A stretch of 63,832 bases of DNA from Minisyncoccota bacterium (GTDB taxonomy: Bacteria > Patescibacteriota > Minisyncoccia > Phycocordibacterales > UBA9973): the NCBI GenBank assembly GCA_035714785.1, contig DASTLQ010000016.1:1-63832 (forward strand), read 5' to 3'. Of the stretch, positions 1 to 63,832 are shown one piece after another. The notes under the pieces are model-generated. The model was not told where the DNA came from and made no database searches. It was given only the letters and a program-made list of their open reading frames with translations. How positions within the stretch are numbered: position 1 is the first letter of the stretch; each line of letters begins with the position of its first letter. The position numbers and the translations under genes were made by a program.

Positions 1-8
1 ATTTGTTT

Positions 9-983
9 TTACCAGGAAATTTTATTATCCCATGAGGCCAATAATGATGACACCTGTTTTAGGTTTCCCCCGAACCCTCTTAAGGATTGCGCTTGCGACC
101 AAAAAATAGTTGGCGTATCGTCATGATATTGACCGACACAATTCTCAGCAATGGGATGATTTTCTTCGGAAACAGGAATTGGCTGGAAATAACTATTCTC
201 GTCTGCTTTAACAACCAACTCTTCTCCTTCTGTAGTCAGAAGATAGAAATAGTTTGGTTGAAGGGTCGGCATAACCCTTCTAAATGTTGCAATTTTTCCA
301 TCAGAGTTAAGACTCCATTCAAAATGGCGTAATTTTTCCCGGGAAATAGAGTATTTAAATACCCTATATACCTGATCAGAACATATCGCTAACCACCACC
401 TTCCTTCTTTATTAGGAAAAGGGCCTAGTATTTCAACGATATTAAATCTACTCTCAGGTTCGCAAGGAAAGAAAGGTGTTGGATGTGGGTCTATACCACG
501 AACCCTCTCATCCTGTAGACTATTGCGATCCGTATATTCACCAATCTTGTGTATATACATTTCTTTGCGACCACTACAGAATCCGATACTATTACACGAA
601 AATACAAAATGCTTACTAAAGGCTCCATCGCTAGTATAAAGCTGAGTAATCAAATCAAATATTTCGTTTCCACCGGTAGAAAATAATTCATACTTCCCAT
701 ATTTGCACCCTTGAGTCAAAACAATAAATTTATCACTTGTTGTTTTTAATATAATCACCTTTCCATCCAAGAAATGCTTATAGCTCACAAACAGTGTCTT
801 TTGATTGTGTGGCATTAATTCTTTGTCATCCAAAAGAACGATAAATGGTTTTGGTAATGGAATAATGATTTTATTATCATTAAAAAAACCCCAAGAATCC
901 TCAAGTGCTATAGTTTTTATAGCTGGAACACGAATTCTTTCTGACATAACCGGTTGTATCAGGAGATTGAATCTTGTTTCCAT
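9..983 (-). CDS. hypothetical protein (324 aa from METRFN start)
   Basis: Long ORF 9..1073. I prefer the ATG at 983 (METRFNLLIQ...) because the 30 upstream codons are low-complexity. No motif I recognise. Confidence 0.5.
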   Translation of the reverse strand: METRFNLLIQPVMSERIRVPAIKTIALEDSWGFFNDNKIIIPLPKPFIVLLDDKELMPHNQKTLFVSYKHFLDGKVIILKTTSDKFIVLTQGCKYGKYELFSTGGNEIFDLITQLYTSDGAFSKHFVFSCNSIGFCSGRKEMYIHKIGEYTDRNSLQDERVRGIDPHPTPFFPCEPESRFNIVEILGPFPNKEGRWWLAICSDQVYRVFKYSISREKLRHFEWSLNSDGKIATFRRVMPTLQPNYFYLLTTEGEELVVKADENSYFQPIPVSEENHPIAENCVGQYHDDTPTIFWSQAQSLRGFGGNLKQVSSLLASWDNKISW

Positions 984-1099
984 TTTTTTTTCCTTTTTTT
1001 GTGAAATGACTTTTTTATATAATAACATACTTTTGTAATAATGTAAAATTATCGTATTGTTACTGTAAAGCAAATAAATCTTTAATAATGGAGGTTCAG

Positions 1100-1240
1100 A
1101 TGCACATAGAAATTGAAAAAGAAACCGATGAAGAATTGAACAATAGGGAAATTTCCGAAGAGAAAATGGAGTTGAGAGAGAGGACGAAAATTGTTAAAAA
1201 ATTTGTCGAATTTCGTGGAAAAACCCCTACCCCAAGGTAA
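1100..1240 (+). CDS. possible small acidic protein (46 aa, MHIEIEKETDEEL...)
   Basis: Below the ORF-track cutoff. GGAGG at 1090-1094 lies 5 nt upstream of ATG 1100. TAA 1238-1240 sits inside a terminator hairpin. Alternative ATG at 1088. Confidence 0.3.
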   Translation: MHIEIEKETDEELNNREISEEKMELRERTKIVKKFVEFRGKTPTPR

Positions 1241-1256
1241 CACTTGGGGCGTTTTA
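1230..1256 (+). terminator. intrinsic terminator-like hairpin
   Basis: CCCCAAG-gtaaca-CTTGGGG (1230-1249) followed by cgTTTTaaaTTT. Confidence 0.5.
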
Positions 1257-1274
1257 AATTTATACTATCGCTTA

Positions 1275-2483
1275 CTACCTCTTATTAAACGCTTCCTTTG
1301 GAGAAAGGCCTGTAGCGCGGTGAGCGGGCCACCAGCCTGAAACAAAGCCAATAATGGCAGAAATGGCTAGGACGAGTCCTACGAACCACCACGGCACCAT
1401 AAAGAGCTCTATGGCTTTCCCGCCAAATCTTTGTGAAAAGATTGTAAGCACAATATTTAAAATTTTACCTGCCCCGATTCCGAGAGCTACTCCTCCTAAG
1501 CCCCCCAAGAGTCCCATGATAGATGCTTCCACTAAAAATAGATTTCGCACATTGTAGTCTGTCGCGCCGAGAGATTTCAAAATTCCAACTTCATATATTC
1601 TTTCCAAAAATCCGACTAGCATGGTGTTAAACATTCCGATAGCCGAAACCACCAAGGCCGTCACTCCAAACACTCCCAGAATCATAGTCAAAATGTTTGT
1701 AATCTTTCTAGCTTGAGTCACTAGGTCGATACGTGCAGATACTAAAAATCCTTGTTCCAAAAGATTGTCACGCAACTTTTCAATCACTTCAGTATTGTCT
1801 GCTTTGACCATCATCTTTGTGTAATACGGACGAGTTTCTGTCAGAGCTTCTGAAAAAATAATAGCGGTAGTGGTGTCATCATTTATGATACCCATTATCG
1901 GAATCTGTCCGCGAGAATGTACTTCGTCAAAAGTGCTTGATACTTCGTCTTCAAAAAATACTGTAAATTCTAGTGGGGTCCCAAGTGCGGTTTCATCAGC
2001 TTCCATACCAAGAGCAATCAATGTCTGGCTTGAAATCACCAGACCATTTTCCCCTTCAACTGGCGCTTTTCCGATGTCTGGTACCAATCCAGACAATCTA
2101 AAATAAGATGGCTCAATAATACGCACATTGATTAGAACGCCAGTACTATCGATCGCTCCCTCATTTACTTCTCCAGGAAATTCGGACACTGGGCTTACTT
2201 CTGCCACATCTTCGTATTCTCGGATTTCCGCTAGTGTATGTTCGCGAATTAAAATATTTCTTTCTGATGGATAAAAGACTTCCATGCTGATCAAGGAATC
2301 TTCGGTAGTCATCAGTTTACCAATCAAAATATATTGCAAACCATATCCCAATGAAACGAGTAAAAGCACGGTGGCAATTCCCACCGACATACCAGCAATA
2401 GTCAGGATAGCTCGCTGAGGCTTATTCCTAAATGAACGCAACGATAGAGAAAACAATTCTTTTGCTTTTAGGTTTTCTGACAT
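1275..2483 (-). CDS. ABC transporter permease, FtsX/MacB type (402 aa)
   Basis: N-terminal TM helix, roughly 200-aa extracytoplasmic domain, then three C-terminal TM helices typical of the FtsX domain. ATG lies 8 nt after the stop of the upstream ATPase gene. Confidence 0.85.
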   Translation of the reverse strand: MSENLKAKELFSLSLRSFRNKPQRAILTIAGMSVGIATVLLLVSLGYGLQYILIGKLMTTEDSLISMEVFYPSERNILIREHTLAEIREYEDVAEVSPVSEFPGEVNEGAIDSTGVLINVRIIEPSYFRLSGLVPDIGKAPVEGENGLVISSQTLIALGMEADETALGTPLEFTVFFEDEVSSTFDEVHSRGQIPIMGIINDDTTTAIIFSEALTETRPYYTKMMVKADNTEVIEKLRDNLLEQGFLVSARIDLVTQARKITNILTMILGVFGVTALVVSAIGMFNTMLVGFLERIYEVGILKSLGATDYNVRNLFLVEASIMGLLGGLGGVALGIGAGKILNIVLTIFSQRFGGKAIELFMVPWWFVGLVLAISAIIGFVSGWWPAHRATGLSPKEAFNKR

Positions 2484-2491
2484 TTAATATA

Positions 2492-3838
2492 TTATAACTT
2501 TTTTAAAGAGTTTTCGCTAGAATCTGTATCCTTTTTTGTCTCTTCTTCAGCCTCAGGCACTTCTTCTCCCAAGAGAATTTCCAATTTTTCAGATATAAGC
2601 TTTGCTGCGCGGAAAGAAAGACCCGCGCCAAATTTTTTAACCGAAAGATTAAGCACTTCTGCTACTTTCCCTGAATCGATACTACCCTTTAATCGATCTG
2701 CAATCACTTCTTCAATAGCAATCACCTGCATATCCGAAAGTTTTCCAGCATAATCCTCCACAATCCATTTTCTAATATGGTGAATTTCTTCCTTGATAGG
2801 TAGCTCGGGAGATTTTTCAATAATATTGTGAACATGATGAATATCTTCTCTCCGTTCTATTACGCTCTCTATGTACTCAGTCACTCTCTCGCTTTTCTTT
2901 TTCCAAAGTCCCACTCCACCATCTTTAAATGGTCTGTTGATTTTTACTTTAAATTCAGCCTTTGTGATTTTGTTTTCAAATCTTTCACCAACTAAAATTT
3001 CAAAACGATTGATCTCATCCATAGAGTATCCGCGAAGCAAGAAGTTTGCCAAAAGGCGGGCTGACATCTTTTCTTCTGTAGCATGATCGGATCCACCAGA
3101 GAGCTGTTTGTAAAGATTTTTTGAAAGTGACTCTGCCACATTTTTGTTCTCTACTCGCTCCTCATCTGTGATCACTCCGTCTTTCATATGAAAGATTGTT
3201 TTCACATCGCGCAAGCTCCACGCTTCGTGGGTGACCATGATGATGGTTCGTCCGTCTTTTTCGTTGAGTTCTCTCAAAAATTTAAGTACGTTTTGAGCGT
3301 TGGCAGAGTCGAGGTTTCCGAGTGGCTCGTCGGCGATGATTATCGGAGGGTCGTTTGCCAGTGCGCGTGCAATACCTACTCGCTGTTGCTGTCCTCCAGA
3401 GAGCTCATTTGGGTAGCGATCAGCATATTCAGCTATGTTTAAACGCACTAGGAGCTTCATGGCCTCGATTTCAGCCTTTTCAGAGGTAATCCCAACAAAG
3501 AGCATTGGCAACGCCACATTCTTCAAAATATTAAGCGAAGGCACCAAGTTGAATTGTTGGAAGACGATCCCGATTCCTGTCTGACGAAACATCGCCAACT
3601 CTTGGTTTGTTAGCGTTGAAATATCGTGCCCATTGATGGCGATACTTCCTTCCTGGAAACGATCGATCCCAGAGATGGCGTAGAGCATCGTAGTCTTTCC
3701 ACATCCGGACGGCCCGAAAAAGGCGACATAGTCTCCTCGAGTAATTTCAATATTGACGTTATTTAAAGCATGAACTTCTGTGGACTTTCCTTTCTCATAC
3801 CATAAATTAACATTCTCTATTTTAATGATTGAGTCCAT
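2492..3838 (-). CDS. ABC transporter ATP-binding protein (MacB/LolD-like) with about 220-aa C-terminal extension
   Basis: Walker A GPSGCGKTT, signature LSGGQQQRV, Walker B IIIADEP, H-loop VTHE. Residues from about 225 to 448 are an extra charged helical region with no motif I recognise. Confidence 0.9.
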   Translation of the reverse strand: MDSIIKIENVNLWYEKGKSTEVHALNNVNIEITRGDYVAFFGPSGCGKTTMLYAISGIDRFQEGSIAINGHDISTLTNQELAMFRQTGIGIVFQQFNLVPSLNILKNVALPMLFVGITSEKAEIEAMKLLVRLNIAEYADRYPNELSGGQQQRVGIARALANDPPIIIADEPLGNLDSANAQNVLKFLRELNEKDGRTIIMVTHEAWSLRDVKTIFHMKDGVITDEERVENKNVAESLSKNLYKQLSGGSDHATEEKMSARLLANFLLRGYSMDEINRFEILVGERFENKITKAEFKVKINRPFKDGGVGLWKKKSERVTEYIESVIERREDIHHVHNIIEKSPELPIKEEIHHIRKWIVEDYAGKLSDMQVIAIEEVIADRLKGSIDSGKVAEVLNLSVKKFGAGLSFRAAKLISEKLEILLGEEVPEAEEETKKDTDSSENSLKKL

Positions 3839-4286
3839 TCAGATTGTCTGTAAACGAAATAATTTCCTTTGGCATTAATTCCCCTTTGACCAAGTATCCA
3901 TCTATCCCGAGTTCATGAAATTCGTACTCGATCAGTTTTTCTTTTTGGCCAGAGAAAATAATAATCTTTGTGTGATGAAGACTTTTGTTGTGCTTAATTT
4001 TTTTTACAAACTCGAGACTGCGCTTTATGCGCTCATCTGGGCTGTTTTTCCCAGTCTTTAGGGAAACCATCACATCCATGTAAATCACATCAGGATGGGC
4101 TCCTTCTTCGATCATCTTCTCCGCCTCATCAAACGATGAGGCGATGACGATATCATATGCATCACTCCTACCGTGCACCCAAAAGATATCCCTAAAATAT
4201 ATTTTCATCATTTCATCGTCGTCGATGAAAAGTATTTTTGTTTTTTTAGCTAATTTTATTGGTCGCTCTCGTGTGAATGTATGCAT
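3822..4286 (-). CDS. stand-alone response-regulator receiver domain protein (154 aa)
   Basis: ILFIDDDE acidic pocket, phosphoacceptor-like YMDV, IIFSG (Ser) and YLVKG (Lys). No output domain. Overlaps the ATPase gene by 17 nt and starts 1 nt after the giant gene stop. Confidence 0.8.
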   Translation of the reverse strand: MHTFTRERPIKLAKKTKILFIDDDEMMKIYFRDIFWVHGRSDAYDIVIASSFDEAEKMIEEGAHPDVIYMDVMVSLKTGKNSPDERIKRSLEFVKKIKHNKSLHHTKIIIFSGQKEKLIEYEFHELGIDGYLVKGELMPKEIISFTDNLNGLNH

Positions 4287-4287
4287 A

Positions 4288-7200
4288 TTATCTTACGTTG
4301 TTGATGAAGTTAAAGGTATCATCAAAGTTTTTAAAGATGATGTCGACGATTGATTCAGATTTTCTTGGAGTAATAAAGGTGCGGACTGGTGGCTTAACGG
4401 TATTGTTTGCATCATCCGTAGAAGACACTGCAAACCTATATACTGTTGCTGGCTTCATTGCCGAAAGTATTACCAAGTGATTCTTGGTCAATTCAGGATT
4501 TACTATTTTTCCTGAAAGCTCTTTGGTCGAAGATCCTGAACCTTCTTCGAAGTATACTATAGAATCTGAAGGTTCGTCAGTCTGCCATGAAATGATGGTC
4601 TGTACCCTATCAGTCCTACCTGTCACTAGGTTGCTTTCAACTTTTAGGTTTGAAATGACTGGTGGAGTGCTATCAGTCTGAGTGCGGACCGTAATCGGTG
4701 ACCCACCTTCGATTAGATTTCCTCGAGAATTCAATCCTGAAACAGTCACTTCATAAGAAGTGCCTGGTCGTAGGTTTTGAACGTGTACTGAGTGTGAAGC
4801 GGTTCTAGTTTCGTCAGAGATTCTTGATGTAACTCCGGTCGTCATATTTTTGTACTGGACAATCGAAGTAGAAGGTTCATCGGTATTCCATAGAATCACA
4901 AATGAATCTTTTTTAATATCGATTACTGATGCGCGAATCTTAGGAGCCGCGGTAATAAAGGTGTAGTTCGCAGATTTTCCTATCACTTGTGGAAGTGAAA
5001 ATGCTTTAGCCATAAAGTTATATCTGGTATCAGGTTTTAAGCCGATCAACTGCATTTCATGCTCAAGATTTTTTGCGCTGGTGTCAGAGATTTCTCCAGC
5101 ATAAGGGTTATCCAGATTCCTTGATGCTTCATAGTGTGCTTCGTCTGCAAAGCTAATCAATGGAAAGGCCTTTATATTTGTTTTAAATTTAATCACTGCA
5201 CTATTTTCTGTGATACTTGAAATCTCTGGCCGATCTAGGAATGGAGGCACCAAGGATGGCAAGATGGATTCGATCGCAGCTTCGATTTCTTTTTGGAACT
5301 GTTCTATGTTTTCAATATTCTGAAGTTCATCCATCGTTTCGCTCAAGAATTTTGTCTTAAACACTTGCTCAACTGGAGTGCTAATGTTTCCATATTTATC
5401 CATGGCACTCACTCGAATACTATAATCAGTTCCAAGTGTCAGACCATGAAGTTTGATCGAATGTTTTCTCTCAAAGTTTCTATTTGCTACCGTGAAGTCG
5501 TATATTGTAGTTTTACCGTACTCTACAAATCCCATCGCATCTTTATCAATATCAAAGCTTATGATAGCGCTAAATGGTGTGATCCCTGTAACTTCAAGAT
5601 TAGAAATATTTGGCACTACTTTATCCTGCTCTCCAGCTCTAGCCTTCATTAAATTATATTCTGCCAAAAGAGCATCATATACAGATTGCATCACCCCGGT
5701 AATTCCTCCGCCACTACTAATGATGGTCACCTCTATTTCCGGAGTAGTGAAACTCTGCTCTTCGCTTGTGGCCTTATTTCCTTCAGCATCGGTAGATTCA
5801 ATAATGTAGTAGTACGTGGTCTCTGGGGTAAGTTCGGTGAGAGTAATCAAGTGAGTAACCACTAGATTTGCATTTAGATTTGAACTAGAGCCATGGACTC
5901 CAGATGTAGTTCCATACCATACCTGACCATCTGCTACTTCATTTGTGGTCCATACAATAGCTACAGAGTCAGATGTGACGATAGGAGTAGAAATGTTAGA
6001 AATTACAGGAGGGGAAACATCCTCGACATTTACTGTTCTGGTTGCAGTAGCTATTCCGCCATCTGATCCAGTCACGCGATACGTAATGATATTTCCACTG
6101 GATCCGACGGTAGTATCAATGCTGTTAAGAACTGCTCCGTTTGATGCGGTCATAAATACACTGATTTTTTCAGGGTCAGTAATCGCAGTTACGCCATCTG
6201 CTTCCGTGGCAGTTATTCCTGGATCTACAAATACATTTCCAGTATCAAGATTCATTGGATTGTCTCCGAGGATAGTGATGATAGGAGGAACGATGCTGGA
6301 GTTCACGAATGTCACGCTAATAGTATGCGTTTCGGTGACATTGGTGAATGTGTAGCTCTGTGCAGGTGCAAGACTTATACCATCTACTACTAGAGTAGCT
6401 ACTTCATAATTTTCTTCCGGAGTAATCGTGTATGCCTGGCTGGTAGTAGAAGCCACGGCAGTGACTCCATCTGGCGTAATAGTTCCACCTGCTCCCGCTG
6501 TAGCCGTAATATTGTATGTATCTGCCAAAACCACATTTACTGTTCGTACAGCAGTAGCTACATTTCCTGCCGCATCCTCTACTCTATAAGTAATGGCGTA
6601 GCTTCCTATTGCTGTAGTGTTTACCGTTCCCGTTTTTGTAATCGCGCTTGTTAGATCTCCGTCCACAACATCACTAGCTGTTGCACCAGGATCTACAAAT
6701 GCTTCTCCACGTACTACTGACATCGGATTGTTTCCGAGGATAGTGATAGAAGGTGGAGTAGTGTCTAATTCTTCTACAAGTATAAATGTAACGCTAATGG
6801 TATGAGTATTTATCACATTAGTAAATGTATAAGTAGTTCCAGAAACAAGATTTGCTGTAGGATTTAGACTTACTCCGTCTACTACCAAGGTAGCGACAGC
6901 GTAGCCTTCAGCTGGCGTCACCACGTAAGCTTGGTTCGCCGTAGTCGTGACTGCCGTCACTCCTAGAGGAGTGATGGATCCGTTTGCTCCTGCGCTCGAA
7001 GTAATATCGTATGTAGGAGCGAGGGTGACATTTACTGTACGATCCAAAGTGGCTACATTGTCTGAAGTATCTGTAGAAGTATAGGTGAGAGTATAAGTTC
7101 CGATGGTGGCACTGTCCACACTTCCCGTCACTACAATTCCTTCTGTCAGATCACCGTCAACTGCATCGAGAGAGGTAGCACCTGGATCTACAAAGATAGC

Positions 7201-10200
7201 ATCTCGGTATATGTTCATTGGATTATCGCCGAGCAAAGTAATGACTGGTGCTGTGCCATCCTCATCACTATTTACAATAGTGAGGGTGTGAGTAGTATTC
7301 GCACCTAGGGTGGCATTTACAGGACCGGAAAGTGAAATGATGACTGTCTCATCCGGTTCGATTAATCCGTCACTCACCAACGAAGCTGAAATATTTCCTG
7401 AGACACTTCCGGAAGGAATGACCAATGTTCCGCTTGCCAAAACAAAGTCATCGCCGGCAGTTGCCGTACCACCAGTCACTGCGTAAGCCACACTTACCTC
7501 TTCTCTATAAGAAAATGAAAGGTTTACGGGAATGTTTACAGTTCCTGCACTTTCCGCCGATGAAGATGTGCCCTCTGCAAAAGAAACTGTGGGCGCACCA
7601 TCATTGTCTAGGATTGTATAAGTGAATACAGTATTTCCTCCGAGAGTTGTGTTTACTGGATTTGAAATTGTGATTATTACAGTCTCATCCGATTCACTAG
7701 CTACGTCATCTATTACGTTTAAACTAATATTCCCCGTAGTTTCTCCTGCTAGTAATGTAAACACTCCGTTCGCGAGAGTATAATCTACTGCGCTAGTTGC
7801 TGTACCTGTCACAGCGTAGTTTACAGAAATATCTAGAGGATATGCTCGAGCGACTGAAAGGGGAATCAAAACACTAGCCACCGCCTCGTCACCTGATGCA
7901 CTAGTAGAATCAAATGCAATCGAAGGAGCTGTCAGATCAAAGTTGTTTAGAATTCCGATTTCAGAATAGTCATTGTGTGTTGAGAGTGGTCCAGCAGAAG
8001 GGCTTTGATTGTCATGGACCAACACTCTGATACCTGTGTTTGCATAAGCACTTCCAGCTAGAGCGGTCTCATTAAATGTGTTCCAAGATATCGAGCCATT
8101 TTGTCCAGCAGGGATAGTGGTGTTAGTAATGGCAATCGGAGTTGTCGAATTGGCGAGAATCCAAACTGGGGTTCCTGCAAACAAGGTTGGATTAGTCCTA
8201 GTAGTCCTACCAGAGGTATTTAAATCTGGCCATGTACCACGAGTCAAACCACCTAATACGTTTCCTGTTTTTGTAGTATATTTTATAACTTCATTGTTGA
8301 TTTGAATGTATCCTGATGATGGAAGTTTTGAAGCATTAGACACAGTTAGATTTCCTCCTGACAATGCATTTGCCGGTAACGTGATTCCGATGTTGTAGAA
8401 AATATATGCTTCGTATGAAGGATTGGTTTTCTGTGCATTTGAAGCATCAGTCAATCTATATGTGATGGTGACAGTTTTGTCTGCTTCTTGTATTGGTTCA
8501 ACATTTTCTACGGCAGAGGCACTTGCGACGATTCCTCCTCCCCCTTCGTCGTAGTTTTGCACGCCGTCAGGTTTTGCTGTAGTAAATGCTCCTGCGCGGA
8601 TGGAAACGTTGTCGTTGGTGCCTACTACTCCTAATCGATATCTGTAATAAAGATTTGGATTCAAATTTCTATGAACGAAGTAATTTGTAGTTGGATTACT
8701 ATTCCATGATTCTGCCACAGAAGTGAACGATCCATAGGTGATATTGTCCGCTGATGTAGAGAACTCAAGATTGTATGAACTAAATCCGCTAGCTCCTGCT
8801 GATTCCCAACCTACATAAATGTCGTATGAAGGAATTGCTAAGTTTGAAGCATCTTGCACAAAGAATGATGATGCTGCGATTGGGGCTTGGGTGGAAGTCG
8901 AAACTTCTGCGCTGGTATTTCCAAGCGCATCTCTAAATTGATATTTGATTGTCTTTACCTCTATATCACTATCAAATGTCCACGGGATAGTAGTGCTTTC
9001 AGTAATTGCCGTCCAGCCAGTGTTGGTAGGATTTGAGTGCGTTGCAGAATCATCACTGATTAAATATTCTACAGCAGAAAGATCTGTCGGCATCGGAATA
9101 GTGATAGTGGCAGAGTCTGTAAGTCCTGCTACACCTGCATCAAAAGTTACAGGAGTCACTACTGGTGCTTTCACGTCGAGGGTAAAGTTTGCTGTAGTCG
9201 AAACAGCTGTGCTGTTTGCTGCTTCACCGTCGCTCACCGTCACTCGCACGCGAGCATTATTGATAGAAGTTTCAGGAATAGTTAGGGCAGCATTCCATGT
9301 AGCAGTATGTACTGTGTATGCTGCTTCTTCTACACTTTTTAGAGAAACGTCGCTTGCCCCCAAGTGATCAGATGGAATTGCATTCCATGTACTTCCTCCG
9401 TTTACACTATATTCAAATGATGGAAGAACCTGACCAGGAGTAGCGGTTCCTAAAGTTGCATCTACGTCGCGAACGCTATATGAAATTGCAACTTTAGCAA
9501 AATCAGCACTTCCGGAATCCGTCACCTGACTTGCGGTAGAACCTGATCCTGCTTCTGCAGGATACGAAGTGTTGAAGTTTGGCGCCACGTTTATCACATA
9601 CTTGAAACTGATAGATGTCACTACAGGGCTTACTCCTCCACCTGAGGCAAGGAATACTTTGTATTGTAAGTATCGGTCGTTGTCTCCACCCATCAGAGGA
9701 TGTCCCGCTTGAAGCGACACGTCGTTGTGCGCTTGTTCAAAATAAGTAGAACCCGAACAGTCAGCATAGCCACACCATGAAGTCCAGGTAGAATTATTTG
9801 GGGAAGATCTGACTTGAAACTTCACAGTTTCAGTTCCCGATGTATTTGTAGCTGACCATAAAATTTTTCCAAATAAGCTAGTGGCATCTGCCGTATCAAA
9901 CACAGAAGAAGTAAGGTCTCCGGAAGTATATGTAGTGTAATTGAAAGTAATAGAATCAAACGAAGGAGTTACTGTAATATTACTTGTCGATAAATTTGCT
10001 CGGAACTGTACGTATCGTGCAGGAGCAATTGATGAGATATCTGCACCACTTGCAAGATTTGTCTGCCAGCTAGACCAAGTGCCATCTGGGCTTGGTGTAT
10101 TTCCGGCTCTCACATCGACAGTAATAGTCTGTCCGTATAATACTCTACTATAGTCAACTGTGCTCAAGGACACACTGCTTCCCATATCCACAACCGGAGA

Positions 10201-12987
10201 GGTATAAGTACCGCTAGAGTAATAAGAAAGATTTCCTCCCACTGTACTGAAATTAATCAGTGTACCGTCGATCACATTTACTGGAGTGCTTCTGTTTGTA
10301 GTAGTGGTGTCTCCGAGTTGGCCTTGATTATTTTGTCCCCATGCCCAGACTGTACCGTCAGATTTTATAGCCATTGAGTGGTATGCTCCTCCTTGTACCG
10401 CAGTAATATCGGTAAGAAAATCAGCGCCATCAGGACTTTTTACCTGTACCGGAGTATTTCTATTAGTAGTTGAATTATCACCTACTTGACCGGCGTTGTT
10501 GTATCCCCATGCCCATACAGTACCGTCGGATTTTAGTGCCCGACCACCGAACATTGAACTTTCAATTTGTGTTATGCCTGTTAGAAATCCTGTTCCTCCC
10601 GGGCCTACCGCTTGTACAGGTGTATTTTTTGCTGTGTTTGTACCATCTGCAAGTTGGCCATAACCATTTGCCCCCCATGACCACACTGTACCGTCTGATT
10701 TCAAAACATGTCCAGCACCCCCATTAAAAGGCTCTCCATCAGCTACAACCTGAATCGCGTCGGTTAAAAATCCTGAACCACCCAGACCTACCACTTGTAC
10801 AGGTGTTCTTCTTTCTGTAGTGGTACCGTCACCGAGTCTACCACTTCCATTATTTCCCCATGCCCATACTGTTCCGTCGGATTTCACTGCATACCCGCTA
10901 TGACTCGATGCTGCAATATCTACCACATCAGTCAAAAATCCCACTGCTCCAGGACCAAGTACTTGCGCTGGAACACTTCGGCTAGTAGTCGTATTGTCTC
11001 CAAGTTGTCCGCTACCATTGTCTCCCCAAGCCCACACTGTACCATCGGATTTTAATGCATATGATGCACCGCTAAAATATGCGTATGAAGGTTTGGTTAC
11101 TTTTATTACATCAGTCAAAAATCCAACACCACCAGGACCCACTACCTGCACTGGAGCATTTCTCTGTGTAGTTGAATTGTCTCCCACTTGCCCATACGAA
11201 TTGTACCCCCATGACCACACTGTGCCGTCGGATTTTACAGCCATCGCTCCAAAGTTTCCAGCAGCGATCTCTACTACATCTGTCAAAAATCCAACACCGC
11301 CAGGACCTTTCACTTGCACAGGATTATCTCTCTTTGTAGTCGTATTATCACCTAGCTGTCCCAAGTTATTTTGTCCCCAAGCCCACACTGTGCCATCGGA
11401 TTTTAATGCGTAAGAGCTACTATCTCCTGCAACTATTTTTGCAATTTCGACATCACCAAGCGCAAGCGCAGTATATGCCAATACTTGGATAGGTGAGTTC
11501 CTTTGAGTATTTGTATTATCACCAAGCTGGTTTGAACTGTTCAGTCCCCATGCTCGCGCCGTACCATCAGAATGAAGTGCATAACCGCTAGCACTTCCTC
11601 CGGCAATATTTACTATGTCAGTCAAAAATCCTGAAGCACCTATTCCCACCACCTGCACAGGAGCATTTCTCTGAGTTGTAGTGTTGTCTCCAAGTCTGCC
11701 TGATCCGTTTGATCCCCATGACCATACTGTGCCGTCGGATTTCAAGGCATATGCGTTTGCGTCTCCTGCCATCACTTTAGATACACCAGTCAGAAATCCC
11801 GTGCCACCTGTTCCAAGTACTTGCACTGGAGTATTTCTTTGAGTGACAGTGTTGTCTCCAAGTCTGCCTGATCCGTTTGATCCCCATGACCACGCTGTTC
11901 CATCAGATTTCACAGCGTATCCTGATGCATCTCCTCCAGCAATTTGCACCACATCAGTCAGGAATCCAACTCCTCCCACGCCCTGTACTTGCACTGGAGT
12001 AGTCCTCTGAGTTGTAGAATTGTCGCCGAGTCTTCCTGATCCGTTTGATCCCCATGACCATACTGTGCCATCGGATTTCAAAGCATATCCGTTTGCGCTT
12101 CCGCCTGCTACTTTTATTACTCCTGTTAAGAATCCCACTGCTCCAGTTCCGAGTACTTGCACTGGAGAGTTTCGCTGAGAGGTAGAATTGTCGCCTAATT
12201 GTCCGGAACTATTTTGTCCCCATGCCCAAACTGTTCCGTCGGACTTCACCGCGTATCCAGAATAATCTGCTGCACCGATAGAAACTACGTCAGTTAAAAA
12301 TCCGACTGCTCCAGGGCCAACAACTTGCACAGGAGTAGTCCTCTGGGTTGTAGAATTGTCGCCAAGATTTCCGTGAGCATTGTATCCCCAAGCCCACACC
12401 GTTCCGTCTGACTTAAGAGCATAGGCACTATTTTCTCCGGCCGCAATTTCAATTATTCCAGAGAGTACGCCCGTTCCTCCTGGACCGAGCACCTGAACCG
12501 GCAAGGACCGACCCGTAGTAGTACCGTCACCAATTTGCCCATAACCATTGTAACCCCATGACCACACTGTACCGTCTGCTTTTAGATAGTGAACAGTATT
12601 GCTGTTGGAAGCAATCATGGCAGTAGTCGAGCTACTGAGATCCACGCTCAATTCCACTGAACCTCCATCTGTAACGCGAGTTTGAGAATTTGTTCCACCA
12701 CTAAAATCTGCTTGGGAAGTTTTTGTATTAGAGAGTTGTGTCGGAGTGATTGAAATCGTGGAGCCCGCTTCCGTTCCGCTCTTTGACGAATACTGTGTCC
12801 AGTCTGTCTGATTCATTCCGTGCACTGCTCCGTTTCCAGTTGCCCCACCGCTCCAACTTGATTGCGTGTAATCATATGTTACAGCGCTGGCAACCTCGGG
12901 ACTAATTAATTGTCCCAAGATCATTACGATCGCAAGAACGGTTGAAAAAAATATTTTCCAGTTAACTCTCTTAATAAATGTACTCAT
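4288..12987 (-). CDS. giant secreted/surface protein (2,899 aa): signal peptide, 14 RCC1 blades, beta-sandwich modules, 2 Calx-beta, 3 Ig-like (DUF5011-type) + B-repeat-like pairs, 5 Fn3/PAP-N-like domains
   Basis: N-terminus KIFFSTVLAIVMILGQLISPEVASA is a Sec-type signal. There are 14 copies of KSDGTVWAWGxNxxGQLGDN...PVQV (RCC1). Calx-beta-like segments include AVDYTL..GETTGNISLNVIDD..ESDETVIITISNP. PVITLLGDNPM..VDPGATA.D.VDGDLT is Ig-like and occurs three times. The C-terminus has five Fn3-like units (e.g. SVAIVWTTNE..DGQVWYG). Confidence 0.9.
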   Translation of the reverse strand: MSTFIKRVNWKIFFSTVLAIVMILGQLISPEVASAVTYDYTQSSWSGGATGNGAVHGMNQTDWTQYSSKSGTEAGSTISITPTQLSNTKTSQADFSGGTNSQTRVTDGGSVELSVDLSSSTTAMIASNSNTVHYLKADGTVWSWGYNGYGQIGDGTTTGRSLPVQVLGPGGTGVLSGIIEIAAGENSAYALKSDGTVWAWGYNAHGNLGDNSTTQRTTPVQVVGPGAVGFLTDVVSIGAADYSGYAVKSDGTVWAWGQNSSGQLGDNSTSQRNSPVQVLGTGAVGFLTGVIKVAGGSANGYALKSDGTVWSWGSNGSGRLGDNSTTQRTTPVQVQGVGGVGFLTDVVQIAGGDASGYAVKSDGTAWSWGSNGSGRLGDNTVTQRNTPVQVLGTGGTGFLTGVSKVMAGDANAYALKSDGTVWSWGSNGSGRLGDNTTTQRNAPVQVVGIGASGFLTDIVNIAGGSASGYALHSDGTARAWGLNSSNQLGDNTNTQRNSPIQVLAYTALALGDVEIAKIVAGDSSSYALKSDGTVWAWGQNNLGQLGDNTTTKRDNPVQVKGPGGVGFLTDVVEIAAGNFGAMAVKSDGTVWSWGYNSYGQVGDNSTTQRNAPVQVVGPGGVGFLTDVIKVTKPSYAYFSGASYALKSDGTVWAWGDNGSGQLGDNTTTSRSVPAQVLGPGAVGFLTDVVDIAASSHSGYAVKSDGTVWAWGNNGSGRLGDGTTTERRTPVQVVGLGGSGFLTDAIQVVADGEPFNGGAGHVLKSDGTVWSWGANGYGQLADGTNTAKNTPVQAVGPGGTGFLTGITQIESSMFGGRALKSDGTVWAWGYNNAGQVGDNSTTNRNTPVQVKSPDGADFLTDITAVQGGAYHSMAIKSDGTVWAWGQNNQGQLGDTTTTNRSTPVNVIDGTLINFSTVGGNLSYYSSGTYTSPVVDMGSSVSLSTVDYSRVLYGQTITVDVRAGNTPSPDGTWSSWQTNLASGADISSIAPARYVQFRANLSTSNITVTPSFDSITFNYTTYTSGDLTSSVFDTADATSLFGKILWSATNTSGTETVKFQVRSSPNNSTWTSWCGYADCSGSTYFEQAHNDVSLQAGHPLMGGDNDRYLQYKVFLASGGGVSPVVTSISFKYVINVAPNFNTSYPAEAGSGSTASQVTDSGSADFAKVAISYSVRDVDATLGTATPGQVLPSFEYSVNGGSTWNAIPSDHLGASDVSLKSVEEAAYTVHTATWNAALTIPETSINNARVRVTVSDGEAANSTAVSTTANFTLDVKAPVVTPVTFDAGVAGLTDSATITIPMPTDLSAVEYLISDDSATHSNPTNTGWTAITESTTIPWTFDSDIEVKTIKYQFRDALGNTSAEVSTSTQAPIAASSFFVQDASNLAIPSYDIYVGWESAGASGFSSYNLEFSTSADNITYGSFTSVAESWNSNPTTNYFVHRNLNPNLYYRYRLGVVGTNDNVSIRAGAFTTAKPDGVQNYDEGGGGIVASASAVENVEPIQEADKTVTITYRLTDASNAQKTNPSYEAYIFYNIGITLPANALSGGNLTVSNASKLPSSGYIQINNEVIKYTTKTGNVLGGLTRGTWPDLNTSGRTTRTNPTLFAGTPVWILANSTTPIAITNTTIPAGQNGSISWNTFNETALAGSAYANTGIRVLVHDNQSPSAGPLSTHNDYSEIGILNNFDLTAPSIAFDSTSASGDEAVASVLIPLSVARAYPLDISVNYAVTGTATSAVDYTLANGVFTLLAGETTGNISLNVIDDVASESDETVIITISNPVNTTLGGNTVFTYTILDNDGAPTVSFAEGTSSSAESAGTVNIPVNLSFSYREEVSVAYAVTGGTATAGDDFVLASGTLVIPSGSVSGNISASLVSDGLIEPDETVIISLSGPVNATLGANTTHTLTIVNSDEDGTAPVITLLGDNPMNIYRDAIFVDPGATSLDAVDGDLTEGIVVTGSVDSATIGTYTLTYTSTDTSDNVATLDRTVNVTLAPTYDITSSAGANGSITPLGVTAVTTTANQAYVVTPAEGYAVATLVVDGVSLNPTANLVSGTTYTFTNVINTHTISVTFILVEELDTTPPSITILGNNPMSVVRGEAFVDPGATASDVVDGDLTSAITKTGTVNTTAIGSYAITYRVEDAAGNVATAVRTVNVVLADTYNITATAGAGGTITPDGVTAVASTTSQAYTITPEENYEVATLVVDGISLAPAQSYTFTNVTETHTISVTFVNSSIVPPIITILGDNPMNLDTGNVFVDPGITATEADGVTAITDPEKISVFMTASNGAVLNSIDTTVGSSGNIITYRVTGSDGGIATATRTVNVEDVSPPVISNISTPIVTSDSVAIVWTTNEVADGQVWYGTTSGVHGSSSNLNANLVVTHLITLTELTPETTYYYIIESTDAEGNKATSEEQSFTTPEIEVTIISSGGGITGVMQSVYDALLAEYNLMKARAGEQDKVVPNISNLEVTGITPFSAIISFDIDKDAMGFVEYGKTTIYDFTVANRNFERKHSIKLHGLTLGTDYSIRVSAMDKYGNISTPVEQVFKTKFLSETMDELQNIENIEQFQKEIEAAIESILPSLVPPFLDRPEISSITENSAVIKFKTNIKAFPLISFADEAHYEASRNLDNPYAGEISDTSAKNLEHEMQLIGLKPDTRYNFMAKAFSLPQVIGKSANYTFITAAPKIRASVIDIKKDSFVILWNTDEPSTSIVQYKNMTTGVTSRISDETRTASHSVHVQNLRPGTSYEVTVSGLNSRGNLIEGGSPITVRTQTDSTPPVISNLKVESNLVTGRTDRVQTIISWQTDEPSDSIVYFEEGSGSSTKELSGKIVNPELTKNHLVILSAMKPATVYRFAVSSTDDANNTVKPPVRTFITPRKSESIVDIIFKNFDDTFNFINNVR
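10265..12600 (-). repeat. tandem coding repeats of about 165-168 bp (RCC1 blades)
   Basis: An identical 44-mer gtgttgtctccaagtctgcctgatccgtttgatccccatgacca occurs at 11681-11724 and 11849-11892. A third close copy lies near 12035. The 14 units give 55-56 aa periodicity. Confidence 0.85.
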
Positions 12988-13334
12988 GGTTATGTTTGTG
13001 TGACTAATAATTATTATAATAATTTAATTATAAAATTTATGAATATATGACACAAGCAAATTTCACCAATTCTTAATGGCAATAATTGAGAGCAAATATG
13101 AGGAAAATTTTTGAGCAAAATTTTTAGTGAAAATGGATAATAAGCGAAAATTTTTTTACCTTTGGGGTCGAAAAATTTTGTTATTTCGGAGAGGAAAATC
13201 ATCCAGACAGAGTGGTCTTCACTGACAATATATAGTAGAAGAATCCTCCTTAATCCAACCCCCCTGGACTTTTTTGTATTTTTTCTAATTTGGTGACTAT
13301 TTTGAGAATTCTGTAACAAACCTTTATAAAAATT

Positions 13335-13396
13335 CTAAACCTTACTAAAGTAAGGGTCGGAATTACGAAAAATTTTAGTTGTTTAGTAAGGTTTAG
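13335..13396. promoter_or_regulatory. 15-bp inverted repeat (candidate operator) in the divergent promoter region
   Basis: ctaaaccttactaaa at 13335-13349 and its exact reverse complement tttagtaaggtttag at 13382-13396. An inner palindrome ccttac-taaa-gtaagg is also present. TATAAT-like atataat at 13401-13408 lies just before ATG 13414. Confidence 0.45.
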
Positions 13397-13413
13397 TAAT
13401 ATATAATATACGC

Positions 13414-13716
13414 ATGGAGAAAAAATACCTTACTATCAAAGAAGCCGCCAAGAAGCTTGGTGTATCATCTCTCACTCTTCGCAACTGGGACAACGCCGGC
13501 AAACTCACCGCTTACAGGCATCCTATAAACAACTATCGTGTGTATCTAGCCATGGAAATTGACGAAATAATTTCCAAAATTGAGAACGGCGAGAAGCCAC
13601 TAAAGCACTCTCGTGAACCAAAAAAATCCGTCAAAAAATCACATACCAAAAACTCCGATTCCGGAGTTATCCACATCCATTCTGTGAAATGTGAATGTGA
13701 AGAGCACCACCACTAA
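13414..13716 (+). CDS. MerR/excisionase-type HTH DNA-binding protein with Lys-rich linker and Cys/His-rich C-terminal tail (100 aa)
   Basis: YLTIKEAAKKLGVSSLTLRNWDNAGKLTAYRHPINNYRVY matches the MerR/HTH_17 fold pattern. The tail is IHIHSVKCECEEHHH. Confidence 0.8.
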   Translation: MEKKYLTIKEAAKKLGVSSLTLRNWDNAGKLTAYRHPINNYRVYLAMEIDEIISKIENGEKPLKHSREPKKSVKKSHTKNSDSGVIHIHSVKCECEEHHH

Positions 13717-13798
13717 TTGTAAGGCCACCACCCTTACACGACTTGCTTGACAAAAGATTTCGTTGTGCTATAATATATGTAAATAATTTGGAGTACAA

Positions 13799-13924
13799 AT
13801 GAGTTTCACTGATTTTATAGATATATTAAATTTTCAAATTCTTGGTGGACCCCGAGTGATTCATCTGATTTTGATTTTAGTAATATTATTTTTAGTGGGA
13901 GGGTTAGTCTCATTTAAAAAATAA
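13799..13924 (+). CDS. possible small membrane protein (41 aa, MSFTDFIDILNFQILGGPRVIHLILILVILFLVGGLVSFKK)
   Basis: TTGACA 13747-13752, 16-nt spacer, TATAAT 13769-13774. GGAG at 13790-13793 lies 5 nt before ATG 13799. A terminator follows immediately. Confidence 0.45.
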   Translation: MSFTDFIDILNFQILGGPRVIHLILILVILFLVGGLVSFKK

Positions 13925-13932
13925 AAAATTAG

Positions 13933-13956
13933 GCGCAGAGAAATCTGCGCTTTTTT
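13933..13956. terminator. bidirectional intrinsic terminator
   Basis: GCGCAG-agaaat-CTGCGC followed by TTTTTT, with an A-tract upstream. It lies between the convergent small ORF (+) and murF (-). Confidence 0.7.
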
Positions 13957-13968
13957 ATTTCGCTTTTT

Positions 13969-15261
13969 TTATTTCTTCTCCAACCACTCTTTATCTTGGC
14001 GAACTAAAAGTTCAGATTTATTTTTTTGATCTAAGAGGATAGCTTCCACTGCCCTCTCCATTCGCATACCTTGTGAACCTTTCAACAAAACTAGATCTCC
14101 GGCACCAACATTCTGTTTCAAAAATTCTCCGGCTTCTACTGAGTTTGAAAATTGAAAAATCTTTTCGATAGGCATTCCTGCTTCGATTGCTCCTTCGCGG
14201 ATTTTTTCTGCGCGAGGTCCGACTACCACGAGCATGTCAGAATTTTCTGCAGACAATTTTCCAACAGTCTTGTGCGCTTCTTCAGTGTGCTTTCCTAGCT
14301 CCAGCATATCTCCAAGCACTGCTATCTTTCTCATTGCCTTCACTCCCCCTAAAGTTTTGATTGCAGCTTCACTAGCAAACGGTGACGAGTTGTATGTATC
14401 GTCTATGATGAGTGATCCATTTATTCCATCAAGCAATCTCATTCTACCCGGGGGCACGTCGTGATTTTTTAGAGCCTGCGCTGCTTCGAGCATTTTCCAT
14501 TTCATACCGGAGGCTAGAGCAAGAGTGGCAAGTGATGCATAGATGTGATTTCTTCCAAATACTCCTTCGATGATTACGGGAATACTCATCCCTCCTTCGT
14601 CTACTCGAAAGATCACTCCTTTTGGTTTTCCTGCTTCGTCATAGAAAACATTTTCTCCAGAAGCCTGCACTTGTACGTCATCGCTAAATCCATAAGTCAC
14701 GATTCTGTTCTTGGTTTTTTCTTTCATTCCCAAGATGGCTTCATCGTCGGCATTAAGCACCAAGAGTCCGCCAAAACGCAAAGTATCGATCAGTCCGCTT
14801 TTTTCTTCGATTAAATCTTTTCTAGAATTATAAAATTCAATATGAACAGGAGTGTCGCCGATGGCAGTCATGATCACAGCATCGGTCTGTAGCCACGAAG
14901 CGGTAGTTTTCATGTCTCCGGGCTTTCCTACCCCTACTTCTAGTACAAGCCATTCTGGATACTTATGAGGCCACAGAAAGAGCCACAGCCCTTTCAGGAT
15001 ATTCTTTGCCCAGATTGTAGGGCTATTCCATCCATTTGGAAGACCTAGGATAGTGAGCGGAAGGCCGAGCTCGCTGTTGTAGCTCTTTTCGCTTTTTCTA
15101 ACGTATGCGATTTCTTTTAGAGCCGAATACACTGCATCCTTGGTAGATGTCTTTCCCACAGAGCCGGTAATAGCGATTATCTTTGGACGATATTTCCAAA
15201 GTACGAGCTCAGACTCAGCTCTTAGAATCATTGCTAAAGATTTTTTTACATTTTTTCTCAT
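13969..15261 (-). CDS. murF: UDP-N-acetylmuramoyl-tripeptide--D-alanyl-D-alanine ligase
   Basis: Mur ligase P-loop ITGSVGKTSTKD and the MurF-typical DDTYNSSP motif. Located directly downstream of ftsI in the dcw block. Confidence 0.85.
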   Translation of the reverse strand: MRKNVKKSLAMILRAESELVLWKYRPKIIAITGSVGKTSTKDAVYSALKEIAYVRKSEKSYNSELGLPLTILGLPNGWNSPTIWAKNILKGLWLFLWPHKYPEWLVLEVGVGKPGDMKTTASWLQTDAVIMTAIGDTPVHIEFYNSRKDLIEEKSGLIDTLRFGGLLVLNADDEAILGMKEKTKNRIVTYGFSDDVQVQASGENVFYDEAGKPKGVIFRVDEGGMSIPVIIEGVFGRNHIYASLATLALASGMKWKMLEAAQALKNHDVPPGRMRLLDGINGSLIIDDTYNSSPFASEAAIKTLGGVKAMRKIAVLGDMLELGKHTEEAHKTVGKLSAENSDMLVVVGPRAEKIREGAIEAGMPIEKIFQFSNSVEAGEFLKQNVGAGDLVLLKGSQGMRMERAVEAILLDQKNKSELLVRQDKEWLEKK

Positions 15262-15295
15262 ATATATTTTTTAAAGCGCGGTGCTCCGCAGATTT

Positions 15296-17011
15296 CTATC
15301 TATCAGGAGGCACTTCATAGTAATTTATCAAAAATTTTGACAGGCTTAGAAACGGATCTACCCATGTCTGTGAAGCATACTGTGTTCCTTTTGGATTTGT
15401 TGCGTACAGGAGCACGATAAACCTCGGTTCGTAAGCTGGGAAATACCCGAAGAAAGAGTGGGTATTCCTGTCGGCATAGTAACCTCCTTTTACGGGATCT
15501 GCAACCTGAGCAGTTCCTGTTTTTACTGCCATACTGTATCGATCCATTTTCGCTTTTCCGCTCTGAATTCCATCATCCATGATGTTTACGAGCATTCTAG
15601 TGATTTCCTCTGATGTTTCCGCGCTGATTTTAGACTGAGAAGTGGGGTACTCTATAATTTCTTCCTTTCCATTTTCGTATTTAATTTTCTTTACCAAGTG
15701 AGGAGTGACCAATTTTCCACCGTTTCCAAGTGCTGCCAATGCTCGAATCATTTCTACGGGAGTGAGAGCAATACCCTGTCCAAAGGAAGCGTTTGCATAC
15801 TCTAGATCTCTAGGGGAATTTAGATTTGTGACCAAGCCACCAGTTTCGTTTGGTAAATCGATACCAGTTTTTTCTTTTATTCCATATGAAAGAAGATACT
15901 CACGTAGATTTTCTTTACCAAGCTTTCTATAAGTGAATACCATTCCTGTGTTGAGTGACTGACTCAATGCTTCTTGAATGGTCACCACTCCTCGAGCTTT
16001 TCTATCGAAATTGAAAATCTCTTTTTTTTCTACTTGAACAGATCCCCGATCATCATATGTAGTATTTGCCGTAATCACCCCACGATCAAGCCCTGCTGCG
16101 ATTACAAGCGGTTTTACGATCGAACCGAACTCAAGCACATTTTCCACTAATGGATTAGAAAAAATACTATTCGAGCTAGCTTTAGAAAAATTGTTTGGAT
16201 CAAATGACGGCAAGGATGCCATAGCATATATAGAGCCATCTATTGGATCCATGATGATACCTCCCATAGTATCTACTCGATATTTTTCTTTTACTTCAGA
16301 GAGCGTTTTTTCAAGAAATCCTTGCACTATTGGCTCTATAGTAATCACTATGTCGCCTTTTTTTGTTTTTGTTTCAAAAAGTGATTCGCTGATGTTTGAA
16401 AAAACTTCTGCAAAGAAATTTACATATGGTTCATCTTTGTCGCGCGAGAGAAGCTCATCGTACTGTCTTTCAAGGCCATAGCGCCCGCCCAATTCTTCAC
16501 CCCTATATCCCACAAATCCTAAGGTCTGAGCAGCCATTTCGTTCCCAGGATAGAATCTCCATTTTTCCCGATATATCATCACCCCTGACATGCTTTGAGA
16601 AGAAATTGTATCAGCCTGTTCCTTTGTGAGTCTATTTGATATTTCTTCGTAAGGATCATCTTTCTTGCTTGCTTTATCTAAAAATGATTTTTGATCAAGA
16701 GTCGGAATGACTTCTTTTAAGGCATTAAAAACTTTTTCATCATTGGAAAGTTTACCCGGGATGATGGCCAGTTTAAATCCAGTAGACTGGGTGGCCGCCG
16801 AAACTAGCTCACCGTTTTTCTGTTCAAAAAAAATAGTGCCACGCTCAAAAAGTAGCGAGGCGTTGGTGGCATACTGTCGATCAGCTCTGTTCGAATATGA
16901 TTCCGAGTTTACAACTTGTACTAAAAAGAGTTTGGTGATTAAAACACCCGCACCGAAAATTATTACAAAAATAAGAATTCTATCTCGGGAGAAAAAACTC
17001 TTAAATTTCAT
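15296..17011 (-). CDS. ftsI: penicillin-binding protein, class B transpeptidase (FtsI/PBP2-like)
   Basis: N-terminal TM anchor, SxxK (SIVKP), SxN (SQSLN) and KTG (KTGTA) motifs. dcw position after ftsL. Confidence 0.9.
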   Translation of the reverse strand: MKFKSFFSRDRILIFVIIFGAGVLITKLFLVQVVNSESYSNRADRQYATNASLLFERGTIFFEQKNGELVSAATQSTGFKLAIIPGKLSNDEKVFNALKEVIPTLDQKSFLDKASKKDDPYEEISNRLTKEQADTISSQSMSGVMIYREKWRFYPGNEMAAQTLGFVGYRGEELGGRYGLERQYDELLSRDKDEPYVNFFAEVFSNISESLFETKTKKGDIVITIEPIVQGFLEKTLSEVKEKYRVDTMGGIIMDPIDGSIYAMASLPSFDPNNFSKASSNSIFSNPLVENVLEFGSIVKPLVIAAGLDRGVITANTTYDDRGSVQVEKKEIFNFDRKARGVVTIQEALSQSLNTGMVFTYRKLGKENLREYLLSYGIKEKTGIDLPNETGGLVTNLNSPRDLEYANASFGQGIALTPVEMIRALAALGNGGKLVTPHLVKKIKYENGKEEIIEYPTSQSKISAETSEEITRMLVNIMDDGIQSGKAKMDRYSMAVKTGTAQVADPVKGGYYADRNTHSFFGYFPAYEPRFIVLLYATNPKGTQYASQTWVDPFLSLSKFLINYYEVPPDR

Positions 17012-17354
17012 TTTTTAGAGTAACTAAGCTTCCGAGAGATTTGCGAGTAGCGTATTCTGGATGTGCTTCTTTGTAGCCAAGAGAGAGGGATAAATTTAGG
17101 TCTATACTATCAGAAACCGAAAGATATTTTACCTCAAGAGCACTTACTTCGTTTGCAAGACTTCTTGCTTCGCTCTCTAGCGCTTTTCTATCTACGATAT
17201 CAAAAACAAGTCTACCTAAAAAGAGTACATACATGAAGGCCAGAGCTCCAAGGGTGAAGAGTAAGGCATGGAGAATCCTCCTATTGAGCTCTCCACCATT
17301 CACCACTCCCGCATTCGCTATTCCTCTTTTTATTGTTAGACTTGCTGTTTTCAT
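17001..17354 (-). CDS. ftsL: FtsL-like cell division protein (117 aa)
   Basis: Single TM (LHALLFTLGALAFMYVLFLG) followed by a coiled-coil-like segment. Canonical slot between rsmH and ftsI, with an 11-nt overlap with ftsI. Confidence 0.6.
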   Translation of the reverse strand: MKTASLTIKRGIANAGVVNGGELNRRILHALLFTLGALAFMYVLFLGRLVFDIVDRKALESEARSLANEVSALEVKYLSVSDSIDLNLSLSLGYKEAHPEYATRKSLGSLVTLKNEI

Positions 17355-17360
17355 TATTAT

Positions 17361-18254
17361 TTAAATTATTTTTTCTAATATCCTAAGCTTTGCACTTCGA
17401 CTTCTTGGATTCTCTTTTGCCTCCTCGATAGTTGCAGTGATGGGCTTTTTATTTATACGCTTTGCCTTACCTTCTTCTTCCAGCTGTCTAAAAAATCTTT
17501 TCGCTATCCTGTCTTCGAGGCTATGAAAGGAAATGATTGATATCCTTCCCCCTTTCTTAAGACTCTCGAAAGCTTTTGGAAGAGCTTCCTCAATCGCACC
17601 TAGCTCGTCGTTCACTGCTATTCTGATTGCTTGAAACGTACGGGTGGCACAATGAATTCTTCCTGTCCTATATTTCCCCGGCACTGATTTTTCAATTACT
17701 CCGACGAGATCATGGGTGGTTTTTAATTCTCCTTTTTCTCGTCCTTCTACTATTCCTCTTGCGATTCTACGAGCAAACTTTTCCTCGCCGTAGCCTTCGA
17801 TTATTTTTCTTAGGCTATCTTCGCTCCAAGTATTAACTACATCCATTGCAGTCAAATCTTCCGAAGAGGGATTTTCCTTCATGGTCATAAGCAGAGGCTC
17901 ATTTCTCATAAAAGAAAATCCCCGTCCAGACATTCCCTCTCTCGGTGTCAGCTGATCAGAAGATAGTCCGAGGTCAAAAATTATTCCATCCACTTTTTCC
18001 GCGCCTAGTACCTTATCAAGATTGCGGAAGTTTTCATTATGAAATGAAATGTTTGGATTTTTTTCTCTGTCTACAGCTTTATCCTGATCAAGGGCAATCA
18101 CTTTGGCTTTCGGGAATCTTCGAAGCACTTCCCGACTATGTCCTCCACCCCCAAAGGTGGCATCGAGGACCAAAGGTTCTTGTCCTAAATTCAAACCGTC
18201 TATTGTTTCATTTAAAAGAACACTCTTGTGAATGCTTCCGTCTATGTCTTTCAT
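17361..18254 (-). CDS. rsmH: 16S rRNA (cytosine1402-N4)-methyltransferase
   Basis: HKSVLLNE..DATFGGGGHS..DLGLSSDQL..SFHSLEDR are the MraW/RsmH hallmark motifs. Confidence 0.95.
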   Translation of the reverse strand: MKDIDGSIHKSVLLNETIDGLNLGQEPLVLDATFGGGGHSREVLRRFPKAKVIALDQDKAVDREKNPNISFHNENFRNLDKVLGAEKVDGIIFDLGLSSDQLTPREGMSGRGFSFMRNEPLLMTMKENPSSEDLTAMDVVNTWSEDSLRKIIEGYGEEKFARRIARGIVEGREKGELKTTHDLVGVIEKSVPGKYRTGRIHCATRTFQAIRIAVNDELGAIEEALPKAFESLKKGGRISIISFHSLEDRIAKRFFRQLEEEGKAKRINKKPITATIEEAKENPRSRSAKLRILEKII

Positions 18255-18700
18255 TGCTGTCTATTTTCGCTCGCCAGCTTTTCCGCCAACTGGTCTGCTT
18301 CTTTCTCTATCCTGTCCTTGTATTCTGCCCACATGTCTACATTCCATATTTCTACTCGGTCCTCTACTCCGATCACTGCCGCTTTTCCTGCAATTCCGGC
18401 TCTTTCTTTTAGAAAGTCCGGGATCAGGATACGACCGATGGAATCTACCTCCACTTCTGCAGCCCGACCAAACATAAAGCGGTTGAAGCTTCGTTTGTCT
18501 GCCTGTAAAAATGAAAGATCAGACTCTGTATTGGATAGTCTCTTTGAGACCTTTGCCCATTCTTTTGCGGTAAATACGAACAAGCATTTATCCAACCCAG
18601 GCGTGACGATAACCGACTTCCCCATTTCCTTGCGGAACTTAGAAGGCAGAGAGACTCTGTTCTTCCCGTCCACCGTGTGAATGTATTCGCCGATTAGCAT
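18251..18700 (-). CDS. mraZ: transcriptional regulator MraZ
   Basis: Two SpoVT/AbrB-like halves (DGKNRVSLPSKFR and DSIGRILIP). 4-nt overlap with rsmH. Confidence 0.95.
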   Translation of the reverse strand: MLIGEYIHTVDGKNRVSLPSKFRKEMGKSVIVTPGLDKCLFVFTAKEWAKVSKRLSNTESDLSFLQADKRSFNRFMFGRAAEVEVDSIGRILIPDFLKERAGIAGKAAVIGVEDRVEIWNVDMWAEYKDRIEKEADQLAEKLASENRQQ

Positions 18701-18724
18701 TTGTTTTTCAATGGTTATTTATGG

Positions 18725-18758
18725 ATTTCCCACAATTTCCCACTTGGTTAACATTATA
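18725..18758 (-). promoter_or_regulatory. mraZ promoter -10 plus tandem GTGGGAAAT repeats (MraZ-box-like operator)
   Basis: Minus strand reads GTGGTATATAATGTTAACCAA-GTGGGAAATT-GTGGGAAATCC. TATAAT is at 18753-18758. Two GTGGGAAAT units lie at 18735-18743 and 18725-18733 with 10-nt periodicity, 25-40 nt upstream of ATG 18700. Confidence 0.5.
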
Positions 18759-18787
18759 TACCACATTTTACGGTACGCAAATCAAAA

Positions 18788-18862
18788 CTGTGGATAACAT
18801 GTAAGGGGACCCCTTGCATGTTATCCACAGGGTAAGGGGTCCCCTTGCATGTTATCCACAGG
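18788..18862. repeat. palindromic repeat locus R1 (three DnaA-box 9-mers)
   Basis: ctgtggataacatgtaaggggaccccttgcatgttatccacagg is a 43-nt near-perfect palindrome. A second unit ggtaaggggtccccttgcatgttatccacagg follows. Perfect TGTGGATAA/TTATCCACA at 18789-18797, 18821-18829 and 18852-18860. Confidence 0.9.
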
Positions 18863-18904
18863 TATTTGGCTTGACTTCTTATGGAAATTTAATATTATCT
18901 TAAT

Positions 18905-19117
18905 ATAATCTTATAATAGTTCTTTGATCTCCTTGTCTCTGGGGGCTTATTAGCGAAAGGTACGATTAGTCCTCGCGCTATCAGCTAATATAGCCCTTGG
19001 AGGTTTATGGGGTTTCAAAATTTAAATTGCCTCGATTTCTGATAAATGCAATTAAAGAAATAGTCCACCCACCTTTTGCGCCCATCCCCATCCGGGATCT
19101 CGGGCGCAATTTTATTT
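18905..19117 (+). ncRNA. candidate non-coding transcription unit 1 (unidentified)
   Basis: TTGACT 18871-18876, 16-nt spacer, TATTAT 18893-18898, plus further TATAAT-like hexamers. Internal stem GGGCTTATTAGC...GCTAATATAGCCC. Strong hairpin GCGCCCATCCC-catcc-GGGATctcGGGCGC at 19078-19107 followed by aaTTTTaTTT. No ORF above about 10 aa. Confidence 0.25.
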
Positions 19118-19165
19118 CCGATATTGAATGATTGACAAGTAATGAATACTTGCTAAGATGTGTAT

Positions 19166-19365
19166 AGAAATAGTTATAGAAAAGGTTTCTGGAGGTTTAG
19201 CCTCCTTCAGAAACCAGTTGTACCCTCAATGGCTCAAGCTGACTCCCTAGAAATAGTTAATTCCTCCCTATAAATGTGTGTGACGGTGATAAGGGAGTCA
19301 GCAAATTTTATTGGTTAGTTAAAATAGTTCAAAACCGCTCTACTATCTTTAGGGCGGTTTTTTTA
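19166..19365 (+). ncRNA. candidate non-coding transcription unit 2 (unidentified)
   Basis: TTGACA 19132-19137, 16-nt spacer, TAAGAT 19154-19159. Hairpin GGTTTCTGGAGG-tttag-CCTCCttCAGAAACC. 10-bp long-range stem GCTGACTCCC (19238-19247) with GGGAGTCAGC (19293-19302). Terminator AACCGCTCT..AGGGCGGTT plus TTTTTTT at 19333-19365, probably shared with the lysS 3' end. Confidence 0.25.
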
Positions 19366-20832
19366 TTTATCCTCCAATCCCCTAGGTCGCATCAGCGGGA
19401 AGAATTGTACTTCCCGAATAGGTTTGTCAGCCAAGAATGCAAAGAGCATTTCTCCAAATCCAAAACCACATGTGGGTGGCATTCCATATTCAAGCATTTC
19501 TACGAATTCCCAATCTGGCATCATTGCTTCCTTGTCCCCGGCTTTGATAAGTTCCTGCTGTACTTCAAATCTTTTTGCTTGATCCACCGGATCATTTAAT
19601 TCAGAAAATCCATTACCCACCTCGGAACCAGCGATGATGATTTGAAATCTTTCAGTAAGCTCACTATTTGATTGCATCGATTTTGAAAGTGGTGAAACTA
19701 ATTTTGGATGTCCAGTCAAAAATACCGGTCCAGCAATTTTCTTTCGGCAATATTTCCAAAGTGTATCTACTAGTCGCTCCATAGTGTCTCCATCATATAC
19801 AACCTCTAAAGCATCTAATTTCTTTTCCACTTCTTCATAAGTAGTATCCAGCACATCAATACCAGTTTCTTTTTTTATTGCATCACGATAATCTACGCGC
19901 TCCCATTTACCTCCGAGATCAAATTTAAATCCTCTTGTTTCAAAATCTGTTTTTCCAAAAACATCCACCGCAATTTTTTTATAAAGTTCCTCGGTCAAAG
20001 CCATTCCATCTTCATAGGAAGCATAGGCCCAGTAAAATTCTAGATTAGTAAATTCTTGTAAATGATTCTGATCTGAACCTTCGTTTCGATACGCTCGGCC
20101 GATTTCAAAAGTCTTTGGAAAACCAGCAGCCATAAGACGCTTTTGCCAAAGCTCTCCGATTGAAATACGTAAATATAGAGCTAGCTTGAAATCTTCGTTG
20201 TATGTTTTAAACGGAGTAGCTTCTGCTCCTCCGGTTGTAACTTCTAGGGTAGGAGTTTCTACTTCCATGAATCCTCGCTCCTTCATAAAGTTTCTTGCAG
20301 TCTCCCAAAATTTTGCCTTTTTTTCTAAAAGATCTCTCTGTTCAGGATCCATCAAAATATCCAAATATCTTTTTCTAAATCGCTCCTCGATATCTTGTAG
20401 TCCATGCCATTTTTCTGGCAAAGGCAACAAGCTCTTTGAAAGCATTCGCCACTCTTTTGCTTCAATAGTCTTTTCTCCCCTCTTGGTTACAAAAAATGTA
20501 CCATTAAGTTCGATGAAGTCTCCGATATCAACGGTCGCGCCAAACATAGAGAAGTTTTTTTCTTCCATCTGATCCTTTTTTAGTAATCCCTGAAAGGAAG
20601 CCGTGCCGTCAAACAAAGTGACGAATACAATAGCTCCCTGTCCACGCAAGGACATGATTCTTCCTGAAATCCACTTAGTTTCTTTTTTTTCTTCGAGCTC
20701 CGCAAATGAATCGATGGCTTCTTTTAAAGAAAGTTCGCGATATGACTTTGCCGGAAAAGGATCAATACCCTCTTTTTTTAAGAGTTCTAGTTTCCCTATT
20801 CGAATATTTCGTATCTCATCAAGTGAAGACAT
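19363..20832 (-). CDS. lysS: lysine--tRNA ligase (class II)
   Basis: OB-fold N-domain, class II motifs (FMEVETP, RNEG), and a C-terminal FGFGEMLF.. region typical of LysRS. Confidence 0.95.
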   Translation of the reverse strand: MSSLDEIRNIRIGKLELLKKEGIDPFPAKSYRELSLKEAIDSFAELEEKKETKWISGRIMSLRGQGAIVFVTLFDGTASFQGLLKKDQMEEKNFSMFGATVDIGDFIELNGTFFVTKRGEKTIEAKEWRMLSKSLLPLPEKWHGLQDIEERFRKRYLDILMDPEQRDLLEKKAKFWETARNFMKERGFMEVETPTLEVTTGGAEATPFKTYNEDFKLALYLRISIGELWQKRLMAAGFPKTFEIGRAYRNEGSDQNHLQEFTNLEFYWAYASYEDGMALTEELYKKIAVDVFGKTDFETRGFKFDLGGKWERVDYRDAIKKETGIDVLDTTYEEVEKKLDALEVVYDGDTMERLVDTLWKYCRKKIAGPVFLTGHPKLVSPLSKSMQSNSELTERFQIIIAGSEVGNGFSELNDPVDQAKRFEVQQELIKAGDKEAMMPDWEFVEMLEYGMPPTCGFGFGEMLFAFLADKPIREVQFFPLMRPRGLEDK

Positions 20833-20834
20833 GT

Positions 20835-21311
20835 TTAAGCAACGCTCAAGATTTTGTAGTCTACTTCCCCTCCAGGTGTAGCCACTTTTATACTCTCACC
20901 TTTTTTCTTACCGAAAAAGGCTCGCCCTAAAGGTGACTGGTTGGAAATTTTTCCTAAGGTGATATCTGCTTCCTCGGACCCTACGATTATAAATTCTTTT
21001 TCTTCTTTTTCGCCGTTTTTTCGAACAACGATCTTGGAACCAATTTCAATAATATCTCCTCCACCTCCTGACACCACCAATGACGACTGAAGGATCGATT
21101 CAATCTGAGCGATTCGAGACTCAAGCTTGCCTTGATCCTCTCTTGCCTGATGATATTCTGCATTCTCGGAAAGATCACCGAGAGATTTTGCATATTGCAA
21201 TGCTTCTAATATTTCCTTTCTTTTAGGGCCCTTTAGCTCTTCTAGCTCGGCTTCGAGCTCTTTTCTTTTGTCTTTTGAAATGTAATTTGCTGTTCTATCC
21301 ATGTTTTTCAT
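20835..21311 (-). CDS. greA: transcription elongation factor GreA
   Basis: GDLSENAEYHQAREDQ coiled-coil tip and a C-terminal FKBP-like domain (ISNQSPLGRAFFGKKKGE). Confidence 0.95.
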   Translation of the reverse strand: MKNMDRTANYISKDKRKELEAELEELKGPKRKEILEALQYAKSLGDLSENAEYHQAREDQGKLESRIAQIESILQSSLVVSGGGGDIIEIGSKIVVRKNGEKEEKEFIIVGSEEADITLGKISNQSPLGRAFFGKKKGESIKVATPGGEVDYKILSVA

Positions 21312-21363
21312 ATTATCCCCTTTCTACTCAAAAGTCTACATATAGTGTGTATAACAGAACCAA

Positions 21364-21390
21364 GGTGTAAGGGGTCCCCTTGCATGTAGG
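21364..21390. repeat. palindromic repeat locus R2 (core only, no DnaA box)
   Basis: ggtgtaaggggtccccttgcatgtagg between the divergent greA and rpsU starts. Confidence 0.7.
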
Positions 21391-21429
21391 TTGCTAAAAA
21401 TCTTTTTTATGATAATGTATAGCTTACAT

Positions 21430-21657
21430 ATGGCAAACACAGTAATCGAAGTGAAGAAAAATCCAAACGAGAACAGCTCGAGCATTTTGCGCCGTTTCTC
21501 CAGAAAAGTGCAGGAATCCAATATCATCCAAAAAGTTAAAGGAAACCGCTACAACAAGAGAAAAGATTCAAAGCTAAAGGTAAAGCAGAGCGCTCTAAAA
21601 TATCTCGGCAAGAGAAAGGAGAAAGAAAAACTCCGAAAGCTCGGCAAGATTCGCTAA
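21430..21657 (+). CDS. rpsU: 30S ribosomal protein bS21
   Basis: MANTVIEVKKNPNENSSSILRRFSRKVQESNIIQKVKGNRYNKR matches the S21 pattern. The ORF-track start at 21391 is a spurious upstream extension. Confidence 0.85.
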   Translation: MANTVIEVKKNPNENSSSILRRFSRKVQESNIIQKVKGNRYNKRKDSKLKVKQSALKYLGKRKEKEKLRKLGKIR

Positions 21658-21660
21658 CAA

Positions 21661-22068
21661 ATGGACAAAAAGTTTGAGGCAATGAAAAACGATATCCTTG
21701 GAAAAGGTTATTCTCTTTCGCTTGCAAGCGTGGATGCCAAAACTTCTAGAAGGATAAACAGAAAGTACCGAGGCAAGGATAAACCTGCAAATGTACTCTC
21801 TTTTCCCTTTTCAAAAACTGAAGGAGAAATAATTCTCTGCCCTGAAACTATCAAAAAACAGACTAAAAAATTCGGGAGAGATTTCGAGAGTCTTTTCGGT
21901 TTTATGGTTATCCACGGAATGCTCCATTTGAAAGGAATGCAACATAGTAGTAAGATGGAAGAAGAGGAAAATAAATATGATAAGAAATATCTCCATCGGA
22001 ATAGAAATAGGGTCAGCCAAAACAAGAGTAGTAGTGGGAGAACTCCAAAAAGGAGAAAAGCATCCTAG
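21661..22068 (+). CDS. ybeY: rRNA maturation endoribonuclease YbeY
   Basis: Zinc motif HGMLHLKGMQH (H-G-x-L-H-L-x-G-x-x-H). The basic C-terminal tail overlaps ftsA by 92 nt. Confidence 0.85.
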   Translation: MDKKFEAMKNDILGKGYSLSLASVDAKTSRRINRKYRGKDKPANVLSFPFSKTEGEIILCPETIKKQTKKFGRDFESLFGFMVIHGMLHLKGMQHSSKMEEEENKYDKKYLHRNRNRVSQNKSSSGRTPKRRKAS

Positions 22069-23143
22069 TGTTATTGGTATTGGCGAATGGGAAAGCGAAG
22101 GGATACGACACGGGTATGTAGTAAATCCTACTCTCGCTTCTGAATCTATTCGCACTGCTGTATCAATGGCAGAAAAAAGTGCAGGAATTAGAATCCGAAA
22201 AGCTGCAATAGCTCTCGGAGGTACCACCCTCTCTGGCGAGACTCTTTCTGGAGAAGCGATCATTTCTAAGGCAGATGGCGAAGTCACTCCGCTAGATATA
22301 GAAAAAGCACTCGAAGACTGCGAAAGCAAAGTCCAAAGCAACAACAAAAAAATAATTAGAATCGTTCCCCTATCCTACAAACTGGATGGAAAAGAAATTC
22401 TCGGTAGACCCGAAGGACTAAAAGGAACAAAGCTAGAAGTAAAAGCCCTGTTTGTCACTTGCCTAAATCAGCACGTAGAAGACCTAATAGAAGCTGTGAC
22501 TTTAGCTGGAATAGAGCCTACTGATATCGTCCCTTCTATCTTTTCAGCTTCAAATATAGCTCTTTCTGCAAAGCAAAAAGTGGTGGGCGCAGCTCTTGTG
22601 AATATCGGATCCGAAACTGTTAGTGTCGGTGTATTTGAAAACGAGTCCATCATATCCTTGCACACTTTTTCTATCGGCTCTTCTGACATCACCAACGACA
22701 TCGCTCTCGGTATGAAAGTTTCTCTAGAAAAAGCAGAGGACCTAAAATTAGGAAACATCGATCCAGTTTTTCCAAAAAAGAAATTAGATGAAATAGTAGA
22801 CGCGAGACTTTCAGATATCTTTGAACTAATTGAAAATCATCTTAAAAAAATAAAAAGAAACGGATTGCTCCCTGCAGGAATTGTTTTCATCGGAGGCGGA
22901 GCAAACGTAGCTAATCTAGAAGAACTTTCAAAAGAAGCTTTGCGACTTCCGTCAGCCGTAGGTTCTACTGACATGTTTTCAAACAGTGTAAAAACAAAAC
23001 TAAGAGACCCTTCGTGGTTTGCAGTCTTGGGATTACTAAATCCGAGCAACGACGACTACGAATACTCTAGTAGCTCTTCAAGTGGTCTCTGGAAAAACCT
23101 CAAAAATATCGTAAAGTCGAGCATTAAACAACTGCTCCCCTAA
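21977..23143 (+). CDS. ftsA: cell division protein FtsA
   Basis: Actin-fold phosphate-1 motif IGIEIGSAKTRVVVGE and FIGGGANVANL. Immediately upstream of ftsZ. Confidence 0.9.
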   Translation: MIRNISIGIEIGSAKTRVVVGELQKGEKHPSVIGIGEWESEGIRHGYVVNPTLASESIRTAVSMAEKSAGIRIRKAAIALGGTTLSGETLSGEAIISKADGEVTPLDIEKALEDCESKVQSNNKKIIRIVPLSYKLDGKEILGRPEGLKGTKLEVKALFVTCLNQHVEDLIEAVTLAGIEPTDIVPSIFSASNIALSAKQKVVGAALVNIGSETVSVGVFENESIISLHTFSIGSSDITNDIALGMKVSLEKAEDLKLGNIDPVFPKKKLDEIVDARLSDIFELIENHLKKIKRNGLLPAGIVFIGGGANVANLEELSKEALRLPSAVGSTDMFSNSVKTKLRDPSWFAVLGLLNPSNDDYEYSSSSSSGLWKNLKNIVKSSIKQLLP

Positions 23144-23221
23144 GAGAAATGGGTGCTTTTCTTTTTTGTGTTTTCTGGTATGATTGGGTAGTTACAAATT
23201 AAACTAACCAACTTATTTTAT

Positions 23222-24460
23222 ATGCCAAAAGTAAACCCAGAAATAGAGAGTTTTGCACGAATTGTGGTAGTCGGAATCGGAGGATCAGGAAAAAACGCTG
23301 TAAACCACATGATCAATACCAAGGTGAAAGGTGTATCCTTCATCGCTATGAATACGGACACTCAGGACCTTCATCACTCTCTGGCTGAGAAGAAAATTCA
23401 CATCGGAAAGAATCTAACGAAAGGACTGGGTGCGGGCATGGATCCAGAAGTTGGGAAAAAAGCGGCCGAAGAAACCAAAGCTGAGATTCAAGACGTGATC
23501 AAAGGAGCCGATATGCTTTTCATCGCCTGCGGAATGGGAGGAGGAACTGGAACTGGTGCCGCTCCGATAGTGGCTCGCGCAGCAAAAGAACAGGGCATCC
23601 TGACAGTGGCTGTGACCACTAAACCATTTTTCTTTGAAGGAAATCACAGAATGAAAATTGCTGAAAAAGGAATCGAGGAACTGGCTCTAGAAGTGGACGC
23701 TATCATCACTGTTCCAAATGACAAACTTCTCGAACTTTCCGACATCAATGTAAACTTCAAAGATGCCTTCGCACAATGCGACAACGTGCTTCGACATGCA
23801 GTGGAAGGAATTTCAGACCTCATCACTACTCCCGGAGTAATCAACGTAGACTTTGCAGATATTAAAGCAATCATGTCCAACGCCGGAAGCGCCCTCATGG
23901 GAATCGGTGTAGCAGGAGGAGAAAAAAGAGCTGAGAAAGCTGCAATGACTGCTATCAATTCCCCTCTTCTAGAAGTTGCAATCAGTGGAGCAAAAGGCGT
24001 CCTCTTTGCTATCTCTGGAGGTGACGACATCACCATCCATGAAATAAAAGAAGCAGCAAAAGTGATCACTGAATCCATCGATAAAGATGCAAAGGTAATC
24101 TTCGGAACAATCCGAGATGATAAGGCCAAAAAAGGAGAATTGAAAGTGACTGTGATCGCTACAAACTTTGCTGGAGAAATTCCTCGCAAAAATCTTTTCT
24201 CAAATGCTCCCGGCGTCCACTCAATTCTCAAGGAAGAAAACGCTCCTCAGGCAAAAAAGGAAATCCACAACACTATTCATCAAGTTCAACACACTCCATC
24301 TGATCTTCCAAAAAGACCAGAACGTCTCGAAAGACCTGAAAGAGCAGAAAGAATGGATTCCAAGAAGCCAGCTGAAACTACAGCTGAAGAAATCATAATC
24401 GATGACGACACCGAAGAATGGAGCGCTGTACCAGCTTTTTTACGAAGAAATAAGAAATAA
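23222..24460 (+). CDS. ftsZ: cell division GTPase FtsZ
   Basis: Tubulin signature GGGTGTGAAP and NTDTQDL. Disordered C-terminal linker ending in a conserved peptide (PAFLRRNKK). Confidence 0.97.
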   Translation: MPKVNPEIESFARIVVVGIGGSGKNAVNHMINTKVKGVSFIAMNTDTQDLHHSLAEKKIHIGKNLTKGLGAGMDPEVGKKAAEETKAEIQDVIKGADMLFIACGMGGGTGTGAAPIVARAAKEQGILTVAVTTKPFFFEGNHRMKIAEKGIEELALEVDAIITVPNDKLLELSDINVNFKDAFAQCDNVLRHAVEGISDLITTPGVINVDFADIKAIMSNAGSALMGIGVAGGEKRAEKAAMTAINSPLLEVAISGAKGVLFAISGGDDITIHEIKEAAKVITESIDKDAKVIFGTIRDDKAKKGELKVTVIATNFAGEIPRKNLFSNAPGVHSILKEENAPQAKKEIHNTIHQVQHTPSDLPKRPERLERPERAERMDSKKPAETTAEEIIIDDDTEEWSAVPAFLRRNKK

Positions 24461-24466
24461 AATAAT

Positions 24467-25405
24467 ATGATTTACGACCTAATAATCCTAGGTGGCGGAC
24501 CTGCCGGTACTGCTGCCGCCGTATACGCAGCCCGTAAGCGCCTGAAAACGCTTTTTATCACCGCCGAATGGGGTGGGCAGAGCACTGTATCCGAAGAAAT
24601 ATTCAACTGGATCGGAACTGTCTCCATCTCGGGCGACCAACTCGCTAAAAATTTGAAAAGTCATGTGATGGCAAACGTTGGTGATACCTTGGAAGTAAAA
24701 GAAGGATACAAGGTTGGAGATATCTCTAAATCCACAGCTGATGGCAAAGATATTTTTAAAATAAAAACAGACGATGGCATGGAGTTTTCTGCAAAGACGG
24801 TACTAATTTCTACTGGAAGCACCCGCCGACCAATAGATGCGAAAAATGCTGACAAGCTCGAACACAAAGGACTCACCTACTGTGCATCTTGTGACGGACC
24901 CCTATTCTCAGGAATGGATGTTGCAGTAATCGGAGGAGGAAACGCGGCATTTGAAACTGCGGCCCAGCTTTTGGCTTACTGTAATTCTGTCACCCTATTT
25001 GTACGCGGTGAGCATTTTAGAGCAGACGAAATCACAGTAGAAAAAGTGATGCGTAATCCAAAGATGCGAGTAGTAATGAACTCAGAAATTTTGGAAATAA
25101 AAGGTGAAAATTTTGTAAGCGGATTGGTGTATCATGACAAAGTTACTGGATCAGAAATCGAACTCAACGTAGCAGGAATCTTTGTTGAAATCGGACAAAT
25201 CCCAAATACTGCTTTTGCGAAAAATGTTGTGACGCTCGATGAAATTGGAAGAATTAAAATAGACCCACGCACTGGAAAAACAGAAACTCCCGGAATATGG
25301 GCAGCTGGTGATTGTACCGACGTACTATACCATCAAAACAATATCGCAGCCGGTGATGCCGTCCGCGCACTCGAAGATATCTATTTGGCTATTCATACAA
25401 AATAA
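24467..25405 (+). CDS. trxB: thioredoxin-disulfide reductase
   Basis: FAD site GGGPAG, redox-active CASC (YCASCDGPLF), NADPH site GGGNAA, GDCTD. Confidence 0.93.
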   Translation: MIYDLIILGGGPAGTAAAVYAARKRLKTLFITAEWGGQSTVSEEIFNWIGTVSISGDQLAKNLKSHVMANVGDTLEVKEGYKVGDISKSTADGKDIFKIKTDDGMEFSAKTVLISTGSTRRPIDAKNADKLEHKGLTYCASCDGPLFSGMDVAVIGGGNAAFETAAQLLAYCNSVTLFVRGEHFRADEITVEKVMRNPKMRVVMNSEILEIKGENFVSGLVYHDKVTGSEIELNVAGIFVEIGQIPNTAFAKNVVTLDEIGRIKIDPRTGKTETPGIWAAGDCTDVLYHQNNIAAGDAVRALEDIYLAIHTK

Positions 25406-25630
25406 AAAGCTCTCTGTATTAAAGAGAGCTAAATGTGTCCATCTTATGATGGGTGATTCCATTCCAATGCAGAATGGACAAACAAAATTTAAAAGAACAA
25501 AACGAACAAAAAAAGGATTAATAATCTTTTTTCGGAAATTTATACTATCTCCTTCCCCATCGGTTACTTCGCGAACTTTTCACTGAAAGCAGATATGTAA
25601 ATGTCTCCGAATTAAGATAGGCCTATTATA

Positions 25631-25696
25631 ATGCATGCAAGGGGTCCCCTTGCATGTTGACCTGTGGATAACGTGTAAGGGGACCCCTTACCCCTT
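25631..25696. repeat. palindromic repeat locus R3 (one DnaA box)
   Basis: tgcatgcaaggggtccccttgcatgttgacctgtggataacgtgtaaggggaccccttaccccttg. TGTGGATAA at 25662-25670. Confidence 0.9.
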
Positions 25697-25743
25697 GAAA
25701 AAAATCGGAGATGTGTTAGTATGATGGCAAATAATTAACGAGG

Positions 25744-25938
25744 TTGTATATGAAGAAGCGGATTAGCATACCGTTTTTTATTTTTTACTCTTTAATATTA
25801 GCCCTTGTTGCCCTAATGTTCTCCCCAGGTCACAATGGGGAAGCAAGGGTAACAATAATCGTATTTATTATAGGTTTTTTAATAGTAAAATACATTTTAA
25901 AAAATCTAAACCAAGGAGGTAAACTTTGGTTAAAATAA
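25744..25938 (+). CDS. small 2-TM membrane protein (64 aa)
   Basis: Two hydrophobic helices (IPFFIFYSLILALVALMF and VTIIVFIIGFLIVKYIL). Overlaps the next ORF by 13 nt. Confidence 0.4.
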   Translation: MYMKKRISIPFFIFYSLILALVALMFSPGHNGEARVTIIVFIIGFLIVKYILKNLNQGGKLWLK

Positions 25939-26309
25939 TAAAAGCGGTTGTGGCAGGGATACCAGGTTTATTATTAAACATGACCCTGATACACCTTGCA
26001 GATGTTTTCTTCGAAAAAAATGGTGCGGCAATGCTTCCAGTTGTCGTATTCTCATTCATTGCGAGGGAAACTGTCAGTTTTATTACTCAAAAAAAATGGG
26101 TATTTAAAACTGACAAAAAGGAAAGCTCAAGAGAAGTGCAATTATATGCAATAAATTCTCTCGTCATTGTGGTATTCAGTAGCGTATTGTTTATTTACGC
26201 CACAGAAAACTGGAAGAACATTGACGTAGCCTTCCTGCCAATAATTATTGGAATTATTACCGTAGTGATAAACATTCCGGTAATGTTTAAAATAATTTTC
26301 AAAAAATAA
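25926..26309 (+). CDS. GtrA-like 4-TM membrane protein (127 aa)
   Basis: Four predicted TM helices and a FITQKKWVF segment resembling the GtrA-family N..W.F motif. Assignment from pattern only. Confidence 0.5.
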   Translation: MVKIIKAVVAGIPGLLLNMTLIHLADVFFEKNGAAMLPVVVFSFIARETVSFITQKKWVFKTDKKESSREVQLYAINSLVIVVFSSVLFIYATENWKNIDVAFLPIIIGIITVVINIPVMFKIIFKK

Positions 26310-26342
26310 ACCCATCGCAACAATAGCGGTGGGTTTTTCTTT

Positions 26343-26403
26343 TGCATGCAAGGGGACCCCTTGCATGTTATCCACAGGTTGGGGTAAGGGGTCCCCTTAC
26401 ACC
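26343..26403. repeat. palindromic repeat locus R4 (one DnaA box)
   Basis: tgcatgcaaggggaccccttgcatgttatccacaggttggggtaaggggtccccttacacc. TTATCCACA at 26368-26376. Abuts the stop codon of the ABC-2 permease gene. Confidence 0.9.
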
Positions 26404-27248
26404 TAACGAGTTCCTTTGCGACGGAAGAGATAGGAGGCCAAAGGCATGAAAATCGCCACTAGACCTACGCACCATAGGATTGTGATCCAAACATGATTCC
26501 CAGTCGGTAAACCGTTCATGAGGGCCCTCATAGCCTCTATCACATGTGTCACAGGCTGATTTTCAGCAAATAATCGCAAAATCCCTGGCATAGTTTCTGT
26601 CGGTACAAAAGCAGCACTCGCAAAGGTAAGAGGGAAAACCAAAATAAACCCAAACCACTGAACGCCTTCTACAGTTTTTGCCATCAATCCCATAACTGCA
26701 GAAATCCAAGAGAAAGCTAAAGTAAACAGCACCAACAAAAGCACTATCAAAAGCCAATCAGTAAAAGAAGCCACTGGGCGAAAACCAATCAGAAGCGCAA
26801 CGACGATGAGGATTGCTGAAGAAATTATATTGCGAACTAAGTCCGCCACCACGTGCCCTGTCATCACTGCCCCACTCACAATGGGCAAAGATTTTAATCT
26901 ATCAACCAACCCTGTTTTCAAATCACTAGCTACCGAAAGCGAAGTAGTGGTAGCTCCAAAAGCAGACATCTGAATCAAGATTCCAGCTACAAGAAAATTT
27001 ACATAGCTCGTTCCTCCTGTATCAATCGCCCCTCCAAAAACATATCTGAATAAAAGCATAAACATGATGGGCTGAATTGCTAGCGACAAAAACTGATCTT
27101 TGTTTCTAAAAATATGTCGCAAGCTTCTACGAATTAGCACAAAAGAATCCGACGCTCCCCAGTAAAAGGACGAATGCGGTTTAATATTTTCTTCTTTTGG
27201 AATGGATAGTAATGTATCTTTCATATTATTGATTATTCTCTTCGGCAT
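26403..27248 (-). CDS. ABC-2 type transporter permease (DrrB-like)
   Basis: Six TM helices with the ABC-2 membrane pattern. An alternative start ATG at 27224 (MKDTLL) lies 1 nt after the ATPase stop. Confidence 0.85.
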   Translation of the reverse strand: MPKRIINNMKDTLLSIPKEENIKPHSSFYWGASDSFVLIRRSLRHIFRNKDQFLSLAIQPIMFMLLFRYVFGGAIDTGGTSYVNFLVAGILIQMSAFGATTTSLSVASDLKTGLVDRLKSLPIVSGAVMTGHVVADLVRNIISSAILIVVALLIGFRPVASFTDWLLIVLLLVLFTLAFSWISAVMGLMAKTVEGVQWFGFILVFPLTFASAAFVPTETMPGILRLFAENQPVTHVIEAMRALMNGLPTGNHVWITILWCVGLVAIFMPLASYLFRRKGTR

Positions 27249-28176
27249 GATGGCCTGTTAATCTCATAAATACATCATCGAGGGTAGGCTTCTTTACTGT
27301 CATAGATTCTATCTTCACTCCCCCATCTTTCATTTTGTTTAAAATATTTCCGATATCTTCTACACCTCTTCTGACAGGAATTGATAATATATTTTTTTCT
27401 TCATCAAATACAGACCCGTCGCCCGCGAGACTAACCGCTTTTTCTTTTTGTGATGTATCAGAAAGCACCAGCTCCAAAGTATCGCTTCCAACTTGAGATT
27501 TTAGTTCATCAGCTGTACCAAGCGCAATCACCTTTCCATGATCGATCACTGCAATCTTGTCCGCCAGCTTGTCTGCCTCTTCCAAATATTGAGTCGTAAG
27601 TAAAATAGTTGCTCCATCTTTTATAAGTCGCTCAATCACCTCCCACATTGCAAGACGTGAACGAGGATCAAGGCCGGTTGTCGGTTCATCCAAAAACAGA
27701 ACCGGAGGAGTAGCCACCAAAGAAAGCGCTAGGTCTAGACGTCTTTTCATTCCGCCTGAGTAAGTTTTCACTATTCTTTTTCCCGCTTGTACTAAATCAA
27801 ATTGCTTCAACAGTTCTGTGGCTCTTTTTGTACTTTCAATTTTACCGAGATGATATAGCTCCCCCATCATAATGAGATTTTCTTCTCCCGTCAGATATTC
27901 ATCCACTGCAGCATACTGTCCCGTGAGACCCACCATGCTACGCACTTTTTTTGAATTCTTTACCACATCAAAACCTTCGACTGTTACTTCTCCGTCATCG
28001 GGATGAAGCAAGGTAGAAAGAATCCTCACCGTAGTAGTCTTTCCCGCCCCATTTGGACCGAGCAGGGCAAGCATCGTCCCCTTTGGCACCGACAGATCAA
28101 TGCCATCTAGCACTTTTAGGTCACCGAAGGATTTTTTCAATCCTTTGATATGTATAGAAATATCCTCATTTGTCAT
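27226..28176 (-). CDS. ABC transporter ATP-binding protein (DrrA-like)
   Basis: Walker A GPNGAGKTT, signature YSGGMKRRL, Walker B LFLDEPTTGLD. Confidence 0.92.
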   Translation of the reverse strand: MTNEDISIHIKGLKKSFGDLKVLDGIDLSVPKGTMLALLGPNGAGKTTTVRILSTLLHPDDGEVTVEGFDVVKNSKKVRSMVGLTGQYAAVDEYLTGEENLIMMGELYHLGKIESTKRATELLKQFDLVQAGKRIVKTYSGGMKRRLDLALSLVATPPVLFLDEPTTGLDPRSRLAMWEVIERLIKDGATILLTTQYLEEADKLADKIAVIDHGKVIALGTADELKSQVGSDTLELVLSDTSQKEKAVSLAGDGSVFDEEKNILSIPVRRGVEDIGNILNKMKDGGVKIESMTVKKPTLDDVFMRLTGHHAEENNQ

Positions 28177-28195
28177 AGAGTATATTTATACCATA

Positions 28196-28289
28196 GGGGT
28201 AAGGGGTCCCCTTGCATGTTATCCACAGGTTGGGGTAAGGGGTCCCCTTGTGGATAAAGTGTAAGGGGTCCCCTTGCATGTTGGGTCCC
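28196..28289. repeat. palindromic repeat locus R5 (two DnaA boxes)
   Basis: Three core units of ggggtaaggggtcccctt. TTATCCACA at 28219-28227 and TGTGGATAA at 28249-28257. Lies between the ABC operon start and the 3' end of the next gene. Confidence 0.9.
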
Positions 28290-28295
28290 TGTCTA

Positions 28296-28631
28296 TTATC
28301 CAAATCTCGCCAGAATAAAAATCGATATCACTCCAAGTGAAATACCGATGATCTCATAAACACTTAGCTCTTCTTTAAAAAAGAAAACTCCGACAAAAAC
28401 AAGCAGAATGAGAGTGGTGACAGAATAGAATACTCCGAGGGTACTGAGCTTTACGTGCTTCATCACATAAAACCATCCGAACGAAGTCAAAGCGTATAGA
28501 AACATACCCAACAGAAAGGGTCGGTACTCCATATACTTTACGCCATTTCCTGAGATCTTAATAAAATAATCTGCTAGTACTCCCACTACGGAGAGCAAAA
28601 GTATTATCAAAATCGGAATCAAGTTAGCCAT
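28296..28631 (-). CDS. small 4-TM DMT/SMR-like (EamA-type) membrane protein (111 aa)
   Basis: Four TM helices of size and spacing typical of SMR/ArnE-F-like half transporters. No diagnostic motif verified. Confidence 0.55.
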   Translation of the reverse strand: MANLIPILIILLLSVVGVLADYFIKISGNGVKYMEYRPFLLGMFLYALTSFGWFYVMKHVKLSTLGVFYSVTTLILLVFVGVFFFKEELSVYEIIGISLGVISIFILARFG

Positions 28632-28792
28632 AAAAATATTATATAATTTAAAAGTTAATTTCCTTTTTAATTTTAGTGCCGATTTTTTTTCTTATATCAT
28701 TCGGTGGCAATATGACAATATCTATCAACATATCTAAATTATACCAAAATTCTAGCCCAAGGGTGAGGATGGGTTATGAAAAAAACTGTTTG

Positions 28793-28879
28793 CGGAGGCG
28801 GTGAGATTTGAACTCACGATCAGGTTTCCCCGATGCCGGTTTTCGAAACCGGTGCCTTCAACCACTCAGCCACGCCTCC
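28793..28879 (-). tRNA. tRNA-Ser (anticodon CGA)
   Basis: Minus strand GGAGGCG-TG-...CCGGT-TTCGAAA-ACCGG. Long variable arm ATCGGG-gaaa-CCTGAT. T arm GTGAG-TTCAAAT-CTCAC. Acceptor CGCCTCC-G. No encoded CCA. Confidence 0.9.
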
Positions 28880-28904
28880 CAAAGCACTTTCCATTATAAC
28901 CCAT

Positions 28905-30842
28905 TTATTTCAATTTCATGCCTCGCACCAAGGCGCCCAAAATTACTTTTAGTGAAATAGTGGCTCCCCCGACTACCTTATCCGCCCCACCGTAGTAGAT
29001 AAACAACTGATCCCCTTTCAAGACCATTCCACAAGGGAAAACCACATTATTCACAATTCCCACTTTTTCATATTCTTCTTCTGGCTCAAAAATCGTATCC
29101 GTGCTCCGAGCAAGGACAATCGCAGGATCTTTTAGATCAAGCAAAAGAGCTCCAAGTCGATAAGTGTTGTGATTTTTTGATACTCCATGATAAAGCAAAA
29201 GCCAGCCGTGTTTTGTTTTCATCGGCGGTGCAGCAATTCCTACTTTAGAGCTATCCCATTTATTTAGTCTTGGTCCAATAATTCTAATGCACTTATTCAA
29301 AACCTCCTTCTTGCTAAAATCTAAAGTTGAAAGATAATCCCCGCAAATTTCTCCTTCGATTCGATGCAAAACAAAATACCCTTCTTTTAATTTCTCCGGC
29401 AAGAAGCAAGCATCCTTGTCGTCGAGCCCTTCAGGAGTGATCAAATGAGGCTTTGTCCAATTCCACTTTCGAGCTAAGAAATCTTTTTCTGAAATAACGG
29501 AGACCGCTACTCTTGGTGGACCAATACCGTCAAAAGCTGTGTAGCAAACTAAAATCTGTTTACCAATTTTGGTCAAACGCGGATCTTCACAACCAGAATT
29601 CGCATTTTCTATTTTCTTTATTTCAAAATCTTCTCGAGGAGAATATATCGGCGTCAAAGAACGTTCTTTCAAGAGAAATCCGTCTTCCGTCATTGCGTAA
29701 CCAAAAGTAGAAGTATTGTCTTCCGAAAGCGCCCTATAAAGTATATGAATTTTACCTCCAACTAAAAGAGCAGCTGGATTAAAAACCGCTTTTGATTCCC
29801 ACGAATTATATTTTTCTGGAGAAAGAATTGGGTTATCAGGAAATCTTTTGAAATGCCAGTCGGAAGCTAAATCTTCATGCATTGAAGAAACAAGATCCTT
29901 TAGACTTACCTTTGCTAGACAAGCCGTCGTATCGGCCGCTCCATAGTAAATAGTCAAAATATCCTTTGAAACCATAGCTCCGCTGGGAAACACTACGTCA
30001 TTTACATAACCAGAAAGTTCGTAATGCTCTTCTGGCACTAAAATCGGTCCGCGTGTTCGGCCAATTATTTTTCTTGGATCTTTTAAATCAAGCAACAGCC
30101 CTTCGATACCAAAGATTCTATTTTCATTTCCAGTCGGATTAAAATAGTTTTGAATGTGGGAATAAATCAAAAGCCAACCGTATTTTGTTTTAATCGGAGG
30201 TGCGCCAACTTCTACATGATCTTTTTCTCCCCGTCTTGGATTGATAATCCATTGATCAAAATTTTCTTCCCACTTTTTCCAAAAACTTGGATTCCATAAA
30301 TCTTCTATCTCGGAAAGATAAGCAACCACCATTTCTGCAGGCGGTTCATCAGTATGAATAGAAAAAATCACAGCAATCTTTCCGTTGATTCTCTCGGGGA
30401 AAAGGGTCATGGCCTTAGCATTAAAAGGAGTGACCAAATGTCGTTCTTCAATCTTTTTCATGTCTTTTGAAATCGCCACCCCTACTTTTATACTTTTTGA
30501 ATCAGGAGGAAAAGCAGAAATTCCAGTATAGAAAATATAATATTTCCCTTCAAAAAAAGTAACTCTCGGATCCTCGCAACCAAACATATCCCAGTCTTTT
30601 GCAGGTATTATAAATTGTCTTCTGTTTTCAAAACGTGCCCCGTCCTTGCTCTCTGCTATCCCAATAGTAGAAATTTGGGTCGGCTTCTGCATGGAATCAG
30701 GCACTGAAAGCGCTCGATAAAGTCCATAAATTTTTTTTCCTCGGGCAACAGGACAAAGATTAAAAGTAGCAAACCCCTCCCAGTAGTGGTTTTTATCCGG
30801 CACCATTATTGGATTATGTTCTGATCTTTTTGTAACAAACAT
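28905..30842 (-). CDS. tandem double GH130-family glycoside phosphorylase/hydrolase (645 aa)
   Basis: Two homologous halves, each with the GH130-like GCEDPR motif (GCEDPRVTFF and GCEDPRLTKI), YYGGAD near each C-terminus, and WLL(I/L)YH. Confidence 0.8.
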   Translation of the reverse strand: MFVTKRSEHNPIMVPDKNHYWEGFATFNLCPVARGKKIYGLYRALSVPDSMQKPTQISTIGIAESKDGARFENRRQFIIPAKDWDMFGCEDPRVTFFEGKYYIFYTGISAFPPDSKSIKVGVAISKDMKKIEERHLVTPFNAKAMTLFPERINGKIAVIFSIHTDEPPAEMVVAYLSEIEDLWNPSFWKKWEENFDQWIINPRRGEKDHVEVGAPPIKTKYGWLLIYSHIQNYFNPTGNENRIFGIEGLLLDLKDPRKIIGRTRGPILVPEEHYELSGYVNDVVFPSGAMVSKDILTIYYGAADTTACLAKVSLKDLVSSMHEDLASDWHFKRFPDNPILSPEKYNSWESKAVFNPAALLVGGKIHILYRALSEDNTSTFGYAMTEDGFLLKERSLTPIYSPREDFEIKKIENANSGCEDPRLTKIGKQILVCYTAFDGIGPPRVAVSVISEKDFLARKWNWTKPHLITPEGLDDKDACFLPEKLKEGYFVLHRIEGEICGDYLSTLDFSKKEVLNKCIRIIGPRLNKWDSSKVGIAAPPMKTKHGWLLLYHGVSKNHNTYRLGALLLDLKDPAIVLARSTDTIFEPEEEYEKVGIVNNVVFPCGMVLKGDQLFIYYGGADKVVGGATISLKVILGALVRGMKLK

Positions 30843-30843
30843 T

Positions 30844-31989
30844 TTATTTTTTCTTTATTAATTTTACTTTCTCTTTTCCGCCGGAGAGAAGATCGGCTAA
30901 TAAATCTTTCAAAGGGACGGAGGCCACGGCCACTACTTTATCTGCTCCACCATAATACACAAAAAGATTTTTATCCTTTACTACTGCTCCACAACAATAA
31001 ATCACTCCCCACTTATGTCCTTCATTTTCATAATCTTTTTCCGGTTCTAAAATAGGTTCTTTGGATCGATACAAAACTTTTGTTGGGTCCTTTAAATCAA
31101 GCAAAAGAGCTCCGAGGCGATATCGATCAGGATTATGGTGCTCCATAGCATGATAAAGGATTAACCAACCCTCCTTGGTTTTAATCGGAGTGGGCCCAAC
31201 ACCTCTAAACCAACTATCCCAAGTGCGACTTAAATCCACCGGTCGAGTGTTGTTGCTTTTGATAAATTTCTTTCCATTTAATTCGTCCAAGCTATCAAAA
31301 TAAGCCACGAGAATTTTAGGATAAAAACTATGCATGATTGCATACTTTCCTTTTATTTTCTCTGGAAAAAGAACCCAATTTTTATGAATTTCCCCTGGAG
31401 GAGAAATCAAAACAGGACTTTTCCAATTCCATCTTTTTTTCTTTAAATCTGAAAGTGAGATTGAAGTCAAAGCCAAACGAAGTGAACCCCAACCATCAAA
31501 AGCAGTGAAAATCATATAAGCTCTATCATCAATCAAAGTAAGTCGAGGATCTTCACACCCCCCATTCCAACCATCACCTGAAGAATAATTCAAAATAGGA
31601 GTTTCGCTTTTTTGCTCCAAGGAAGAGTGTCTTTTGAAAATACTATAAGGCAGACGTTCATCAATTTGGAAACCATCACTACTAAGTGCATAACCAAGCA
31701 CTGAAGAATCATTTTCACCCACTGCTCGGTAAATTAAATATATTTTTTCATCTACCGTAATTGCCGCCGGATTGAAAGTAGCTTTTGATTCCCAAGGATA
31801 AACTCCTGGCTCAATAATGGGATTACGAGGAGATCTTTTAAGCTCCACAACTTTCTTCTTGAGACGTAGCGCCTTCTTTTTCTTCAGAAGAATTTTCTTC
31901 TTTGTAGGAACTTTCTTTTTTACAATTGCTTTTGCTTTTTTAAGTACGGCCATATTTATCGTGGTAACGAATAATATCTTCTTCATCAA
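30844..31989 (-). CDS. GH130-family glycoside phosphorylase/hydrolase with Lys-rich N-terminal extension (381 aa)
   Basis: GGCEDPRLTLI, WLILYHA and YYGGADKVV. The N-terminal residues KKAKAIVKKKVPTKKKILLKKKKALRLKKKVVELKR precede the conserved RNPII start of the fold. Confidence 0.8.
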   Translation of the reverse strand: MMKKILFVTTINMAVLKKAKAIVKKKVPTKKKILLKKKKALRLKKKVVELKRSPRNPIIEPGVYPWESKATFNPAAITVDEKIYLIYRAVGENDSSVLGYALSSDGFQIDERLPYSIFKRHSSLEQKSETPILNYSSGDGWNGGCEDPRLTLIDDRAYMIFTAFDGWGSLRLALTSISLSDLKKKRWNWKSPVLISPPGEIHKNWVLFPEKIKGKYAIMHSFYPKILVAYFDSLDELNGKKFIKSNNTRPVDLSRTWDSWFRGVGPTPIKTKEGWLILYHAMEHHNPDRYRLGALLLDLKDPTKVLYRSKEPILEPEKDYENEGHKWGVIYCCGAVVKDKNLFVYYGGADKVVAVASVPLKDLLADLLSGGKEKVKLIKKK

Positions 31990-32281
31990 AATCTCCAGTA
32001 GAAATTTCCAAAACTTTTATTCCATTCTCGCCAGCAAAAATTCGATGCTTTGTCCCAGGGCTAATTATTGTTTCATCCCCTTCTATTATTTTAGATTTTA
32101 CCTCACCAATTTCCATTTCACCGCTTCCAGAAATAACTCGCCAAAATTCTGTTCGATTTTTATGACTCTGTAAAGAAAAAGCTTCTCCGCTATTTACCGT
32201 TAATATTTTTACGGTCGAAGAAAGATTATGAGTAAATTGCTCAAATTTCCCCCAAGGTTTTTCTACAATTAAAGTTTTCAT
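31940..32281 (-). CDS. cupin-domain protein, type II phosphomannose isomerase-like (113 aa)
   Basis: EKPWGKFEQF..VKILTVNSGEAFSLQSHKNRTEFWRVISGSG matches the PMI type II C-terminal cupin pattern. Confidence 0.75.
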   Translation of the reverse strand: MKTLIVEKPWGKFEQFTHNLSSTVKILTVNSGEAFSLQSHKNRTEFWRVISGSGEMEIGEVKSKIIEGDETIISPGTKHRIFAGENGIKVLEISTGDFDEEDIIRYHDKYGRT

Positions 32282-33027
32282 AATAGATTTAATATTTTTT
32301 GCATTAATAAATCCGCTGGTAAAAACTTACCACGGAGCGGAACATAGAACTTCCCTTTTACCCTTGTTTTATCAGCTGAAATTGGAATTCCAGTAGCTTC
32401 GAGCATCTCTTTATCATTATAATTATCCCCTATCGCCATTACTTGGGATTTTTTTAAATTAAAAATTTTCATTACCTGCCTCACGCCCAAAGCTTTCGTC
32501 TGTTTATTTTTTATTCCAATATCATAGGCTTCCCCATTCCAGACGGTGTATAGATTCTTATCTTGGGCCACAATTTTTTCTATAGCCGGCACTTTCTTCT
32601 CGCAATGAATGGTGATGATGAATTCTTTGGGCTCAAAACCTTTTATATTTTTATCCTTCACCGCTTTCAATTTCGGAAATATTTTTTGTAAATAGATATA
32701 ACTATTAAAATGCTGATAGATTTTTCCTCGATACCAAGTAGCACTTCCGTTTTCGTAAGTTAAGCTGACGAAAGATAAAACATCCCGAAACATTTCTTGC
32801 AACATGTATAATCCTCTGCCAGAACTTATATTTATCAGGAATCCTTTTTCAGACAACTGCCTTATCTGCTCTATCTGATCTTTGCCGATTACTTTGGTCT
32901 CAAGTGTTGTTGTATTCCCTACTTGTTTAATCTTCGTCCCCCGAGGAACCAGCACTCCATCCACATCAAAGACAATCATCTTTAAATTCTTCAAATCCTG
33001 CTTTGACATTTTTTCGATAGGTTTCAT
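32278..33027 (-). CDS. HAD-superfamily phosphatase, subfamily IIB (Cof-type)
   Basis: Motif I FDVDGVL and motif IV GDNYNDKEM, with cap insertion length consistent with HAD-IIB. Confidence 0.75.
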   Translation of the reverse strand: MKPIEKMSKQDLKNLKMIVFDVDGVLVPRGTKIKQVGNTTTLETKVIGKDQIEQIRQLSEKGFLINISSGRGLYMLQEMFRDVLSFVSLTYENGSATWYRGKIYQHFNSYIYLQKIFPKLKAVKDKNIKGFEPKEFIITIHCEKKVPAIEKIVAQDKNLYTVWNGEAYDIGIKNKQTKALGVRQVMKIFNLKKSQVMAIGDNYNDKEMLEATGIPISADKTRVKGKFYVPLRGKFLPADLLMQKILNLL

Positions 33028-33503
33028 TTTTTTATTTTTTTCTTGTGCTTTTCGGCATAGGATTTTAGAAGCTCTGAAGAGCTTTGCACTTTCCCTCCTT
33101 TTCCAATATTAAATACCATCTCTATACCAAGATCATTGCAAAGTTTAAATTCTGGAATATTGTCGGCAAATCTATCACCTCCATTGGCAAAGACATGCGG
33201 TCGTATTTTCTTGATCTCCTCGCAGACACTGATATCCTGTGTCCCGTCCGAATGACAGGTCACAACGACTTCATCGACGACAGATAAAGCTTCTAGTATT
33301 TCTTTCCTTTCTATCTCCGGCATGAAGACCTCATGCTTTCCCTTCAATCTAAACCAGTGATCGTTGTTTAAAACAACAATAAGTTTGTCGCCAAGTTTCT
33401 TAGCTTCTTCGAATAATCGGATATGACCCACGTGCACCGGATCAAAGCCCCCGCTAACCATCACTACTTTCGGAGTCTTTTCTGATGGTCTCGATTCCTT
33501 CAT
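33024..33503 (-). CDS. cytidylyl/adenylyltransferase-family protein (RfaE domain II / TagD-like)
   Basis: SGGFDPVHVGHIRLFEEAKKLGD is the (H/T)xGH nucleotidyltransferase signature. Confidence 0.8.
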   Translation of the reverse strand: MKESRPSEKTPKVVMVSGGFDPVHVGHIRLFEEAKKLGDKLIVVLNNDHWFRLKGKHEVFMPEIERKEILEALSVVDEVVVTCHSDGTQDISVCEEIKKIRPHVFANGGDRFADNIPEFKLCNDLGIEMVFNIGKGGKVQSSSELLKSYAEKHKKKIKK

Positions 33504-33665
33504 AATTATTTAATTATATCTCCATAATGCTTGGCAATCAAGCAAGTGCTGTGATTATCACGCGCCCTGTCGCTCAAAGGCCATGCGACGGGCATCTCTT
33601 TACACAATGAAGAAAATATGTTATTTTAAATAAAATTTTGTTCAATCAAATAAAAGGAAAATGAG

Positions 33666-33977
33666 ATGAGAACTATAATTCTAGGCATTGGAGTTCTGGT
33701 TGCATTGTTTGTAGTTATATACGTTGTGGTGGTAGCTAAATCTGCAAATAACGACTGGTATATAGTAGTTTCCCCAGATAAAAAAAATTTCTGGGTTATC
33801 ACTACTGAACCCCACCATGTAGTCAAAACAAGAATTTCATCTTTTGATAAAGTTTACTCTCAATATATAAAGGTGGGCAACCCCGAACACGTTAAGCTCC
33901 AGATTGTTTCAGGGGTTTATGCCTATTCTAATAAAAAAGGCGGAATGGTAGAAAGCCCCTATCAGCCCCCCAAATAA
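33666..33977 (+). CDS. hypothetical membrane-anchored protein (103 aa)
   Basis: N-terminal TM ILGIGVLVALFVVIYVVVVA. A terminator follows. Confidence 0.5.
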   Translation: MRTIILGIGVLVALFVVIYVVVVAKSANNDWYIVVSPDKKNFWVITTEPHHVVKTRISSFDKVYSQYIKVGNPEHVKLQIVSGVYAYSNKKGGMVESPYQPPK

Positions 33978-33982
33978 GTTTT

Positions 33983-34015
33983 ACCCCGTCAGGAAACTGC
34001 GCGGGGTTTATTTTT
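33983..34015 (+). terminator. intrinsic terminator
   Basis: ACCCCG...CGGGGT stem followed by TTaTTTTT. Confidence 0.5.
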
Positions 34016-34069
34016 GCAATTTCAATAAAGAATGCTATATTTATGATGTCTTTTTGATATCAAACAGAC

Positions 34070-34141
34070 GGCCCTATCGTCTAACGGTTAGGACATCGGC
34101 TTTTCAAGCCGGTAATCCGGGTTCGATTCCCGGTAGGGTCA
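34070..34141 (+). tRNA. tRNA-Glu (anticodon TTC)
   Basis: GGCCCTA-TC-GTCT..GGAC-A-TCGGC-TTTTCAA-GCCGG..CCGGG-TTCGATT-CCCGG-TAGGGTC-A. No encoded CCA. Confidence 0.92.
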
Positions 34142-34245
34142 CAGATTTGACAGAATTCTTAATCACTAGTATAATTTTATTGCTGGTGAAATGTAGTAAC
34201 TAGCTGCTCTTTTTGAGCAAATTGTTCATCAAAATCGGAGGTCGT

Positions 34246-34476
34246 ATGGCACTCAGTGAGGAATTAAAAGGAAAAATTGCAATGAGTTCATTGCAAAATC
34301 ATCTGGAAAAAGGGGGGCATCTAAAGCTCATACCGGGCAATATAAAACGAGAAATAAAAAATGTCGCTAGCAAGAATGGCATTACAGTGGGAGAAGCGGC
34401 AGAATTTTATAAAATCGTTTTCGGAGAAGCTTGGAAAAAAATCGACCGGGAGTTCGATGAACTAATAGAACAGTAG
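34246..34476 (+). CDS. hypothetical small protein (76 aa)
   Basis: GGAGG at 34237-34241 precedes ATG 34246 (MALSEELKGK...). The ORF-track TTG start at 34213 is less likely. Confidence 0.45.
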   Translation: MALSEELKGKIAMSSLQNHLEKGGHLKLIPGNIKREIKNVASKNGITVGEAAEFYKIVFGEAWKKIDREFDELIEQ

Positions 34477-34621
34477 GTACAAAAAACAACTGTTCCCCTG
34501 TCTTAGAAGGTTGAGAAATTCATTTTCTCCTAAAAGGGTAACTCCGATTTGTTAGTAACCGACCCGCTTCGGCTGGTCTGTATAAGACAAATCTATGAGA
34601 ACAAGAACCTAACCTTCCTAA

Positions 34622-34655
34622 AAGGGACTTCGTATAACGAAGTCCCTTTATTCAA
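34622..34655 (+). terminator. intrinsic terminator
   Basis: AAGGGACTTCG-tataa-CGAAGTCCCTT followed by TaTT. Confidence 0.6.
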
Positions 34656-34699
34656 TTTAAATAAATGATTCAAATTCGCACCACGATAAATACACAAAT

Positions 34700-34736
34700 A
34701 AAAAAGCCCGAGATAACTCGGGCTTTTATTTTTTAG
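34700..34736. terminator. bidirectional intrinsic terminator
   Basis: AAAAAA-GCCCGAG-ataa-CTCGGGC-TTTTaTTTTTT. It lies 7 nt from the stop of the minus-strand gene at 34743. Confidence 0.7.
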
Positions 34737-34742
34737 TTATTG

Positions 34743-36149
34743 TTATTTAGGCAACAGATACTTTACAGCATCTGCCGCGGTGTAGGAACTGTTCTCGTCA
34801 TTCATGAGATGATGTAAGAAACTCAGGTCGTCTCCCATTGTAAAAATAGGAATCTCCCGCGGATCGCCAATTCCGGCGGCCGAGAAGAGCCCATTACAAA
34901 TACAACGGGACCCCCTTGTGTCTTCGATCCTTCCACCCTTCCTAATATAATCGTCAATCGGCTCAGCCGAACAACGAAGGACGATTTTACCGTCCGACTT
35001 TTCTGCCGGGAACTGTAGAGCCTTTCGACTGCAGTTCCGTTGTCTTAAAGCGTAGATTTCCGGATCAGAAATTGTCCCAACTATTTGAGGTACCTTGAAC
35101 GGAAATCCCGTAGGTGAAGCCGACGGATCAGTCCTAACAACAAGGTCCTTATTATAACCAAGGCGCCGCATTTCTGCCCGATACCACGGATCCATCCCGG
35201 AGTCTTCGCTAAGCGCAAAAATAGAACCGGCCTGAATACCGACAGCACCAAGTTCTTGTGCTTTTGCAAGACCAAACGGGGAAGCGAGTCCCCCACCAAC
35301 CCAGAACGGAATCCCAAGGTCAAGTAATTTAGAAAAATTGACCTCATCCTTGGGCCCATAGACCGGTTGACCGGTCTCATCGAACTCCCCCTTATTTCTT
35401 GGAGGAGCATTATGACCACCAGCAACCGGTAGCTCCACCACAAACCCCTGGATGCTCCCAGAAGGGAGCTTTGTAACCATAAGTTTGGCCAATACGTCCG
35501 TAGAGACGATTGGCAAGAATCCAGGACGTTTAAGCTCTCTTGGAAATTTCTCTCCAAGAAACCCACGTGGATTAAAACTAATAGTTTTAGATCCAGTCTT
35601 ACTTCCTTCTACGTATACACGATAGGAAGGATTATTTCCGGATGCGATCGCATCTAATACGCCGGGGATTTGTAATGTTATCCCAGCACCCATCGTGACA
35701 AAATCAACGCCCGCAAGCATCGCCCCTGTCAGATGGTATATGTGCCCTATCTGGATTTTCTCCAGATAGTTCACTGAGACGGGATGATTATGTCCTTCCT
35801 TGCTTAGCCATACAAAAGCGAAGCTCGCCGCGATGGCTAGTTCAATCAAATCAGAACGAGGCTGTAGACTAAACAATGGCACCTCTTTAAATTTCTGATC
35901 TGGAGATTTTCCCCCTTCGATAAAGTACTTCGAAAGTATCCGCTCCGAGATTTCCGGAAACGGAAAATGAGCAAGCGCACGTCGATAGTGACCGTCGACG
36001 TCTCCCAGCTGTAGTAAATGTACTAAAATCCGCTCCGCCGCAGTGCAAGACACTGTGCCTAATGCGCCAGCTTTTGAGCAAACATTGGCAAGATTGGGGT
36101 TCGATATATAGATCCCCATTCCGCCTTGTATAATTTGAGGAATATACAT
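34743..36149 (-). CDS. nitronate monooxygenase / NPD-family FMN oxidoreductase (468 aa)
   Basis: N-terminus IIQGGMGIYISNPNLANVCSKAGALGTVS and TIM-barrel-like glycine-rich segments (VGGGLASP, GIQAGSIF). Strong RBS GAAGGAGG. Visibly more GC-rich than its neighbours. Confidence 0.75.
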   Translation of the reverse strand: MYIPQIIQGGMGIYISNPNLANVCSKAGALGTVSCTAAERILVHLLQLGDVDGHYRRALAHFPFPEISERILSKYFIEGGKSPDQKFKEVPLFSLQPRSDLIELAIAASFAFVWLSKEGHNHPVSVNYLEKIQIGHIYHLTGAMLAGVDFVTMGAGITLQIPGVLDAIASGNNPSYRVYVEGSKTGSKTISFNPRGFLGEKFPRELKRPGFLPIVSTDVLAKLMVTKLPSGSIQGFVVELPVAGGHNAPPRNKGEFDETGQPVYGPKDEVNFSKLLDLGIPFWVGGGLASPFGLAKAQELGAVGIQAGSIFALSEDSGMDPWYRAEMRRLGYNKDLVVRTDPSASPTGFPFKVPQIVGTISDPEIYALRQRNCSRKALQFPAEKSDGKIVLRCSAEPIDDYIRKGGRIEDTRGSRCICNGLFSAAGIGDPREIPIFTMGDDLSFLHHLMNDENSSYTAADAVKYLLPK

Positions 36150-36322
36150 CTTAACCTCCTTCTTTTTTATTTATTTGATTATTGTTTTTCAAAGATCGAA
36201 TTGTTTAAAGTTGTATGTACAATATAGGCCCTTGATTACTGTGTCAAGCTAATTCGAGTTGACTTTATTTAAAATTAGAATACAATAAGTATACATTTTG
36301 CTTCCGAAAGGAAGTTCCGAGA

Positions 36323-36350
36323 AAGCCGCCAAGAGGCGGCTTTCGTTTTT
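36323..36350. terminator. intrinsic terminator hairpin at the 3' end of the toxin-like gene
   Basis: AAGCCGCC-aaga-GGCGGCTT followed by tcgTTTTT on the plus strand. On the minus strand the same stem follows the TAA at 36349-36351. Confidence 0.55.
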
Positions 36351-36804
36351 ACATAAGGCCAGTAAATACATCTTTCACTTTCTTGAAATCACTTGGAGAA
36401 AATTCACCTATCTTTCTTATTAGCCTCTTGGTGCTGAGTACTCGCACTTGAGACAGATTTACTATATTTTCTTCTCTATTAATATTTACAAATTTTATAC
36501 AATATTGATCATTTCTAATAGAACTTGAGATGGGTGCAACCAAAACACACCAACGATTGAAAACTTTTAGAACTAGCACGGGTCGTTCAAAATTATTATT
36601 CTTTCCATTGATTTCTACACCAATATTTTGCCCTAAAGATACCCACCATACTTCTCTGGATTTTGGATATATCTCTTTTTGGGAAAAATGAATTTTTATC
36701 TTGAGTTGGGTCCAAGATTTAAATATTGTAATTATGTTTTGTGCCTCTTTGTCCATAAATATATAGACTCGAGGCCCTGATACGGAAATTATACTATCGC
36801 TCAA
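36349..36804 (-). CDS. PemK/MazF-family toxin-like protein (151 aa)
   Basis: REVWWVSLGQNIGVEINGKNNNFERPVLVLKVFN...VAPISS...NLSQVRVLSTKRL matches the MazF/PemK SH3-like barrel pattern. Alternative start ATG at 36756. Confidence 0.7.
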   Translation of the reverse strand: MSDSIISVSGPRVYIFMDKEAQNIITIFKSWTQLKIKIHFSQKEIYPKSREVWWVSLGQNIGVEINGKNNNFERPVLVLKVFNRWCVLVAPISSSIRNDQYCIKFVNINREENIVNLSQVRVLSTKRLIRKIGEFSPSDFKKVKDVFTGLM

Positions 36805-36810
36805 TATAAT

Positions 36811-37320
36811 TTACAAATTTCCACCCTCTTCCACGATCTCCACCTCCCCCAGCAATTCTTTTTGAAAGGGTCCGTACTTTGCTTTTACTGTGATTTTCTT
36901 TCCCGCTAATATTAAAGGAAGGAATTCTCTGTCCGCGGGCATCATCTCACCTAAGGGCAATTTATCTTTATGAAAAAAAGTAGGCGCTATCATCTCGTCT
37001 GTTTCCACTGGTTCCCCTTCCCAATCTTTCACAAGAAAAAAATGTACTCGACAAATAAAAGTTTCGCCATCGCTTTTTGTATTATGAAAATCTACTACCG
37101 CCATTTCTTCACAGTAATCTCTATGCGCTACGATTCCTGACTCTTCTTCTAATTCTCTGATTGCTCCTTCAAGTGGGGTCTCTCCTTCCTCGATTCCACC
37201 GCCATATCCATTCCAACATCCCGCTCCAATTTTTCTCGTTTTCTTAGCCAAAAGAACGTGATCGTCTTTTACGAGGAGACATACACTGGCCTTTGCTAGC
37301 ACTTTTTCTTCCATTTCCAT
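36811..37320 (-). CDS. NUDIX hydrolase (MutT-like)
   Basis: Nudix box GGGIEEGETPLEGAIRELEEESGI. Confidence 0.9.
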   Translation of the reverse strand: MEMEEKVLAKASVCLLVKDDHVLLAKKTRKIGAGCWNGYGGGIEEGETPLEGAIRELEEESGIVAHRDYCEEMAVVDFHNTKSDGETFICRVHFFLVKDWEGEPVETDEMIAPTFFHKDKLPLGEMMPADREFLPLILAGKKITVKAKYGPFQKELLGEVEIVEEGGNL

Positions 37321-37332
37321 ATTCTACCTCTC

Positions 37333-37584
37333 TTGATATATAATATCCATATGATCCTGATAGATGTGCGAACAAAAGAAGAGTACGGACGAGACCACAT
37401 AGAAGGCGCTATCCTGCATGATATTATGGACATGATGCAGGGAAAATTCCCGGAAATAGAGAAGAGCGAAGAAATAAAATTGTATTGCGAGTCTGGTAAC
37501 CGATCGATGATGGCAAAAAGCCTGATGGAAAAGGCGGGCTTTACCAATGTCACAAATGCCGGAGGGATTGACGATTTGCGGTAA
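37333..37584 (+). CDS. single-domain rhodanese sulfurtransferase (83 aa)
   Basis: LIDVRTKEEYGRDHIEGAI and the active-site loop YCESGNRS. The start lies only 12 nt from the divergent NUDIX start. Alternative start at 37351. Confidence 0.8.
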   Translation: MIYNIHMILIDVRTKEEYGRDHIEGAILHDIMDMMQGKFPEIEKSEEIKLYCESGNRSMMAKSLMEKAGFTNVTNAGGIDDLR

Positions 37585-37596
37585 TGGCACACTCCA

Positions 37597-38187
37597 ATGA
37601 ATAAAAAAATCAAACTTCAAAATCTTCACCAAAAGTGGAACGAAGAATGCATATGCGAATTGAAAGCCACCGCCACTCAGGCGGTGTATGGCTATGGAAA
37701 TCCTGACGCAGAGATTGTCTTCATCGGAGAGGCTCCAGGAAAATCAGAAGACAAAGTTGGCAAGCCTTTCGTAGGTAGGGCAGGAAAATTTCTAGATGAG
37801 ATGCTTGAAGAAATCAAACTAAAACGTGAGGACATATATATTACAAATATTGTGAAGTATCGTCCTCCCGAAAATCGCGATCCCCTGCCTACGGAAAAGT
37901 CTGCTTGCAGGGAATGGCTCCTCGGAGAACTTGCCATAGTCTCCCCGAAACTGATAGTATTCTTGGGCCGACATGCCATGCACAACTTTTTCCCAGAGGA
38001 AGAGATATCGAAATCCCATGGCAGGTTGATCGTCAGGAGGTTTGCTGGAATAGAGACAAGCCACTTCTATCCCCTATACCACCCAGCCGCAGCACTATAC
38101 AACGGCTCGATGAGAGAAACATTAATGGAAGATTTTAAAAGAATTCCAAAAATTCTAAAGACAATAAAAAATGAAGAAAATAAATAA
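37597..38187 (+). CDS. uracil-DNA glycosylase, family 4
   Basis: Motif A GEAPGKSED, FVGRAGKFL, and motif B YHPAAALYN. Confidence 0.9.
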   Translation: MNKKIKLQNLHQKWNEECICELKATATQAVYGYGNPDAEIVFIGEAPGKSEDKVGKPFVGRAGKFLDEMLEEIKLKREDIYITNIVKYRPPENRDPLPTEKSACREWLLGELAIVSPKLIVFLGRHAMHNFFPEEEISKSHGRLIVRRFAGIETSHFYPLYHPAAALYNGSMRETLMEDFKRIPKILKTIKNEENK

Positions 38188-38923
38188 CAAAGTTAAAATC
38201 ATAGTTTTAGCAGCAGGAAAAGGCACCCGAATGAAAAGCCACTTGCCAAAAGTTTTGATGCCTCTAGTAGGCAATCATTTGATAGGTCACTTGACTGACA
38301 CAATTTCCACTCTCGGATATGCTACACCCGTGGCAGTAGTGGGACACAAAGCACATCTCGTGAAGAAAGAACTAGGTCAAACATACAAGTATGCAATTCA
38401 AAACAAACAATTAGGCACTGCTCACGCTGTCATGACCGCCAAGGAAAAATGTAAAGGAGCAGATTATATAGTAGTGCTCCTCGGAGACCAGCCATTTGTA
38501 AAAGCCTCTACGATTGCAAAAACTTTAGAAGTTCATAAACAAGCTAAAGCTAAAATCACTCTCACCACCACGGTTGCAAAAGATTTCAAAAGCTGGAGAA
38601 GCTATTTCAAAACCCACGGAAGAATTCTTCGCACTAAAGGAGAAATCACAGGAATTCGTGAATTCAAAGATGCCAGCAATTTAGAAAAGAAAATAAAAGA
38701 AGTAAATGTGGGATCTCCATATATTTTTGATGCAAAATGGCTATGGAAAAATTTAAATAAAATTGGAAATAATAATTCAAAAAAGGAATACTATTTGACC
38801 GACCTTATCGAGATAGCAAAATCTCAAGGTGAACGAATTGAAAACGTAAAAATGCAAAACCAAGAAGCTCTAGGTGCAAATTCTAAAGAAGAACTTGCGG
38901 CTCTCAGGAAGTTTGCAGTATAA
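38171..38923 (+). CDS. sugar-1-phosphate nucleotidyltransferase (GlmU N-terminal-domain-like, no acetyltransferase domain)
   Basis: LAAGKGTRMKSHLPKVL, QLGTAHAV and LLGDQPF. Ends at 250 aa without left-handed beta-helix repeats. Confidence 0.8.
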   Translation: MKKINNKVKIIVLAAGKGTRMKSHLPKVLMPLVGNHLIGHLTDTISTLGYATPVAVVGHKAHLVKKELGQTYKYAIQNKQLGTAHAVMTAKEKCKGADYIVVLLGDQPFVKASTIAKTLEVHKQAKAKITLTTTVAKDFKSWRSYFKTHGRILRTKGEITGIREFKDASNLEKKIKEVNVGSPYIFDAKWLWKNLNKIGNNNSKKEYYLTDLIEIAKSQGERIENVKMQNQEALGANSKEELAALRKFAV

Positions 38924-38933
38924 TTCTCCCACT

Positions 38934-40151
38934 ATGCAAAATCCATACCAAAATGCTATGGCCCAGCTTGAAAAAGCAGCTCAGGCAAAAAGTTTTAAAG
39001 AAGAAACACTGCTCCGTCTACGCCATCCCGATCGAGATGTGAGAATATCTATTCCCGTAAAAATGGATGACGGATCTCTACAGATTTTTGAAGGATACAG
39101 AGTAGAATACAACAACGTACTCGGACCATACAAAGGTGGAATTCGATATCATCACGATACAAATATCGACGAGGTAAAAGCACTATCATTTTGGATGGCT
39201 CTAAAATGTGCTGTGGCAGGCATACCAATGGGTGGAGGTAAGGGCGGTATCACGGTTGACCCAAAGAAACTTTCAAAAGATGAACTCGAAAGACTCTCTC
39301 GAGGATGGATGCGCGGACTCTCAGATATTTTAGGACCGCACAAAGATGTCCCTGCTCCAGACGTAAATACTACTCCCGAAATAATGTCATGGATGGTAGA
39401 TGAATACGCAAAAATTACCGGAGACAAGACCGGCGCAGTAATCACCGGAAAGCCTATCGCAAATGGTGGCTCAGAAGGAAGAACAGCAGCTACAGGGCTT
39501 GGAGGATTTTATGTATTCGAAGCTCTGCAAAAAGAATTTGGTTTACCAGAAAAATGCAAAGTAGTAATTCAAGGATTTGGAAATGTTGGACTCCATGCAG
39601 CAAAAATATTTACAGAACATGGACACAGTGTCATCGCTATCTCTGATTCAAAAGGAGGAGTGATGGATGAAAATGGACTCGATATAGAAAAACTAGAAGA
39701 GTATAAAAAGAATACCAAATCGCTGTCTGGCTTTCCTGGCACCAAAAATATTTCCAATGAGGAACTTTTAGAAACTAAATGCGACGTACTGGTACCTGCA
39801 GCTTTAGAAAATTCAATCACACATGAGAACGCCGAAAAAATTAGTGCCACATTGATTCTTGAGCTAGCCAACGGTCCTCTCTCTCCTGAAGCAGACGATA
39901 TTCTTTTCAAAAAAAATATTCCTGTTATTCCAGATATTCTGGCAAACTCCGGCGGTGTAACTGTGTCATATTTTGAATGGGATCAGAATCTAAAAGGAGA
40001 ACATTGGAGCGAAGAAGATGTATACACCAAACTCCGATCCTACATGAACAACTCTGCAAGTGAAGTACTAAAAAGAGCAACGGAAGCAAACACTTCCCTC
40101 CGCATTGGCGCCTTTATCTTTGCCCTTGAAAGAATTGAGGAAAAACTATAA
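38934..40151 (+). CDS. gdhA: Glu/Leu/Phe/Val-family glutamate dehydrogenase (405 aa)
   Basis: Catalytic PMGGGKGG and the dinucleotide fold QGFGNVG. Start moved to ATG 38934 (MQNPYQ), because the ORF-track start overlaps the upstream gene. Confidence 0.92.
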   Translation: MQNPYQNAMAQLEKAAQAKSFKEETLLRLRHPDRDVRISIPVKMDDGSLQIFEGYRVEYNNVLGPYKGGIRYHHDTNIDEVKALSFWMALKCAVAGIPMGGGKGGITVDPKKLSKDELERLSRGWMRGLSDILGPHKDVPAPDVNTTPEIMSWMVDEYAKITGDKTGAVITGKPIANGGSEGRTAATGLGGFYVFEALQKEFGLPEKCKVVIQGFGNVGLHAAKIFTEHGHSVIAISDSKGGVMDENGLDIEKLEEYKKNTKSLSGFPGTKNISNEELLETKCDVLVPAALENSITHENAEKISATLILELANGPLSPEADDILFKKNIPVIPDILANSGGVTVSYFEWDQNLKGEHWSEEDVYTKLRSYMNNSASEVLKRATEANTSLRIGAFIFALERIEEKL

Positions 40152-40162
40152 TATCATAGGGA

Positions 40163-40235
40163 GCGCGGTTAGCTCATTTGGTAGAGCGTTCGATTGACGT
40201 TCGAAAGGCAACAAGTTCGATTCTTGTACCGCGCA
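40163..40235 (+). tRNA. tRNA-Val (anticodon GAC)
   Basis: GCGCGGT-TA-GCTC-ATTTGGTA-GAGC-G-TTCGA-TTGACGT-TCGAA-AGGCA-ACAAG-TTCGATT-CTTGT-ACCGCGC-A. Confidence 0.92.
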
Positions 40236-40259
40236 CCCTTATTTATAATATTCAAAACT

Positions 40260-41453
40260 ATGAAAATACTTTCCATCGAAACTTCCTGCGACGATACAGG
40301 AATCACAATTTTTGAAGCAAAAGGCGGCACCACCAAAGCCTCTTTTAAAATACTTTCAAATATTGTTTCCTCTCAAGATATCCATGCCGAATTTGGAGGG
40401 GTTTTTCCTATGATGGCAAAACGAGAGCATATAAAAAACTTGCCAATTGTCCTAGATATTTCTCTCAAAAAAGCAAAGCTTACTAAAAGCAAAAAACCAG
40501 TGGATGCCATCGCAGTCACTTATGGCCCAGGACTGGAGCCATGTCTCTGGAGCGGAATCGTTTTTGCAAAAGAATTGGCCGAAAAATGGGATGTACCTAT
40601 TATCCCCGTAAACCATATGGAAGGACATATTCTTTCAGTTTTTGCTAAACCAAAAGGAACCTTTAATATTTCACTCACCAAAAAACAATTTCCCATGCTG
40701 ACACTGTTGGTATCTGGCGGTCACACGGAACTCGTACTCGTAAAGGACTTAGGAAAATACGAAATCATCGGTAAAACTTTGGACGACGCAGCCGGAGAAG
40801 CTTACGACAAAGTAGCTCGCATGCTCGGACTTCCATATCCCGGCGGACCCGCTCTTTCAAGATTGGCAGAAGAGAAGCGAAAAGAGCTAGGGGATTTATT
40901 TGAACATGAGAATGAGAATCGGAAAGGTTTCCAAAGTATGTCCGAGCGACGCCTTGCGAGCGCGACGGCGCGAGCACGAGGAATTTTTCAGCAGAAAAAT
41001 ATCCGTGCGGAGCAAGGGCATACTTTGGAAATCTTTCCGCTTCCCCGCCCCATGTTGAAATCCCCCAACTTCCACTTCTCCTTCGCCGGCCTCAAAACTG
41101 CCGTCCTATACGGTCTGAAAAAAATAGAACCCCTCAATGATGCAAAGAAAAAAATGGTTGCTATGGAATTTGAAAATGCAGTAATTGATACCCTTTTATA
41201 TAAAACAATGAAAGCCAGCGATAAATATGGCATCAAATCTGTAATCATAGCGGGCGGAGTAGCAGCAAACAAACACTTGCAAAAACAGTTTCGCCAAGCA
41301 TTTGGTAAAAAAAATGTCCTTCTCCCTGACAATGCTCTCACCGGCGACAACGCGCTCATGATTGGAATAGCTGGCTACCTCCGATATATGCAGGGTAAAA
41401 AGAAAGTTCCAAAACCTGCGTCCATCAAGGCCAATGGCAATTTAGAATTGTAA
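40260..41453 (+). CDS. tsaD: tRNA N6-adenosine threonylcarbamoyltransferase TsaD, with an insertion of about 45-50 aa
   Basis: MKILSIETSCDDTG, HMEGHI, SGGHTE, AYDKVARMLGLPYPGGP, FPLPRPM and IAGGVAAN. Start moved to ATG 40260, because the ORF-track start overlaps tRNA-Val. Confidence 0.9.
   Translation: MKILSIETSCDDTGITIFEAKGGTTKASFKILSNIVSSQDIHAEFGGVFPMMAKREHIKNLPIVLDISLKKAKLTKSKKPVDAIAVTYGPGLEPCLWSGIVFAKELAEKWDVPIIPVNHMEGHILSVFAKPKGTFNISLTKKQFPMLTLLVSGGHTELVLVKDLGKYEIIGKTLDDAAGEAYDKVARMLGLPYPGGPALSRLAEEKRKELGDLFEHENENRKGFQSMSERRLASATARARGIFQQKNIRAEQGHTLEIFPLPRPMLKSPNFHFSFAGLKTAVLYGLKKIEPLNDAKKKMVAMEFENAVIDTLLYKTMKASDKYGIKSVIIAGGVAANKHLQKQFRQAFGKKNVLLPDNALTGDNALMIGIAGYLRYMQGKKKVPKPASIKANGNLEL
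40921..41038. repeat. 118-bp inverted-repeat-bounded GC-rich element inside tsaD
   Basis: ggaaaggtttccaaagtatg at 40921-40940 and catactttggaaatctttcc at 41019-41038 match as reverse complements at 19 of 20 positions. The interior is GC-rich (gcgacgccttgcgagcgcgacggcgcgagc). Confidence 0.6.
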
Positions 41454-41483
41454 ACCAAGCCTTTTTCTGATATTATCCAATCA

Positions 41484-43646
41484 ATGAGCGACATATCAGA
41501 AAAACTTTTAAAGCCCTACAATCCCAAAGAAACTGAGGACAATATTTACAAACTTTGGGAAGAGAGTGACTTTTTTAATCCAGACACTTGCATTGCAAAA
41601 GGAGTGACTGCTCCTGACGCAGAAACTTTTTCAATGGTCCTCCCTCCTCCAAATGTGACAGGAAATCTGCACACCGGCCATGCACTGATGCTCGTAATAG
41701 AAGACATCATGGCTCGCTATGCTCGCATGCAGGGCAAGCGCACTCTTTGGCTTCCTGGTACCGACCATGCCGCTATTGCTACTCAATCCAAAGTTGAAAA
41801 AATGCTAGAAAAAGACAAAATCCGAAAGGCTGATCTCGGACGGGAAGAATTTCTAAAAAAAGTTGAGGCGTATGCAACGGAATCCCACGACACCATCGTG
41901 ACCCAATGTAAAAAAATGGGAGTCAGCCTCGATTGGAGCCGTGAAGCTTTTACTCTTGATGAAAAGCGTACTTTTGCTGTTCGCACTGCGTTCAAAAAAA
42001 TGTACGATGAAGATTTGATCTATCGAGGACATCGCATAGTAAATTGGGATCCAAAAGGACAGACTGTGATTTCCGACGACGAGATTGTTTATGAAGAACG
42101 TAAAAGTACTTTTTATACTTTTAGATACGGTCCTTTTGAAATAGGTACTGCGAGACCTGAAACAAAATTTGGCGACAAGTATGTAGTGATGCATCCAGAA
42201 GATCCTCGATATTTAGAATGGAACCATGGAGATAAAATCACAGTAGAATGGATCAATGGTCCCATCGAAGCCACTATTTTGAAAGACGAAGTGATTGATA
42301 TGCAATTTGGAACTGGAGTAATGACCATCACTCCGTGGCACTCACATGAAGACTTTGCTTTAGCAGAAAAATATAAACTGGATAAAGAGCAGATCATCGA
42401 CAAGCATACCAAGCTCCTCCCTATCGCTGGTGAGTTTGCTGGCATGAAAATAAATGATGCAAGAGAAAAGATTGTACAAAAACTTAAGGACAAAGGATTA
42501 CTTGTTTCTGTTGATGAAAAATATATAAATCGAGTAGCTACTGCTGAGCGTACTGGTGGCGTAGTGGAACCACAAATCATGGAGCAATGGTTCATCGATG
42601 TTAATAAAAAAATCCCCTCTCGTGAAAACAAAAGTCTAAAGGAACTTATGCTTGAAGCTGTAGGAAGCAAAAGCGTAAAGATCATTCCAGAGAGATTTGA
42701 AAAGGAATATTTTCATTGGATAAACAATCTACGTGACTGGTGCATCTCTCGCCAGATTTGGTACGGCCATCGCATTCCGGTCTGGTATAAAGGAAATGAA
42801 ATGTATTGCGATGTTAATCCCCCAAAAGAAGCAGGCTGGGAACAAGATCCAGATACCCTTGATACATGGTTTTCTTCAGGACTGTGGACTTTCAGTACAC
42901 TTGGTTGGCCAGAAGAAACAGAGGATTTTAAAACATATCACCCCACCACTATACTCGAGACCGGTCACGATATTATTTTCTTCTGGGTAGCTAGAATGAT
43001 TCTTATGTCTAAATATTTACTCGGAGACATTCCTTTTAAAACTGTATATATGCACGGAATGGTTCGCACCGCCGACGGAAAAAAGATGTCTAAATCACTT
43101 GGCGATAAAGCCATAGATCCACTTGATATTATAGAAAAATACGGAAATGATGCCCTTCGTCTAGCTATGATCGTCGGAAATACTCCGGGCAACGACCTGA
43201 AATTAAATGAAAACGACATCCGTGGTTACGCAAAGTTTGCCAACAAGATCTGGAACGCATCCCGTTTCGTTTTTGAAAATATTAAAGGTTTAGACTTTGA
43301 CAATCTTCCAGCATTCGACAAAGAAGATGCATCCTCAGACGAAGATCTCAAAGAATTTATAAAAGAGATTACAAAAGAGATGAATGAATTTCGCTACTCT
43401 TTAGTTTCAGAAAAAATCTACCATTACTTTTGGCACACTTTTGCCGACATCTTGATTGAAAGATCAAAGAAAAAAATTCAAGAAGGACAAAATGCTGATT
43501 CCGCAAAAGCTCTGCTATACACCCACCTCGTCACTCTTTTAAAAATCCTGCACCCATTCATGCCATTCATCACCGAAGAAATCTGGTCCATGATGCCAAA
43601 GAAAAAAAATCTGTTAATGGTAGAAAGATGGCCCGTTTTAAAATAG
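41484..43646 (+). CDS. valS: valine--tRNA ligase (720 aa, short C-terminus)
   Basis: PPPNVTGNLHTGHAL (HIGH region), KMSKS, and a CP1 editing domain with TGVMTITP. Confidence 0.92.
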   Translation: MSDISEKLLKPYNPKETEDNIYKLWEESDFFNPDTCIAKGVTAPDAETFSMVLPPPNVTGNLHTGHALMLVIEDIMARYARMQGKRTLWLPGTDHAAIATQSKVEKMLEKDKIRKADLGREEFLKKVEAYATESHDTIVTQCKKMGVSLDWSREAFTLDEKRTFAVRTAFKKMYDEDLIYRGHRIVNWDPKGQTVISDDEIVYEERKSTFYTFRYGPFEIGTARPETKFGDKYVVMHPEDPRYLEWNHGDKITVEWINGPIEATILKDEVIDMQFGTGVMTITPWHSHEDFALAEKYKLDKEQIIDKHTKLLPIAGEFAGMKINDAREKIVQKLKDKGLLVSVDEKYINRVATAERTGGVVEPQIMEQWFIDVNKKIPSRENKSLKELMLEAVGSKSVKIIPERFEKEYFHWINNLRDWCISRQIWYGHRIPVWYKGNEMYCDVNPPKEAGWEQDPDTLDTWFSSGLWTFSTLGWPEETEDFKTYHPTTILETGHDIIFFWVARMILMSKYLLGDIPFKTVYMHGMVRTADGKKMSKSLGDKAIDPLDIIEKYGNDALRLAMIVGNTPGNDLKLNENDIRGYAKFANKIWNASRFVFENIKGLDFDNLPAFDKEDASSDEDLKEFIKEITKEMNEFRYSLVSEKIYHYFWHTFADILIERSKKKIQEGQNADSAKALLYTHLVTLLKILHPFMPFITEEIWSMMPKKKNLLMVERWPVLK

Positions 43647-43649
43647 CCA

Positions 43650-44339
43650 ATGATAAATGATCCAAAAATCTTAAGCATGGCACTAGTCGGAGGACTTATA
43701 CCCTCTATCCTGTGGCTTTGGTTTTGGCTCAAAGAAGACAAGGAAAATCCTGAACCAAAAGGACTTCTCGCAGGTGTATTCATCTTGGGCATGCTCGCCG
43801 TAGCATTGGTAATACCTTTTCAAAAATTTATTCAAACATACTTTTCAAGTTATGAATTTCAAATAATCCTCTGGGCAGCAGGAGAAGAAATCGTAAAGTA
43901 TCTAGCAGTAATCATCCTTCTGACCAAAACGTCATATATAGACGAACCAATAGACTGGCCCATCTATCTGATGACAGCCGCCCTAGGGTTCGCCGCTCTT
44001 GAAAATGCAATGTTTTTGATAAAACCACTTTCCTTAGACCAAGCCACGGTAGGACTTCTCACTGGACACTTGCGATTCCTCGGCTCCACATTACTACACA
44101 CCGTAGCAAGCGGAGCTCTCGGAGTTTCACTTGGACTCGCCCTTGGAGCCAAAAAATCAGTGAAGAAAATTCACCTCGTTGTGGGATTATTGTTTGCTAT
44201 TGCCTTGCACAGCACATTTAATTTTCTTATAATAGAAGAGGTAGGGAGCGATGTTGTAAAAGCTCTCGGATTCCTCTGGGTAGCTGCCATAGTGGTAATG
44301 CTACTTTTCGAAAAACTAAGAAGAATGGGTGGACATTAA
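43650..44339 (+). CDS. PrsW-family intramembrane protease-like protein
   Basis: Multi-TM protein with AAGEEIVKY (EExxK) and conserved His segments (STLLHTVASG, IALHSTFN). Confidence 0.7.
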   Translation: MINDPKILSMALVGGLIPSILWLWFWLKEDKENPEPKGLLAGVFILGMLAVALVIPFQKFIQTYFSSYEFQIILWAAGEEIVKYLAVIILLTKTSYIDEPIDWPIYLMTAALGFAALENAMFLIKPLSLDQATVGLLTGHLRFLGSTLLHTVASGALGVSLGLALGAKKSVKKIHLVVGLLFAIALHSTFNFLIIEEVGSDVVKALGFLWVAAIVVMLLFEKLRRMGGH

Positions 44340-44369
44340 GTTCTAATTTATAAATCATTTTTAAATACT

Positions 44370-44837
44370 ATGCCATTAAAAAAAAGAAGTTTTTTTGAAA
44401 GACTAACTGGTTCAGCTGATATTGAAGAAGATTACGAGGAACCACGTCATATCGCCGTCAAAGAAGAAAGAAAAGGCACCGCCGAATGGATCGAGGAAGA
44501 AGCCGAAGAAGCAGAACTAGCTGTGGATGTATATCAGACTGCAAATGAAATCGTAATTCAGACTATGGTAGCCGGAGTAAAGCCCGAAGACTTGGAGCTT
44601 TCTATTGGACGCGACATCATCACTATCCGCGGAAAACGCGAAGAGAGCCGAGTGATCGACGACGAAGATTATTTCACAAAAGAACTTTACTGGGGAAATT
44701 TCTCCCGCACTATTTCCCTTCCCCAAGAAGTAGAACCTGAGGAAGCTGAAGCAACCGAAAAGCACGGCCTCCTCACTATTCGACTAGAAAAGATTGATCG
44801 CGAAAAGAAAGCTCACTTAAAGGTGAAGTCTTTGTAA
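44370..44837 (+). CDS. Hsp20/alpha-crystallin small heat-shock protein
   Basis: ACD pattern LAVDVYQT..EIVIQ..VAGVKPEDLELSI..ITIRGKRE..FSRTISLP..GLLTIRLEK. Confidence 0.9.
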   Translation: MPLKKRSFFERLTGSADIEEDYEEPRHIAVKEERKGTAEWIEEEAEEAELAVDVYQTANEIVIQTMVAGVKPEDLELSIGRDIITIRGKREESRVIDDEDYFTKELYWGNFSRTISLPQEVEPEEAEATEKHGLLTIRLEKIDREKKAHLKVKSL

Positions 44838-44855
44838 ATTTGAACCCAAATTCTG

Positions 44856-44928
44856 TGCCGAGACCCAGGTTCGAACTGGGGACCCTTCCCTCTTCAGGGG
44901 AATGCTCTACCAACTGAGCTATCTCGGC
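44856..44928 (-). tRNA. tRNA-Phe (anticodon GAA)
   Basis: Minus strand GCCGAGA-TA-GCTC-AGTTGGTA-GAGC-A-TTCCC-CTGAAGA-GGGAA-GGGTC-CCCAG-TTCGAAC-CTGGG-TCTCGGC-A. Confidence 0.92.
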
Positions 44929-44995
44929 GTTTTCTTATAATACTAAATTATCAACTTTTTGCAAAGTCTACTGTGGTCATTTATATTTTAGTATT

Positions 44996-45262
44996 CTAGT
45001 TTCCTCCCCCTCCAAAATTCCGAAGAATAGAGTTTAGATTACTTATGTCATTTTGAGCACCAGAGTAGGTATCTTTCACTCCTTCCACATATGGTTGGGC
45101 AAAATAATACGCACTTACTGCAATTCCAATAATAATCAGCCAATACACCCCCCTGATAACCTGCCCAATTCTAATCGTGCGTCTTAGCGTTTTTATTATC
45201 TTATTATTTTCTTCAGTCATCTGAAGAACTTCTTCCATCTTTGATTTTAATTCTGGATCCAT
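44996..45262 (-). CDS. hypothetical small membrane protein (88 aa)
   Basis: Charged N-terminus, one TM (VYWLIIIGIAVSAYYF), and a Gly-rich C-terminus. Confidence 0.5.
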   Translation of the reverse strand: MDPELKSKMEEVLQMTEENNKIIKTLRRTIRIGQVIRGVYWLIIIGIAVSAYYFAQPYVEGVKDTYSGAQNDISNLNSILRNFGGGGN

Positions 45263-45298
45263 TAGTATATTTTACCATTAATGGAGAAAAAATTCATG

Positions 45299-45370
45299 TG
45301 CCCTCGGCGGGAATCGAACCTACATCTACTCCTTAGGACGGAGCTGTTCTATCCATTGAACTACGAGGGC
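45299..45370 (-). tRNA. tRNA-Arg (anticodon CCT)
   Basis: Minus strand GCCCTCG-TA-GTTC-AATGGATA-GAAC-A-GCTCC-GTCCTAA-GGAGT-AGAT-GTAGG-TTCGATT-CCCGC-CGAGGGC-A. The T stem has one A-C mismatch. Confidence 0.82.
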
Positions 45371-45408
45371 AATACTTTAATATAGACGTTTAAAACTGAT
45401 TTCGCAAA

Positions 45409-46338
45409 TTATTCTATTCCACACAATGCCTGCAGTGCATCAAGGTCCGACTGAGTAAGCTTCTCGTTTATTCCATTGTTTAGACGATACATTATCGCCT
45501 TAGCATCCTCTAGATGCTCCAAACCAAGCGCATGACCAAACTCATGAGCCAAGACTCTTATCAATTTATTTCTATTATCAAACTGATATATTTCTATCTT
45601 CTGCCCTTCTGGCCCACTTTGATATGTTCCTTCTTCAAATTCTCCGAGTGTTTGCCCGATGGCGTTTAATCTGTCGACTTGAATATTTAAAGATGATACC
45701 AAGCGATTGATGACTATCACCATGGCATTTATATCTCCTGCTGTCTGATTCAATGCCGACTGTTTCTTTTTGATTTCAACAACTTCATTTTCTAAATACT
45801 TTCTTTCATTATTGAGACGAGCATAATCTGCTTCCTCGGCTCCCCCTTTTTCATTCCAGCTAGCTACTTCGTCTTCATAAGCATCCTGTCTTATTTCAAA
45901 CTTTTCAATTCTTTCCTCGAGCGTGTTTCTTTCTGCTTCATATTTTTTTTGAAGTGCACTGTACTTTGACTTCAGATTTTCATAAGAAGCCTTGTCGTCT
46001 CCTACAGCGATTCCTAGCTTTTGGAGTTTGGTCGTAGCTTCCTGCCGATCATCATAAATGAGATTTATCCTTAGGGCGCCATCGGGATCATAGGCAAACA
46101 AGTCCTTTCCGGCAGGACCTTCCCAGATATCCTCTGCGGTTTTTACGGCTCGTAGAAATTCCTGTTTAGATATTCCAAACTGCTCATCAAAAATCCCAAG
46201 TGAATACTTGATAGGTGCTCGGCATGGAAGATATTTATTATTTAGTCCACGCCAAATATTATTAATCGGTTGCTGAAACGCGAAAACAAAAACGCCGAGC
46301 AGGGCGACGGACAAAATTGTTTTTAAGAATTTTGACAT
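45409..46338 (-). CDS. matrixin-like (M10) zinc metalloprotease with N-terminal anchor and coiled-coil insertion
   Basis: HEFGHALGLEH zinc site plus Met-turn AIMY. N-terminal hydrophobic segment. Roughly 135 aa of heptad-like charged sequence between the N-terminal catalytic strands and HEXXH. Confidence 0.8.
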   Translation of the reverse strand: MSKFLKTILSVALLGVFVFAFQQPINNIWRGLNNKYLPCRAPIKYSLGIFDEQFGISKQEFLRAVKTAEDIWEGPAGKDLFAYDPDGALRINLIYDDRQEATTKLQKLGIAVGDDKASYENLKSKYSALQKKYEAERNTLEERIEKFEIRQDAYEDEVASWNEKGGAEEADYARLNNERKYLENEVVEIKKKQSALNQTAGDINAMVIVINRLVSSLNIQVDRLNAIGQTLGEFEEGTYQSGPEGQKIEIYQFDNRNKLIRVLAHEFGHALGLEHLEDAKAIMYRLNNGINEKLTQSDLDALQALCGIE

Positions 46339-46356
46339 TAACTTAAGAAAACGAAC

Positions 46357-46593
46357 TTAAGAAATACCAAGCAAGGTCGAAAGGCGAGGCTTGTCAAAGC
46401 CCACAATGATTTCATCGTCTATTATTATCACTGGCACACCCATCTGGCCAGTCTTCTCCATCATTTCTTTTCTTTTTTCTAAATCAGTAGCCACATCATA
46501 ATCAGTGTAGACAATACTGTTAGCGGTAAAAAAATCTTTAGCCATGTGGCAAAAGTGACAAGTCGGCGTTGAATATATGGTTACGTTTTTCAT
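46357..46593 (-). CDS. glutaredoxin/NrdH-like thiol-disulfide oxidoreductase (78 aa)
   Basis: CHFC redox motif at residues 12-15 and GVPVIIIDDEIIVGFD. Confidence 0.85.
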   Translation of the reverse strand: MKNVTIYSTPTCHFCHMAKDFFTANSIVYTDYDVATDLEKRKEMMEKTGQMGVPVIIIDDEIIVGFDKPRLSTLLGIS

Positions 46594-46678
46594 TTAATAT
46601 TTTTTCTTACTTTTAATTACTTCAATTATATCATATTGGTCAAGGAGCTGAAGCTTTTAATAAATTAATGATCCCCTA

Positions 46679-46706
46679 TTGACATAATTCAAATTTGTTA
46701 TATAGT
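46679..46706 (+). promoter_or_regulatory. sigma70-like promoter
   Basis: TTGACA 46679-46684, 16-nt spacer, TATAGT 46701-46706. GGAG lies about 9 nt upstream of ATG 46749. Confidence 0.5.
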
Positions 46707-46748
46707 ACTCCCAAACACGTTCTAAAACAAAAAAATAGGAGTTCTCTT

Positions 46749-48209
46749 ATGAAAACTTTGGTAGTTCTATTCGCTCTATTGTTCTCGTCCCTATTATGGG
46801 GACAGAGTTTATCCTTAAGCCTTACGGCAAGTCCCTTAAATGTAACATATGGCGGTCCAGTGGTCCTTACATGGACAACCACGGGCGCTTCATATTGTTA
46901 TGCAACACAGGGGGCGGAAGGATGGACCGGAGTTAATTACCTACACGGTTCATATTATGTAGGAGCTTTGTACTCCCCCACAACATTTTGCTTAACTGCC
47001 GTCGATAATTTTGGAAATTCGGTTACGGAATGCGTGACCGTAAATGTCGACAACCGCAAGTATGTTTATCTGCCACATCGCGTCGCAGGAGCTGGGACAA
47101 ATATTTCTGTGCCCCTAACCTCAGGCGCATCAAGCGCTTTCCAAGGGTTTGAGATGAGAATCCAAAGTAATGGAAGTCTGAAGCCTAATTATTTTGAACT
47201 AGGGTGGAAATTCTATCCAAACTGGATGTATGCCTCTAATACTTACAATAGCTACTTTCGTGTAGCAGCAGTAGGTAATACTGTAAATATTCTTGGCAGG
47301 GATCTTATTGGTACTTTATACTTTAAAGTTTCTGAGAGCGCCCAAGGCCAAAGTAATTATCCTTGGATGGAATTTTTTGACAGTGCGACATTCTGGAGTA
47401 TCACCAGCGGAGGGTTACAAATAATTAATATTCCGCCTCATTTGTACGGAGACATGAACAGCGATCTCACTTTCAACATCTCAGATGGAATTGCCCATAA
47501 AAATCTACTTGGGACATGGATGTCTGACGAGTTAAGAGTACGCGCAGATTTAAATGGAAATGGAGAAGTAAATACATTCGACACTTATCTTGTTCTATCA
47601 AAGATAGTGAACCCAGAAATGATTTTTCCAATTTTCGACTACAATTATTTTCCTAATCTCACTCCAATTCTAATGACATGGGAGAAACTCCCAGATGGAC
47701 AGTGGGGATTGTTTTCAGATGAAAAGATTACCAATTTCGATTTAATTGGGAGTGATTTTTCTTCACTTAATGCTGATGGATGGACAAAAATAGTTGATAA
47801 CCAACTGTTTTTTGTAAATCAGCTGGGGATAGAGAACCGCCCGATCTTAATCTCTCCTTCCCCCGTTCCAATTAATGGGACAGCAAACGAAGGAAGAAAA
47901 ATCATAATCTCCACCCCAACTGGAGTGGAAGAAGGGATAGAGATAAATACTTATTCTTTATCTCAAAACTATCCTAATCCTTTCAATCCATCAACCACAA
48001 TTAGCTTTACGCTAGCCCAAGCAGCAAGTGTAGAACTGAAAGTGTACGACGTCCTCGGCAACGAAGTTGCCACCTTAGTTAATGAGGAAAAACCGGCAGG
48101 TAAGCACGAAGTAAAATTCGATGCTACTAGCCTGTCTTCCGGCTTATATATTTATAAAATAGTTGCCGGAAACTTCATTGAAACTAAAAAAATGGTTTTA
48201 ATGAAGTAA
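46749..48209 (+). CDS. secreted cohesin/dockerin-like protein with T9SS-type (Por_Secre_tail) C-terminal sorting domain (486 aa)
   Basis: Signal peptide MKTLVVLFALLFSSLLWGQ. Dockerin/EF-hand-like DMNSDLTFNISD and DLNGNGEVNTFD. The C-terminus LSQNYPNPFNPSTTISFTL...VYDVLGNEVATLV...AGKHEVKFDATSLSSGLYIYKIVAGNF..TKKMVLMK is the classic T9SS CTD pattern. Confidence 0.85.
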   Translation: MKTLVVLFALLFSSLLWGQSLSLSLTASPLNVTYGGPVVLTWTTTGASYCYATQGAEGWTGVNYLHGSYYVGALYSPTTFCLTAVDNFGNSVTECVTVNVDNRKYVYLPHRVAGAGTNISVPLTSGASSAFQGFEMRIQSNGSLKPNYFELGWKFYPNWMYASNTYNSYFRVAAVGNTVNILGRDLIGTLYFKVSESAQGQSNYPWMEFFDSATFWSITSGGLQIINIPPHLYGDMNSDLTFNISDGIAHKNLLGTWMSDELRVRADLNGNGEVNTFDTYLVLSKIVNPEMIFPIFDYNYFPNLTPILMTWEKLPDGQWGLFSDEKITNFDLIGSDFSSLNADGWTKIVDNQLFFVNQLGIENRPILISPSPVPINGTANEGRKIIISTPTGVEEGIEINTYSLSQNYPNPFNPSTTISFTLAQAASVELKVYDVLGNEVATLVNEEKPAGKHEVKFDATSLSSGLYIYKIVAGNFIETKKMVLMK

Positions 48210-48216
48210 ATCAATT

Positions 48217-48257
48217 ACCGCCCGAAGAAGCCGCACGCTTCTCGGGCGGTTTCTTTT
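48217..48257 (+). terminator. intrinsic terminator
   Basis: ACCGCCCGAaGAAG-ccgcacg-CTTCTCGGGCGGT followed by TTcTTTTT. Confidence 0.75.
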
Positions 48258-48372
48258 TGCATGTAAGGGGACCCCTTACCCTGTGGATAACATGTAAGGG
48301 GTCCCCTTGCATGTTAAAGGGTCCACCTTCGCCTCTGGCGAAGGCGGACCCTTGGAGGGGTCCCCTTACACC
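48258..48372. repeat. palindromic repeat locus R6 (one DnaA box plus 15-bp-stem hairpin module)
   Basis: tgcatgtaaggggaccccttaccctgtggataacatgtaaggggtccccttgcatg, then GGGTCCaCCTTCGCC-tct-GGCGAAGGCGGACCC at 48319-48351, then ttggaggggtccccttacacc. TGTGGATAA at 48282-48290. Confidence 0.9.
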
Positions 48373-48379
48373 TAATGTG

Positions 48380-48450
48380 TGCGGCCGGCGAGAATCGGAC
48401 TCGCGCCCGATGCTTGGGAAGCACCAGTTCTACCACTAAACTACGGCCGC
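48380..48450 (-). tRNA. tRNA-Gly (anticodon CCC)
   Basis: Minus strand GCGGCCG-TA-GTTT-AGTGGTA-GAAC-T-GGTGC-TTCCCAA-GCATC-GGGC-GCGAG-TCCGATT-CTCGC-CGGCCGC-A. Confidence 0.9.
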
Positions 48451-48471
48451 ATATTTTTCCACCGCATTTCC

Positions 48472-48678
48472 CTACTCTTTCTTCCCCTTACCTGTAAATT
48501 TATTAACCATGTGTTTAACATTTAGGTATGCCTTTCGTATTTCTCGAGTAGCATTCTCTGCTTCCTTCATGACCTTGAATAACTTAAAAAGCACCAAGGC
48601 AATCAGAGCGCCGATCACGATGATCACCACTGATGTTGTTCCGTAAAATATTGTTTGTGTTACTTCTAGAGCGTCCAT
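48472..48678 (-). CDS. hypothetical small membrane protein (68 aa)
   Basis: One TM (TSVVIIVIGALIALVLFKLF) and a basic C-terminus. Confidence 0.45.
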   Translation of the reverse strand: MDALEVTQTIFYGTTSVVIIVIGALIALVLFKLFKVMKEAENATREIRKAYLNVKHMVNKFTGKGKKE

Positions 48679-48695
48679 ATGAGTATTATACTAAA

Positions 48696-49076
48696 TTATT
48701 TGAATATATTCCTTATAAATTTCCAGAAACTTCCCTTTTCCTCCTCTATCGACTGAGTGGAAAAATTTTCATCCTCTACTATTACTATCACTTTTTCTCC
48801 CTCTTTCACAAATCCAAATTTTTCACGAATATTGTCTTCCACTCCTCGATCCGTTTCTAGATATTCAATGTCTCGAGTGAGCTTTTCTTTTTTTTCTGAA
48901 AGCTCAGCCACTTTTTCTTCAGCAGTTTCTCTCTTGGCCTCTGTCTCTCTCATTTTTTCAAAAAATCCAAACACACTCCAACTGAATAGCACCACTATAG
49001 CAAAGAGAAGTACCAAAAAAGGAGGTGATTCAACTATCCTGCGTAGCCTGTTTTTCTTGGGTTGGAAATTTCTCAT
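48696..49076 (-). CDS. septum formation initiator (FtsB/DivIC-family) protein
   Basis: N-terminal TM, a coiled coil, then DRGVEDNIREKFGFVKEGEKVIVI, typical of the DivIC/FtsB C-terminal motif. Confidence 0.7.
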   Translation of the reverse strand: MRNFQPKKNRLRRIVESPPFLVLLFAIVVLFSWSVFGFFEKMRETEAKRETAEEKVAELSEKKEKLTRDIEYLETDRGVEDNIREKFGFVKEGEKVIVIVEDENFSTQSIEEEKGSFWKFIRNIFK

Positions 49077-49229
49077 AATATGCTAGTATTATTACATGCT
49101 TTTTCATAAAAAACATCAGAAGAAAGTGCAGGTGATTTGGGTCATTCTTTGCGTCCTCATCATTGCCAGCATGATTCTTTTATACTCCCCTATTTTCGCT
49201 ACCAGATAAGCGGCTATCCTACCTGTCGG

Positions 49230-51044
49230 CTATTCGCCTGATCGCATCATCTTCAGAAACACATCCTGAGGAATATTTACTTTTCCTTTATCCCTCATGC
49301 GAGCCTTTCCTTTTTTCTGCTTTTCAAGAAGCTTCTTTTTTCGGCTGACATCTCCTCCACCCACTACCTTGCTTCCATGCATGAGCACATCTTTTCGAAA
49401 GGCTGAAACTCCTTCTGAGGCTATTATTCTTCCCAACGCCTTTGCTTGAACCTTGAAGGCAAACTGCTGGCGTGGAATGACGCTCTTTAGGCGCTCTACC
49501 TGACTCCGGGCTTCTTCTTCTAATCTGCGTCTAGAAACCACTCTACAAAACGCAGCGACAGGCTCATCGGCCACGAGGATATCCATTCGCACCACATCCG
49601 CTTTCTTGTATCCTCCAAGCTCGTATGATATAGAGCCGTAGCCGGAGGTAATACTTTTCAGATCATCAAAGAAATTTCTCATAAGCTCTCGTAGTGGCAT
49701 TTCAAGATCGATGGATGAACGATTGTCTCCGAAATTTTCAGTGGTATGCACTACCCCCTCGTGATCAAACAAAAATGGCATAAGTACGCTGGTATAGTGA
49801 ACAGGTGTGATTATCTTCACTCGCACCCAAGGTTCATGAATTTCCGCAATCAAGCTATCGTCTGGAAAGAAATGTGGTGAGTAAATAATTTTTTCTTGCT
49901 TGTTTCGTAGCACCACTTTGTAGGTGATAGACGGCATGGTGATCACGAGCTCAAGGTTAAATTCTCTTTTCAATCTTTCGGTAATTATTTCCAAATGTAG
50001 CATTCCTAAAAATCCACATCTAAAACCTTTCCCGAGAGTTCCTGAAGCTTCTTCTTCATATGAAAAAGCGGAATCCGACAGACGAAGTCGGCTGAGTGCA
50101 AGCTTTAGCTCAGGAAAATAATCTGCGTCCTCAGGATATACAGAAGCCCAGACCACTGGATTTGGATTAAAGTATCCGGGAAGCATAGGGGCTGGCTTTT
50201 TTGCAATGGTTACCGTATCTCCCACCGAAGCAACTCCGGGTTTTTTAATTCCTGTCACAATGTATCCTATTTCTCCGGCTCCAAGTGAAGCACGAGGATT
50301 TTCTTCAGGAGCAAATATTCCGACTTCACCGGCGATAAATTTTTCTTCGGCGGCGGAGAATAAAAGTGCGTCTCCTTTTTTTAGAGCACCGTCAAATACT
50401 CGAACATATACGATGATTCCGCGATGATTGTCATATTTAAAATCAAAAACTAAAGCACGAGTTCCATCTTCGCTTTCGCTTAATTCTTTTTCTGGGTGCG
50501 GTACTTTTTCAACAATTTTTGAAAGTAATTCGTTCACTCCTTGCCCTGTCTTTCCAGACACTTCCATGATCTCGTCGGGGTTCATATCGAGAAGTAGTGC
50601 CACCTCCATCTTTACTTCATCTACTCGAGCTAGTGGAGAATCCACCTTGGAAACAGCTGGGATTATCACTAGCCCACTTTCTCTAGCCATTTGGAGGGTA
50701 GTGAGAGTTTGAGCTTGTACCCCTTGGGTAGAATCTACCAGTAGAATAGAGCCCTCAACCGCTTTTAAAGCCCTAGAAACCTCGTAGGAGAAGTCTATAT
50801 GCCCAGGGGTGTCTATTAGGTTCAAAATGTAATTTTCGCCTCCTTGCTCAAATTCCATGCGTACAGGCTGCATCTTTATGGTGATCCCTCTTTCCCGCTC
50901 AAGCTCCATAGAATCAAGCACCTGGGCTCTCATTTTTCGCTCTGGAATAGTATTGGTGATTTCAAGCATGCGATCAGCCAGAGTACTCTTTCCGTGGTCT
51001 ATGTGGGCGATAATGCTGAAATTTCTGATATTTCTTAAGTGCAT
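49230..51044 (-). CDS. lepA: translation elongation factor 4 (LepA)
   Basis: IRNFSIIAHIDHGKSTLADR, DTPGHIDF, and the LepA-specific C-terminal domain. Confidence 0.96.
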   Translation of the reverse strand: MHLRNIRNFSIIAHIDHGKSTLADRMLEITNTIPERKMRAQVLDSMELERERGITIKMQPVRMEFEQGGENYILNLIDTPGHIDFSYEVSRALKAVEGSILLVDSTQGVQAQTLTTLQMARESGLVIIPAVSKVDSPLARVDEVKMEVALLLDMNPDEIMEVSGKTGQGVNELLSKIVEKVPHPEKELSESEDGTRALVFDFKYDNHRGIIVYVRVFDGALKKGDALLFSAAEEKFIAGEVGIFAPEENPRASLGAGEIGYIVTGIKKPGVASVGDTVTIAKKPAPMLPGYFNPNPVVWASVYPEDADYFPELKLALSRLRLSDSAFSYEEEASGTLGKGFRCGFLGMLHLEIITERLKREFNLELVITMPSITYKVVLRNKQEKIIYSPHFFPDDSLIAEIHEPWVRVKIITPVHYTSVLMPFLFDHEGVVHTTENFGDNRSSIDLEMPLRELMRNFFDDLKSITSGYGSISYELGGYKKADVVRMDILVADEPVAAFCRVVSRRRLEEEARSQVERLKSVIPRQQFAFKVQAKALGRIIASEGVSAFRKDVLMHGSKVVGGGDVSRKKKLLEKQKKGKARMRDKGKVNIPQDVFLKMMRSGE

Positions 51045-51099
51045 GGGTTCATATTAGCAGAAAATACCTTATTTTCCAAAATAAATACGCGTATTTGTA

Positions 51100-52779
51100 T
51101 TAAAGTTCTTCCTGTGGAGGAACGATCACTTTTGATTTCCAGAATTTTGTTTTGAAAGCTGCTACTAGATCCGCCAATTCCCTGTTTCTTAGTAAGTGCA
51201 ACACTATCACCCCGGCAGCGATTCCAAATATTCCCGAGAAGAATCCTTGCAAGAAGACTCCCCAAAATGTAGTCGTTCCAAATATTGGTGAAAGAATATT
51301 TAGGAAGAAGTAGGTGACGGCGCCTATCAAAAATGACGCTCCAAGTGAATGGAAGAATGTTCGGCTGACAAATTCTTCCTTTGGAAGATATTCCTTTTTT
51401 AAGAAAATCCCCAGCAGGGCCAAGTTTATGATAGTTCCAAAAGAATATGCCAGAGGCAGTATCAACACTTCAGTTCCAGGAATGTCTGAGACTTTTAGAA
51501 GTGATTCTATAAAATATTGAAAAATTGGATAATGAGAAAAGGCGTAATTGAATATTATTGCAAAAAATACAATCCACGAGGCAGAAATCAAATTTATTAG
51601 AAGTGGTTTCCTTGTATTTCCCGCTGCATAGTAAGCTCGAGCAAATAATGCGACCAAACCTTGAGCGGTGACGGAAATGGCAAATACCGCGAGAGCTGCA
51701 GCCACTAATCTAGTATTTTCCCAAGAAAAATTTGAAGATCCAAGTACCACTCGGACGATTTGCGCACGAAGAACGATAAACAAAAAAGTAGCGGGCAGTG
51801 ACCAGAATATAATTTGCCGGGCAGCTGATTTCAGCTGTTCTTTAAATTCACTCATCATTCCTTTTGAAAAATATTTGGTGAGAGTTGGGAAAGCGGCTAC
51901 TGCATACGAAAGTCCCACTATTCCCAGTGGAACTGACTGAAGACTAAGCGAAAGGTTAAAAATGGAAATAGAACCTGGGGTTAGATATGAAGCAATCATC
52001 ACCAAGATAGTAAGTGCAATGTTGTTAAACGACAATCCCAAAGTACGAGGCATAGAAACTAAGATCATTTCCCATACTCCACGGTAATCAATATTTAGAG
52101 AAAACCTCGGCATAAAACCGGAGGTAGCAGAAGCAAATACTTGAATCAAAAAGTGAAGCAAGGATCCGAGTACTACCCCTAGACCCAAACCTTGAATCCC
52201 AAATAGTGGATACAAGAGCACGACACCGATGATTATTCCAACGTTGTAAAAAATCGGGCTGAGGGAGTAAAGGAAAAATCTACGGAAAAGCTGAGTGACT
52301 GAGCCAAACAAATTTGAAAGACCTAGTAGAATCGGAGAGAGCAACATGATTCGAGAAAGCAGAGTTACTTTCTCCTGATAAAAAGAAGTGAATCCGGGTG
52401 CAATATATGGAGAAATTTCCGGCATGAAAATAAAAAATATTGCTGATACTAACACCATGCCTGCCAAGAATACTGTGAAGACATCATTCAAAAACTTTTG
52501 CGCTTCAATGGTGATTTTTTCCCCCGACATACGTCGAAGAATAAACGGAATGAGGACCGTGATTGATGCCAGAGATGCGATGGAAATAAATATAAGATCA
52601 GGAATTCTAAAAGCAGCATAATAGGAGTCCAGCATTGGCGACGGCCCGATAAAGTGAGCCAATGCTCGATCCCTAAAAAGTCCTAGAATCTGCGAGAGGA
52701 AAGCAAAAAACCCTAGTAGGATTGCAGCCTGATTTAAATTCTCGTATTCTTTGCTGAAAATTTTTAGAATTTTCTCCAT
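51100..52779 (-). CDS. murJ: lipid II flippase MurJ (MviN family)
   Basis: About 14 TM helices. The N-terminus LGLFRDRALAHFIGPSPMLDSYYAAFRIPDLIF matches the MurJ consensus. Confidence 0.9.
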   Translation of the reverse strand: MEKILKIFSKEYENLNQAAILLGFFAFLSQILGLFRDRALAHFIGPSPMLDSYYAAFRIPDLIFISIASLASITVLIPFILRRMSGEKITIEAQKFLNDVFTVFLAGMVLVSAIFFIFMPEISPYIAPGFTSFYQEKVTLLSRIMLLSPILLGLSNLFGSVTQLFRRFFLYSLSPIFYNVGIIIGVVLLYPLFGIQGLGLGVVLGSLLHFLIQVFASATSGFMPRFSLNIDYRGVWEMILVSMPRTLGLSFNNIALTILVMIASYLTPGSISIFNLSLSLQSVPLGIVGLSYAVAAFPTLTKYFSKGMMSEFKEQLKSAARQIIFWSLPATFLFIVLRAQIVRVVLGSSNFSWENTRLVAAALAVFAISVTAQGLVALFARAYYAAGNTRKPLLINLISASWIVFFAIIFNYAFSHYPIFQYFIESLLKVSDIPGTEVLILPLAYSFGTIINLALLGIFLKKEYLPKEEFVSRTFFHSLGASFLIGAVTYFFLNILSPIFGTTTFWGVFLQGFFSGIFGIAAGVIVLHLLRNRELADLVAAFKTKFWKSKVIVPPQEEL

Positions 52780-52828
52780 TTAATCAGGCCGCCCTAAGAG
52801 GGTTTTATGTCTCGAGCGATATTAATTT

Positions 52829-54931
52829 TTATTCTTCGATAGTTTCCGCGTCAGGCTGAGTAGGCACTACTGGTACTGTTGCAGCAGGGGCGCCACGCTT
52901 CAATGAATTTACGTAATCAGTCAATTCTTGATTGCCAGGGACCAATGAAAGTGCGGTCTCAGCGTACGATACTGCTTTTGCATTGTTTCCAGAATTTTGT
53001 TCAATTTGAGAAAGTACAAGCAAGGCATCTACATAGTTTGGTTTCAAGGCAAGAGCTTCTTCTCCCAATATTCTAGCATCATCAACTCTGTTGTTTGCGA
53101 ATGATACTCTAGCCATGGCAAGCTTTATTCCTGGGTTAAGTGGATTCAATGTAGCAGCGGTAGTATATGCATCAAATGCTTGACCATAAGCTCCTTCTAC
53201 TCCTAAAGCTCCAACAGTATTGTATACGGAGCCTAAAGATGCGAAGTTTAGATAATTTGTCTTGTCATAAGCTGTAGCAAGCTGGGCACTTCCTATTGCT
53301 TCTTCGATGCTTGCTTGCAATACTGCCTGTTCTTCTTCGGTTAATGCTGAACCTTTTGCTGCTAGTTCCCCTATCTTTGTCATATAAACCTGTGAGTAGG
53401 TTCGGAGGTATAGATCATTTGAGTGAAGTGATACTGCTCGCAACATTGAAGTTTCTGCTGCACTGATTTCAGTAGCAGAAAGAGTTTTCTGGAAGAATGG
53501 GATCGAAGCAAATCTTTCTACATACTTAAAGCCAGCAGCTGCTGACACGAGCATGAGAAGTACTAATCCCAAGATAGAAAAGAAACTCTTTCGTGGATCA
53601 TCAAGGAATGAAAATTCGAAATCTCCATTTTGTCTGTAAGTAGAAGCTAGTCCTGCAAATGCTCCCGTAAAGGCAAAAGCCAAGAGGAAGATGACTGGAC
53701 CAGTAACATAGAAGAATGCTGAAACGAAAAGATAGAAAGCCAACACAAAGAACACGGCCATTTCTTTTCCTGCGCTAGACTGGATACTTGCAAACAATGA
53801 TTTTACTCCAGCAGAGATAAATAGGTAGAAGAATACAAGAAGAGCCAAGATACCGAGGGCTCCTGTGGTCACTGCCAATGTAGGAATTAAACCAGAACCG
53901 GCGCCAAAGGAAGTATCCCAGAAGATTGTTGAGTTAATAGAACCAGACTTGTACATATTCCAAGCTTCTCCAAATCTATTTGGACCAGTACCGAAAAGTG
54001 GGCTATCTGCTAAAGCCTGTTTTGCCACCTCCAAGGTAGCTCCAAACGAAGGACCAACTTCCATAGTAGAAAGACCTAGGGTCTCAGGCAGGTATCCTCC
54101 GATAAATTGTCCTGACATAAAGAACAAGAGTGACACTAATACTAGTCCGAAAGAAAATAGAGGGAAATGGCCTTTCTTGCCTTCTTCTCCTTCTTTATTT
54201 CGTAGACTGTAAGAGAAAGAAAGTTTGTAGATGAACACAAGTAAAGCAAACACTCCCAAGAGCACCCAGACAAGCAATAGATTTACGGCAGCGGAGACAA
54301 ACAATGAAAGTACCACCAAGAATCCGAGGATTCCTTTTGCTACTTTTGGTAATGAAAAGAATTCGATCACAAACAATGAAAGTACAGTAGAGAATCCAGC
54401 AAAGATACCGAAGGCATTCCATGAGCCTAGTAGTGTATCAGTCTTTGCTCCCAAAATTCCGAGAGAAAGCATTTCAGGAATAAACATTCGAAGTACTTGG
54501 AAAATCAAAAGTGCTAGAGAAGAAGCGATTACGCCCCAGAAAACCATTCGAGCGTTTTTGATGTCTCTTAAAATAATTGATGATAGGAAAAGCAACAGGA
54601 ATGCTGAGAGCATAAAGAAGAATGTTCCTGTGTCTAGCATTGTTCCAAACAATGAAACTTTCATTGCTGGAGAAAAGAGTGCAGAAAGCAAGAATGCTAG
54701 GACCACGCCTAAGCCTGCAATAATAATAGGAGAGCGTGGGATGGAAAGCTTTCCATCAGAAAACCTAGCTGCCGTCCAGAATATCAACGACACCACAAGT
54801 CCTACTATTAATAATAGGCCTTTGCTTGTTTCTGCCGGTACAGTTACGAAAGGCAAAAAGAAAACTGGTAAGAGCACGATAGTTGCGAAAAGCGACCAGA
54901 AAGAAATTCTATCCAAGATGTTTGGTAACAT
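52829..54931 (-). CDS. O-antigen ligase (Wzy_C)-like polytopic membrane protein with C-terminal TPR repeats (700 aa)
   Basis: At least 10 TM helices in the first 450 or so aa. The C-terminal soluble region has TPR-like repeats (ALKPNYVDALLVLSQIEQNSGNNAKAVSYAETALSLVPGN). Confidence 0.75.
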   Translation of the reverse strand: MLPNILDRISFWSLFATIVLLPVFFLPFVTVPAETSKGLLLIVGLVVSLIFWTAARFSDGKLSIPRSPIIIAGLGVVLAFLLSALFSPAMKVSLFGTMLDTGTFFFMLSAFLLLFLSSIILRDIKNARMVFWGVIASSLALLIFQVLRMFIPEMLSLGILGAKTDTLLGSWNAFGIFAGFSTVLSLFVIEFFSLPKVAKGILGFLVVLSLFVSAAVNLLLVWVLLGVFALLVFIYKLSFSYSLRNKEGEEGKKGHFPLFSFGLVLVSLLFFMSGQFIGGYLPETLGLSTMEVGPSFGATLEVAKQALADSPLFGTGPNRFGEAWNMYKSGSINSTIFWDTSFGAGSGLIPTLAVTTGALGILALLVFFYLFISAGVKSLFASIQSSAGKEMAVFFVLAFYLFVSAFFYVTGPVIFLLAFAFTGAFAGLASTYRQNGDFEFSFLDDPRKSFFSILGLVLLMLVSAAAGFKYVERFASIPFFQKTLSATEISAAETSMLRAVSLHSNDLYLRTYSQVYMTKIGELAAKGSALTEEEQAVLQASIEEAIGSAQLATAYDKTNYLNFASLGSVYNTVGALGVEGAYGQAFDAYTTAATLNPLNPGIKLAMARVSFANNRVDDARILGEEALALKPNYVDALLVLSQIEQNSGNNAKAVSYAETALSLVPGNQELTDYVNSLKRGAPAATVPVVPTQPDAETIEE

Positions 54932-54996
54932 TATTTTATATTTATATGATTAATTAATATTAGGTTTATTATACTAAGCACAACCCCCAAAAGCAA

Positions 54997-57333
54997 TCAA
55001 ATTACTATGTTAATAAGTTTTTTTGGCACATAAATCACCTTTCGGATTGGGCTCCCTCCAATGTGTTTTTTTGCACCCTCGTTTTCAGTCGCTTTTTTCT
55101 TTATTTCGTCTTCAGATTCGTCGGCTCCAATCATTATCTCCCCTCTCACTTTTCCGTTTACTTGAATTACTATCTTTACTTCATCATCTACTAGGATCTT
55201 GTCGTTCCAGGTGGGCCAATCTGAAATATGAATAGATTTCTTTTCACCGAGTATGTTCCATAATTCTTCTGTAATATGAGGAGCAAATGGTGAAAGGATT
55301 TTCAAAAACATTTTAAAATCTTTAGCGGAAATTTCTCCAGCTTTTTCTATTTCATTCGCCAAAATCATCATGGCAGAAATGGCGGTATTAAATCGCATGC
55401 TCTCTATGTCTTCGGAAACTTTTTTGATAGTTTTGTGTAAATTTTTCTCGACAGATTCGGGGGATCTGGGAGTGCTTATTTTGCTTTTTGTCCCTGCGCT
55501 GATTTTCACCTTTTCCCCTATTCTCCAAACCTTTTCGACAAATCTACGAGAACCTACGATACTTTCGGTGCTCCAAGCGGCTGATTCCTCAAAAGGACCA
55601 ATGAACATCTCATATATTCGCAAGGTATCTGCGCCGTATATCTTGATTATCTCATCAGGGTTGATTACGTTTCCGATAGATTTGGACATCTTTACTCCTC
55701 CTTCACCCAATATCATGCCGTGAGAAGTTCGCTTTTTATATGGTTCCGTAGTTGGCACTAATTTCAAATCGTAAAGAAACTTATGCCAAAAACGAGAATA
55801 CAATAAGTGGAGAGTGGTGTGCTCCATTCCCCCGTTGTACCAATCTACTGGCGTCCAATATTTTAGTTTATTTTTATCTGCAAAAGCTTTTTTATTTTTT
55901 GGATCTGTGTAGCGCAGATAATACCAAGAAGACCCTGCCCAGTTTGGCATAGTATCAGTTTCTCTCTCTGCTTCTCCTTTACAGGTCGGACATTTTGTTT
56001 TTACCCACTTGGAAATTCCTGCCAATGGAGATTCGCCTGTATCGGTGGGCTGATAATTTTTTACTTTTGGCAAAAGTAGCGGAAGATCTTTTTCTGGCAA
56101 TGGAACCAACCCGCATTTTTGACAATTTACAATAGGTATCGGCTCGCCCCAGTATCTTTGTCTAGAAAAGATCCAATCTCGAAGCTTAAATCGAGTGACC
56201 ATCCTTCCTCCTACTTTTTTTGTGATTTCTTTTGAGTCTACTAAGGGCCGATCTACTATTGGTAGATTAAATTTTACGGCAAAATCTCTATCTCTTTCGT
56301 CGTGCTCGGGCACTGCCATGATGGCACCCGTACCATACTGAGGTAGGACATAGTCAGCTATCCAGACCGAGATTTCCTCTTGGTTTGCAGGATTAGTGGC
56401 CTTAATTCCTTTTAACTCTACTCCTGTTTTTTCTTTTCCTTCCGCTGTTCTTTCGATTTCTGTTTTCTTTTTTATTGATTTTAAATATTTTTCTACATCT
56501 CCTAGATTTTGTATTTTTTCTTTTAGTACTTCGAGCAGTCCATGCTCTGGAGCCAATACTAAATATGTAGCGCCAAAGATTGTATCAGGCCGAGTAGTGA
56601 ATACTTTTATTTTATGTTCAGAATTTTTTAATTTAAATTCAATTTCTGCTCCTTCGCTTCGGCCTATCCAATTGCGCTGAGAAAGTTTTACACGTTCTGG
56701 AAAATCCACTAGGTCGAGATCTTTATCTAGCCTGTCTGCGTATTTAGTGATGGCGAGCATCCATTGTTCTTTATTTCTTTTTTCTACTACTGTTCCGCAA
56801 CGTTCACATTTTCCATCTACTACTTCCTCGTTGGCTAGTCCAATCTTGTCTTTGGGACACCAATTGATTTCAGCTTTTGATTTATACGCCAATCCTTTTT
56901 TAAAAAACTGTAGGAAAATCCACTGAGTCCATTTATAGTATTCCGGATCAGTAGTGTTTATTTCTCGGGACCAGTCAAAAGAAGGTCCAAACATTTTGAC
57001 CTGTTTGCGAAAATTGTCTGTATTCTTTTTTGTGACGATTGCAGGTTGAATACCTGTCTTGATGGCAAAATTCTCAGTGGGCAATCCAAAGGCGTCCCAT
57101 CCTATCGGGAAAAGCACATTGTATCCTTCCATCCGACGCTTTCTGGAAACCACATCCATAGCAATATATGGCCTAGGATGACCAACATGAAGACCGTCCC
57201 CCGAAGGATACGGGAACTCAATCAAAGCATAGAATTTTTTCTTTTTAGGTTTATCAGAAGCGGAATAAATCTTCTTTTTTTCCCATTCCTTCTGCCATTT
57301 TGATTCAATTTTCTTAGGATCGTAGCTTTTCAT
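54997..57333 (-). CDS. leuS: leucine--tRNA ligase
   Basis: PYPSGDGLHVGHPRPY (HIGH), KMSKSIGN, and a CP1 editing domain. 1-nt overlap (TAATG) with the upstream gene. Confidence 0.96.
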   Translation of the reverse strand: MKSYDPKKIESKWQKEWEKKKIYSASDKPKKKKFYALIEFPYPSGDGLHVGHPRPYIAMDVVSRKRRMEGYNVLFPIGWDAFGLPTENFAIKTGIQPAIVTKKNTDNFRKQVKMFGPSFDWSREINTTDPEYYKWTQWIFLQFFKKGLAYKSKAEINWCPKDKIGLANEEVVDGKCERCGTVVEKRNKEQWMLAITKYADRLDKDLDLVDFPERVKLSQRNWIGRSEGAEIEFKLKNSEHKIKVFTTRPDTIFGATYLVLAPEHGLLEVLKEKIQNLGDVEKYLKSIKKKTEIERTAEGKEKTGVELKGIKATNPANQEEISVWIADYVLPQYGTGAIMAVPEHDERDRDFAVKFNLPIVDRPLVDSKEITKKVGGRMVTRFKLRDWIFSRQRYWGEPIPIVNCQKCGLVPLPEKDLPLLLPKVKNYQPTDTGESPLAGISKWVKTKCPTCKGEAERETDTMPNWAGSSWYYLRYTDPKNKKAFADKNKLKYWTPVDWYNGGMEHTTLHLLYSRFWHKFLYDLKLVPTTEPYKKRTSHGMILGEGGVKMSKSIGNVINPDEIIKIYGADTLRIYEMFIGPFEESAAWSTESIVGSRRFVEKVWRIGEKVKISAGTKSKISTPRSPESVEKNLHKTIKKVSEDIESMRFNTAISAMMILANEIEKAGEISAKDFKMFLKILSPFAPHITEELWNILGEKKSIHISDWPTWNDKILVDDEVKIVIQVNGKVRGEIMIGADESEDEIKKKATENEGAKKHIGGSPIRKVIYVPKKLINIVI

Positions 57334-58349
57334 TATTTTTCAAACGGTGGATATATATCAGGATCGATGGTTCTTTCAAAGCAAGTACGTCCAGCCTCGT
57401 GATCCCAAGATTCATTCATACCACCTCCAGGATATGGATATGCCATATCCATTACAGCTTGCTTTCCAAAATATGGCATTGGTCGCATGCCTCCACCATA
57501 CTCTCTCCATCCTTGTGGCATCGGCATAGAAAAATCAGCACAGAGCTCAAATGTAAGTGGACCTTTTAGAGAATACTCGTATGCTTTTCCTTTTTCAAAT
57601 TCTGGCTCTACGGGAATAGAGTATCCAGTCAGTGGGCTCACTAGAGCTCCTAGATTTTCTGGAAGAACTTCTTTCTGTTGCCAAAAATTAATTACTTGAT
57701 ATTGAATGTTCTGCAAATCATTTACTCGTCGATCATCAAGTCGGTACTTTCTCTGCTCGCTAGGGCTACCCATGACGGAGAAACTGCATACAATAGTTGC
57801 GATGACTAGGATCGAGCTCACGGAAGCAAAGATAACTCCGCTCTTTGGAATATTCCATCCAAATACCTGATTGTTTTTCAAATCAAAAATATAATATTTA
57901 CCAACCAAGATTGCGGTAAACAAAGTGACCAGTACTTTCCAAATAAATCGAGTAGTGATTTCACCTGAAATGAAATATCGAATGAGGGCTACCAAGTCTA
58001 TCGCCAACACTAAAGCTGATAGAAACAGAACTATATAAATCACCCATTTTCGGATAGTATTATCGAGCACTCCCATTTCTCCTCGGCTGTACTTTTTCCA
58101 ATAGTAGGTAATGATCAGAAAGGCTGGGAAAAAGATGATGAGGGTAGCGAGCGACATTCGGATGCTCTCATAATCATAAGTTGAATAGCCATACTGATAG
58201 CTAGAATTCAAAACGTCCGGAAACCGTTTATTTAAAGTCTCAAAAACCAAGTTTAAAAACGACGTGACCGAAGTAATAAGAGTAATAAGGACCCCGAGGT
58301 TCAAGAAAAAGAACCCCACATTTAGCTTTGGCTTTGTATTATTTTCCAT
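57333..58349 (-). CDS. hypothetical membrane protein (338 aa; multi-TM N-half, soluble C-half)
   Basis: Start set to ATG 58349 (MENNTKPKLNVGFFFLN). The ORF-track N-terminus MDNMQGDPLH... is read-through of repeat locus R7. Confidence 0.6.
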   Translation of the reverse strand: MENNTKPKLNVGFFFLNLGVLITLITSVTSFLNLVFETLNKRFPDVLNSSYQYGYSTYDYESIRMSLATLIIFFPAFLIITYYWKKYSRGEMGVLDNTIRKWVIYIVLFLSALVLAIDLVALIRYFISGEITTRFIWKVLVTLFTAILVGKYYIFDLKNNQVFGWNIPKSGVIFASVSSILVIATIVCSFSVMGSPSEQRKYRLDDRRVNDLQNIQYQVINFWQQKEVLPENLGALVSPLTGYSIPVEPEFEKGKAYEYSLKGPLTFELCADFSMPMPQGWREYGGGMRPMPYFGKQAVMDMAYPYPGGGMNESWDHEAGRTCFERTIDPDIYPPFEK

Positions 58350-58368
58350 AGTTTTGATTATATCACAA

Positions 58369-58540
58369 GGGTCCGCCTTCGCCAGAGGCGGGTGTAAGGG
58401 GTCCCCTTGCATGTTATCCACAGGTAAGGGTGGTAGGTGTGGATAAAGTGTAAGGGGTCCCCTTGCATGTTATCCACAGTGTGAAAGGGTCCGCCTTCGC
58501 CTCTGGCGAAGGCGGACCCTTGGAGGGGACCCCTTAGACC
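58369..58540. repeat. palindromic repeat locus R7 (three DnaA boxes plus hairpin module plus truncated inverted hairpin copy)
   Basis: TTATCCACA at 58414-58422 and 58470-58478. TGTGGATAA at 58438-58446. GGGTCCGCCTTCGCC-tct-GGCGAAGGCGGACCC at 58487-58519. A truncated inverted copy gggtccgccttcgccagaggcg starts at 58369. The locus ends at the methyltransferase stop codon. Confidence 0.9.
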
Positions 58541-59421
58541 TAGCGGGACCAGATGGCAGTATTGGAAAGAGGGATTAGGCGTCCGTTGGATTTTTCCAAA
58601 AGACAAAGCTCTCCTGATTCAGTTTTACCTCCAAGGTCTTTCATGGCCTCTGACAGTGCATATCCAAGAGAAAGCGAAGAAGAGTCTATCGCGTAAGAAT
58701 TCAATATCACAAAAAGCGGATCATCACTCAAGATTTTTCTAGCCTGATCTAAAAGTTGGGCCAGATTTTCTTCTATCTTCCATACCTCCCCTTTTGGACC
58801 TCGTCCAAATTTTGGCGGATCCATGATGATGCAGTCGTATTTATTTCCTCGTTTCTCTTCCCTCTCCATAAATTTCAAAACATCATCAAGTATTACTCGC
58901 ATTGGTAAATCTTCTAATCCTGAAAGTTTTTGATTTTCTTTTGCCCAATCTATGCTTTGCTTGGAAGCATCCACATGAGTAACCTCTGCCCCTGCTCGTA
59001 ATGCAAACAAACTCGCCACACCTGTATAACCAAACAGATTTAGAAACTTAACGGGACGTGTAAGGGGACCCCTTACACCTGAAATTTTTTCTTCAATAAA
59101 ATCCCAATGCGCTGATTGCTCTGGGAAAAATCCTAAATGCCTAAAAGGAGTGGGGCTGGCAATAAACTTTATTCCTTTGTATTCCATTGGCCATCTTTCT
59201 GCAAAAGTCCTATTCATTCTCCATCCGCTTTTACCACCATCCTTGGAAGACACAAATCTTCCGTCCGCCTTTTTCCATTCTGCTGTCAGAGTCCTTTTCC
59301 AGACTGCATCTTCATATGGGCGAGCTAAAATATGATCGCCAAATCTTTCCAGCTTTTCGCTTTCTCCCGTATCCAGCAATTCGTATTCTTCCCAATCTTT
59401 TGAATATAAAATGTTTATCAT
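58540..59421 (-). CDS. class I SAM-dependent RNA methyltransferase (RlmI/RlmK-like)
   Basis: Motif I LNLFGYTGVASL and motif IV IIMDPPKFGRG. Start set to ATG 59421 (MINILYSKDW) to avoid overlapping the upstream gene. Confidence 0.85.
   Translation of the reverse strand: MINILYSKDWEEYELLDTGESEKLERFGDHILARPYEDAVWKRTLTAEWKKADGRFVSSKDGGKSGWRMNRTFAERWPMEYKGIKFIASPTPFRHLGFFPEQSAHWDFIEEKISGVRGPLTRPVKFLNLFGYTGVASLFALRAGAEVTHVDASKQSIDWAKENQKLSGLEDLPMRVILDDVLKFMEREEKRGNKYDCIIMDPPKFGRGPKGEVWKIEENLAQLLDQARKILSDDPLFVILNSYAIDSSSLSLGYALSEAMKDLGGKTESGELCLLEKSNGRLIPLSNTAIWSR
59058..59078. repeat. palindromic repeat core R8 inside a CDS
   Basis: gtgtaaggggaccccttacac is a 10-bp arm palindrome. It is read in frame on the minus strand as G-V-R-G-P-L-T, just upstream of SAM motif I. 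Confidence 0.85.
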
Positions 59422-59434
59422 GACTAAAATTTTT

Positions 59435-61261
59435 CTACCCTGCGCTTTCGTATAGCGGAATCTTTTCTTCTTCAGTGACACGCTCAGTGGTCAGAGTTTC
59501 CCCCCATATATCGTAGATGAATTCCTTGTGCCGGATAATCCAGACAGGTGGCTTAAACATGTCGTAGCATCCTCCGGTATAAATAGCGGTAAATCCCATC
59601 TTTGCATCGGATATCCATCGAACGTCTTCAATAGAGCTTGAAGTCAACTCTTTATCAGAAGGCTCAAGCGTCACAGAGTCACCCATCTCTAGGTCAATTA
59701 TTTTTACGGCGCCAACAGGGTCGCATATCCCTCCGGTACTAGAATGAATAGCCAAAAAACGCATACTAGGAGAAATTAAAAGTTCAATGGGGTTAACGAT
59801 TTCGTTATTTATTATATTAAGCTCTTTATTGGTAGGATTGTATTTATATAAAGTATGAGCACATATCCCCCTACCGCAATACGATGATTCAGTCACCAAA
59901 AAATAAAGCGCTCCTTTGTTATCTACAACCACAGGTTTGTTTGAAAACAGAATGCCATTTTCTTTTTCCTCGTCGCTTAGATACACATTTGTCTTATCTG
60001 CATAAAAATCTTTTGAAGTAAGGTAAAGAATTTCTTTACATTCTTCATCATAAAGCGCTAACCCATTTTCTTTTTCCACGAGAGGAAAGTCACAGGAAAG
60101 GTCTTCCCCGATATAGTCTAACAAAGGAACCGATGCTATAACAGGACCTCCAAAGAGAATGACCATTGCAATGATTCCCAAAGTCTTCATAATTTTCTCT
60201 CCGAGTCGCTTTTTTAGTACATTTTCAACTAGGTTTTGTGTTTCTTTGGGATAATCTCTCAAATTAAAGTCACCAGTCACGAGGACACGTGATGGGCCAT
60301 AATTCCATGCTGTAATAGTTCTTTCTAGGGAATTTTTTGAACCAACATATCTTTCAAGCAGATATTTGAGGTATCTCAAACCCCCGTCAATATTTTGAAA
60401 AGGATCGTAGGGATTCAATATGTTGCCACCCTGCCTTTGATTTATTTCCTGTATAGTAACGGGCGTCAGCTGATAGATACCTTTATCGTCCGCTTCTAAG
60501 CGATGCGCGTATGGTAGCCAATGCGATTCATAATATGCAAGGTTCACCGCCAATTTTTCATCTATCCCCAACTCCTTGGCTTTACTCTTAATCGCCTCTA
60601 TGATTTTTTTTCTATCTTGCCCCTCTATCTCTATCAAAGATGAGTGAGTGAAACCCCTTTGTCCGTTGTAGGCTATCTCGTGCCATAAATCCGAAAAGTA
60701 TCCATCTGCGTAGTTACCCTCTTTCCCTATTTGAAAAATTTCTACTTGGGAATGATTTAGAATCTGGGCCAATATCTCGCTTTTGTCATTTGGCTCTTTT
60801 CTCATTTTAGCATCCGTTATATAAGAACCAATGTCGGGATACAAAGCAATTTTACCCGTTGCTTCACTTGCAACCTCGGCAAACAATTCAATGGCAAATA
60901 CCGCCTTTTTCGCTTTCTTCTTCCAGAATTTGGAGCGGTTTTCAAACACATCCACATCAAAATGGAATAACTGCGGCCACCCTTGTCCCGGATCAATATT
61001 AATCTTTACGTTCTTTCTTCCAATATCGTTAAACAAAAAGTCTTTTTCTGTAACAGTTATTGAAACATCGGCTGAGAGTGACCCCCTAGGAATATCCACT
61101 CTGGCCACTTCCCGATTTATTTCTTTTGTTTCTTCGACTTTGATTTTTTCTTCTATATTCAATTTCTGGCCAAGAGCTTCGATGTCAACGCGAATCTCCC
61201 GTCCTATAGGGCTACCGTGATAAGTTATTTTCGAAAGTGTTAATTTTAAGATATTGGACAT
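59435..61261 (-). CDS. SH3b + lytic transglycosylase (SLT) domain protein fused to a TM segment and C-terminal Cys-rich domain (608 aa)
   Basis: SLT-like YYESHW..GIYQLTPVT..IDGGLRYLKYL..AWNYGP and an SH3b-like segment at aa 137-210. An internal MKTLGIIAMVILFGGPVIASVPLL lies at aa 358-381. No N-terminal signal peptide. Confidence 0.7.
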   Translation of the reverse strand: MSNILKLTLSKITYHGSPIGREIRVDIEALGQKLNIEEKIKVEETKEINREVARVDIPRGSLSADVSITVTEKDFLFNDIGRKNVKINIDPGQGWPQLFHFDVDVFENRSKFWKKKAKKAVFAIELFAEVASEATGKIALYPDIGSYITDAKMRKEPNDKSEILAQILNHSQVEIFQIGKEGNYADGYFSDLWHEIAYNGQRGFTHSSLIEIEGQDRKKIIEAIKSKAKELGIDEKLAVNLAYYESHWLPYAHRLEADDKGIYQLTPVTIQEINQRQGGNILNPYDPFQNIDGGLRYLKYLLERYVGSKNSLERTITAWNYGPSRVLVTGDFNLRDYPKETQNLVENVLKKRLGEKIMKTLGIIAMVILFGGPVIASVPLLDYIGEDLSCDFPLVEKENGLALYDEECKEILYLTSKDFYADKTNVYLSDEEKENGILFSNKPVVVDNKGALYFLVTESSYCGRGICAHTLYKYNPTNKELNIINNEIVNPIELLISPSMRFLAIHSSTGGICDPVGAVKIIDLEMGDSVTLEPSDKELTSSSIEDVRWISDAKMGFTAIYTGGCYDMFKPPVWIIRHKEFIYDIWGETLTTERVTEEEKIPLYESAG

Positions 61262-61310
61262 AATATAACTGCATTAACTTTTTTCTATTCCTATTTTCCA
61301 AACATTCCTT

Positions 61311-61616
61311 TCAAGAAAAGCGGGGTGCGTAATCAGACAAAGTTATTATAGTCTTACCCTCGAGGTATGCAAGGCGCTTATGATAGCTATTCGCAATTGC
61401 TCGTGACATTATTTCTTCCATGATAGTTGTTTTTCCATTCTTATCGAATTCATTGAAAGCTTCATAATATCTCTTTCGATCAATGAACTTTATATTGATG
61501 GGCACATATCCCTCCCGAATCAAAAGGTAATTGTTGTTCACGTTTTTGTCAACAAAACCGTGAATATGCGTGTAAAAATCCCTATTTTCACGTTTTTGAA
61601 ATGAAAAAGCTAACAT
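61311..61616 (-). pseudogene. 5'-truncated, motif-degenerate Fic/DOC-family remnant (101 aa ORF)
   Basis: HIHGFVDKNVNNNYLLIREGYVPINI aligns to the Fic motif HPFxDGNGRxxRLLxNxxLxxxGYPPIxI with the catalytic G, G, R and R all replaced. The ORF begins directly after the ychF stop and lacks the N-terminal half of the fold. Confidence 0.45.
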
Positions 61617-62609
61617 TTATACCCTAAATTCAATTACATCGCCGTCTTTGACGATATATTCTTTTCCTTCCACTCGAAGCAAACCCTTTTCTCGAGCCTT
61701 AGCAAAAGAACCTGCTTCTAGAAGTTTGTCGCACTCTATTACTTCCGCGCGAATAAATTTGTCTTTAAAATCAGTATGAATTGCGGCTCCCGCTTCTGGC
61801 GCAGTAGAACCAATATTAATAGTCCATGCCCGAGTCTCGTCTTCGCCCGTAGTAAAATATGTCTCTAAGCCAAGAAGACTATAGCTACCTTTGATTAAGT
61901 CATCAAATCCCTTTTCAAAAACGGAATCAATTTTTACCATCATTCCCGGGACATTTACTTCTACATTTTCATTTGCTTCAGAAGTATTCAAAACGTACAT
62001 CATCGGTTTCAAGGTAAGCAGGTTTAGAGATTTAATTTTAAATTTTTCGTCTGCACTGAGATGAGCCTCCGAAGCTGTATTCCCTGCTTCTAAAATCTTC
62101 TCAACCTTTTTTAAAATGGCTTCTTCGGCGATGGCTTCTTTTTCTCCACGCTTCACATCACGCACTAAATTCCCCAGTCTCTTTGACACCGTTTCCATAT
62201 CAGCCAAAATCAATTCCATATTTATGACCGTAATATCATCTGTTGGTTCTATTTTATTTGAAACATGAATCACGGAAGGGTCTTGAAAAACTCTCACCAC
62301 ATGAGCGATGGCATCTACTTCCCGAATATTAGTAAGAAATTTATTTCCCAATCCTTCCCCCTTTGAAGCTCCCGCCACAAGCCCTGCGATATCCACGAAT
62401 TCAATGACAGCAGGAATTGTTTTTTTAGAATTAGAAAGTTGTGATAGTTTCCCCAGACGTTCATCCGGAACAGGCACAATACCCACGGACGGATCGATAG
62501 TACAAAAAGGATAATTTTCAGCAGGCACGCTTTTCTTAGTCAGCGCATTAAAAAGCGTCGATTTGCCGACGTTTGGAAGACCCACGATTCCGATGGATAA
62601 AGATGACAT
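61617..62609 (-). CDS. ychF: redox-regulated ribosome-binding ATPase YchF
   Basis: GIVGLPNVGKSTLFNALT, FCTIDP, DIAGLV, and a C-terminal TGS-like domain. Confidence 0.93.
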   Translation of the reverse strand: MSSLSIGIVGLPNVGKSTLFNALTKKSVPAENYPFCTIDPSVGIVPVPDERLGKLSQLSNSKKTIPAVIEFVDIAGLVAGASKGEGLGNKFLTNIREVDAIAHVVRVFQDPSVIHVSNKIEPTDDITVINMELILADMETVSKRLGNLVRDVKRGEKEAIAEEAILKKVEKILEAGNTASEAHLSADEKFKIKSLNLLTLKPMMYVLNTSEANENVEVNVPGMMVKIDSVFEKGFDDLIKGSYSLLGLETYFTTGEDETRAWTINIGSTAPEAGAAIHTDFKDKFIRAEVIECDKLLEAGSFAKAREKGLLRVEGKEYIVKDGDVIEFRV

Positions 62610-62660
62610 TGGTATAGTTTATTATTACCTAAAAGATACTAATCAATTTCATGTAGAGAA

Positions 62661-63623
62661 TCAAGAGTATGGATGTCCAAAAGCAAGAGCGACGATACTA
62701 AAAAATGTTAACAAAATTATGTTAGCGGTGTGACGTGTCTTGGCAAAGGGTTTTTGAAGAGGTTCAGGCTCTGGCGAAAGTGTTGTAACCGGAGGAGTTG
62801 CAACCGGCATGGCGGCGGCAAGAGCTACTTCTACTACAGTCTCCTTGGCAGGGGTTTTTGTTTGAGCTACTGGCTTGGTTTGCGCTACTGGTTTAGTTTG
62901 AGCTACGGGCTTGGGCTTAGCGGACGTTGCTGGCTTAGGCTTAGCGGGCGCTGTTTGCGCCCCTTGCACTACTTGCTCGACCTGAATTACTTTTGGAGCT
63001 TGCACTACTTGCTTCACTTGTACTACCTGCTCAGCCTGAACTATCTGCGCTACAGGCGCCACTTGCACTACTTGTGCTACCTGCACGACGGGCGCCACTT
63101 GCACCACTTGCCCAGCACCCGCCATCGGACTCGCATATACCTGTGCCACAAAAATTGTTTCTTGTCCTTGATATGTGCCTGTCGCCACGCCAGTGCCGAT
63201 TTCAGTATAATTCCCTTTCACGATATTATCCCGATGAGTCGGGCTGTTCATCCAAGCATCTACTACATCTCTTGAATTATTAAAATAAATCGCTAAATTC
63301 TCTCCCGCGTAATGATATTTATACCCAGCCTGTGCGAGCCAATGCCAAGGAGTCTTACCCGTAGGACTGGTATGTGCAAAATAGCTGTTGGTAGCCATGT
63401 CTTGCGCTTTCATTTCTGCTGCTCTATTTAATGCTAGATTTACCGTAAGCGGGCTCAGATTTTGCCTTTGACGCTCTATATTTACTAGCTCAGCCAGCAT
63501 GGAGGGTGATATTGTTGCCCCATTTGTAGTATTTGCAGAAGCTAAAGCAGGGAAAGCAAAAGCAGTTATCACCGAGATAGTGATGACTGGGACAACAAAA
63601 GGTTTGGTAAAATACTTTCTCAT
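62661..63623 (-). CDS. secreted CAP/SCP (YkwD-like) domain protein with Val/Gln and Lys/Pro tandem repeats and C-terminal TM anchor
   Basis: Signal peptide ending ALASA. CAP pattern YFAHTSPTGKTPW..YAGENLA..WMNSPTHRDNI. Repeats at aa 171-256. C-terminal hydrophobic NIILLTFFSIVALAF. Confidence 0.8.
   Translation of the reverse strand: MRKYFTKPFVVPVITISVITAFAFPALASANTTNGATISPSMLAELVNIERQRQNLSPLTVNLALNRAAEMKAQDMATNSYFAHTSPTGKTPWHWLAQAGYKYHYAGENLAIYFNNSRDVVDAWMNSPTHRDNIVKGNYTEIGTGVATGTYQGQETIFVAQVYASPMAGAGQVVQVAPVVQVAQVVQVAPVAQIVQAEQVVQVKQVVQAPKVIQVEQVVQGAQTAPAKPKPATSAKPKPVAQTKPVAQTKPVAQTKTPAKETVVEVALAAAMPVATPPVTTLSPEPEPLQKPFAKTRHTANIILLTFFSIVALAFGHPYS
62856..63113 (-). repeat. 18-bp-period coding tandem repeats
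   Basis: (V/A)VQVAP/VVQVxQ hexapeptide units about 8 times, then KPVAQT three times preceded by AKPKP twice. At DNA level ctggcttggtttgcgcta / ctggtttagtttgagcta. Confidence 0.7.
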
Positions 63624-63832
63624 TCAATTAAACCAAAATAACATGAGCACATCATATCACATACACTCTAAATGTCTTTATACGCCATACATTACAACAC
63701 ACTTCGCTTGTAATCCTATGTGTTCGTCCACGGCAATTTAGGTAATGGGGTTTGGTCGATTCTTTCTAGATTATTTAATACACACCACTCTAACCCCCAT
63801 CTGTGTATTACTACAATAGAGGTATCTACTCC

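Follow-up and report, generated by a model that had tools for sequence, protein, structure and literature searches.

Giant surface proteins of Parcubacteria are encoded with a MacB-type ABC pair, suggesting a signal-controlled surface machine

In Parcubacteria/Paceibacteria, a giant surface protein is almost always encoded beside a MacB-type ABC ATPase/permease pair, usually together with a receiver. This combination suggests that an ATP-driven machine under signal control, not described before, holds or moves the surface protein; we found no description of the combined system in the literature searched. The reading we favor, with a probability of roughly 0.55, is that the genes encode a surface apparatus specific to Parcubacteria, with a Type VII (MacB-fold) ABC complex at its core. 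An extracytoplasmic partner typically accompanies a Type VII ABC transporter and sets the function of the system, which acts by mechanotransmission (PMC12646458). The giant is best read as a new class of partner for these mechanotransmitters, through a mechanism that we infer.

We analyzed a window of 63,832 nucleotides from this lineage group, whose members are ultra-small, uncultured bacteria (Table 1). An ORF check found every gene coordinate of the first-pass annotation to be right. The giant gene ends in TAA and the receiver ATG follows after 1 nt, the receiver and ATPase genes overlap by 17 nt (3822-3838), and an 8-nt spacer separates the ATPase and permease genes. The first-pass annotation had treated these genes as one operon, and a simple pattern scan was consistent with this, as no terminator-like site was present at any operon gene junction. 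The hairpin past the permease gene likely marks the operon end; the next ORF beyond it (9-1073) matches no family and has no homolog in any related locus. Since dozens of independent loci show this arrangement and 13 of 19 distinct receiver-bearing loci keep the 17-nt overlap, it is more than chance. Coupling distances between the operon genes are also conserved.

Table 1. Features of the operon and its surroundings, numbered by position in the window
Feature	Position	Strand	Description
Terminator-like hairpin and T run	1229-1250	minus	8 bp stem, 5 GC; 25 nt past permease stop
Permease	1275-2483	minus	ORF, 402 aa; MacB-type (Type VII ABC); four TM segments
Permease extracytoplasmic MacB periplasmic-core domain, aa ~58-262	1698-2312	minus	About 205 residues; PF12704; between TM1 and TM2
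ABC ATPase	2492-3838	minus	ORF, 448 aa
ATPase C-terminal extension, aa 225-448	2495-3166	minus	Family-specific, all-alpha; two homologous ~70-aa repeats
ATPase nucleotide-binding domain, aa 1-224	3167-3838	minus	LolD/FtsE/MacB clade
Receiver	3822-4286	minus	ORF, 154 aa; single-domain, CheY-like
Giant surface protein	4288-12987	minus	ORF, 2899 aa
C-terminal tail, ITPRKSESIVDIIFKNFDDTFNFINNVR	4291-4374	minus	Near-invariant amphipathic helix; ends 5 residues before stop
Base module, aa 2331-2899	4291-5997	minus	Five Fn3/Pur_ac_phosph_N-like sandwiches, two helical linkers
Three Bact_surface_Ig-like domains, aa ~1961-2330	5998-7107	minus	PF16403, 2e-42, 3 stretches
Two Calx-beta domains, aa ~1701-1960	7108-7887	minus	PF03160, 1.5e-19, 2 stretches
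Middle stalk, aa 961-1700	7888-10107	minus	No known family; tblastn segments
Variable head, 14 RCC1 repeats, aa ~120-960	10108-12630	minus	PF00415, 1.7e-120 in 14 stretches; PF25390, 4.6e-165
Predicted Sec signal peptide, aa 1-35 (...VASA|V)	12883-12987	minus	Read from sequence and hydropathy; putative cleavage site
Intergenic region, giant/HTH	12988-13413		426 bp, AT-rich (sequence); GC 0.33 over 13001-14000
HTH gene	13414-13716	plus	Divergent, 100 aa, MerR/excisionase-type

Using the ATPase C-terminal extension as a query against 185,579 species genomes, we found that 20 of 21 informative loci have the C-terminal module of the giant immediately before the extended ATPase, and that all 27 loci have the permease immediately after it. 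In 19 of the 21, the sequence just upstream of the ABC genes shares 57-66% identity with the last 279 aa of the giant, while the 20th positive locus, L029, keeps the final 56 aa alone (61% identity). At L031, the ABC pair has no giant within 9 kb. The reverse test used the giant's tail motif as a query against metagenomes, yielding 71 informative loci. ABC genes adjoin the tail-bearing gene in at least 45 of these, in three gene orders. The ATPase is directly downstream of the tail gene in 39 of the 71, and among the remaining loci with a visible upstream side, 6 of 12 have a receiver, ATPase or permease upstream, divergent or permuted. At L039 and at six metagenome loci, the visible flank of the tail-bearing gene contains no ABC gene. 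At L041, a distant analogue, a Kelch propeller protein is encoded alongside a 901-aa Fn3 protein whose tail is degenerate, together with a plain ABC ATPase and a permease that has MacB_PCD and FtsX domains. The gene neighborhood, which the first-pass annotation had singled out for comparison across genomes, is therefore conserved, with the genes kept as a unit across Parcubacteria.

The part of the giant that is kept beside the ABC pair is the C-terminal module of five Fn3 domains with its tail, not the RCC1, Calx-beta or Ig-like domains. AF2 modeled this base module (the last ~570 aa, with five Pur_ac_phosph_N stretches) with a pLDDT of 85.6; the model contains only short helical linkers and lacks a long coiled coil such as that of EnvC/PcsB. 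In Kaiserbacteria-type loci, the base module is a separate secreted protein of ~500 aa between the giant and the ABC pair. In L035-L037, a giant (7738 or 4851 aa) is followed by a ~500-aa signal-peptide Fn3 protein with the same tail and then by ATPase and permease; P0145 and P0156, two base proteins of this stand-alone form, each begin with a signal peptide. The base module, the extended ATPase and the 4-TM permease are thus co-inherited over deep divergence and under several gene orders, whether the base module forms part of the giant or is a secreted protein of its own.

This pattern bears on the idea that the two parts have unrelated functions, the ABC pair being an efflux or antimicrobial-peptide resistance pump of the MacB, YtrEF or BceAB type whose only tie to the large surface gene is a common operon. 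Pumps of this type are widespread and frequently go with response regulators; among solved structures, YtrF comes closest to the permease, and BceA and PsdA are among those nearest to the ATPase. Nevertheless, we give this idea little credence, as the linkage outlasts changes of gene order and orientation as well as fusion and fission of the base module, and the conservation of tail and base matches that of the pump. Moreover, the giant homologue P0141, which ends in a TM helix in place of the tail, has no ABC neighbor, and the surroundings have no conserved membrane-fusion protein, bacteriocin or sensor kinase.

The tail motif, SIVD[VI]IFKNFxxTFNF, occurs once per locus, and its distance to the stop is 5-6 residues throughout; it is matched by no NCBIfam or Pfam model. 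In the AF2 model the tail is a helix, strongly amphipathic with a high hydrophobic moment, and its polar face is invariant. LolCDE and YbbAP extract outer-leaflet lipids or hydrophobic anchors (PMC12646458). The helix could, after Sec export, be an in-plane outer-leaflet anchor that the ABC complex extracts once, either to release the giant, to pass it on to the wall or to a surface layer, or to shed it in response to a signal. The complex would then be an assembly or release machine rather than a permanent dock. The synteny described above agrees equally with such extraction, the amphipathic character of the helix fits it, and LolF, LolC and LolE are among the closest solved permeases. However, we consider it rather unlikely: the invariant polar face suggests specific protein recognition over lipid embedding, a ~570-aa Fn3 base that co-varies with the ABC pair is more than an extraction signal needs, and no LolA-kind carrier is conserved in the operon.

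The rest of the giant is less constant. Its 14 RCC1 repeats, which correspond to about two 7-bladed propellers, have counterparts in just 2 of 21 related loci (L019 and L020), and head types (RCC1, Big_12, Lcl_C and DUF2341) are swapped wholesale between lineages. The second half of the stalk is 43-68% identical in many loci by tblastn, and the stalk has no significant Pfam match and no PDB sequence match. The Pfam scan bore out the earlier domain calls (RCC1, Calx-beta, DUF5011, fn3, FtsX and MacB_PCD), with Fn3/Pur_ac_phosph_N matches in the giant; Bact_surface_Ig-like is the family called DUF5011 in the first-pass annotation. Hydropathy revealed one N-terminal hydrophobic segment (aa 12-30) and no C-terminal TM. 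Of the earlier proposal that the ABC pair deploys, anchors or drives the giant, the co-conservation of the genes stands, while the RCC1/Calx/Ig portion is not the conserved partner.

The permease scored above the Pfam cut-offs for both FtsX (PF02687, 6.2e-16, 59 bits versus 25.5) and MacB_PCD (PF12704, 2.1e-10, 41.7 bits versus 27, residues 26-241), with hydropathy peaks for its four TM segments at about 25-57, 264-282, 315-349 and 360-378. The ATPase matches ABC_tran (1.1e-33, residues 25-173) and has five of five catalytic motifs intact (Walker A, Q-loop, signature, Walker B and H-loop). Its best NCBIfam matches are LolD, FtsE, DarD, DevA and MacB, with LolD (1.9e-59) and FtsE (1.8e-57) both below cut-off. 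The pair thus has the FtsX C-terminal permease domain, the 4-TM topology with a large extracytoplasmic domain and the ATPase clade of the Type VII ABC superfamily. The ATPase extension is conserved across 120 clusters, is present whether or not the locus has a receiver, and forms nine helices in the AF2 model, with an internal repeat detected by hhalign (90.7%, E 1.3e-6). Among 1.84 billion proteins it occurs in only 242 clusters at 50% identity, and it matches no Pfam family and no PDB fold (best E 0.099).

Comparison with curated models did not place the permease in a characterized family. Scores were 38.3 bits versus 255 (TIGR00439), 35.2 versus 225 (NF038347) and 23.3 versus 250 (NF038346) for FtsX; 47.4 versus 362 for LolC/E (TIGR02212), 29 versus 473 for LolC and 30.9 versus 439 for LolE; and 65 versus 966 for MacB of MacAB-TolC, for which no HlyD-type gene is present in the window operon or related loci. 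Since the permease falls below every curated MacB, LolC/E and FtsX cut-off, it lies outside the families with a known partner, a membership that the first-pass annotation had regarded as fatal to its proposal. None of the three findings that it had named as refuting emerged from our tests. The closest solved permease chains are YtrF (4.5e-21), followed by MacB, 5xu1 and LolF/C/E, with FtsX last.

These scores also bear on an envelope or division role, in which the ABC pair would be the lineage's FtsEX counterpart and the giant a wall or septum scaffold rather than an adhesin. The module often adjoins the dcw cell-division cluster (mraZ-mraW-ftsI-murE in the window, L075, L079, L080/81, L083, L086 and L098); L038 has it close to ftsA and mreB, and L002 close to YceG. 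In addition, the FtsE score of the ATPase almost equals its LolD score. Against this, the permease is far below the FtsX-model cut-offs and FtsX is its weakest solved match, the giant contains no hydrolase, LytM, CHAP or NlpC domain by Pfam and no coiled-coil activator or hydrolase like EnvC, PcsB, CwlO or RipC, flanking genes differ in most loci, and wholesale head changes are as expected of an exposed recognition surface. We therefore regard a division role as improbable.

In Gram-negative bacteria, an adjacent ABC exporter recognizes signals at the C-terminus of giant adhesins. The tail, too, lies at the C-terminus and adjoins an ABC system, and could in principle be an uncleaved secretion signal through which the pair exports the giant across the membrane. 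Such type-1-like secretion is very unlikely, as the giant, P0145 and P0156 have N-terminal signal peptides and the permease is of the 4-TM MacB fold, not a 6-TM exporter. Further, neither a membrane-fusion protein nor an outer-membrane factor is encoded with the pair. The 4-TM MacB fold has no known transmembrane substrate path (PMC12646458).

The receiver matches Response_reg (PF00072, 7.9e-8, 32.9 bits versus a cut-off of 30.2). It has the receiver fold, acidic pocket and D/S/K residues of a CheY-like single-domain protein and no output domain; the phospho-acceptor Asp, the Ser and the Lys are invariant in 19 homologs, and FRD.FW.HG and KG...PK are family motifs. Five of 21 genome loci, 9 of 37 metagenome loci and every Kaiserbacteria-type locus lack it. 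Because it is missing in roughly a quarter of loci, we consider it an accessory regulator, a usual member of the operon rather than the core part implied earlier. As the first-pass annotation had stated for the kinase, no histidine kinase domain (HisKA, HATPase_c) was present in any sizeable window ORF scanned, nor was a histidine kinase present in the called genes of related loci.

The divergent gene encodes a MerR/excisionase-type HTH protein (PF00376, 9.2e-11, 41.8 bits versus 28.2; excisionase-type HTH TIGR01764, 29.6 versus 28.8) of 100 aa with no recognized effector domain. Homologs lie divergently upstream of the giant in L002/L003 (52% identity) and L038 (55% identity); the gene was seen in three lineages only. 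The neighboring region, described earlier as a 426-bp AT-rich leader, has that length and composition and is intergenic; its reading as a transcribed leader is conjectural. It matches no Rfam family and contains palindromic half-sites (CCTTACT/AGTAAGG) at 13335-13396, beside the HTH start, and a 15-nt perfect inverted repeat (13335-13349/13382-13396).

In the surface apparatus that we favor, the giant would be exported by Sec and its signal peptide cleaved. Base and tail would dock on the extracytoplasmic domains of the permease dimer, the presumed docking site, and the variable head, here two RCC1 propellers, would point outward. The ABC pair and the giant would be physically coupled, with mechanotransmission between them. 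Where present, the receiver may be phosphorylated by a kinase encoded elsewhere and switch the ATPase, and the MerR-type protein may control transcription.

The proposed apparatus resembles several known systems in part. Like FtsEX (with EnvC, PcsB, CwlO or RipC), it has a separate ATPase of the LolD/FtsE clade and a 4-TM FtsX-domain permease beside a secreted partner that lacks a membrane anchor, and ATP hydrolysis is expected to act on the partner across the membrane. Unlike FtsEX, the permease has a full MacB_PCD (about 205 aa) in place of a small FtsX loop, the partner is a giant Fn3/Ig/Calx/RCC1 protein without hydrolase, activator domain or long coiled coil, the ATPase has a unique 220-aa extension, and a receiver is often present. 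MacAB-TolC, LolCDE-LolA and YbbAP-TesA share the MacB-type topology, periplasmic core domain and partner-defined function (PMC12646458), while our loci have no membrane-fusion protein, LolA-like carrier or hydrolase. In this lineage, TolC or Lol partners are absent from these loci, and all equivalog cut-offs are missed widely.

LapA-LapBCE (with LapD/LapG) and SiiE-SiiCDF rely on type-1 export, which involves a membrane-fusion protein as well as an outer-membrane factor, and the exported substrates are not known to carry Sec signals. They too involve a giant repetitive adhesin whose C-terminus matters, an adjoining ABC system and retention under signal control, whereas here the ABC complex is of the MacB fold, the giant carries a predicted Sec signal and a CheY-like receiver would provide the signal input. 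BceAB-BceRS also ties an FtsX-domain ABC system to two-component signaling, and BceA is among the nearest solved ATPases; however, BceB, with 10 TM segments, operates together with a complete kinase and a DNA-binding regulator, in contrast to the 4 TM segments, the receiver without output domain, the lack of a nearby kinase and the giant surface partner of our system. Finally, LPXTG, PEP-CTERM, PGF-CTERM and the T9SS CTD are likewise short conserved signatures at the extreme C-terminus that are tied genomically to a dedicated membrane machine. In our loci neither a TM helix nor a basic tail follows the motif and no sortase/exosortase-type enzyme is encoded; instead, the machine is an ABC complex.

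The gene coordinates in the first-pass annotation were all reproduced by an ORF list (table), and its domain calls for the giant, receiver, ATPase, permease, and HTH proteins were confirmed with Pfam. The giant contains 14 RCC1, two Calx-beta, and three Bact_surface_Ig-like domains, plus Fn3/Pur_ac_phosph_N domains. Its amino acids 961-1700 matched no PDB sequence and had no significant hit in Pfam, and hydropathy analysis revealed a single hydrophobic segment, at the N terminus, with none at the C terminus. The receiver domain scored only just over the curated Pfam cut-off. The ATPase has ABC_tran in its first half, with all catalytic motifs intact, followed by residues 225-448 (the extension), which match no Pfam family. 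The permease carries FtsX and MacB_PCD domains, with four predicted transmembrane (TM) segments and ~205 residues outside, from TM1 to TM2 (hydropathy). The HTH protein is MerR-type.

Operon genes and the divergent HTH gene, in forward-strand numbering
Feature	Position	Strand	Length	Source
Permease	1275-2483	-	402 aa	ORF list
ATPase	2492-3838	-	448 aa	ORF list
Receiver	3822-4286	-	154 aa	ORF list
Giant	4288-12987	-	2899 aa	ORF list
HTH gene	13414-13716	+	100 aa	ORF list

One base separates the giant TAA from the receiver ATG, the receiver and ATPase genes overlap by 17 nt, and an 8-nt spacer lies between the ATPase and permease genes. A terminator-type hairpin is located 25 nt 3′ of the permease stop. 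Transcription ending between the genes had been named as evidence against coupling; a simple pattern scan predicted no terminator at the internal gene junctions. A promoter scan was uninformative (33 sites observed, 33 expected). The 426-bp intergenic region is AT-rich (GC 0.33 over 13001-14000), and Rfam, which detected only six tRNAs in the window, placed no family within 12988-13413. When all sizeable ORFs of the window were scanned, none contained a histidine-kinase domain, in agreement with the earlier statement that the kinase is not encoded there. Past the hairpin, a 354-aa ORF (9-1073, minus strand) matches neither a Pfam nor an NCBIfam family, and none of the related loci contains a homolog.

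The window derives from a Patescibacteria (CPR) genome, and the best relatives of the ATPase are labeled Paceibacterota, Nomurabacteria, and similar. More than 100 relatives align over the full length of the ATPase, including the extension, at 63-72% identity. Gene maps of three revealed the same order (a giant Calx/Ig/Fn3 protein, a receiver of 144-147 aa, the ATPase, and a MacB_PCD/FtsX permease) in differing genomic surroundings.

We determined whether the neighborhood is conserved, as the first-pass annotation had proposed, by using an alignment limited to the ATPase extension to search 185,579 species, one genome each, and scoring the neighbors by tblastn with the window's proteins. This yielded 27 true loci, with record labels including Paceibacteria, Nomurabacteria, and Kaiserbacteria. 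The permease lay directly 3′ of the ATPase in all 27, mostly with gaps of 3-31 nt. Among the 21 loci informative for the upstream side (≥2.3 kb upstream), the giant C-terminal segment was immediately upstream in 20, L031 being the exception, and the receiver was present in 16. The last 279 aa of the giant were 57-66% identical in 19 loci, while L029, from a Kaiserbacteria MAG, matched the final 56 aa only (61%). The 17-nt receiver/ATPase overlap was kept in 13 of 19 distinct loci. Thus, the proposed linkage held for the giant C-terminal segment and the ABC pair. Some record labels were unexpected: L018 has a Parcubacteria-type operon labeled "Burkholderiales bacterium," and several loci, L007, L008, and L020 among them, are labeled "uncultured Candidatus Saccharibacteria." These are probably mis-binned or generically labeled contigs. 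Positions 1-2400 of L029 contain duplicate 244-aa IS200/IS605-type (Y1 transposase-like) genes, each flanked by a copy of the giant's last ~56 codons, which suggests that the 3′ end of the giant gene was an insertion target more than once.

The conserved part of the giant is its base, above all residues 2331-2899, and not its head. RCC1 propellers were found among related loci only in L019 and L020; other heads contain Big_12, Lcl_C, or DUF2341/pentaxin domains or none recognizable. The earlier coupling of an RCC1 giant to the ABC pair therefore stands for the C-terminal base and not for the RCC1 head. An AlphaFold model of residues 2331-2899 (37-sequence alignment, pLDDT 85.6) consists of five Fn3-like sandwiches, two helical linkers, and a terminal helix. 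The last 28 residues, the tail, are near-invariant (...TPxxxESIVD[VI]IFKNF[DN][ED]TFNF[IV]NNV[RK]); each locus has a single copy of the 13-residue motif core, always ending 5-6 residues from the stop, and the tail helix is strongly amphipathic.

In Kaiserbacteria-type loci, the base is encoded by a separate gene, whose ~500-aa product has the same five-domain layout and the tail FTPIQEKNIIDLILENFESTFGWVKNI. There the order is a giant of 7738 or 4851 aa, the ~500-aa base protein, a 440-aa ATPase, and the permease; a receiver is absent. Two stand-alone base relatives, P0156 (from L037) and P0145, have their own signal peptides. The still more distant L041 combines a Kelch propeller protein and a 901-aa Fn3 protein, the latter with a degenerate tail, with a plain ABC ATPase and a permease of the MacB_PCD/FtsX type. 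One homolog, P0141, has a TM helix at the C terminus in place of the tail and no ABC neighbor.

We also searched in reverse, with a tail-only alignment/pattern as query against metagenome contigs, which returned 80 loci, 71 of them informative downstream (≥1 kb). An ABC ATPase was directly downstream of the tail gene in 39 of the 71, and 37 of the 39 belong to this family (28 with a receiver, nine without). For 20 of the 32 loci lacking a downstream ATPase, the giant gene exceeded the fetched sequence and the upstream side could not be assessed; six of the other 12 have a receiver, ATPase, or permease on the upstream side of the giant, in arrangements that include divergent (L079, L083, and L093) and permuted co-directional (L096 and L110) ones. 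The tail gene thus adjoins ABC genes in at least 45 of the 71 loci; if the count is restricted to the 51 with both sides visible, the number is again 45. In L039 (Terrybacteria-labeled), a tail-bearing Fn3 gene is followed by a pilin-like N_methyl gene, with no ABC pair within 8 kb; this prepilin-type gene (2567-3049, 160 aa) starts 4 nt past the tail-bearing gene.

Because adjacency persists through rearrangement, the comparison of loci argues for selection on the giant/ABC linkage over plain inheritance of one operon. For the same reason, a model in which the ABC pair performs an unrelated efflux function fits poorly. Type-1-like secretion of the giant also fits poorly, since both the giant and the stand-alone base proteins carry N-terminal signal peptides. 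The genomic data show a candidate secreted partner, with a conserved base and tail, locked to a Type VII system.

The permease is a Type VII, MacB-fold protein. The first-pass annotation had raised the possibility that it belongs to a family with another known partner; it reached no curated family, scoring below every cut-off (MacB, 65 vs 966 bits; LolCE, 47 vs 362; FtsX, 38 vs 255). The closest solved chains were YtrF, MacB, the pneumococcal 5xu1 permease, and LolF/C/E, with FtsX last.

The ATPase extension is well conserved (mean top-residue frequency 0.74 over residues 225-430) and was modeled as nine helices (pLDDT 69). Its first half is homologous to its second (hhalign 90.7%, E 1.3e-6). 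Comparison of the fold with the PDB gave nothing significant (best E 0.099, TFIIB), and Pfam hits at E up to 1 were only noise. Searching 1.84 billion representative proteins with a profile recovered only 242 clusters, and the extension was fused to ABC_tran in every example checked by Pfam. Since it occurs with and without an encoded receiver, it is not simply a receiver dock. We considered whether distant ATPase relatives carry a fused receiver, and detected no Response_reg in P0285, P0304, or P0349 (Pfam, E up to 0.001); by eye, the N-terminal extensions of these proteins and P0257 are mostly charged and low-complexity.

Alignment of 19 distinct receiver homologs revealed that the phospho-acceptor Asp, the Ser, and the Lys are kept, as is, mostly, the acidic pair, alongside the family-specific motifs FRD.FW.HG and KG...PK. 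From these residues, the receiver looks like a working phospho-switch. It is missing from 5 of the 21 genome loci and 9 of the 37 metagenome loci, and no split-type locus has it; it is thus an accessory input. Three loci of one sub-lineage encode a ~630-650-aa membrane protein between giant and receiver (L021 2717-4627, L023 845-2737, and L024 3661-5613); the copies are 51-66% identical, have hydrophobic segments at both termini, and are absent elsewhere. A common accessory gene was not found: ORF 9-1073, the 572-aa protein of L001, the ~630-aa proteins of L021/L023/L024, and the 614-631-aa proteins of L035/L037 are mutually unrelated, and each is therefore lineage-specific.

Two further lineages (L002/L003 and L038) also have the divergent MerR-type gene. 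Just upstream of it in the window, 13335-13396 contains a 15-nt perfect inverted repeat (CTAAACCTTACTAAA / TTTAGTAAGGTTTAG) and three copies of the half-site AGTAAGG, and may be its operator; the L038 homolog is preceded by different repeats. Between the HTH and Mur ligase genes lie a perfect sigma-70 consensus promoter (13747-13774, plus strand; TTGACA, 16 nt, TG, TATAAT), a GGAG site, a 41-codon hydrophobic ORF (13799-13924, plus strand; MSFTDFIDILNFQILGGPRVIHLILILVILFLVGGLVSFKK), and a strong bidirectional terminator (13931-13952).

The operon is flanked in the window by mraZ, mraW, ftsI, Mur ligase, ftsA, and ftsZ genes. The module lies beside mraZ-mraW-ftsI-murE or ftsA in the window (13969-24460) and in L075, L079, L080/81, L083, L086, L098, L022, and L038, with varying side and orientation. 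An FtsEX-like envelope role for the ABC pair is a rival explanation suggested by this recurrent dcw neighborhood, which could be a hint of such a role or ancestral synteny. Elsewhere in the window are two adjacent GH130 (mannoside phosphorylase family) genes (28905-31989, minus strand), one encoding 645 aa with 330 unexplained N-terminal residues; a toxin gene of the PemK/MazF type (36349-36804, minus strand), whose product is extended by 49 residues at the N terminus; and a gene for a 504-aa protein (46695-48209, plus strand) that has a Por_Secre_tail domain (E 4.8e-12), the C-terminal sorting domain of type 9 secretion, a surprise because, to our knowledge, a type 9 system is not expected in Patescibacteria.

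A model for the module is that base and tail dock onto the outer domains of the permease dimer, with the variable head directed away from the cell. ATP cycling would act on the giant, and the receiver would gate ABC action. A rival is a LolCDE-like machine, which would extract or release an in-plane helix anchor once. A bolder reading, with a probability of roughly 0.3, takes the invariant C-terminal helix as a new type of sorting or anchoring signal for surface proteins that is recognized by a dedicated MacB-type ABC machine. The complex would then be a phospho-regulated actuator, driven by ATP, with which Parcubacteria extend, retract, or release their main host-contact protein.

The first-pass annotation knew of no system coupling a receiver, a MacB-like engine, and a giant, and a full-text literature search likewise found no published description of this arrangement; a preprint on giant genes (10.1101/2023.11.21.568195) does not mention ABC or FtsX neighbors. 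We regard the module as a Type VII ABC system in which the class of partner, a cytoplasmic domain, and a C-terminal signature are all new. Two unannotated sequence families are defined, the two-repeat helical ATPase extension and the SIVDxIFKNFxxTFxF tail; the tail could mark the principal surface protein in Parcubacteria/Paceibacteria genomes.

Parcubacteria/Paceibacteria are among the most abundant uncultured bacteria and are thought to live attached to other cells. We know of no mechanism by which their surface proteins are anchored and controlled, and the module is a concrete candidate, with one giant per locus, a defined 28-residue tail, and one ABC machine. The partners known so far for Type VII ABC mechanotransmitters are hydrolase activators, a lipoprotein carrier, an efflux duct, and a lipid hydrolase, to which the module would add a giant structural/adhesive protein. 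If the actuator reading is true, the complex would be the monoderm equivalent of systems that retain giant adhesins under regulation, and Type VII ABC systems would gain a new functional class.

Follow-up and report, generated by a model that had tools for sequence, protein, structure and literature searches.

Dispersed palindromic repeats carrying consensus DnaA boxes in an uncultured CPR bacterium: a probable mosaic family and a conserved box upstream of mraZ

The window, that is, the whole stretch of 63,832 nucleotides that we analysed (contig DASTLQ010000016.1), comes from an uncultured Paceibacteria/Nomurabacteria-like CPR bacterium known from a single sequencing run. It holds eight loci of a repeat family with a mosaic structure, in which three modules are combined. 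Hairpin A reads (CATG or GGTG) Y AAGGGG N CCCCTT R (CATG or CACC), with the core YAAGGGG-N-CCCCTTR. Box module B is G-TTATCCACA-G, and a short linker (CATG, CACG or CACT) always joins it to hairpin A. Hairpin C, a module absent from the preliminary description of this DNA, has 37 nt and reads AAGGGTCCGCCTTCGCC-TCT-GGCGAAGGCGGACCCTT; it is found at 48317-48353 and 58485-58521, and 58367-58390 holds a truncated copy in inverted orientation. Copies of the family are nearly identical.

Locus 1 (18788-18862) lies directly upstream of the mraZ promoter. It consists of a minus-strand box (18789-18797), hairpin A, a plus-strand box (18821-18829), hairpin A and a further plus-strand box (18852-18860), and its two right-hand units are a 31-nt tandem duplication. 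The 43-nt palindrome with inverted boxes described here earlier does exist, at 18788-18830, but it is only near-perfect, since its arms pair at 20 of 21 positions, the remaining one being a T.G. Locus 2 (21346-21388), in the divergent greA/S21-like spacer, has just one hairpin A (21365-21388), preceded by the relaxed box TGTGTATAA (21346-21354). Locus 3 (25634-25693) is located between trxB and a GtrA-like gene, where it abuts a promoter-like site, and comprises a minus-strand box (25663-25671) between two hairpins A. Locus 4 (26343-26406) begins right after an intrinsic terminator and looks like a complete unit: hairpin A, a plus-strand box (26368-26376), GGTTGGG, hairpin A and the right end ACACCTAA, which holds the TAG stop of an ABC permease gene (26403-26405, minus strand).

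Locus 5 (28196-28283) separates an EamA-like gene from the start of an ABC ATPase gene. Three hairpins A alternate there with a plus-strand box (28219-28227) and a minus-strand box (28249-28257), and a one-mismatch box lies close by at 28296. Locus 6 (48258-48376), which has a terminator on one side and the 3' end of tRNA-Gly on the other, contains hairpin A, a minus-strand box (48282-48290), hairpin A, hairpin C (48317-48353), a degenerate hairpin A and the right end ACACCTAA. Locus 7 (58367-58545) fills the spacer between a methyltransferase gene and a DUF5671 gene and holds the TAG stop of the former (58540-58542). Its left part is made of the truncated inverted hairpin C, hairpin A, a plus-strand box (58414), a minus-strand box (58438) and hairpin A; its right part of a plus-strand box (58470), hairpin C (58485-58521), a degenerate hairpin A and the right end AGACCTAG. 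Locus 8 (59056-59080) consists of one hairpin A alone, whose minus strand reads GGTGTAAGGGGTCCCCTTACACG. The family sits at gene ends: just after terminators, beside a tRNA 3' end and over two stop codons, which the elements themselves provide.

The 9-mer TTATCCACA is the consensus DnaA box for most bacteria studied (PMC6784150). We found 12 exact matches on the two strands of the window, starting at 13667, 18789, 18821, 18852, 25663, 26368, 28219, 28249, 48282, 58414, 58438 and 58470, while shuffled sequences averaged 0.58 and never exceeded 4. The enrichment reported in the preliminary description therefore holds. That description had listed 11 boxes at six loci, all seen within the repeats. 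Its 11 boxes do belong to the family, with one start corrected from 25662 to 25663, but the twelfth box, at 13667, falls outside it, within a small MerR/excisionase-like ORF (13414-13716), and is at chance level. One-mismatch boxes were not enriched in the window (8 found; 16.8 expected for zero and one mismatch combined). The shared hairpin core described before also recurs, as AAGGGGNCCCCTT had 15 matches in the window against 0.02 expected. Moreover, GGGGNCCCC was found 17 times in the window and twice in 1.26 Mb of related genomes.

The 9-mer is exact in all 11 family boxes, which are intact although the linkers around them vary. Nine of them extend to the 11-mer GTTATCCACAG, with the G...G flanks of R1 and R4 of E. 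coli oriC; we confirmed both E. coli sequences in E. coli genomes, adjoining mioC. Boxes are clustered at loci 1, 5 and 7 (two to three per 40-75 nt), and seven of the 11 form inverted pairs there. Judged by its sequence, we take box module B to be a genuine high-affinity DnaA recognition sequence and not a look-alike. Hairpins also occur without boxes, at locus 8 and in the Tgt insert described below, or with the relaxed box only, at locus 2. This means that B is an optional module, and its association with hairpin A could reflect local history.

The window is metagenome-derived and shares its end point with a contig of another assembly, so the repeats might be artefacts or chimeras, as the preliminary description had considered. 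However, an independent assembly of run SRR10492801 yielded two contigs with 100% identity to the window, one of which continues through locus 8. Both end inside hairpin C, as expected for true multi-copy repeats, and breaks were confined to the repeats. The coding insertion at locus 8 also preserves its reading frame. A CRISPR or TIGR array does not fit either: the loci are irregular clusters of one to four units with no regular period and no unique spacers, and we found no cas or tas genes among the annotated ORFs of the window. An artefact of assembly or chimerism, or a CRISPR-like or TIGR-like guide array, is hardly credible as an explanation.

Locus 8 is not intergenic. It lies within the gene of a 2igt-like SAM methyltransferase, and its hairpin A, translated in the reading frame of that gene, gives GVRGPLT in a loop of the protein. 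The loop reads KISGVRGPLTRPVK here and KIKNAKRPIK in relatives. Nor is the family confined to the window, a case the preliminary description had allowed for. On another contig, the Tgt protein HEU0085471.1 contains an A-C-A composite in frame, which adds a 28-residue insert missing from the shortest homologues. This was the only family copy found outside the window.

The box of locus 1 next to mraZ (18789-18797, minus strand) is TTATCCACA when read along the coding strand of mraZ, and 30 nt separate its end from the -10 hexamer downstream. The mraZ promoter core (18728-18758, minus strand) contains the -10 hexamer TATAAT (18753-18758) and two GTGGGAAA MraZ-type repeats (18728-18743). These GTGGG repeats we take to be MraZ operators, from work on E. 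coli and Mollicutes. The core is conserved in all aligned relatives. For the clade comparison, 80 GTDB species representatives (861 kb) were used, and 78 of them have an exact TTATCCACA upstream of mraZ in one orientation, the same as in the window, usually as AGTTATCCACAG. The distance from the end of the box to the -10 hexamer is 31-32 nt in 64 of these 78, and the left flank of the box is AG in 74. These sites make up 78 of the 93 boxes in the 861 kb, and the other ten family boxes have no counterparts in relatives.

The comparison argues that the mraZ-proximal box is ancestral. Because it is conserved in 78 of 80 relatives at a fixed promoter distance, we predict that it is very probably a real operator of the dcw cluster. 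The earlier idea of DnaA-titrating or DnaA-dependent regulatory sites is thus supported for this box only. From here, DnaA would most likely modulate transcription of the division and cell-wall cluster. A clade-wide rule emerges: among Paceibacteria/Nomurabacteria, a single DnaA box of R4 grade is retained ahead of the mraZ/dcw promoter, always in the same place. It suggests direct control of the division and cell-wall operon by the initiator in these regulator-poor organisms. We found no dnaA gene or oriC in the 1.4 Mb of DNA examined.

The conserved box also bears on what reads the 9-mer. In HUH/IS200-type and REP systems, the enzyme reads a short conserved sequence adjoining a hairpin. Box B likewise always abuts hairpin A, so the 9-mer, and the mraZ site with it, could be read by a recombinase of the element or by another protein that binds the A-B-A dyad, and not by DnaA. 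HUH enzymes that recognise hairpins in this way have been described (PMC6006769). However, that one module should match the 9-mer by chance has a probability of about 1e-3 by a rough estimate (about 100 9-mer positions in the family x 2/4^9), and the match here reaches the R1/R4 flanks. Moreover, the same 12-mer is kept upstream of mraZ in genomes free of the element, where nothing would be expected to preserve a recombinase site. We find this reading improbable. The hairpin core itself may be the site of another dyad-binding protein, which the preliminary description had also offered.

That description had further proposed that filled and empty sites be compared between this genome and its relatives. 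We found that the family is absent at the orthologous sites of more than 160 related loci. The hairpin core was not found in the relatives' 861 kb plus 395 kb (about 1.26 Mb), and pattern scans of GTDB species representatives and JGI metagenomes gave no match. Apart from the mraZ site, boxes in the 160 related loci occur at chance level only. Box density is 1.9 per 10 kb in the window and 0.13-0.17 in the background of relatives.

Taken together, we think it rather probable that the loci form a lineage-restricted, non-autonomous mosaic family of REP/BIME/RPE-like type, which took up the DnaA operator of the clade and multiplied it more than tenfold. The suggestion of a mobile REP/MITE-like family is supported by the mosaic modules, the absence in relatives, the placement at gene ends and the two coding insertions. 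Its wording, by which the ends happen to mimic DnaA boxes, is not supported, since the 9-mer is exact in 11 of 11 copies, GTTATCCACAG is present in nine of 11 and one copy is the conserved mraZ box. By its distribution, the family appears to behave as selfish DNA. Capture of the box from the mraZ site is plausible but unproven, because the similarity between the repeat boxes and that site is weak beyond 11-12 nt.

We propose the following course of events. The clade keeps one DnaA box ahead of the mraZ/dcw promoter, at a fixed place (about -52 to -44), and in this lineage hairpin A may have landed beside this operator or acquired a copy of it otherwise. The A+B unit would then have multiplied in both orientations and by local tandem duplication, raising the density of perfect boxes more than tenfold. 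Spread presumably went through single-stranded hairpin intermediates, driven by a trans-acting enzyme of HUH/RAYT or other type encoded elsewhere, or by template switching. We found no transposase or RAYT gene, for which the preliminary description had suggested a search, among the about 40 ORFs scanned in the window. Two features would point to the single-strand route. Read by eye, the junctions of the eight loci showed no direct target-site duplications. Moreover, asymmetric hairpins have one polarity, with eight GT...GC hairpins on the plus strand and none in the opposite polarity, a bias based on five loci (p ~0.06 per locus). The GC skew is monotonic across the window.

Composite loci fold far better than their shuffles (z-scores of -3.9 to -10.8), and predicted folds place the inverted box pairs of loci 1, 5 and 7 in stems. 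The extra boxes would be expected to bind DnaA, and many could be double-stranded within extruded hairpin stems, similar to the A-site of the ABC primosome. That A-site is a single-stranded hairpin carrying box R1 (PMC6127211). By analogy, inverted boxes in a hairpin of single-stranded DNA might load the helicase via DnaA, serving lagging-strand priming, fork restart or conversion of a single-stranded intermediate. The seven boxes in inverted pairs agree with such a role, and so do the consensus box within a stem and the R1-type flanks. However, the analogy is purely structural, and relatives live without such sites. Four boxes also lack full pairing: those of loci 3, 4 and 6 and, whichever fold is taken, one of the boxes of locus 1. 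The A-site studied is also a single plasmid- or phage-derived signal characterised in vitro, whereas the repeats here are dispersed over a chromosome. We consider a priming or restart function very improbable.

The box clusters could also be selected by the host as a control of DnaA. They would then titrate the initiator, as datA does, or widen its regulon in an organism with few other initiation controls, and the hairpins would only be the vehicle. Perfect boxes with the flanks of the strongest E. coli sites, their clustering and their intactness amid variable linkers all speak for this, and so does the placement of one box at the conserved operator and of others near promoter-like sites. Extra-origin clusters of high-affinity boxes such as datA and those of E. 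coli and B. subtilis could likewise sequester DnaA. Unlike these single, conserved and non-repetitive loci, the boxes here are in recent repeats absent from relatives, and the near-identity of the copies would be expected of a recent burst no less than of selection. Hairpins have also spread free of boxes, and into coding loops. Since the clade manages without such boxes outside mraZ, a needed host function is argued against, and host selection for DnaA control is unlikely.

For the selfish mosaic family, any titration or regulatory effect of the extra boxes is probably a by-product and not the reason for its existence. If the boxes bind DnaA, this lineage gained more than ten times the density of high-affinity initiator sites of its relatives through selfish DNA, which makes it a natural experiment on the limits of DnaA titration in a tiny genome. 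A more far-reaching version can be put forward tentatively: a mobile hairpin that captured an initiator operator may be spreading functional DnaA sites through a reduced CPR genome, with many of these sites in A-site-like helicase-loading stems. Such a selfish repeat would at this moment be rewiring replication-initiation control, fork restart or the DnaA regulon, maybe using DnaA as a host factor for its own mobilisation.

Our literature searches brought up no earlier account of a prokaryotic repeat family with consensus DnaA boxes at its centre, in agreement with the remark in the preliminary description. The RAYT-associated REP/BIME elements of enterobacteria and pseudomonads are similar in several respects. 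They share the short, GC-rich, imperfect palindromes in a more AT-rich genome, the placement at gene ends and after terminators, the mosaic clusters of alternating orientation with few linker types, the absence of target-site duplications and a polarity that hints at a single-strand mechanism. In contrast, the family here belongs to the CPR phylum, some copies lie in frame within genes and no RAYT was seen among the window ORFs. The GTAG-type tetranucleotide 5' of the hairpins is absent too; the hairpins begin with GTAAGGGG or CATGYAAGGGG, so that GTAA or CATG takes its place. The host-factor sites known from BIMEs are those of IHF, gyrase and Pol I, whereas this family carries DnaA boxes. Assignment to MITEs was rejected, as the eight loci lack target-site duplications and the window has no IS.

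A parallel for the box is IS50/Tn5, whose outside end contains a DnaA box and which uses DnaA as a host factor. There too, a mobile element has built the box into DNA handled by transposition machinery. Tn5 differs in being autonomous, as a DDE transposon whose ends measure 19 bp and whose duplications measure 9 bp, and neither transposase nor duplication was seen in the window. Another dispersed repeat, named for a cell-cycle DNA methyltransferase, is reportedly confined to intergenic DNA (PMC10969869). It is likewise tied to a cell-cycle protein, although a different one, and our family also has in-frame coding copies.

RPEs are palindromic repeats found in frame in surface loops of unrelated housekeeping proteins, where they are tolerated (PMC10969869). 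The family resembles them in being palindromes of a small genome inserted in frame into permissive loops, here of the methyltransferase and Tgt. Its modules are shorter, with 21 nt at locus 8 and about 84 nt for the Tgt composite against roughly 100-150 nt for RPEs; most copies are intergenic, a DnaA box is carried and the phylum differs. No sequence relation to RPEs is expected. In-frame palindromic insertions of differing sequence recur in the same protein loops across the clade. Colonisation of coding genes in the manner of RPEs therefore seems common to these CPR genomes in general. Such insertions matter for the annotation of CPR genomes and for protein modelling.

The DnaA box consensus TTATCCACA was found 12 times in the 63.8 kb of the window by an exact scan, while dinucleotide-preserving shuffles averaged 0.58 copies, with 4 as the highest count. 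The hairpin core AAGGGGNCCCCTT was present in 15 copies versus 0.02 expected, and GGGGNCCCC in 17 copies versus 2 in 1.26 Mb of related genomes. One-mismatch boxes showed no enrichment in the window scan. The 11 box positions of the preliminary description were all present, except that one start, given as 25662, lies at 25663. It had also placed every box that it saw inside the repeat family. This was true for 11 of the 12; the remaining box, at 13667, falls within a short MerR/excisionase-like ORF and accounts for the single copy expected by chance.

The eight loci (18788-18862, 21346-21388, 25634-25693, 26343-26406, 28196-28283, 48258-48376, 58367-58545 and 59056-59080; loci 1 to 8) are mosaics built of three modules, namely hairpin A, box B and hairpin C. 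Hairpin A reads Y-AAGGGG-N-CCCCTT-R and is extended either as CATG...CATG or as GGTG...CACC. Box B is the consensus 9-mer itself, joined to hairpin A by a CATG, CACG or CACT linker and usually followed by G; the 11-mer GTTATCCACAG was found in 9 of the 11 box units. Hairpin C (AAGGGTCCGCCTTCGCC-TCT-GGCGAAGGCGGACCCTT) is present twice in full and once in a truncated, inverted form. A common left end, TTTT/GCATGYAAGGGG, and right end, CCCCTTACACCTAA, recur in several of the composites, and no target-site duplication was found at the element junctions. At locus 1, the 31-nt A-B unit is tandemly duplicated. The box at 13667 is closely followed by a hairpin (GTAAGGCCACCACCCTTAC, 13719-13737) with the GTAAGG/CCTTAC arms of hairpin A and a different centre, which could be a decayed member of the family; a strong promoter-like site and a very small membrane-protein ORF lie downstream of this hairpin.

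Single-strand folds of the composites were far better than those of shuffled controls (z -3.9 to -10.8). Seven boxes are held in inverted pairs at loci 1, 5 and 7, where the paired boxes would be double-stranded within a stem. Many boxes of the family would lie in stems similar to that of the ABC-primosome A-site (PMC6127211). Eight asymmetric hairpins (5'-GT...GC-3', with a T.G pair) all have one polarity, on the + strand, regardless of the direction of the neighbouring gene, and none of the opposite polarity was found in the window. The GC skew of the window is monotonic and negative, which places it on one replichore. The uniform polarity, seen at five loci only, hints at a strand-specific process. 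We rejected the hairpins as transcription terminators since they have no T-tracts, two of them stand just after real terminators and their orientation is independent of transcription. In Rfam, tRNAs alone reached the gathering threshold.

The possibility that the elements are assembly or chimeric artefacts, raised in the preliminary description, is countered by an independent assembly of SRR10492801. Two of its contigs are 100% identical to window positions 48340-54970 and 58507-63832. One of them runs through locus 8 and both end inside hairpin C, where a de Bruijn graph branches at a true repeat. Since one of these contigs ends where the window does, the window probably represents a complete metagenomic contig. 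The same species was sought in other samples for empty sites; the window's proteins were present in run SRR10492801 only, and the closest relatives share 83% (FtsZ), 73% (methyltransferase) and 79% (Tgt) identity.

The organism is of the Paceibacteria/Nomurabacteria type of CPR/Patescibacteria. Its FtsZ is up to 83% identical to proteins so named, and the window shares with these genomes the gene order murF-pbp-ftsL-rsmH-mraZ-lysS-greA / S21-ybeY-ftsA-ftsZ-trxB. Seven loci are intergenic and locus 8 is within a gene. The intergenic sites lie upstream of mraZ, in the divergent greA/S21 spacer, between trxB and a GtrA-like gene, directly after two intrinsic terminators, 4-5 nt off the 3' end of tRNA-Gly, and in two short spacers which the elements fill. 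The right end of the element holds the TAG stops of the ABC permease and methyltransferase genes, and on that strand it reads TAG-GTN-TAA. A RAYT/IS200-like or other transposase had been proposed as worth searching for; neither a transposase, a RAYT nor a DnaA gene was present among the window ORFs scanned or in the loci fetched for comparison.

A plausible origin of the box module emerged from the mraZ regions of 80 GTDB species representatives of the clade. None of the 80 contains the hairpin core. TTATCCACA is present upstream of mraZ, on the mraZ coding strand, in 78 of them, and in one of the two exceptions the region is cut by a contig end. The box lies about 83-250 nt before mraZ and is nearly the sole copy in 12 kb. 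Its flanks are also conserved (AG on the left in 74/78, G as the next base in 58/78), and so is the distance from the box end to the -10 hexamer, which is 31-32 nt in 64/78. Most often AGTTATCCACAG is followed, after about 9 nt, by a -35-like TTG(G/C) and then, 17 nt further on, by TATAAT and two GTGGGAAA repeats, which we take to be of the kind bound by MraZ in other bacteria. Of the 93 boxes in 861 kb of relatives, 78 are these mraZ-upstream sites, and a second, unrelated sample around the methyltransferase gene gave 5 boxes in 395 kb. The relatives' background is therefore at chance level (0.13-0.17 per 10 kb) versus 1.9 per 10 kb in the window.

The conserved 12-mer AGTTATCCACAG equals box R4 of the E. 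coli oriC with its flanks, while R1 (CTGTGGATAAC) is the form found in the repeats; in E. coli genomes each of these sequences is single-copy and next to mioC. A putative DnaA operator is the most plausible interpretation of this R4-grade box, which is fixed across the clade with its centre close to -48 of the dcw promoter. We found no published description of a DnaA operator upstream of mraZ in the literature search. Relaxed boxes (TTATNCACA) gave no sign of a wider DnaA regulon in the relatives (25 versus about 20 expected), the sole exception being a weak inverted copy in the mraZ 5' UTR of 8/78. Four of these (L060, L061, L074 and L028, mraZ regions of relatives) have a second perfect box, inverted (TGTGGATAA), 16-36 nt before the mraZ ATG and directly behind the MraZ repeats; in another four the copy reads TGTGNATAA. 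In one case, judged by eye, the inverted copy lies about 11 nt from the last GTGGG repeat, and it could represent either a third repeat of the MraZ type or a weak box for DnaA.

In the window, the box at 18789-18797 has the conserved orientation, lies 30 nt from TATAAT and is followed by MraZ repeats, which identifies it as the ancestral site. The repeat cluster of locus 1 is attached to its distal side. We favour a scenario in which a non-autonomous REP/BIME/RPE-like family acquired the clade's DnaA operator and then multiplied it. As the repeats and the mraZ box are physically continuous at locus 1, the simplest source would be capture of that box. Alternatively, one module could mimic the 9-mer by chance. 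This is unlikely (about 1e-3 by our own estimate), and the matching flanks and the clade's own use of the same 12-mer weigh further against it. Mobilisation of the family through single-stranded hairpins is suggested by its palindromic modules, the absence of duplications and the uniform polarity. With ten extra putative high-affinity sites in 64 kb, titration of DnaA, helicase loading or effects on neighbouring promoters are conceivable, but the relatives live without extra boxes, which makes a needed host function less likely than a by-product of this multiplication.

The family is rare, as the exact hairpin+box pattern had no matches among 185,579 GTDB species representatives. The hairpin+CATGTT pattern was absent from JGI metagenome contigs, and profile and BLAST searches of 1.26 Mb of relatives did not find the family. 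In IMG/VR, hairpin C had no matches and the hairpin core gave seven isolated matches, one in each of seven unrelated phage contigs (68-70% GC in six and 56% GC in the other), without boxes, which we treated as chance. Each of these contigs (L168-L174) carries the 17-nt core GTAAGGGGNCCCCTTAC once, with TTGAC or GTCAA within a few bases at no fewer than five of the sites; this could be a motif of phage operators or terminators with no relation to the family.

Hidden copies in predicted proteins were sought with six-frame peptides of the repeats, and there was one true match, the Tgt protein HEU0085471.1, encoded on a 53-kb 'Candidatus Paceibacterota' MAG contig. It carries HARGPLQGSAFARGEGGPFNMQGDPLHP, a translated A-C-A that differs little from translated locus 6, in a loop that spans six residues in the shortest homologues. 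An exhaustive HMMER search with a 66-residue repeat peptide returned two chance matches only, in unrelated repeat proteins. The Tgt copy means that the family is not confined to the window, as had been considered, and extends beyond it, probably within the same genome. Since this copy, locus 8 and locus 2 have no perfect box, box B is an optional module. Locus 8 is also in frame: the methyltransferase reads KISGVRGPLTRPVKFLNLFGYTG where most relatives read KIKNAKRPIKFLNLFGYTG, and the homologue of known structure, 2igt, has four residues fewer here. Judging from the reading frames, the family shares with RPEs (PMC10969869) the ability to insert into genes without breaking the frame.

In its behaviour the family resembles REP/BIME and RPE, yet features that define each of them are lacking. 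GTAG is absent and the scanned ORFs contained no RAYT, so it does not qualify as REP/BIME; without a TIR/TSD pair or a parent IS, it does not qualify as a MITE either; and RPEs are Rickettsia elements with much longer units, whereas this family lies outside Rickettsia. Links between repeats or mobile elements and other DNA-binding or DNA-modifying proteins are known, as IHF is linked to some BIMEs and the ends of Tn5 hold a DnaA box. CIR is a dispersed repeat linked to CcrM (PMC10969869). The literature searched contained no repeat family built on DnaA boxes, in agreement with the preliminary description, which knew of no palindromic family built on the consensus box.

Two results are of interest apart from the repeat family: the mraZ box conserved in the clade, and the palindromic inserts that recur in CPR proteins. 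A different palindromic element, with a core close to GCCTTCGCCCTCGGAGACAAAAGGACAGGGGACCCACG and variable A/T-rich inverted repeats as flanks, is widespread in relatives (L105 3385-3460, L115, L123, L124, L133, L159, L130, L016 6695-6737, L086 6712, L047 5381, L054 6818, L147 4043, L112 4117, L100 3261, L098 4712 and L103 6795). Copies from different genomes share about 75-96% identity, although the proteins of these genomes share only about 65-70%. They lie in frame in the same methyltransferase loop, in intergenic sites and downstream of mraZ, where rsmH is expected by position. The element had no Rfam match, and a relaxed Rfam search with locus 1 and the other palindromic family returned generic miRNA-hairpin noise only. 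Hairpin C and this element both have GCCTTCGCC, but the likeness is too weak to claim that hairpin C descends from the element.

Many relatives have other lineage-specific inserts in the same methyltransferase loop (L112/L126, L125/L132, L096, L158) and in the Tgt loop (Tgt proteins P0125-P0204, 397 to 493 aa). When folded, the methyltransferase inserts of L105, L115, L112 and L125 formed strong hairpins (-28 to -49 kcal/mol), that of L096 a weaker one (-16), and L158 gave -33 with no obvious palindrome. The clade in general seems prone to palindromic insertions that keep the reading frame.

Between the repeat cluster and lysS, window positions 18863-19362 form a non-coding, hairpin-rich stretch of about 450-500 nt. 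The relatives do not have it, and their lysS-mraZ spacer is about 130-250 nt. Upstream of it on the + strand, the box at 18852 is followed by GGTATTTGGC-TTGACT-16 nt-TATTAT, a layout like that of the mraZ promoter, and the stretch ends at a bidirectional terminator (19331-19361). It had no match in Rfam and may be a new small RNA. Elsewhere in the window, a giant ORF of 2899 aa (4288-12987, minus strand) contains about 13 tandem 168-nt (56-aa) repeats, and there are other secreted-protein features, such as the T9SS-type sorting and dockerin domains of the ORF at 46695-48209.
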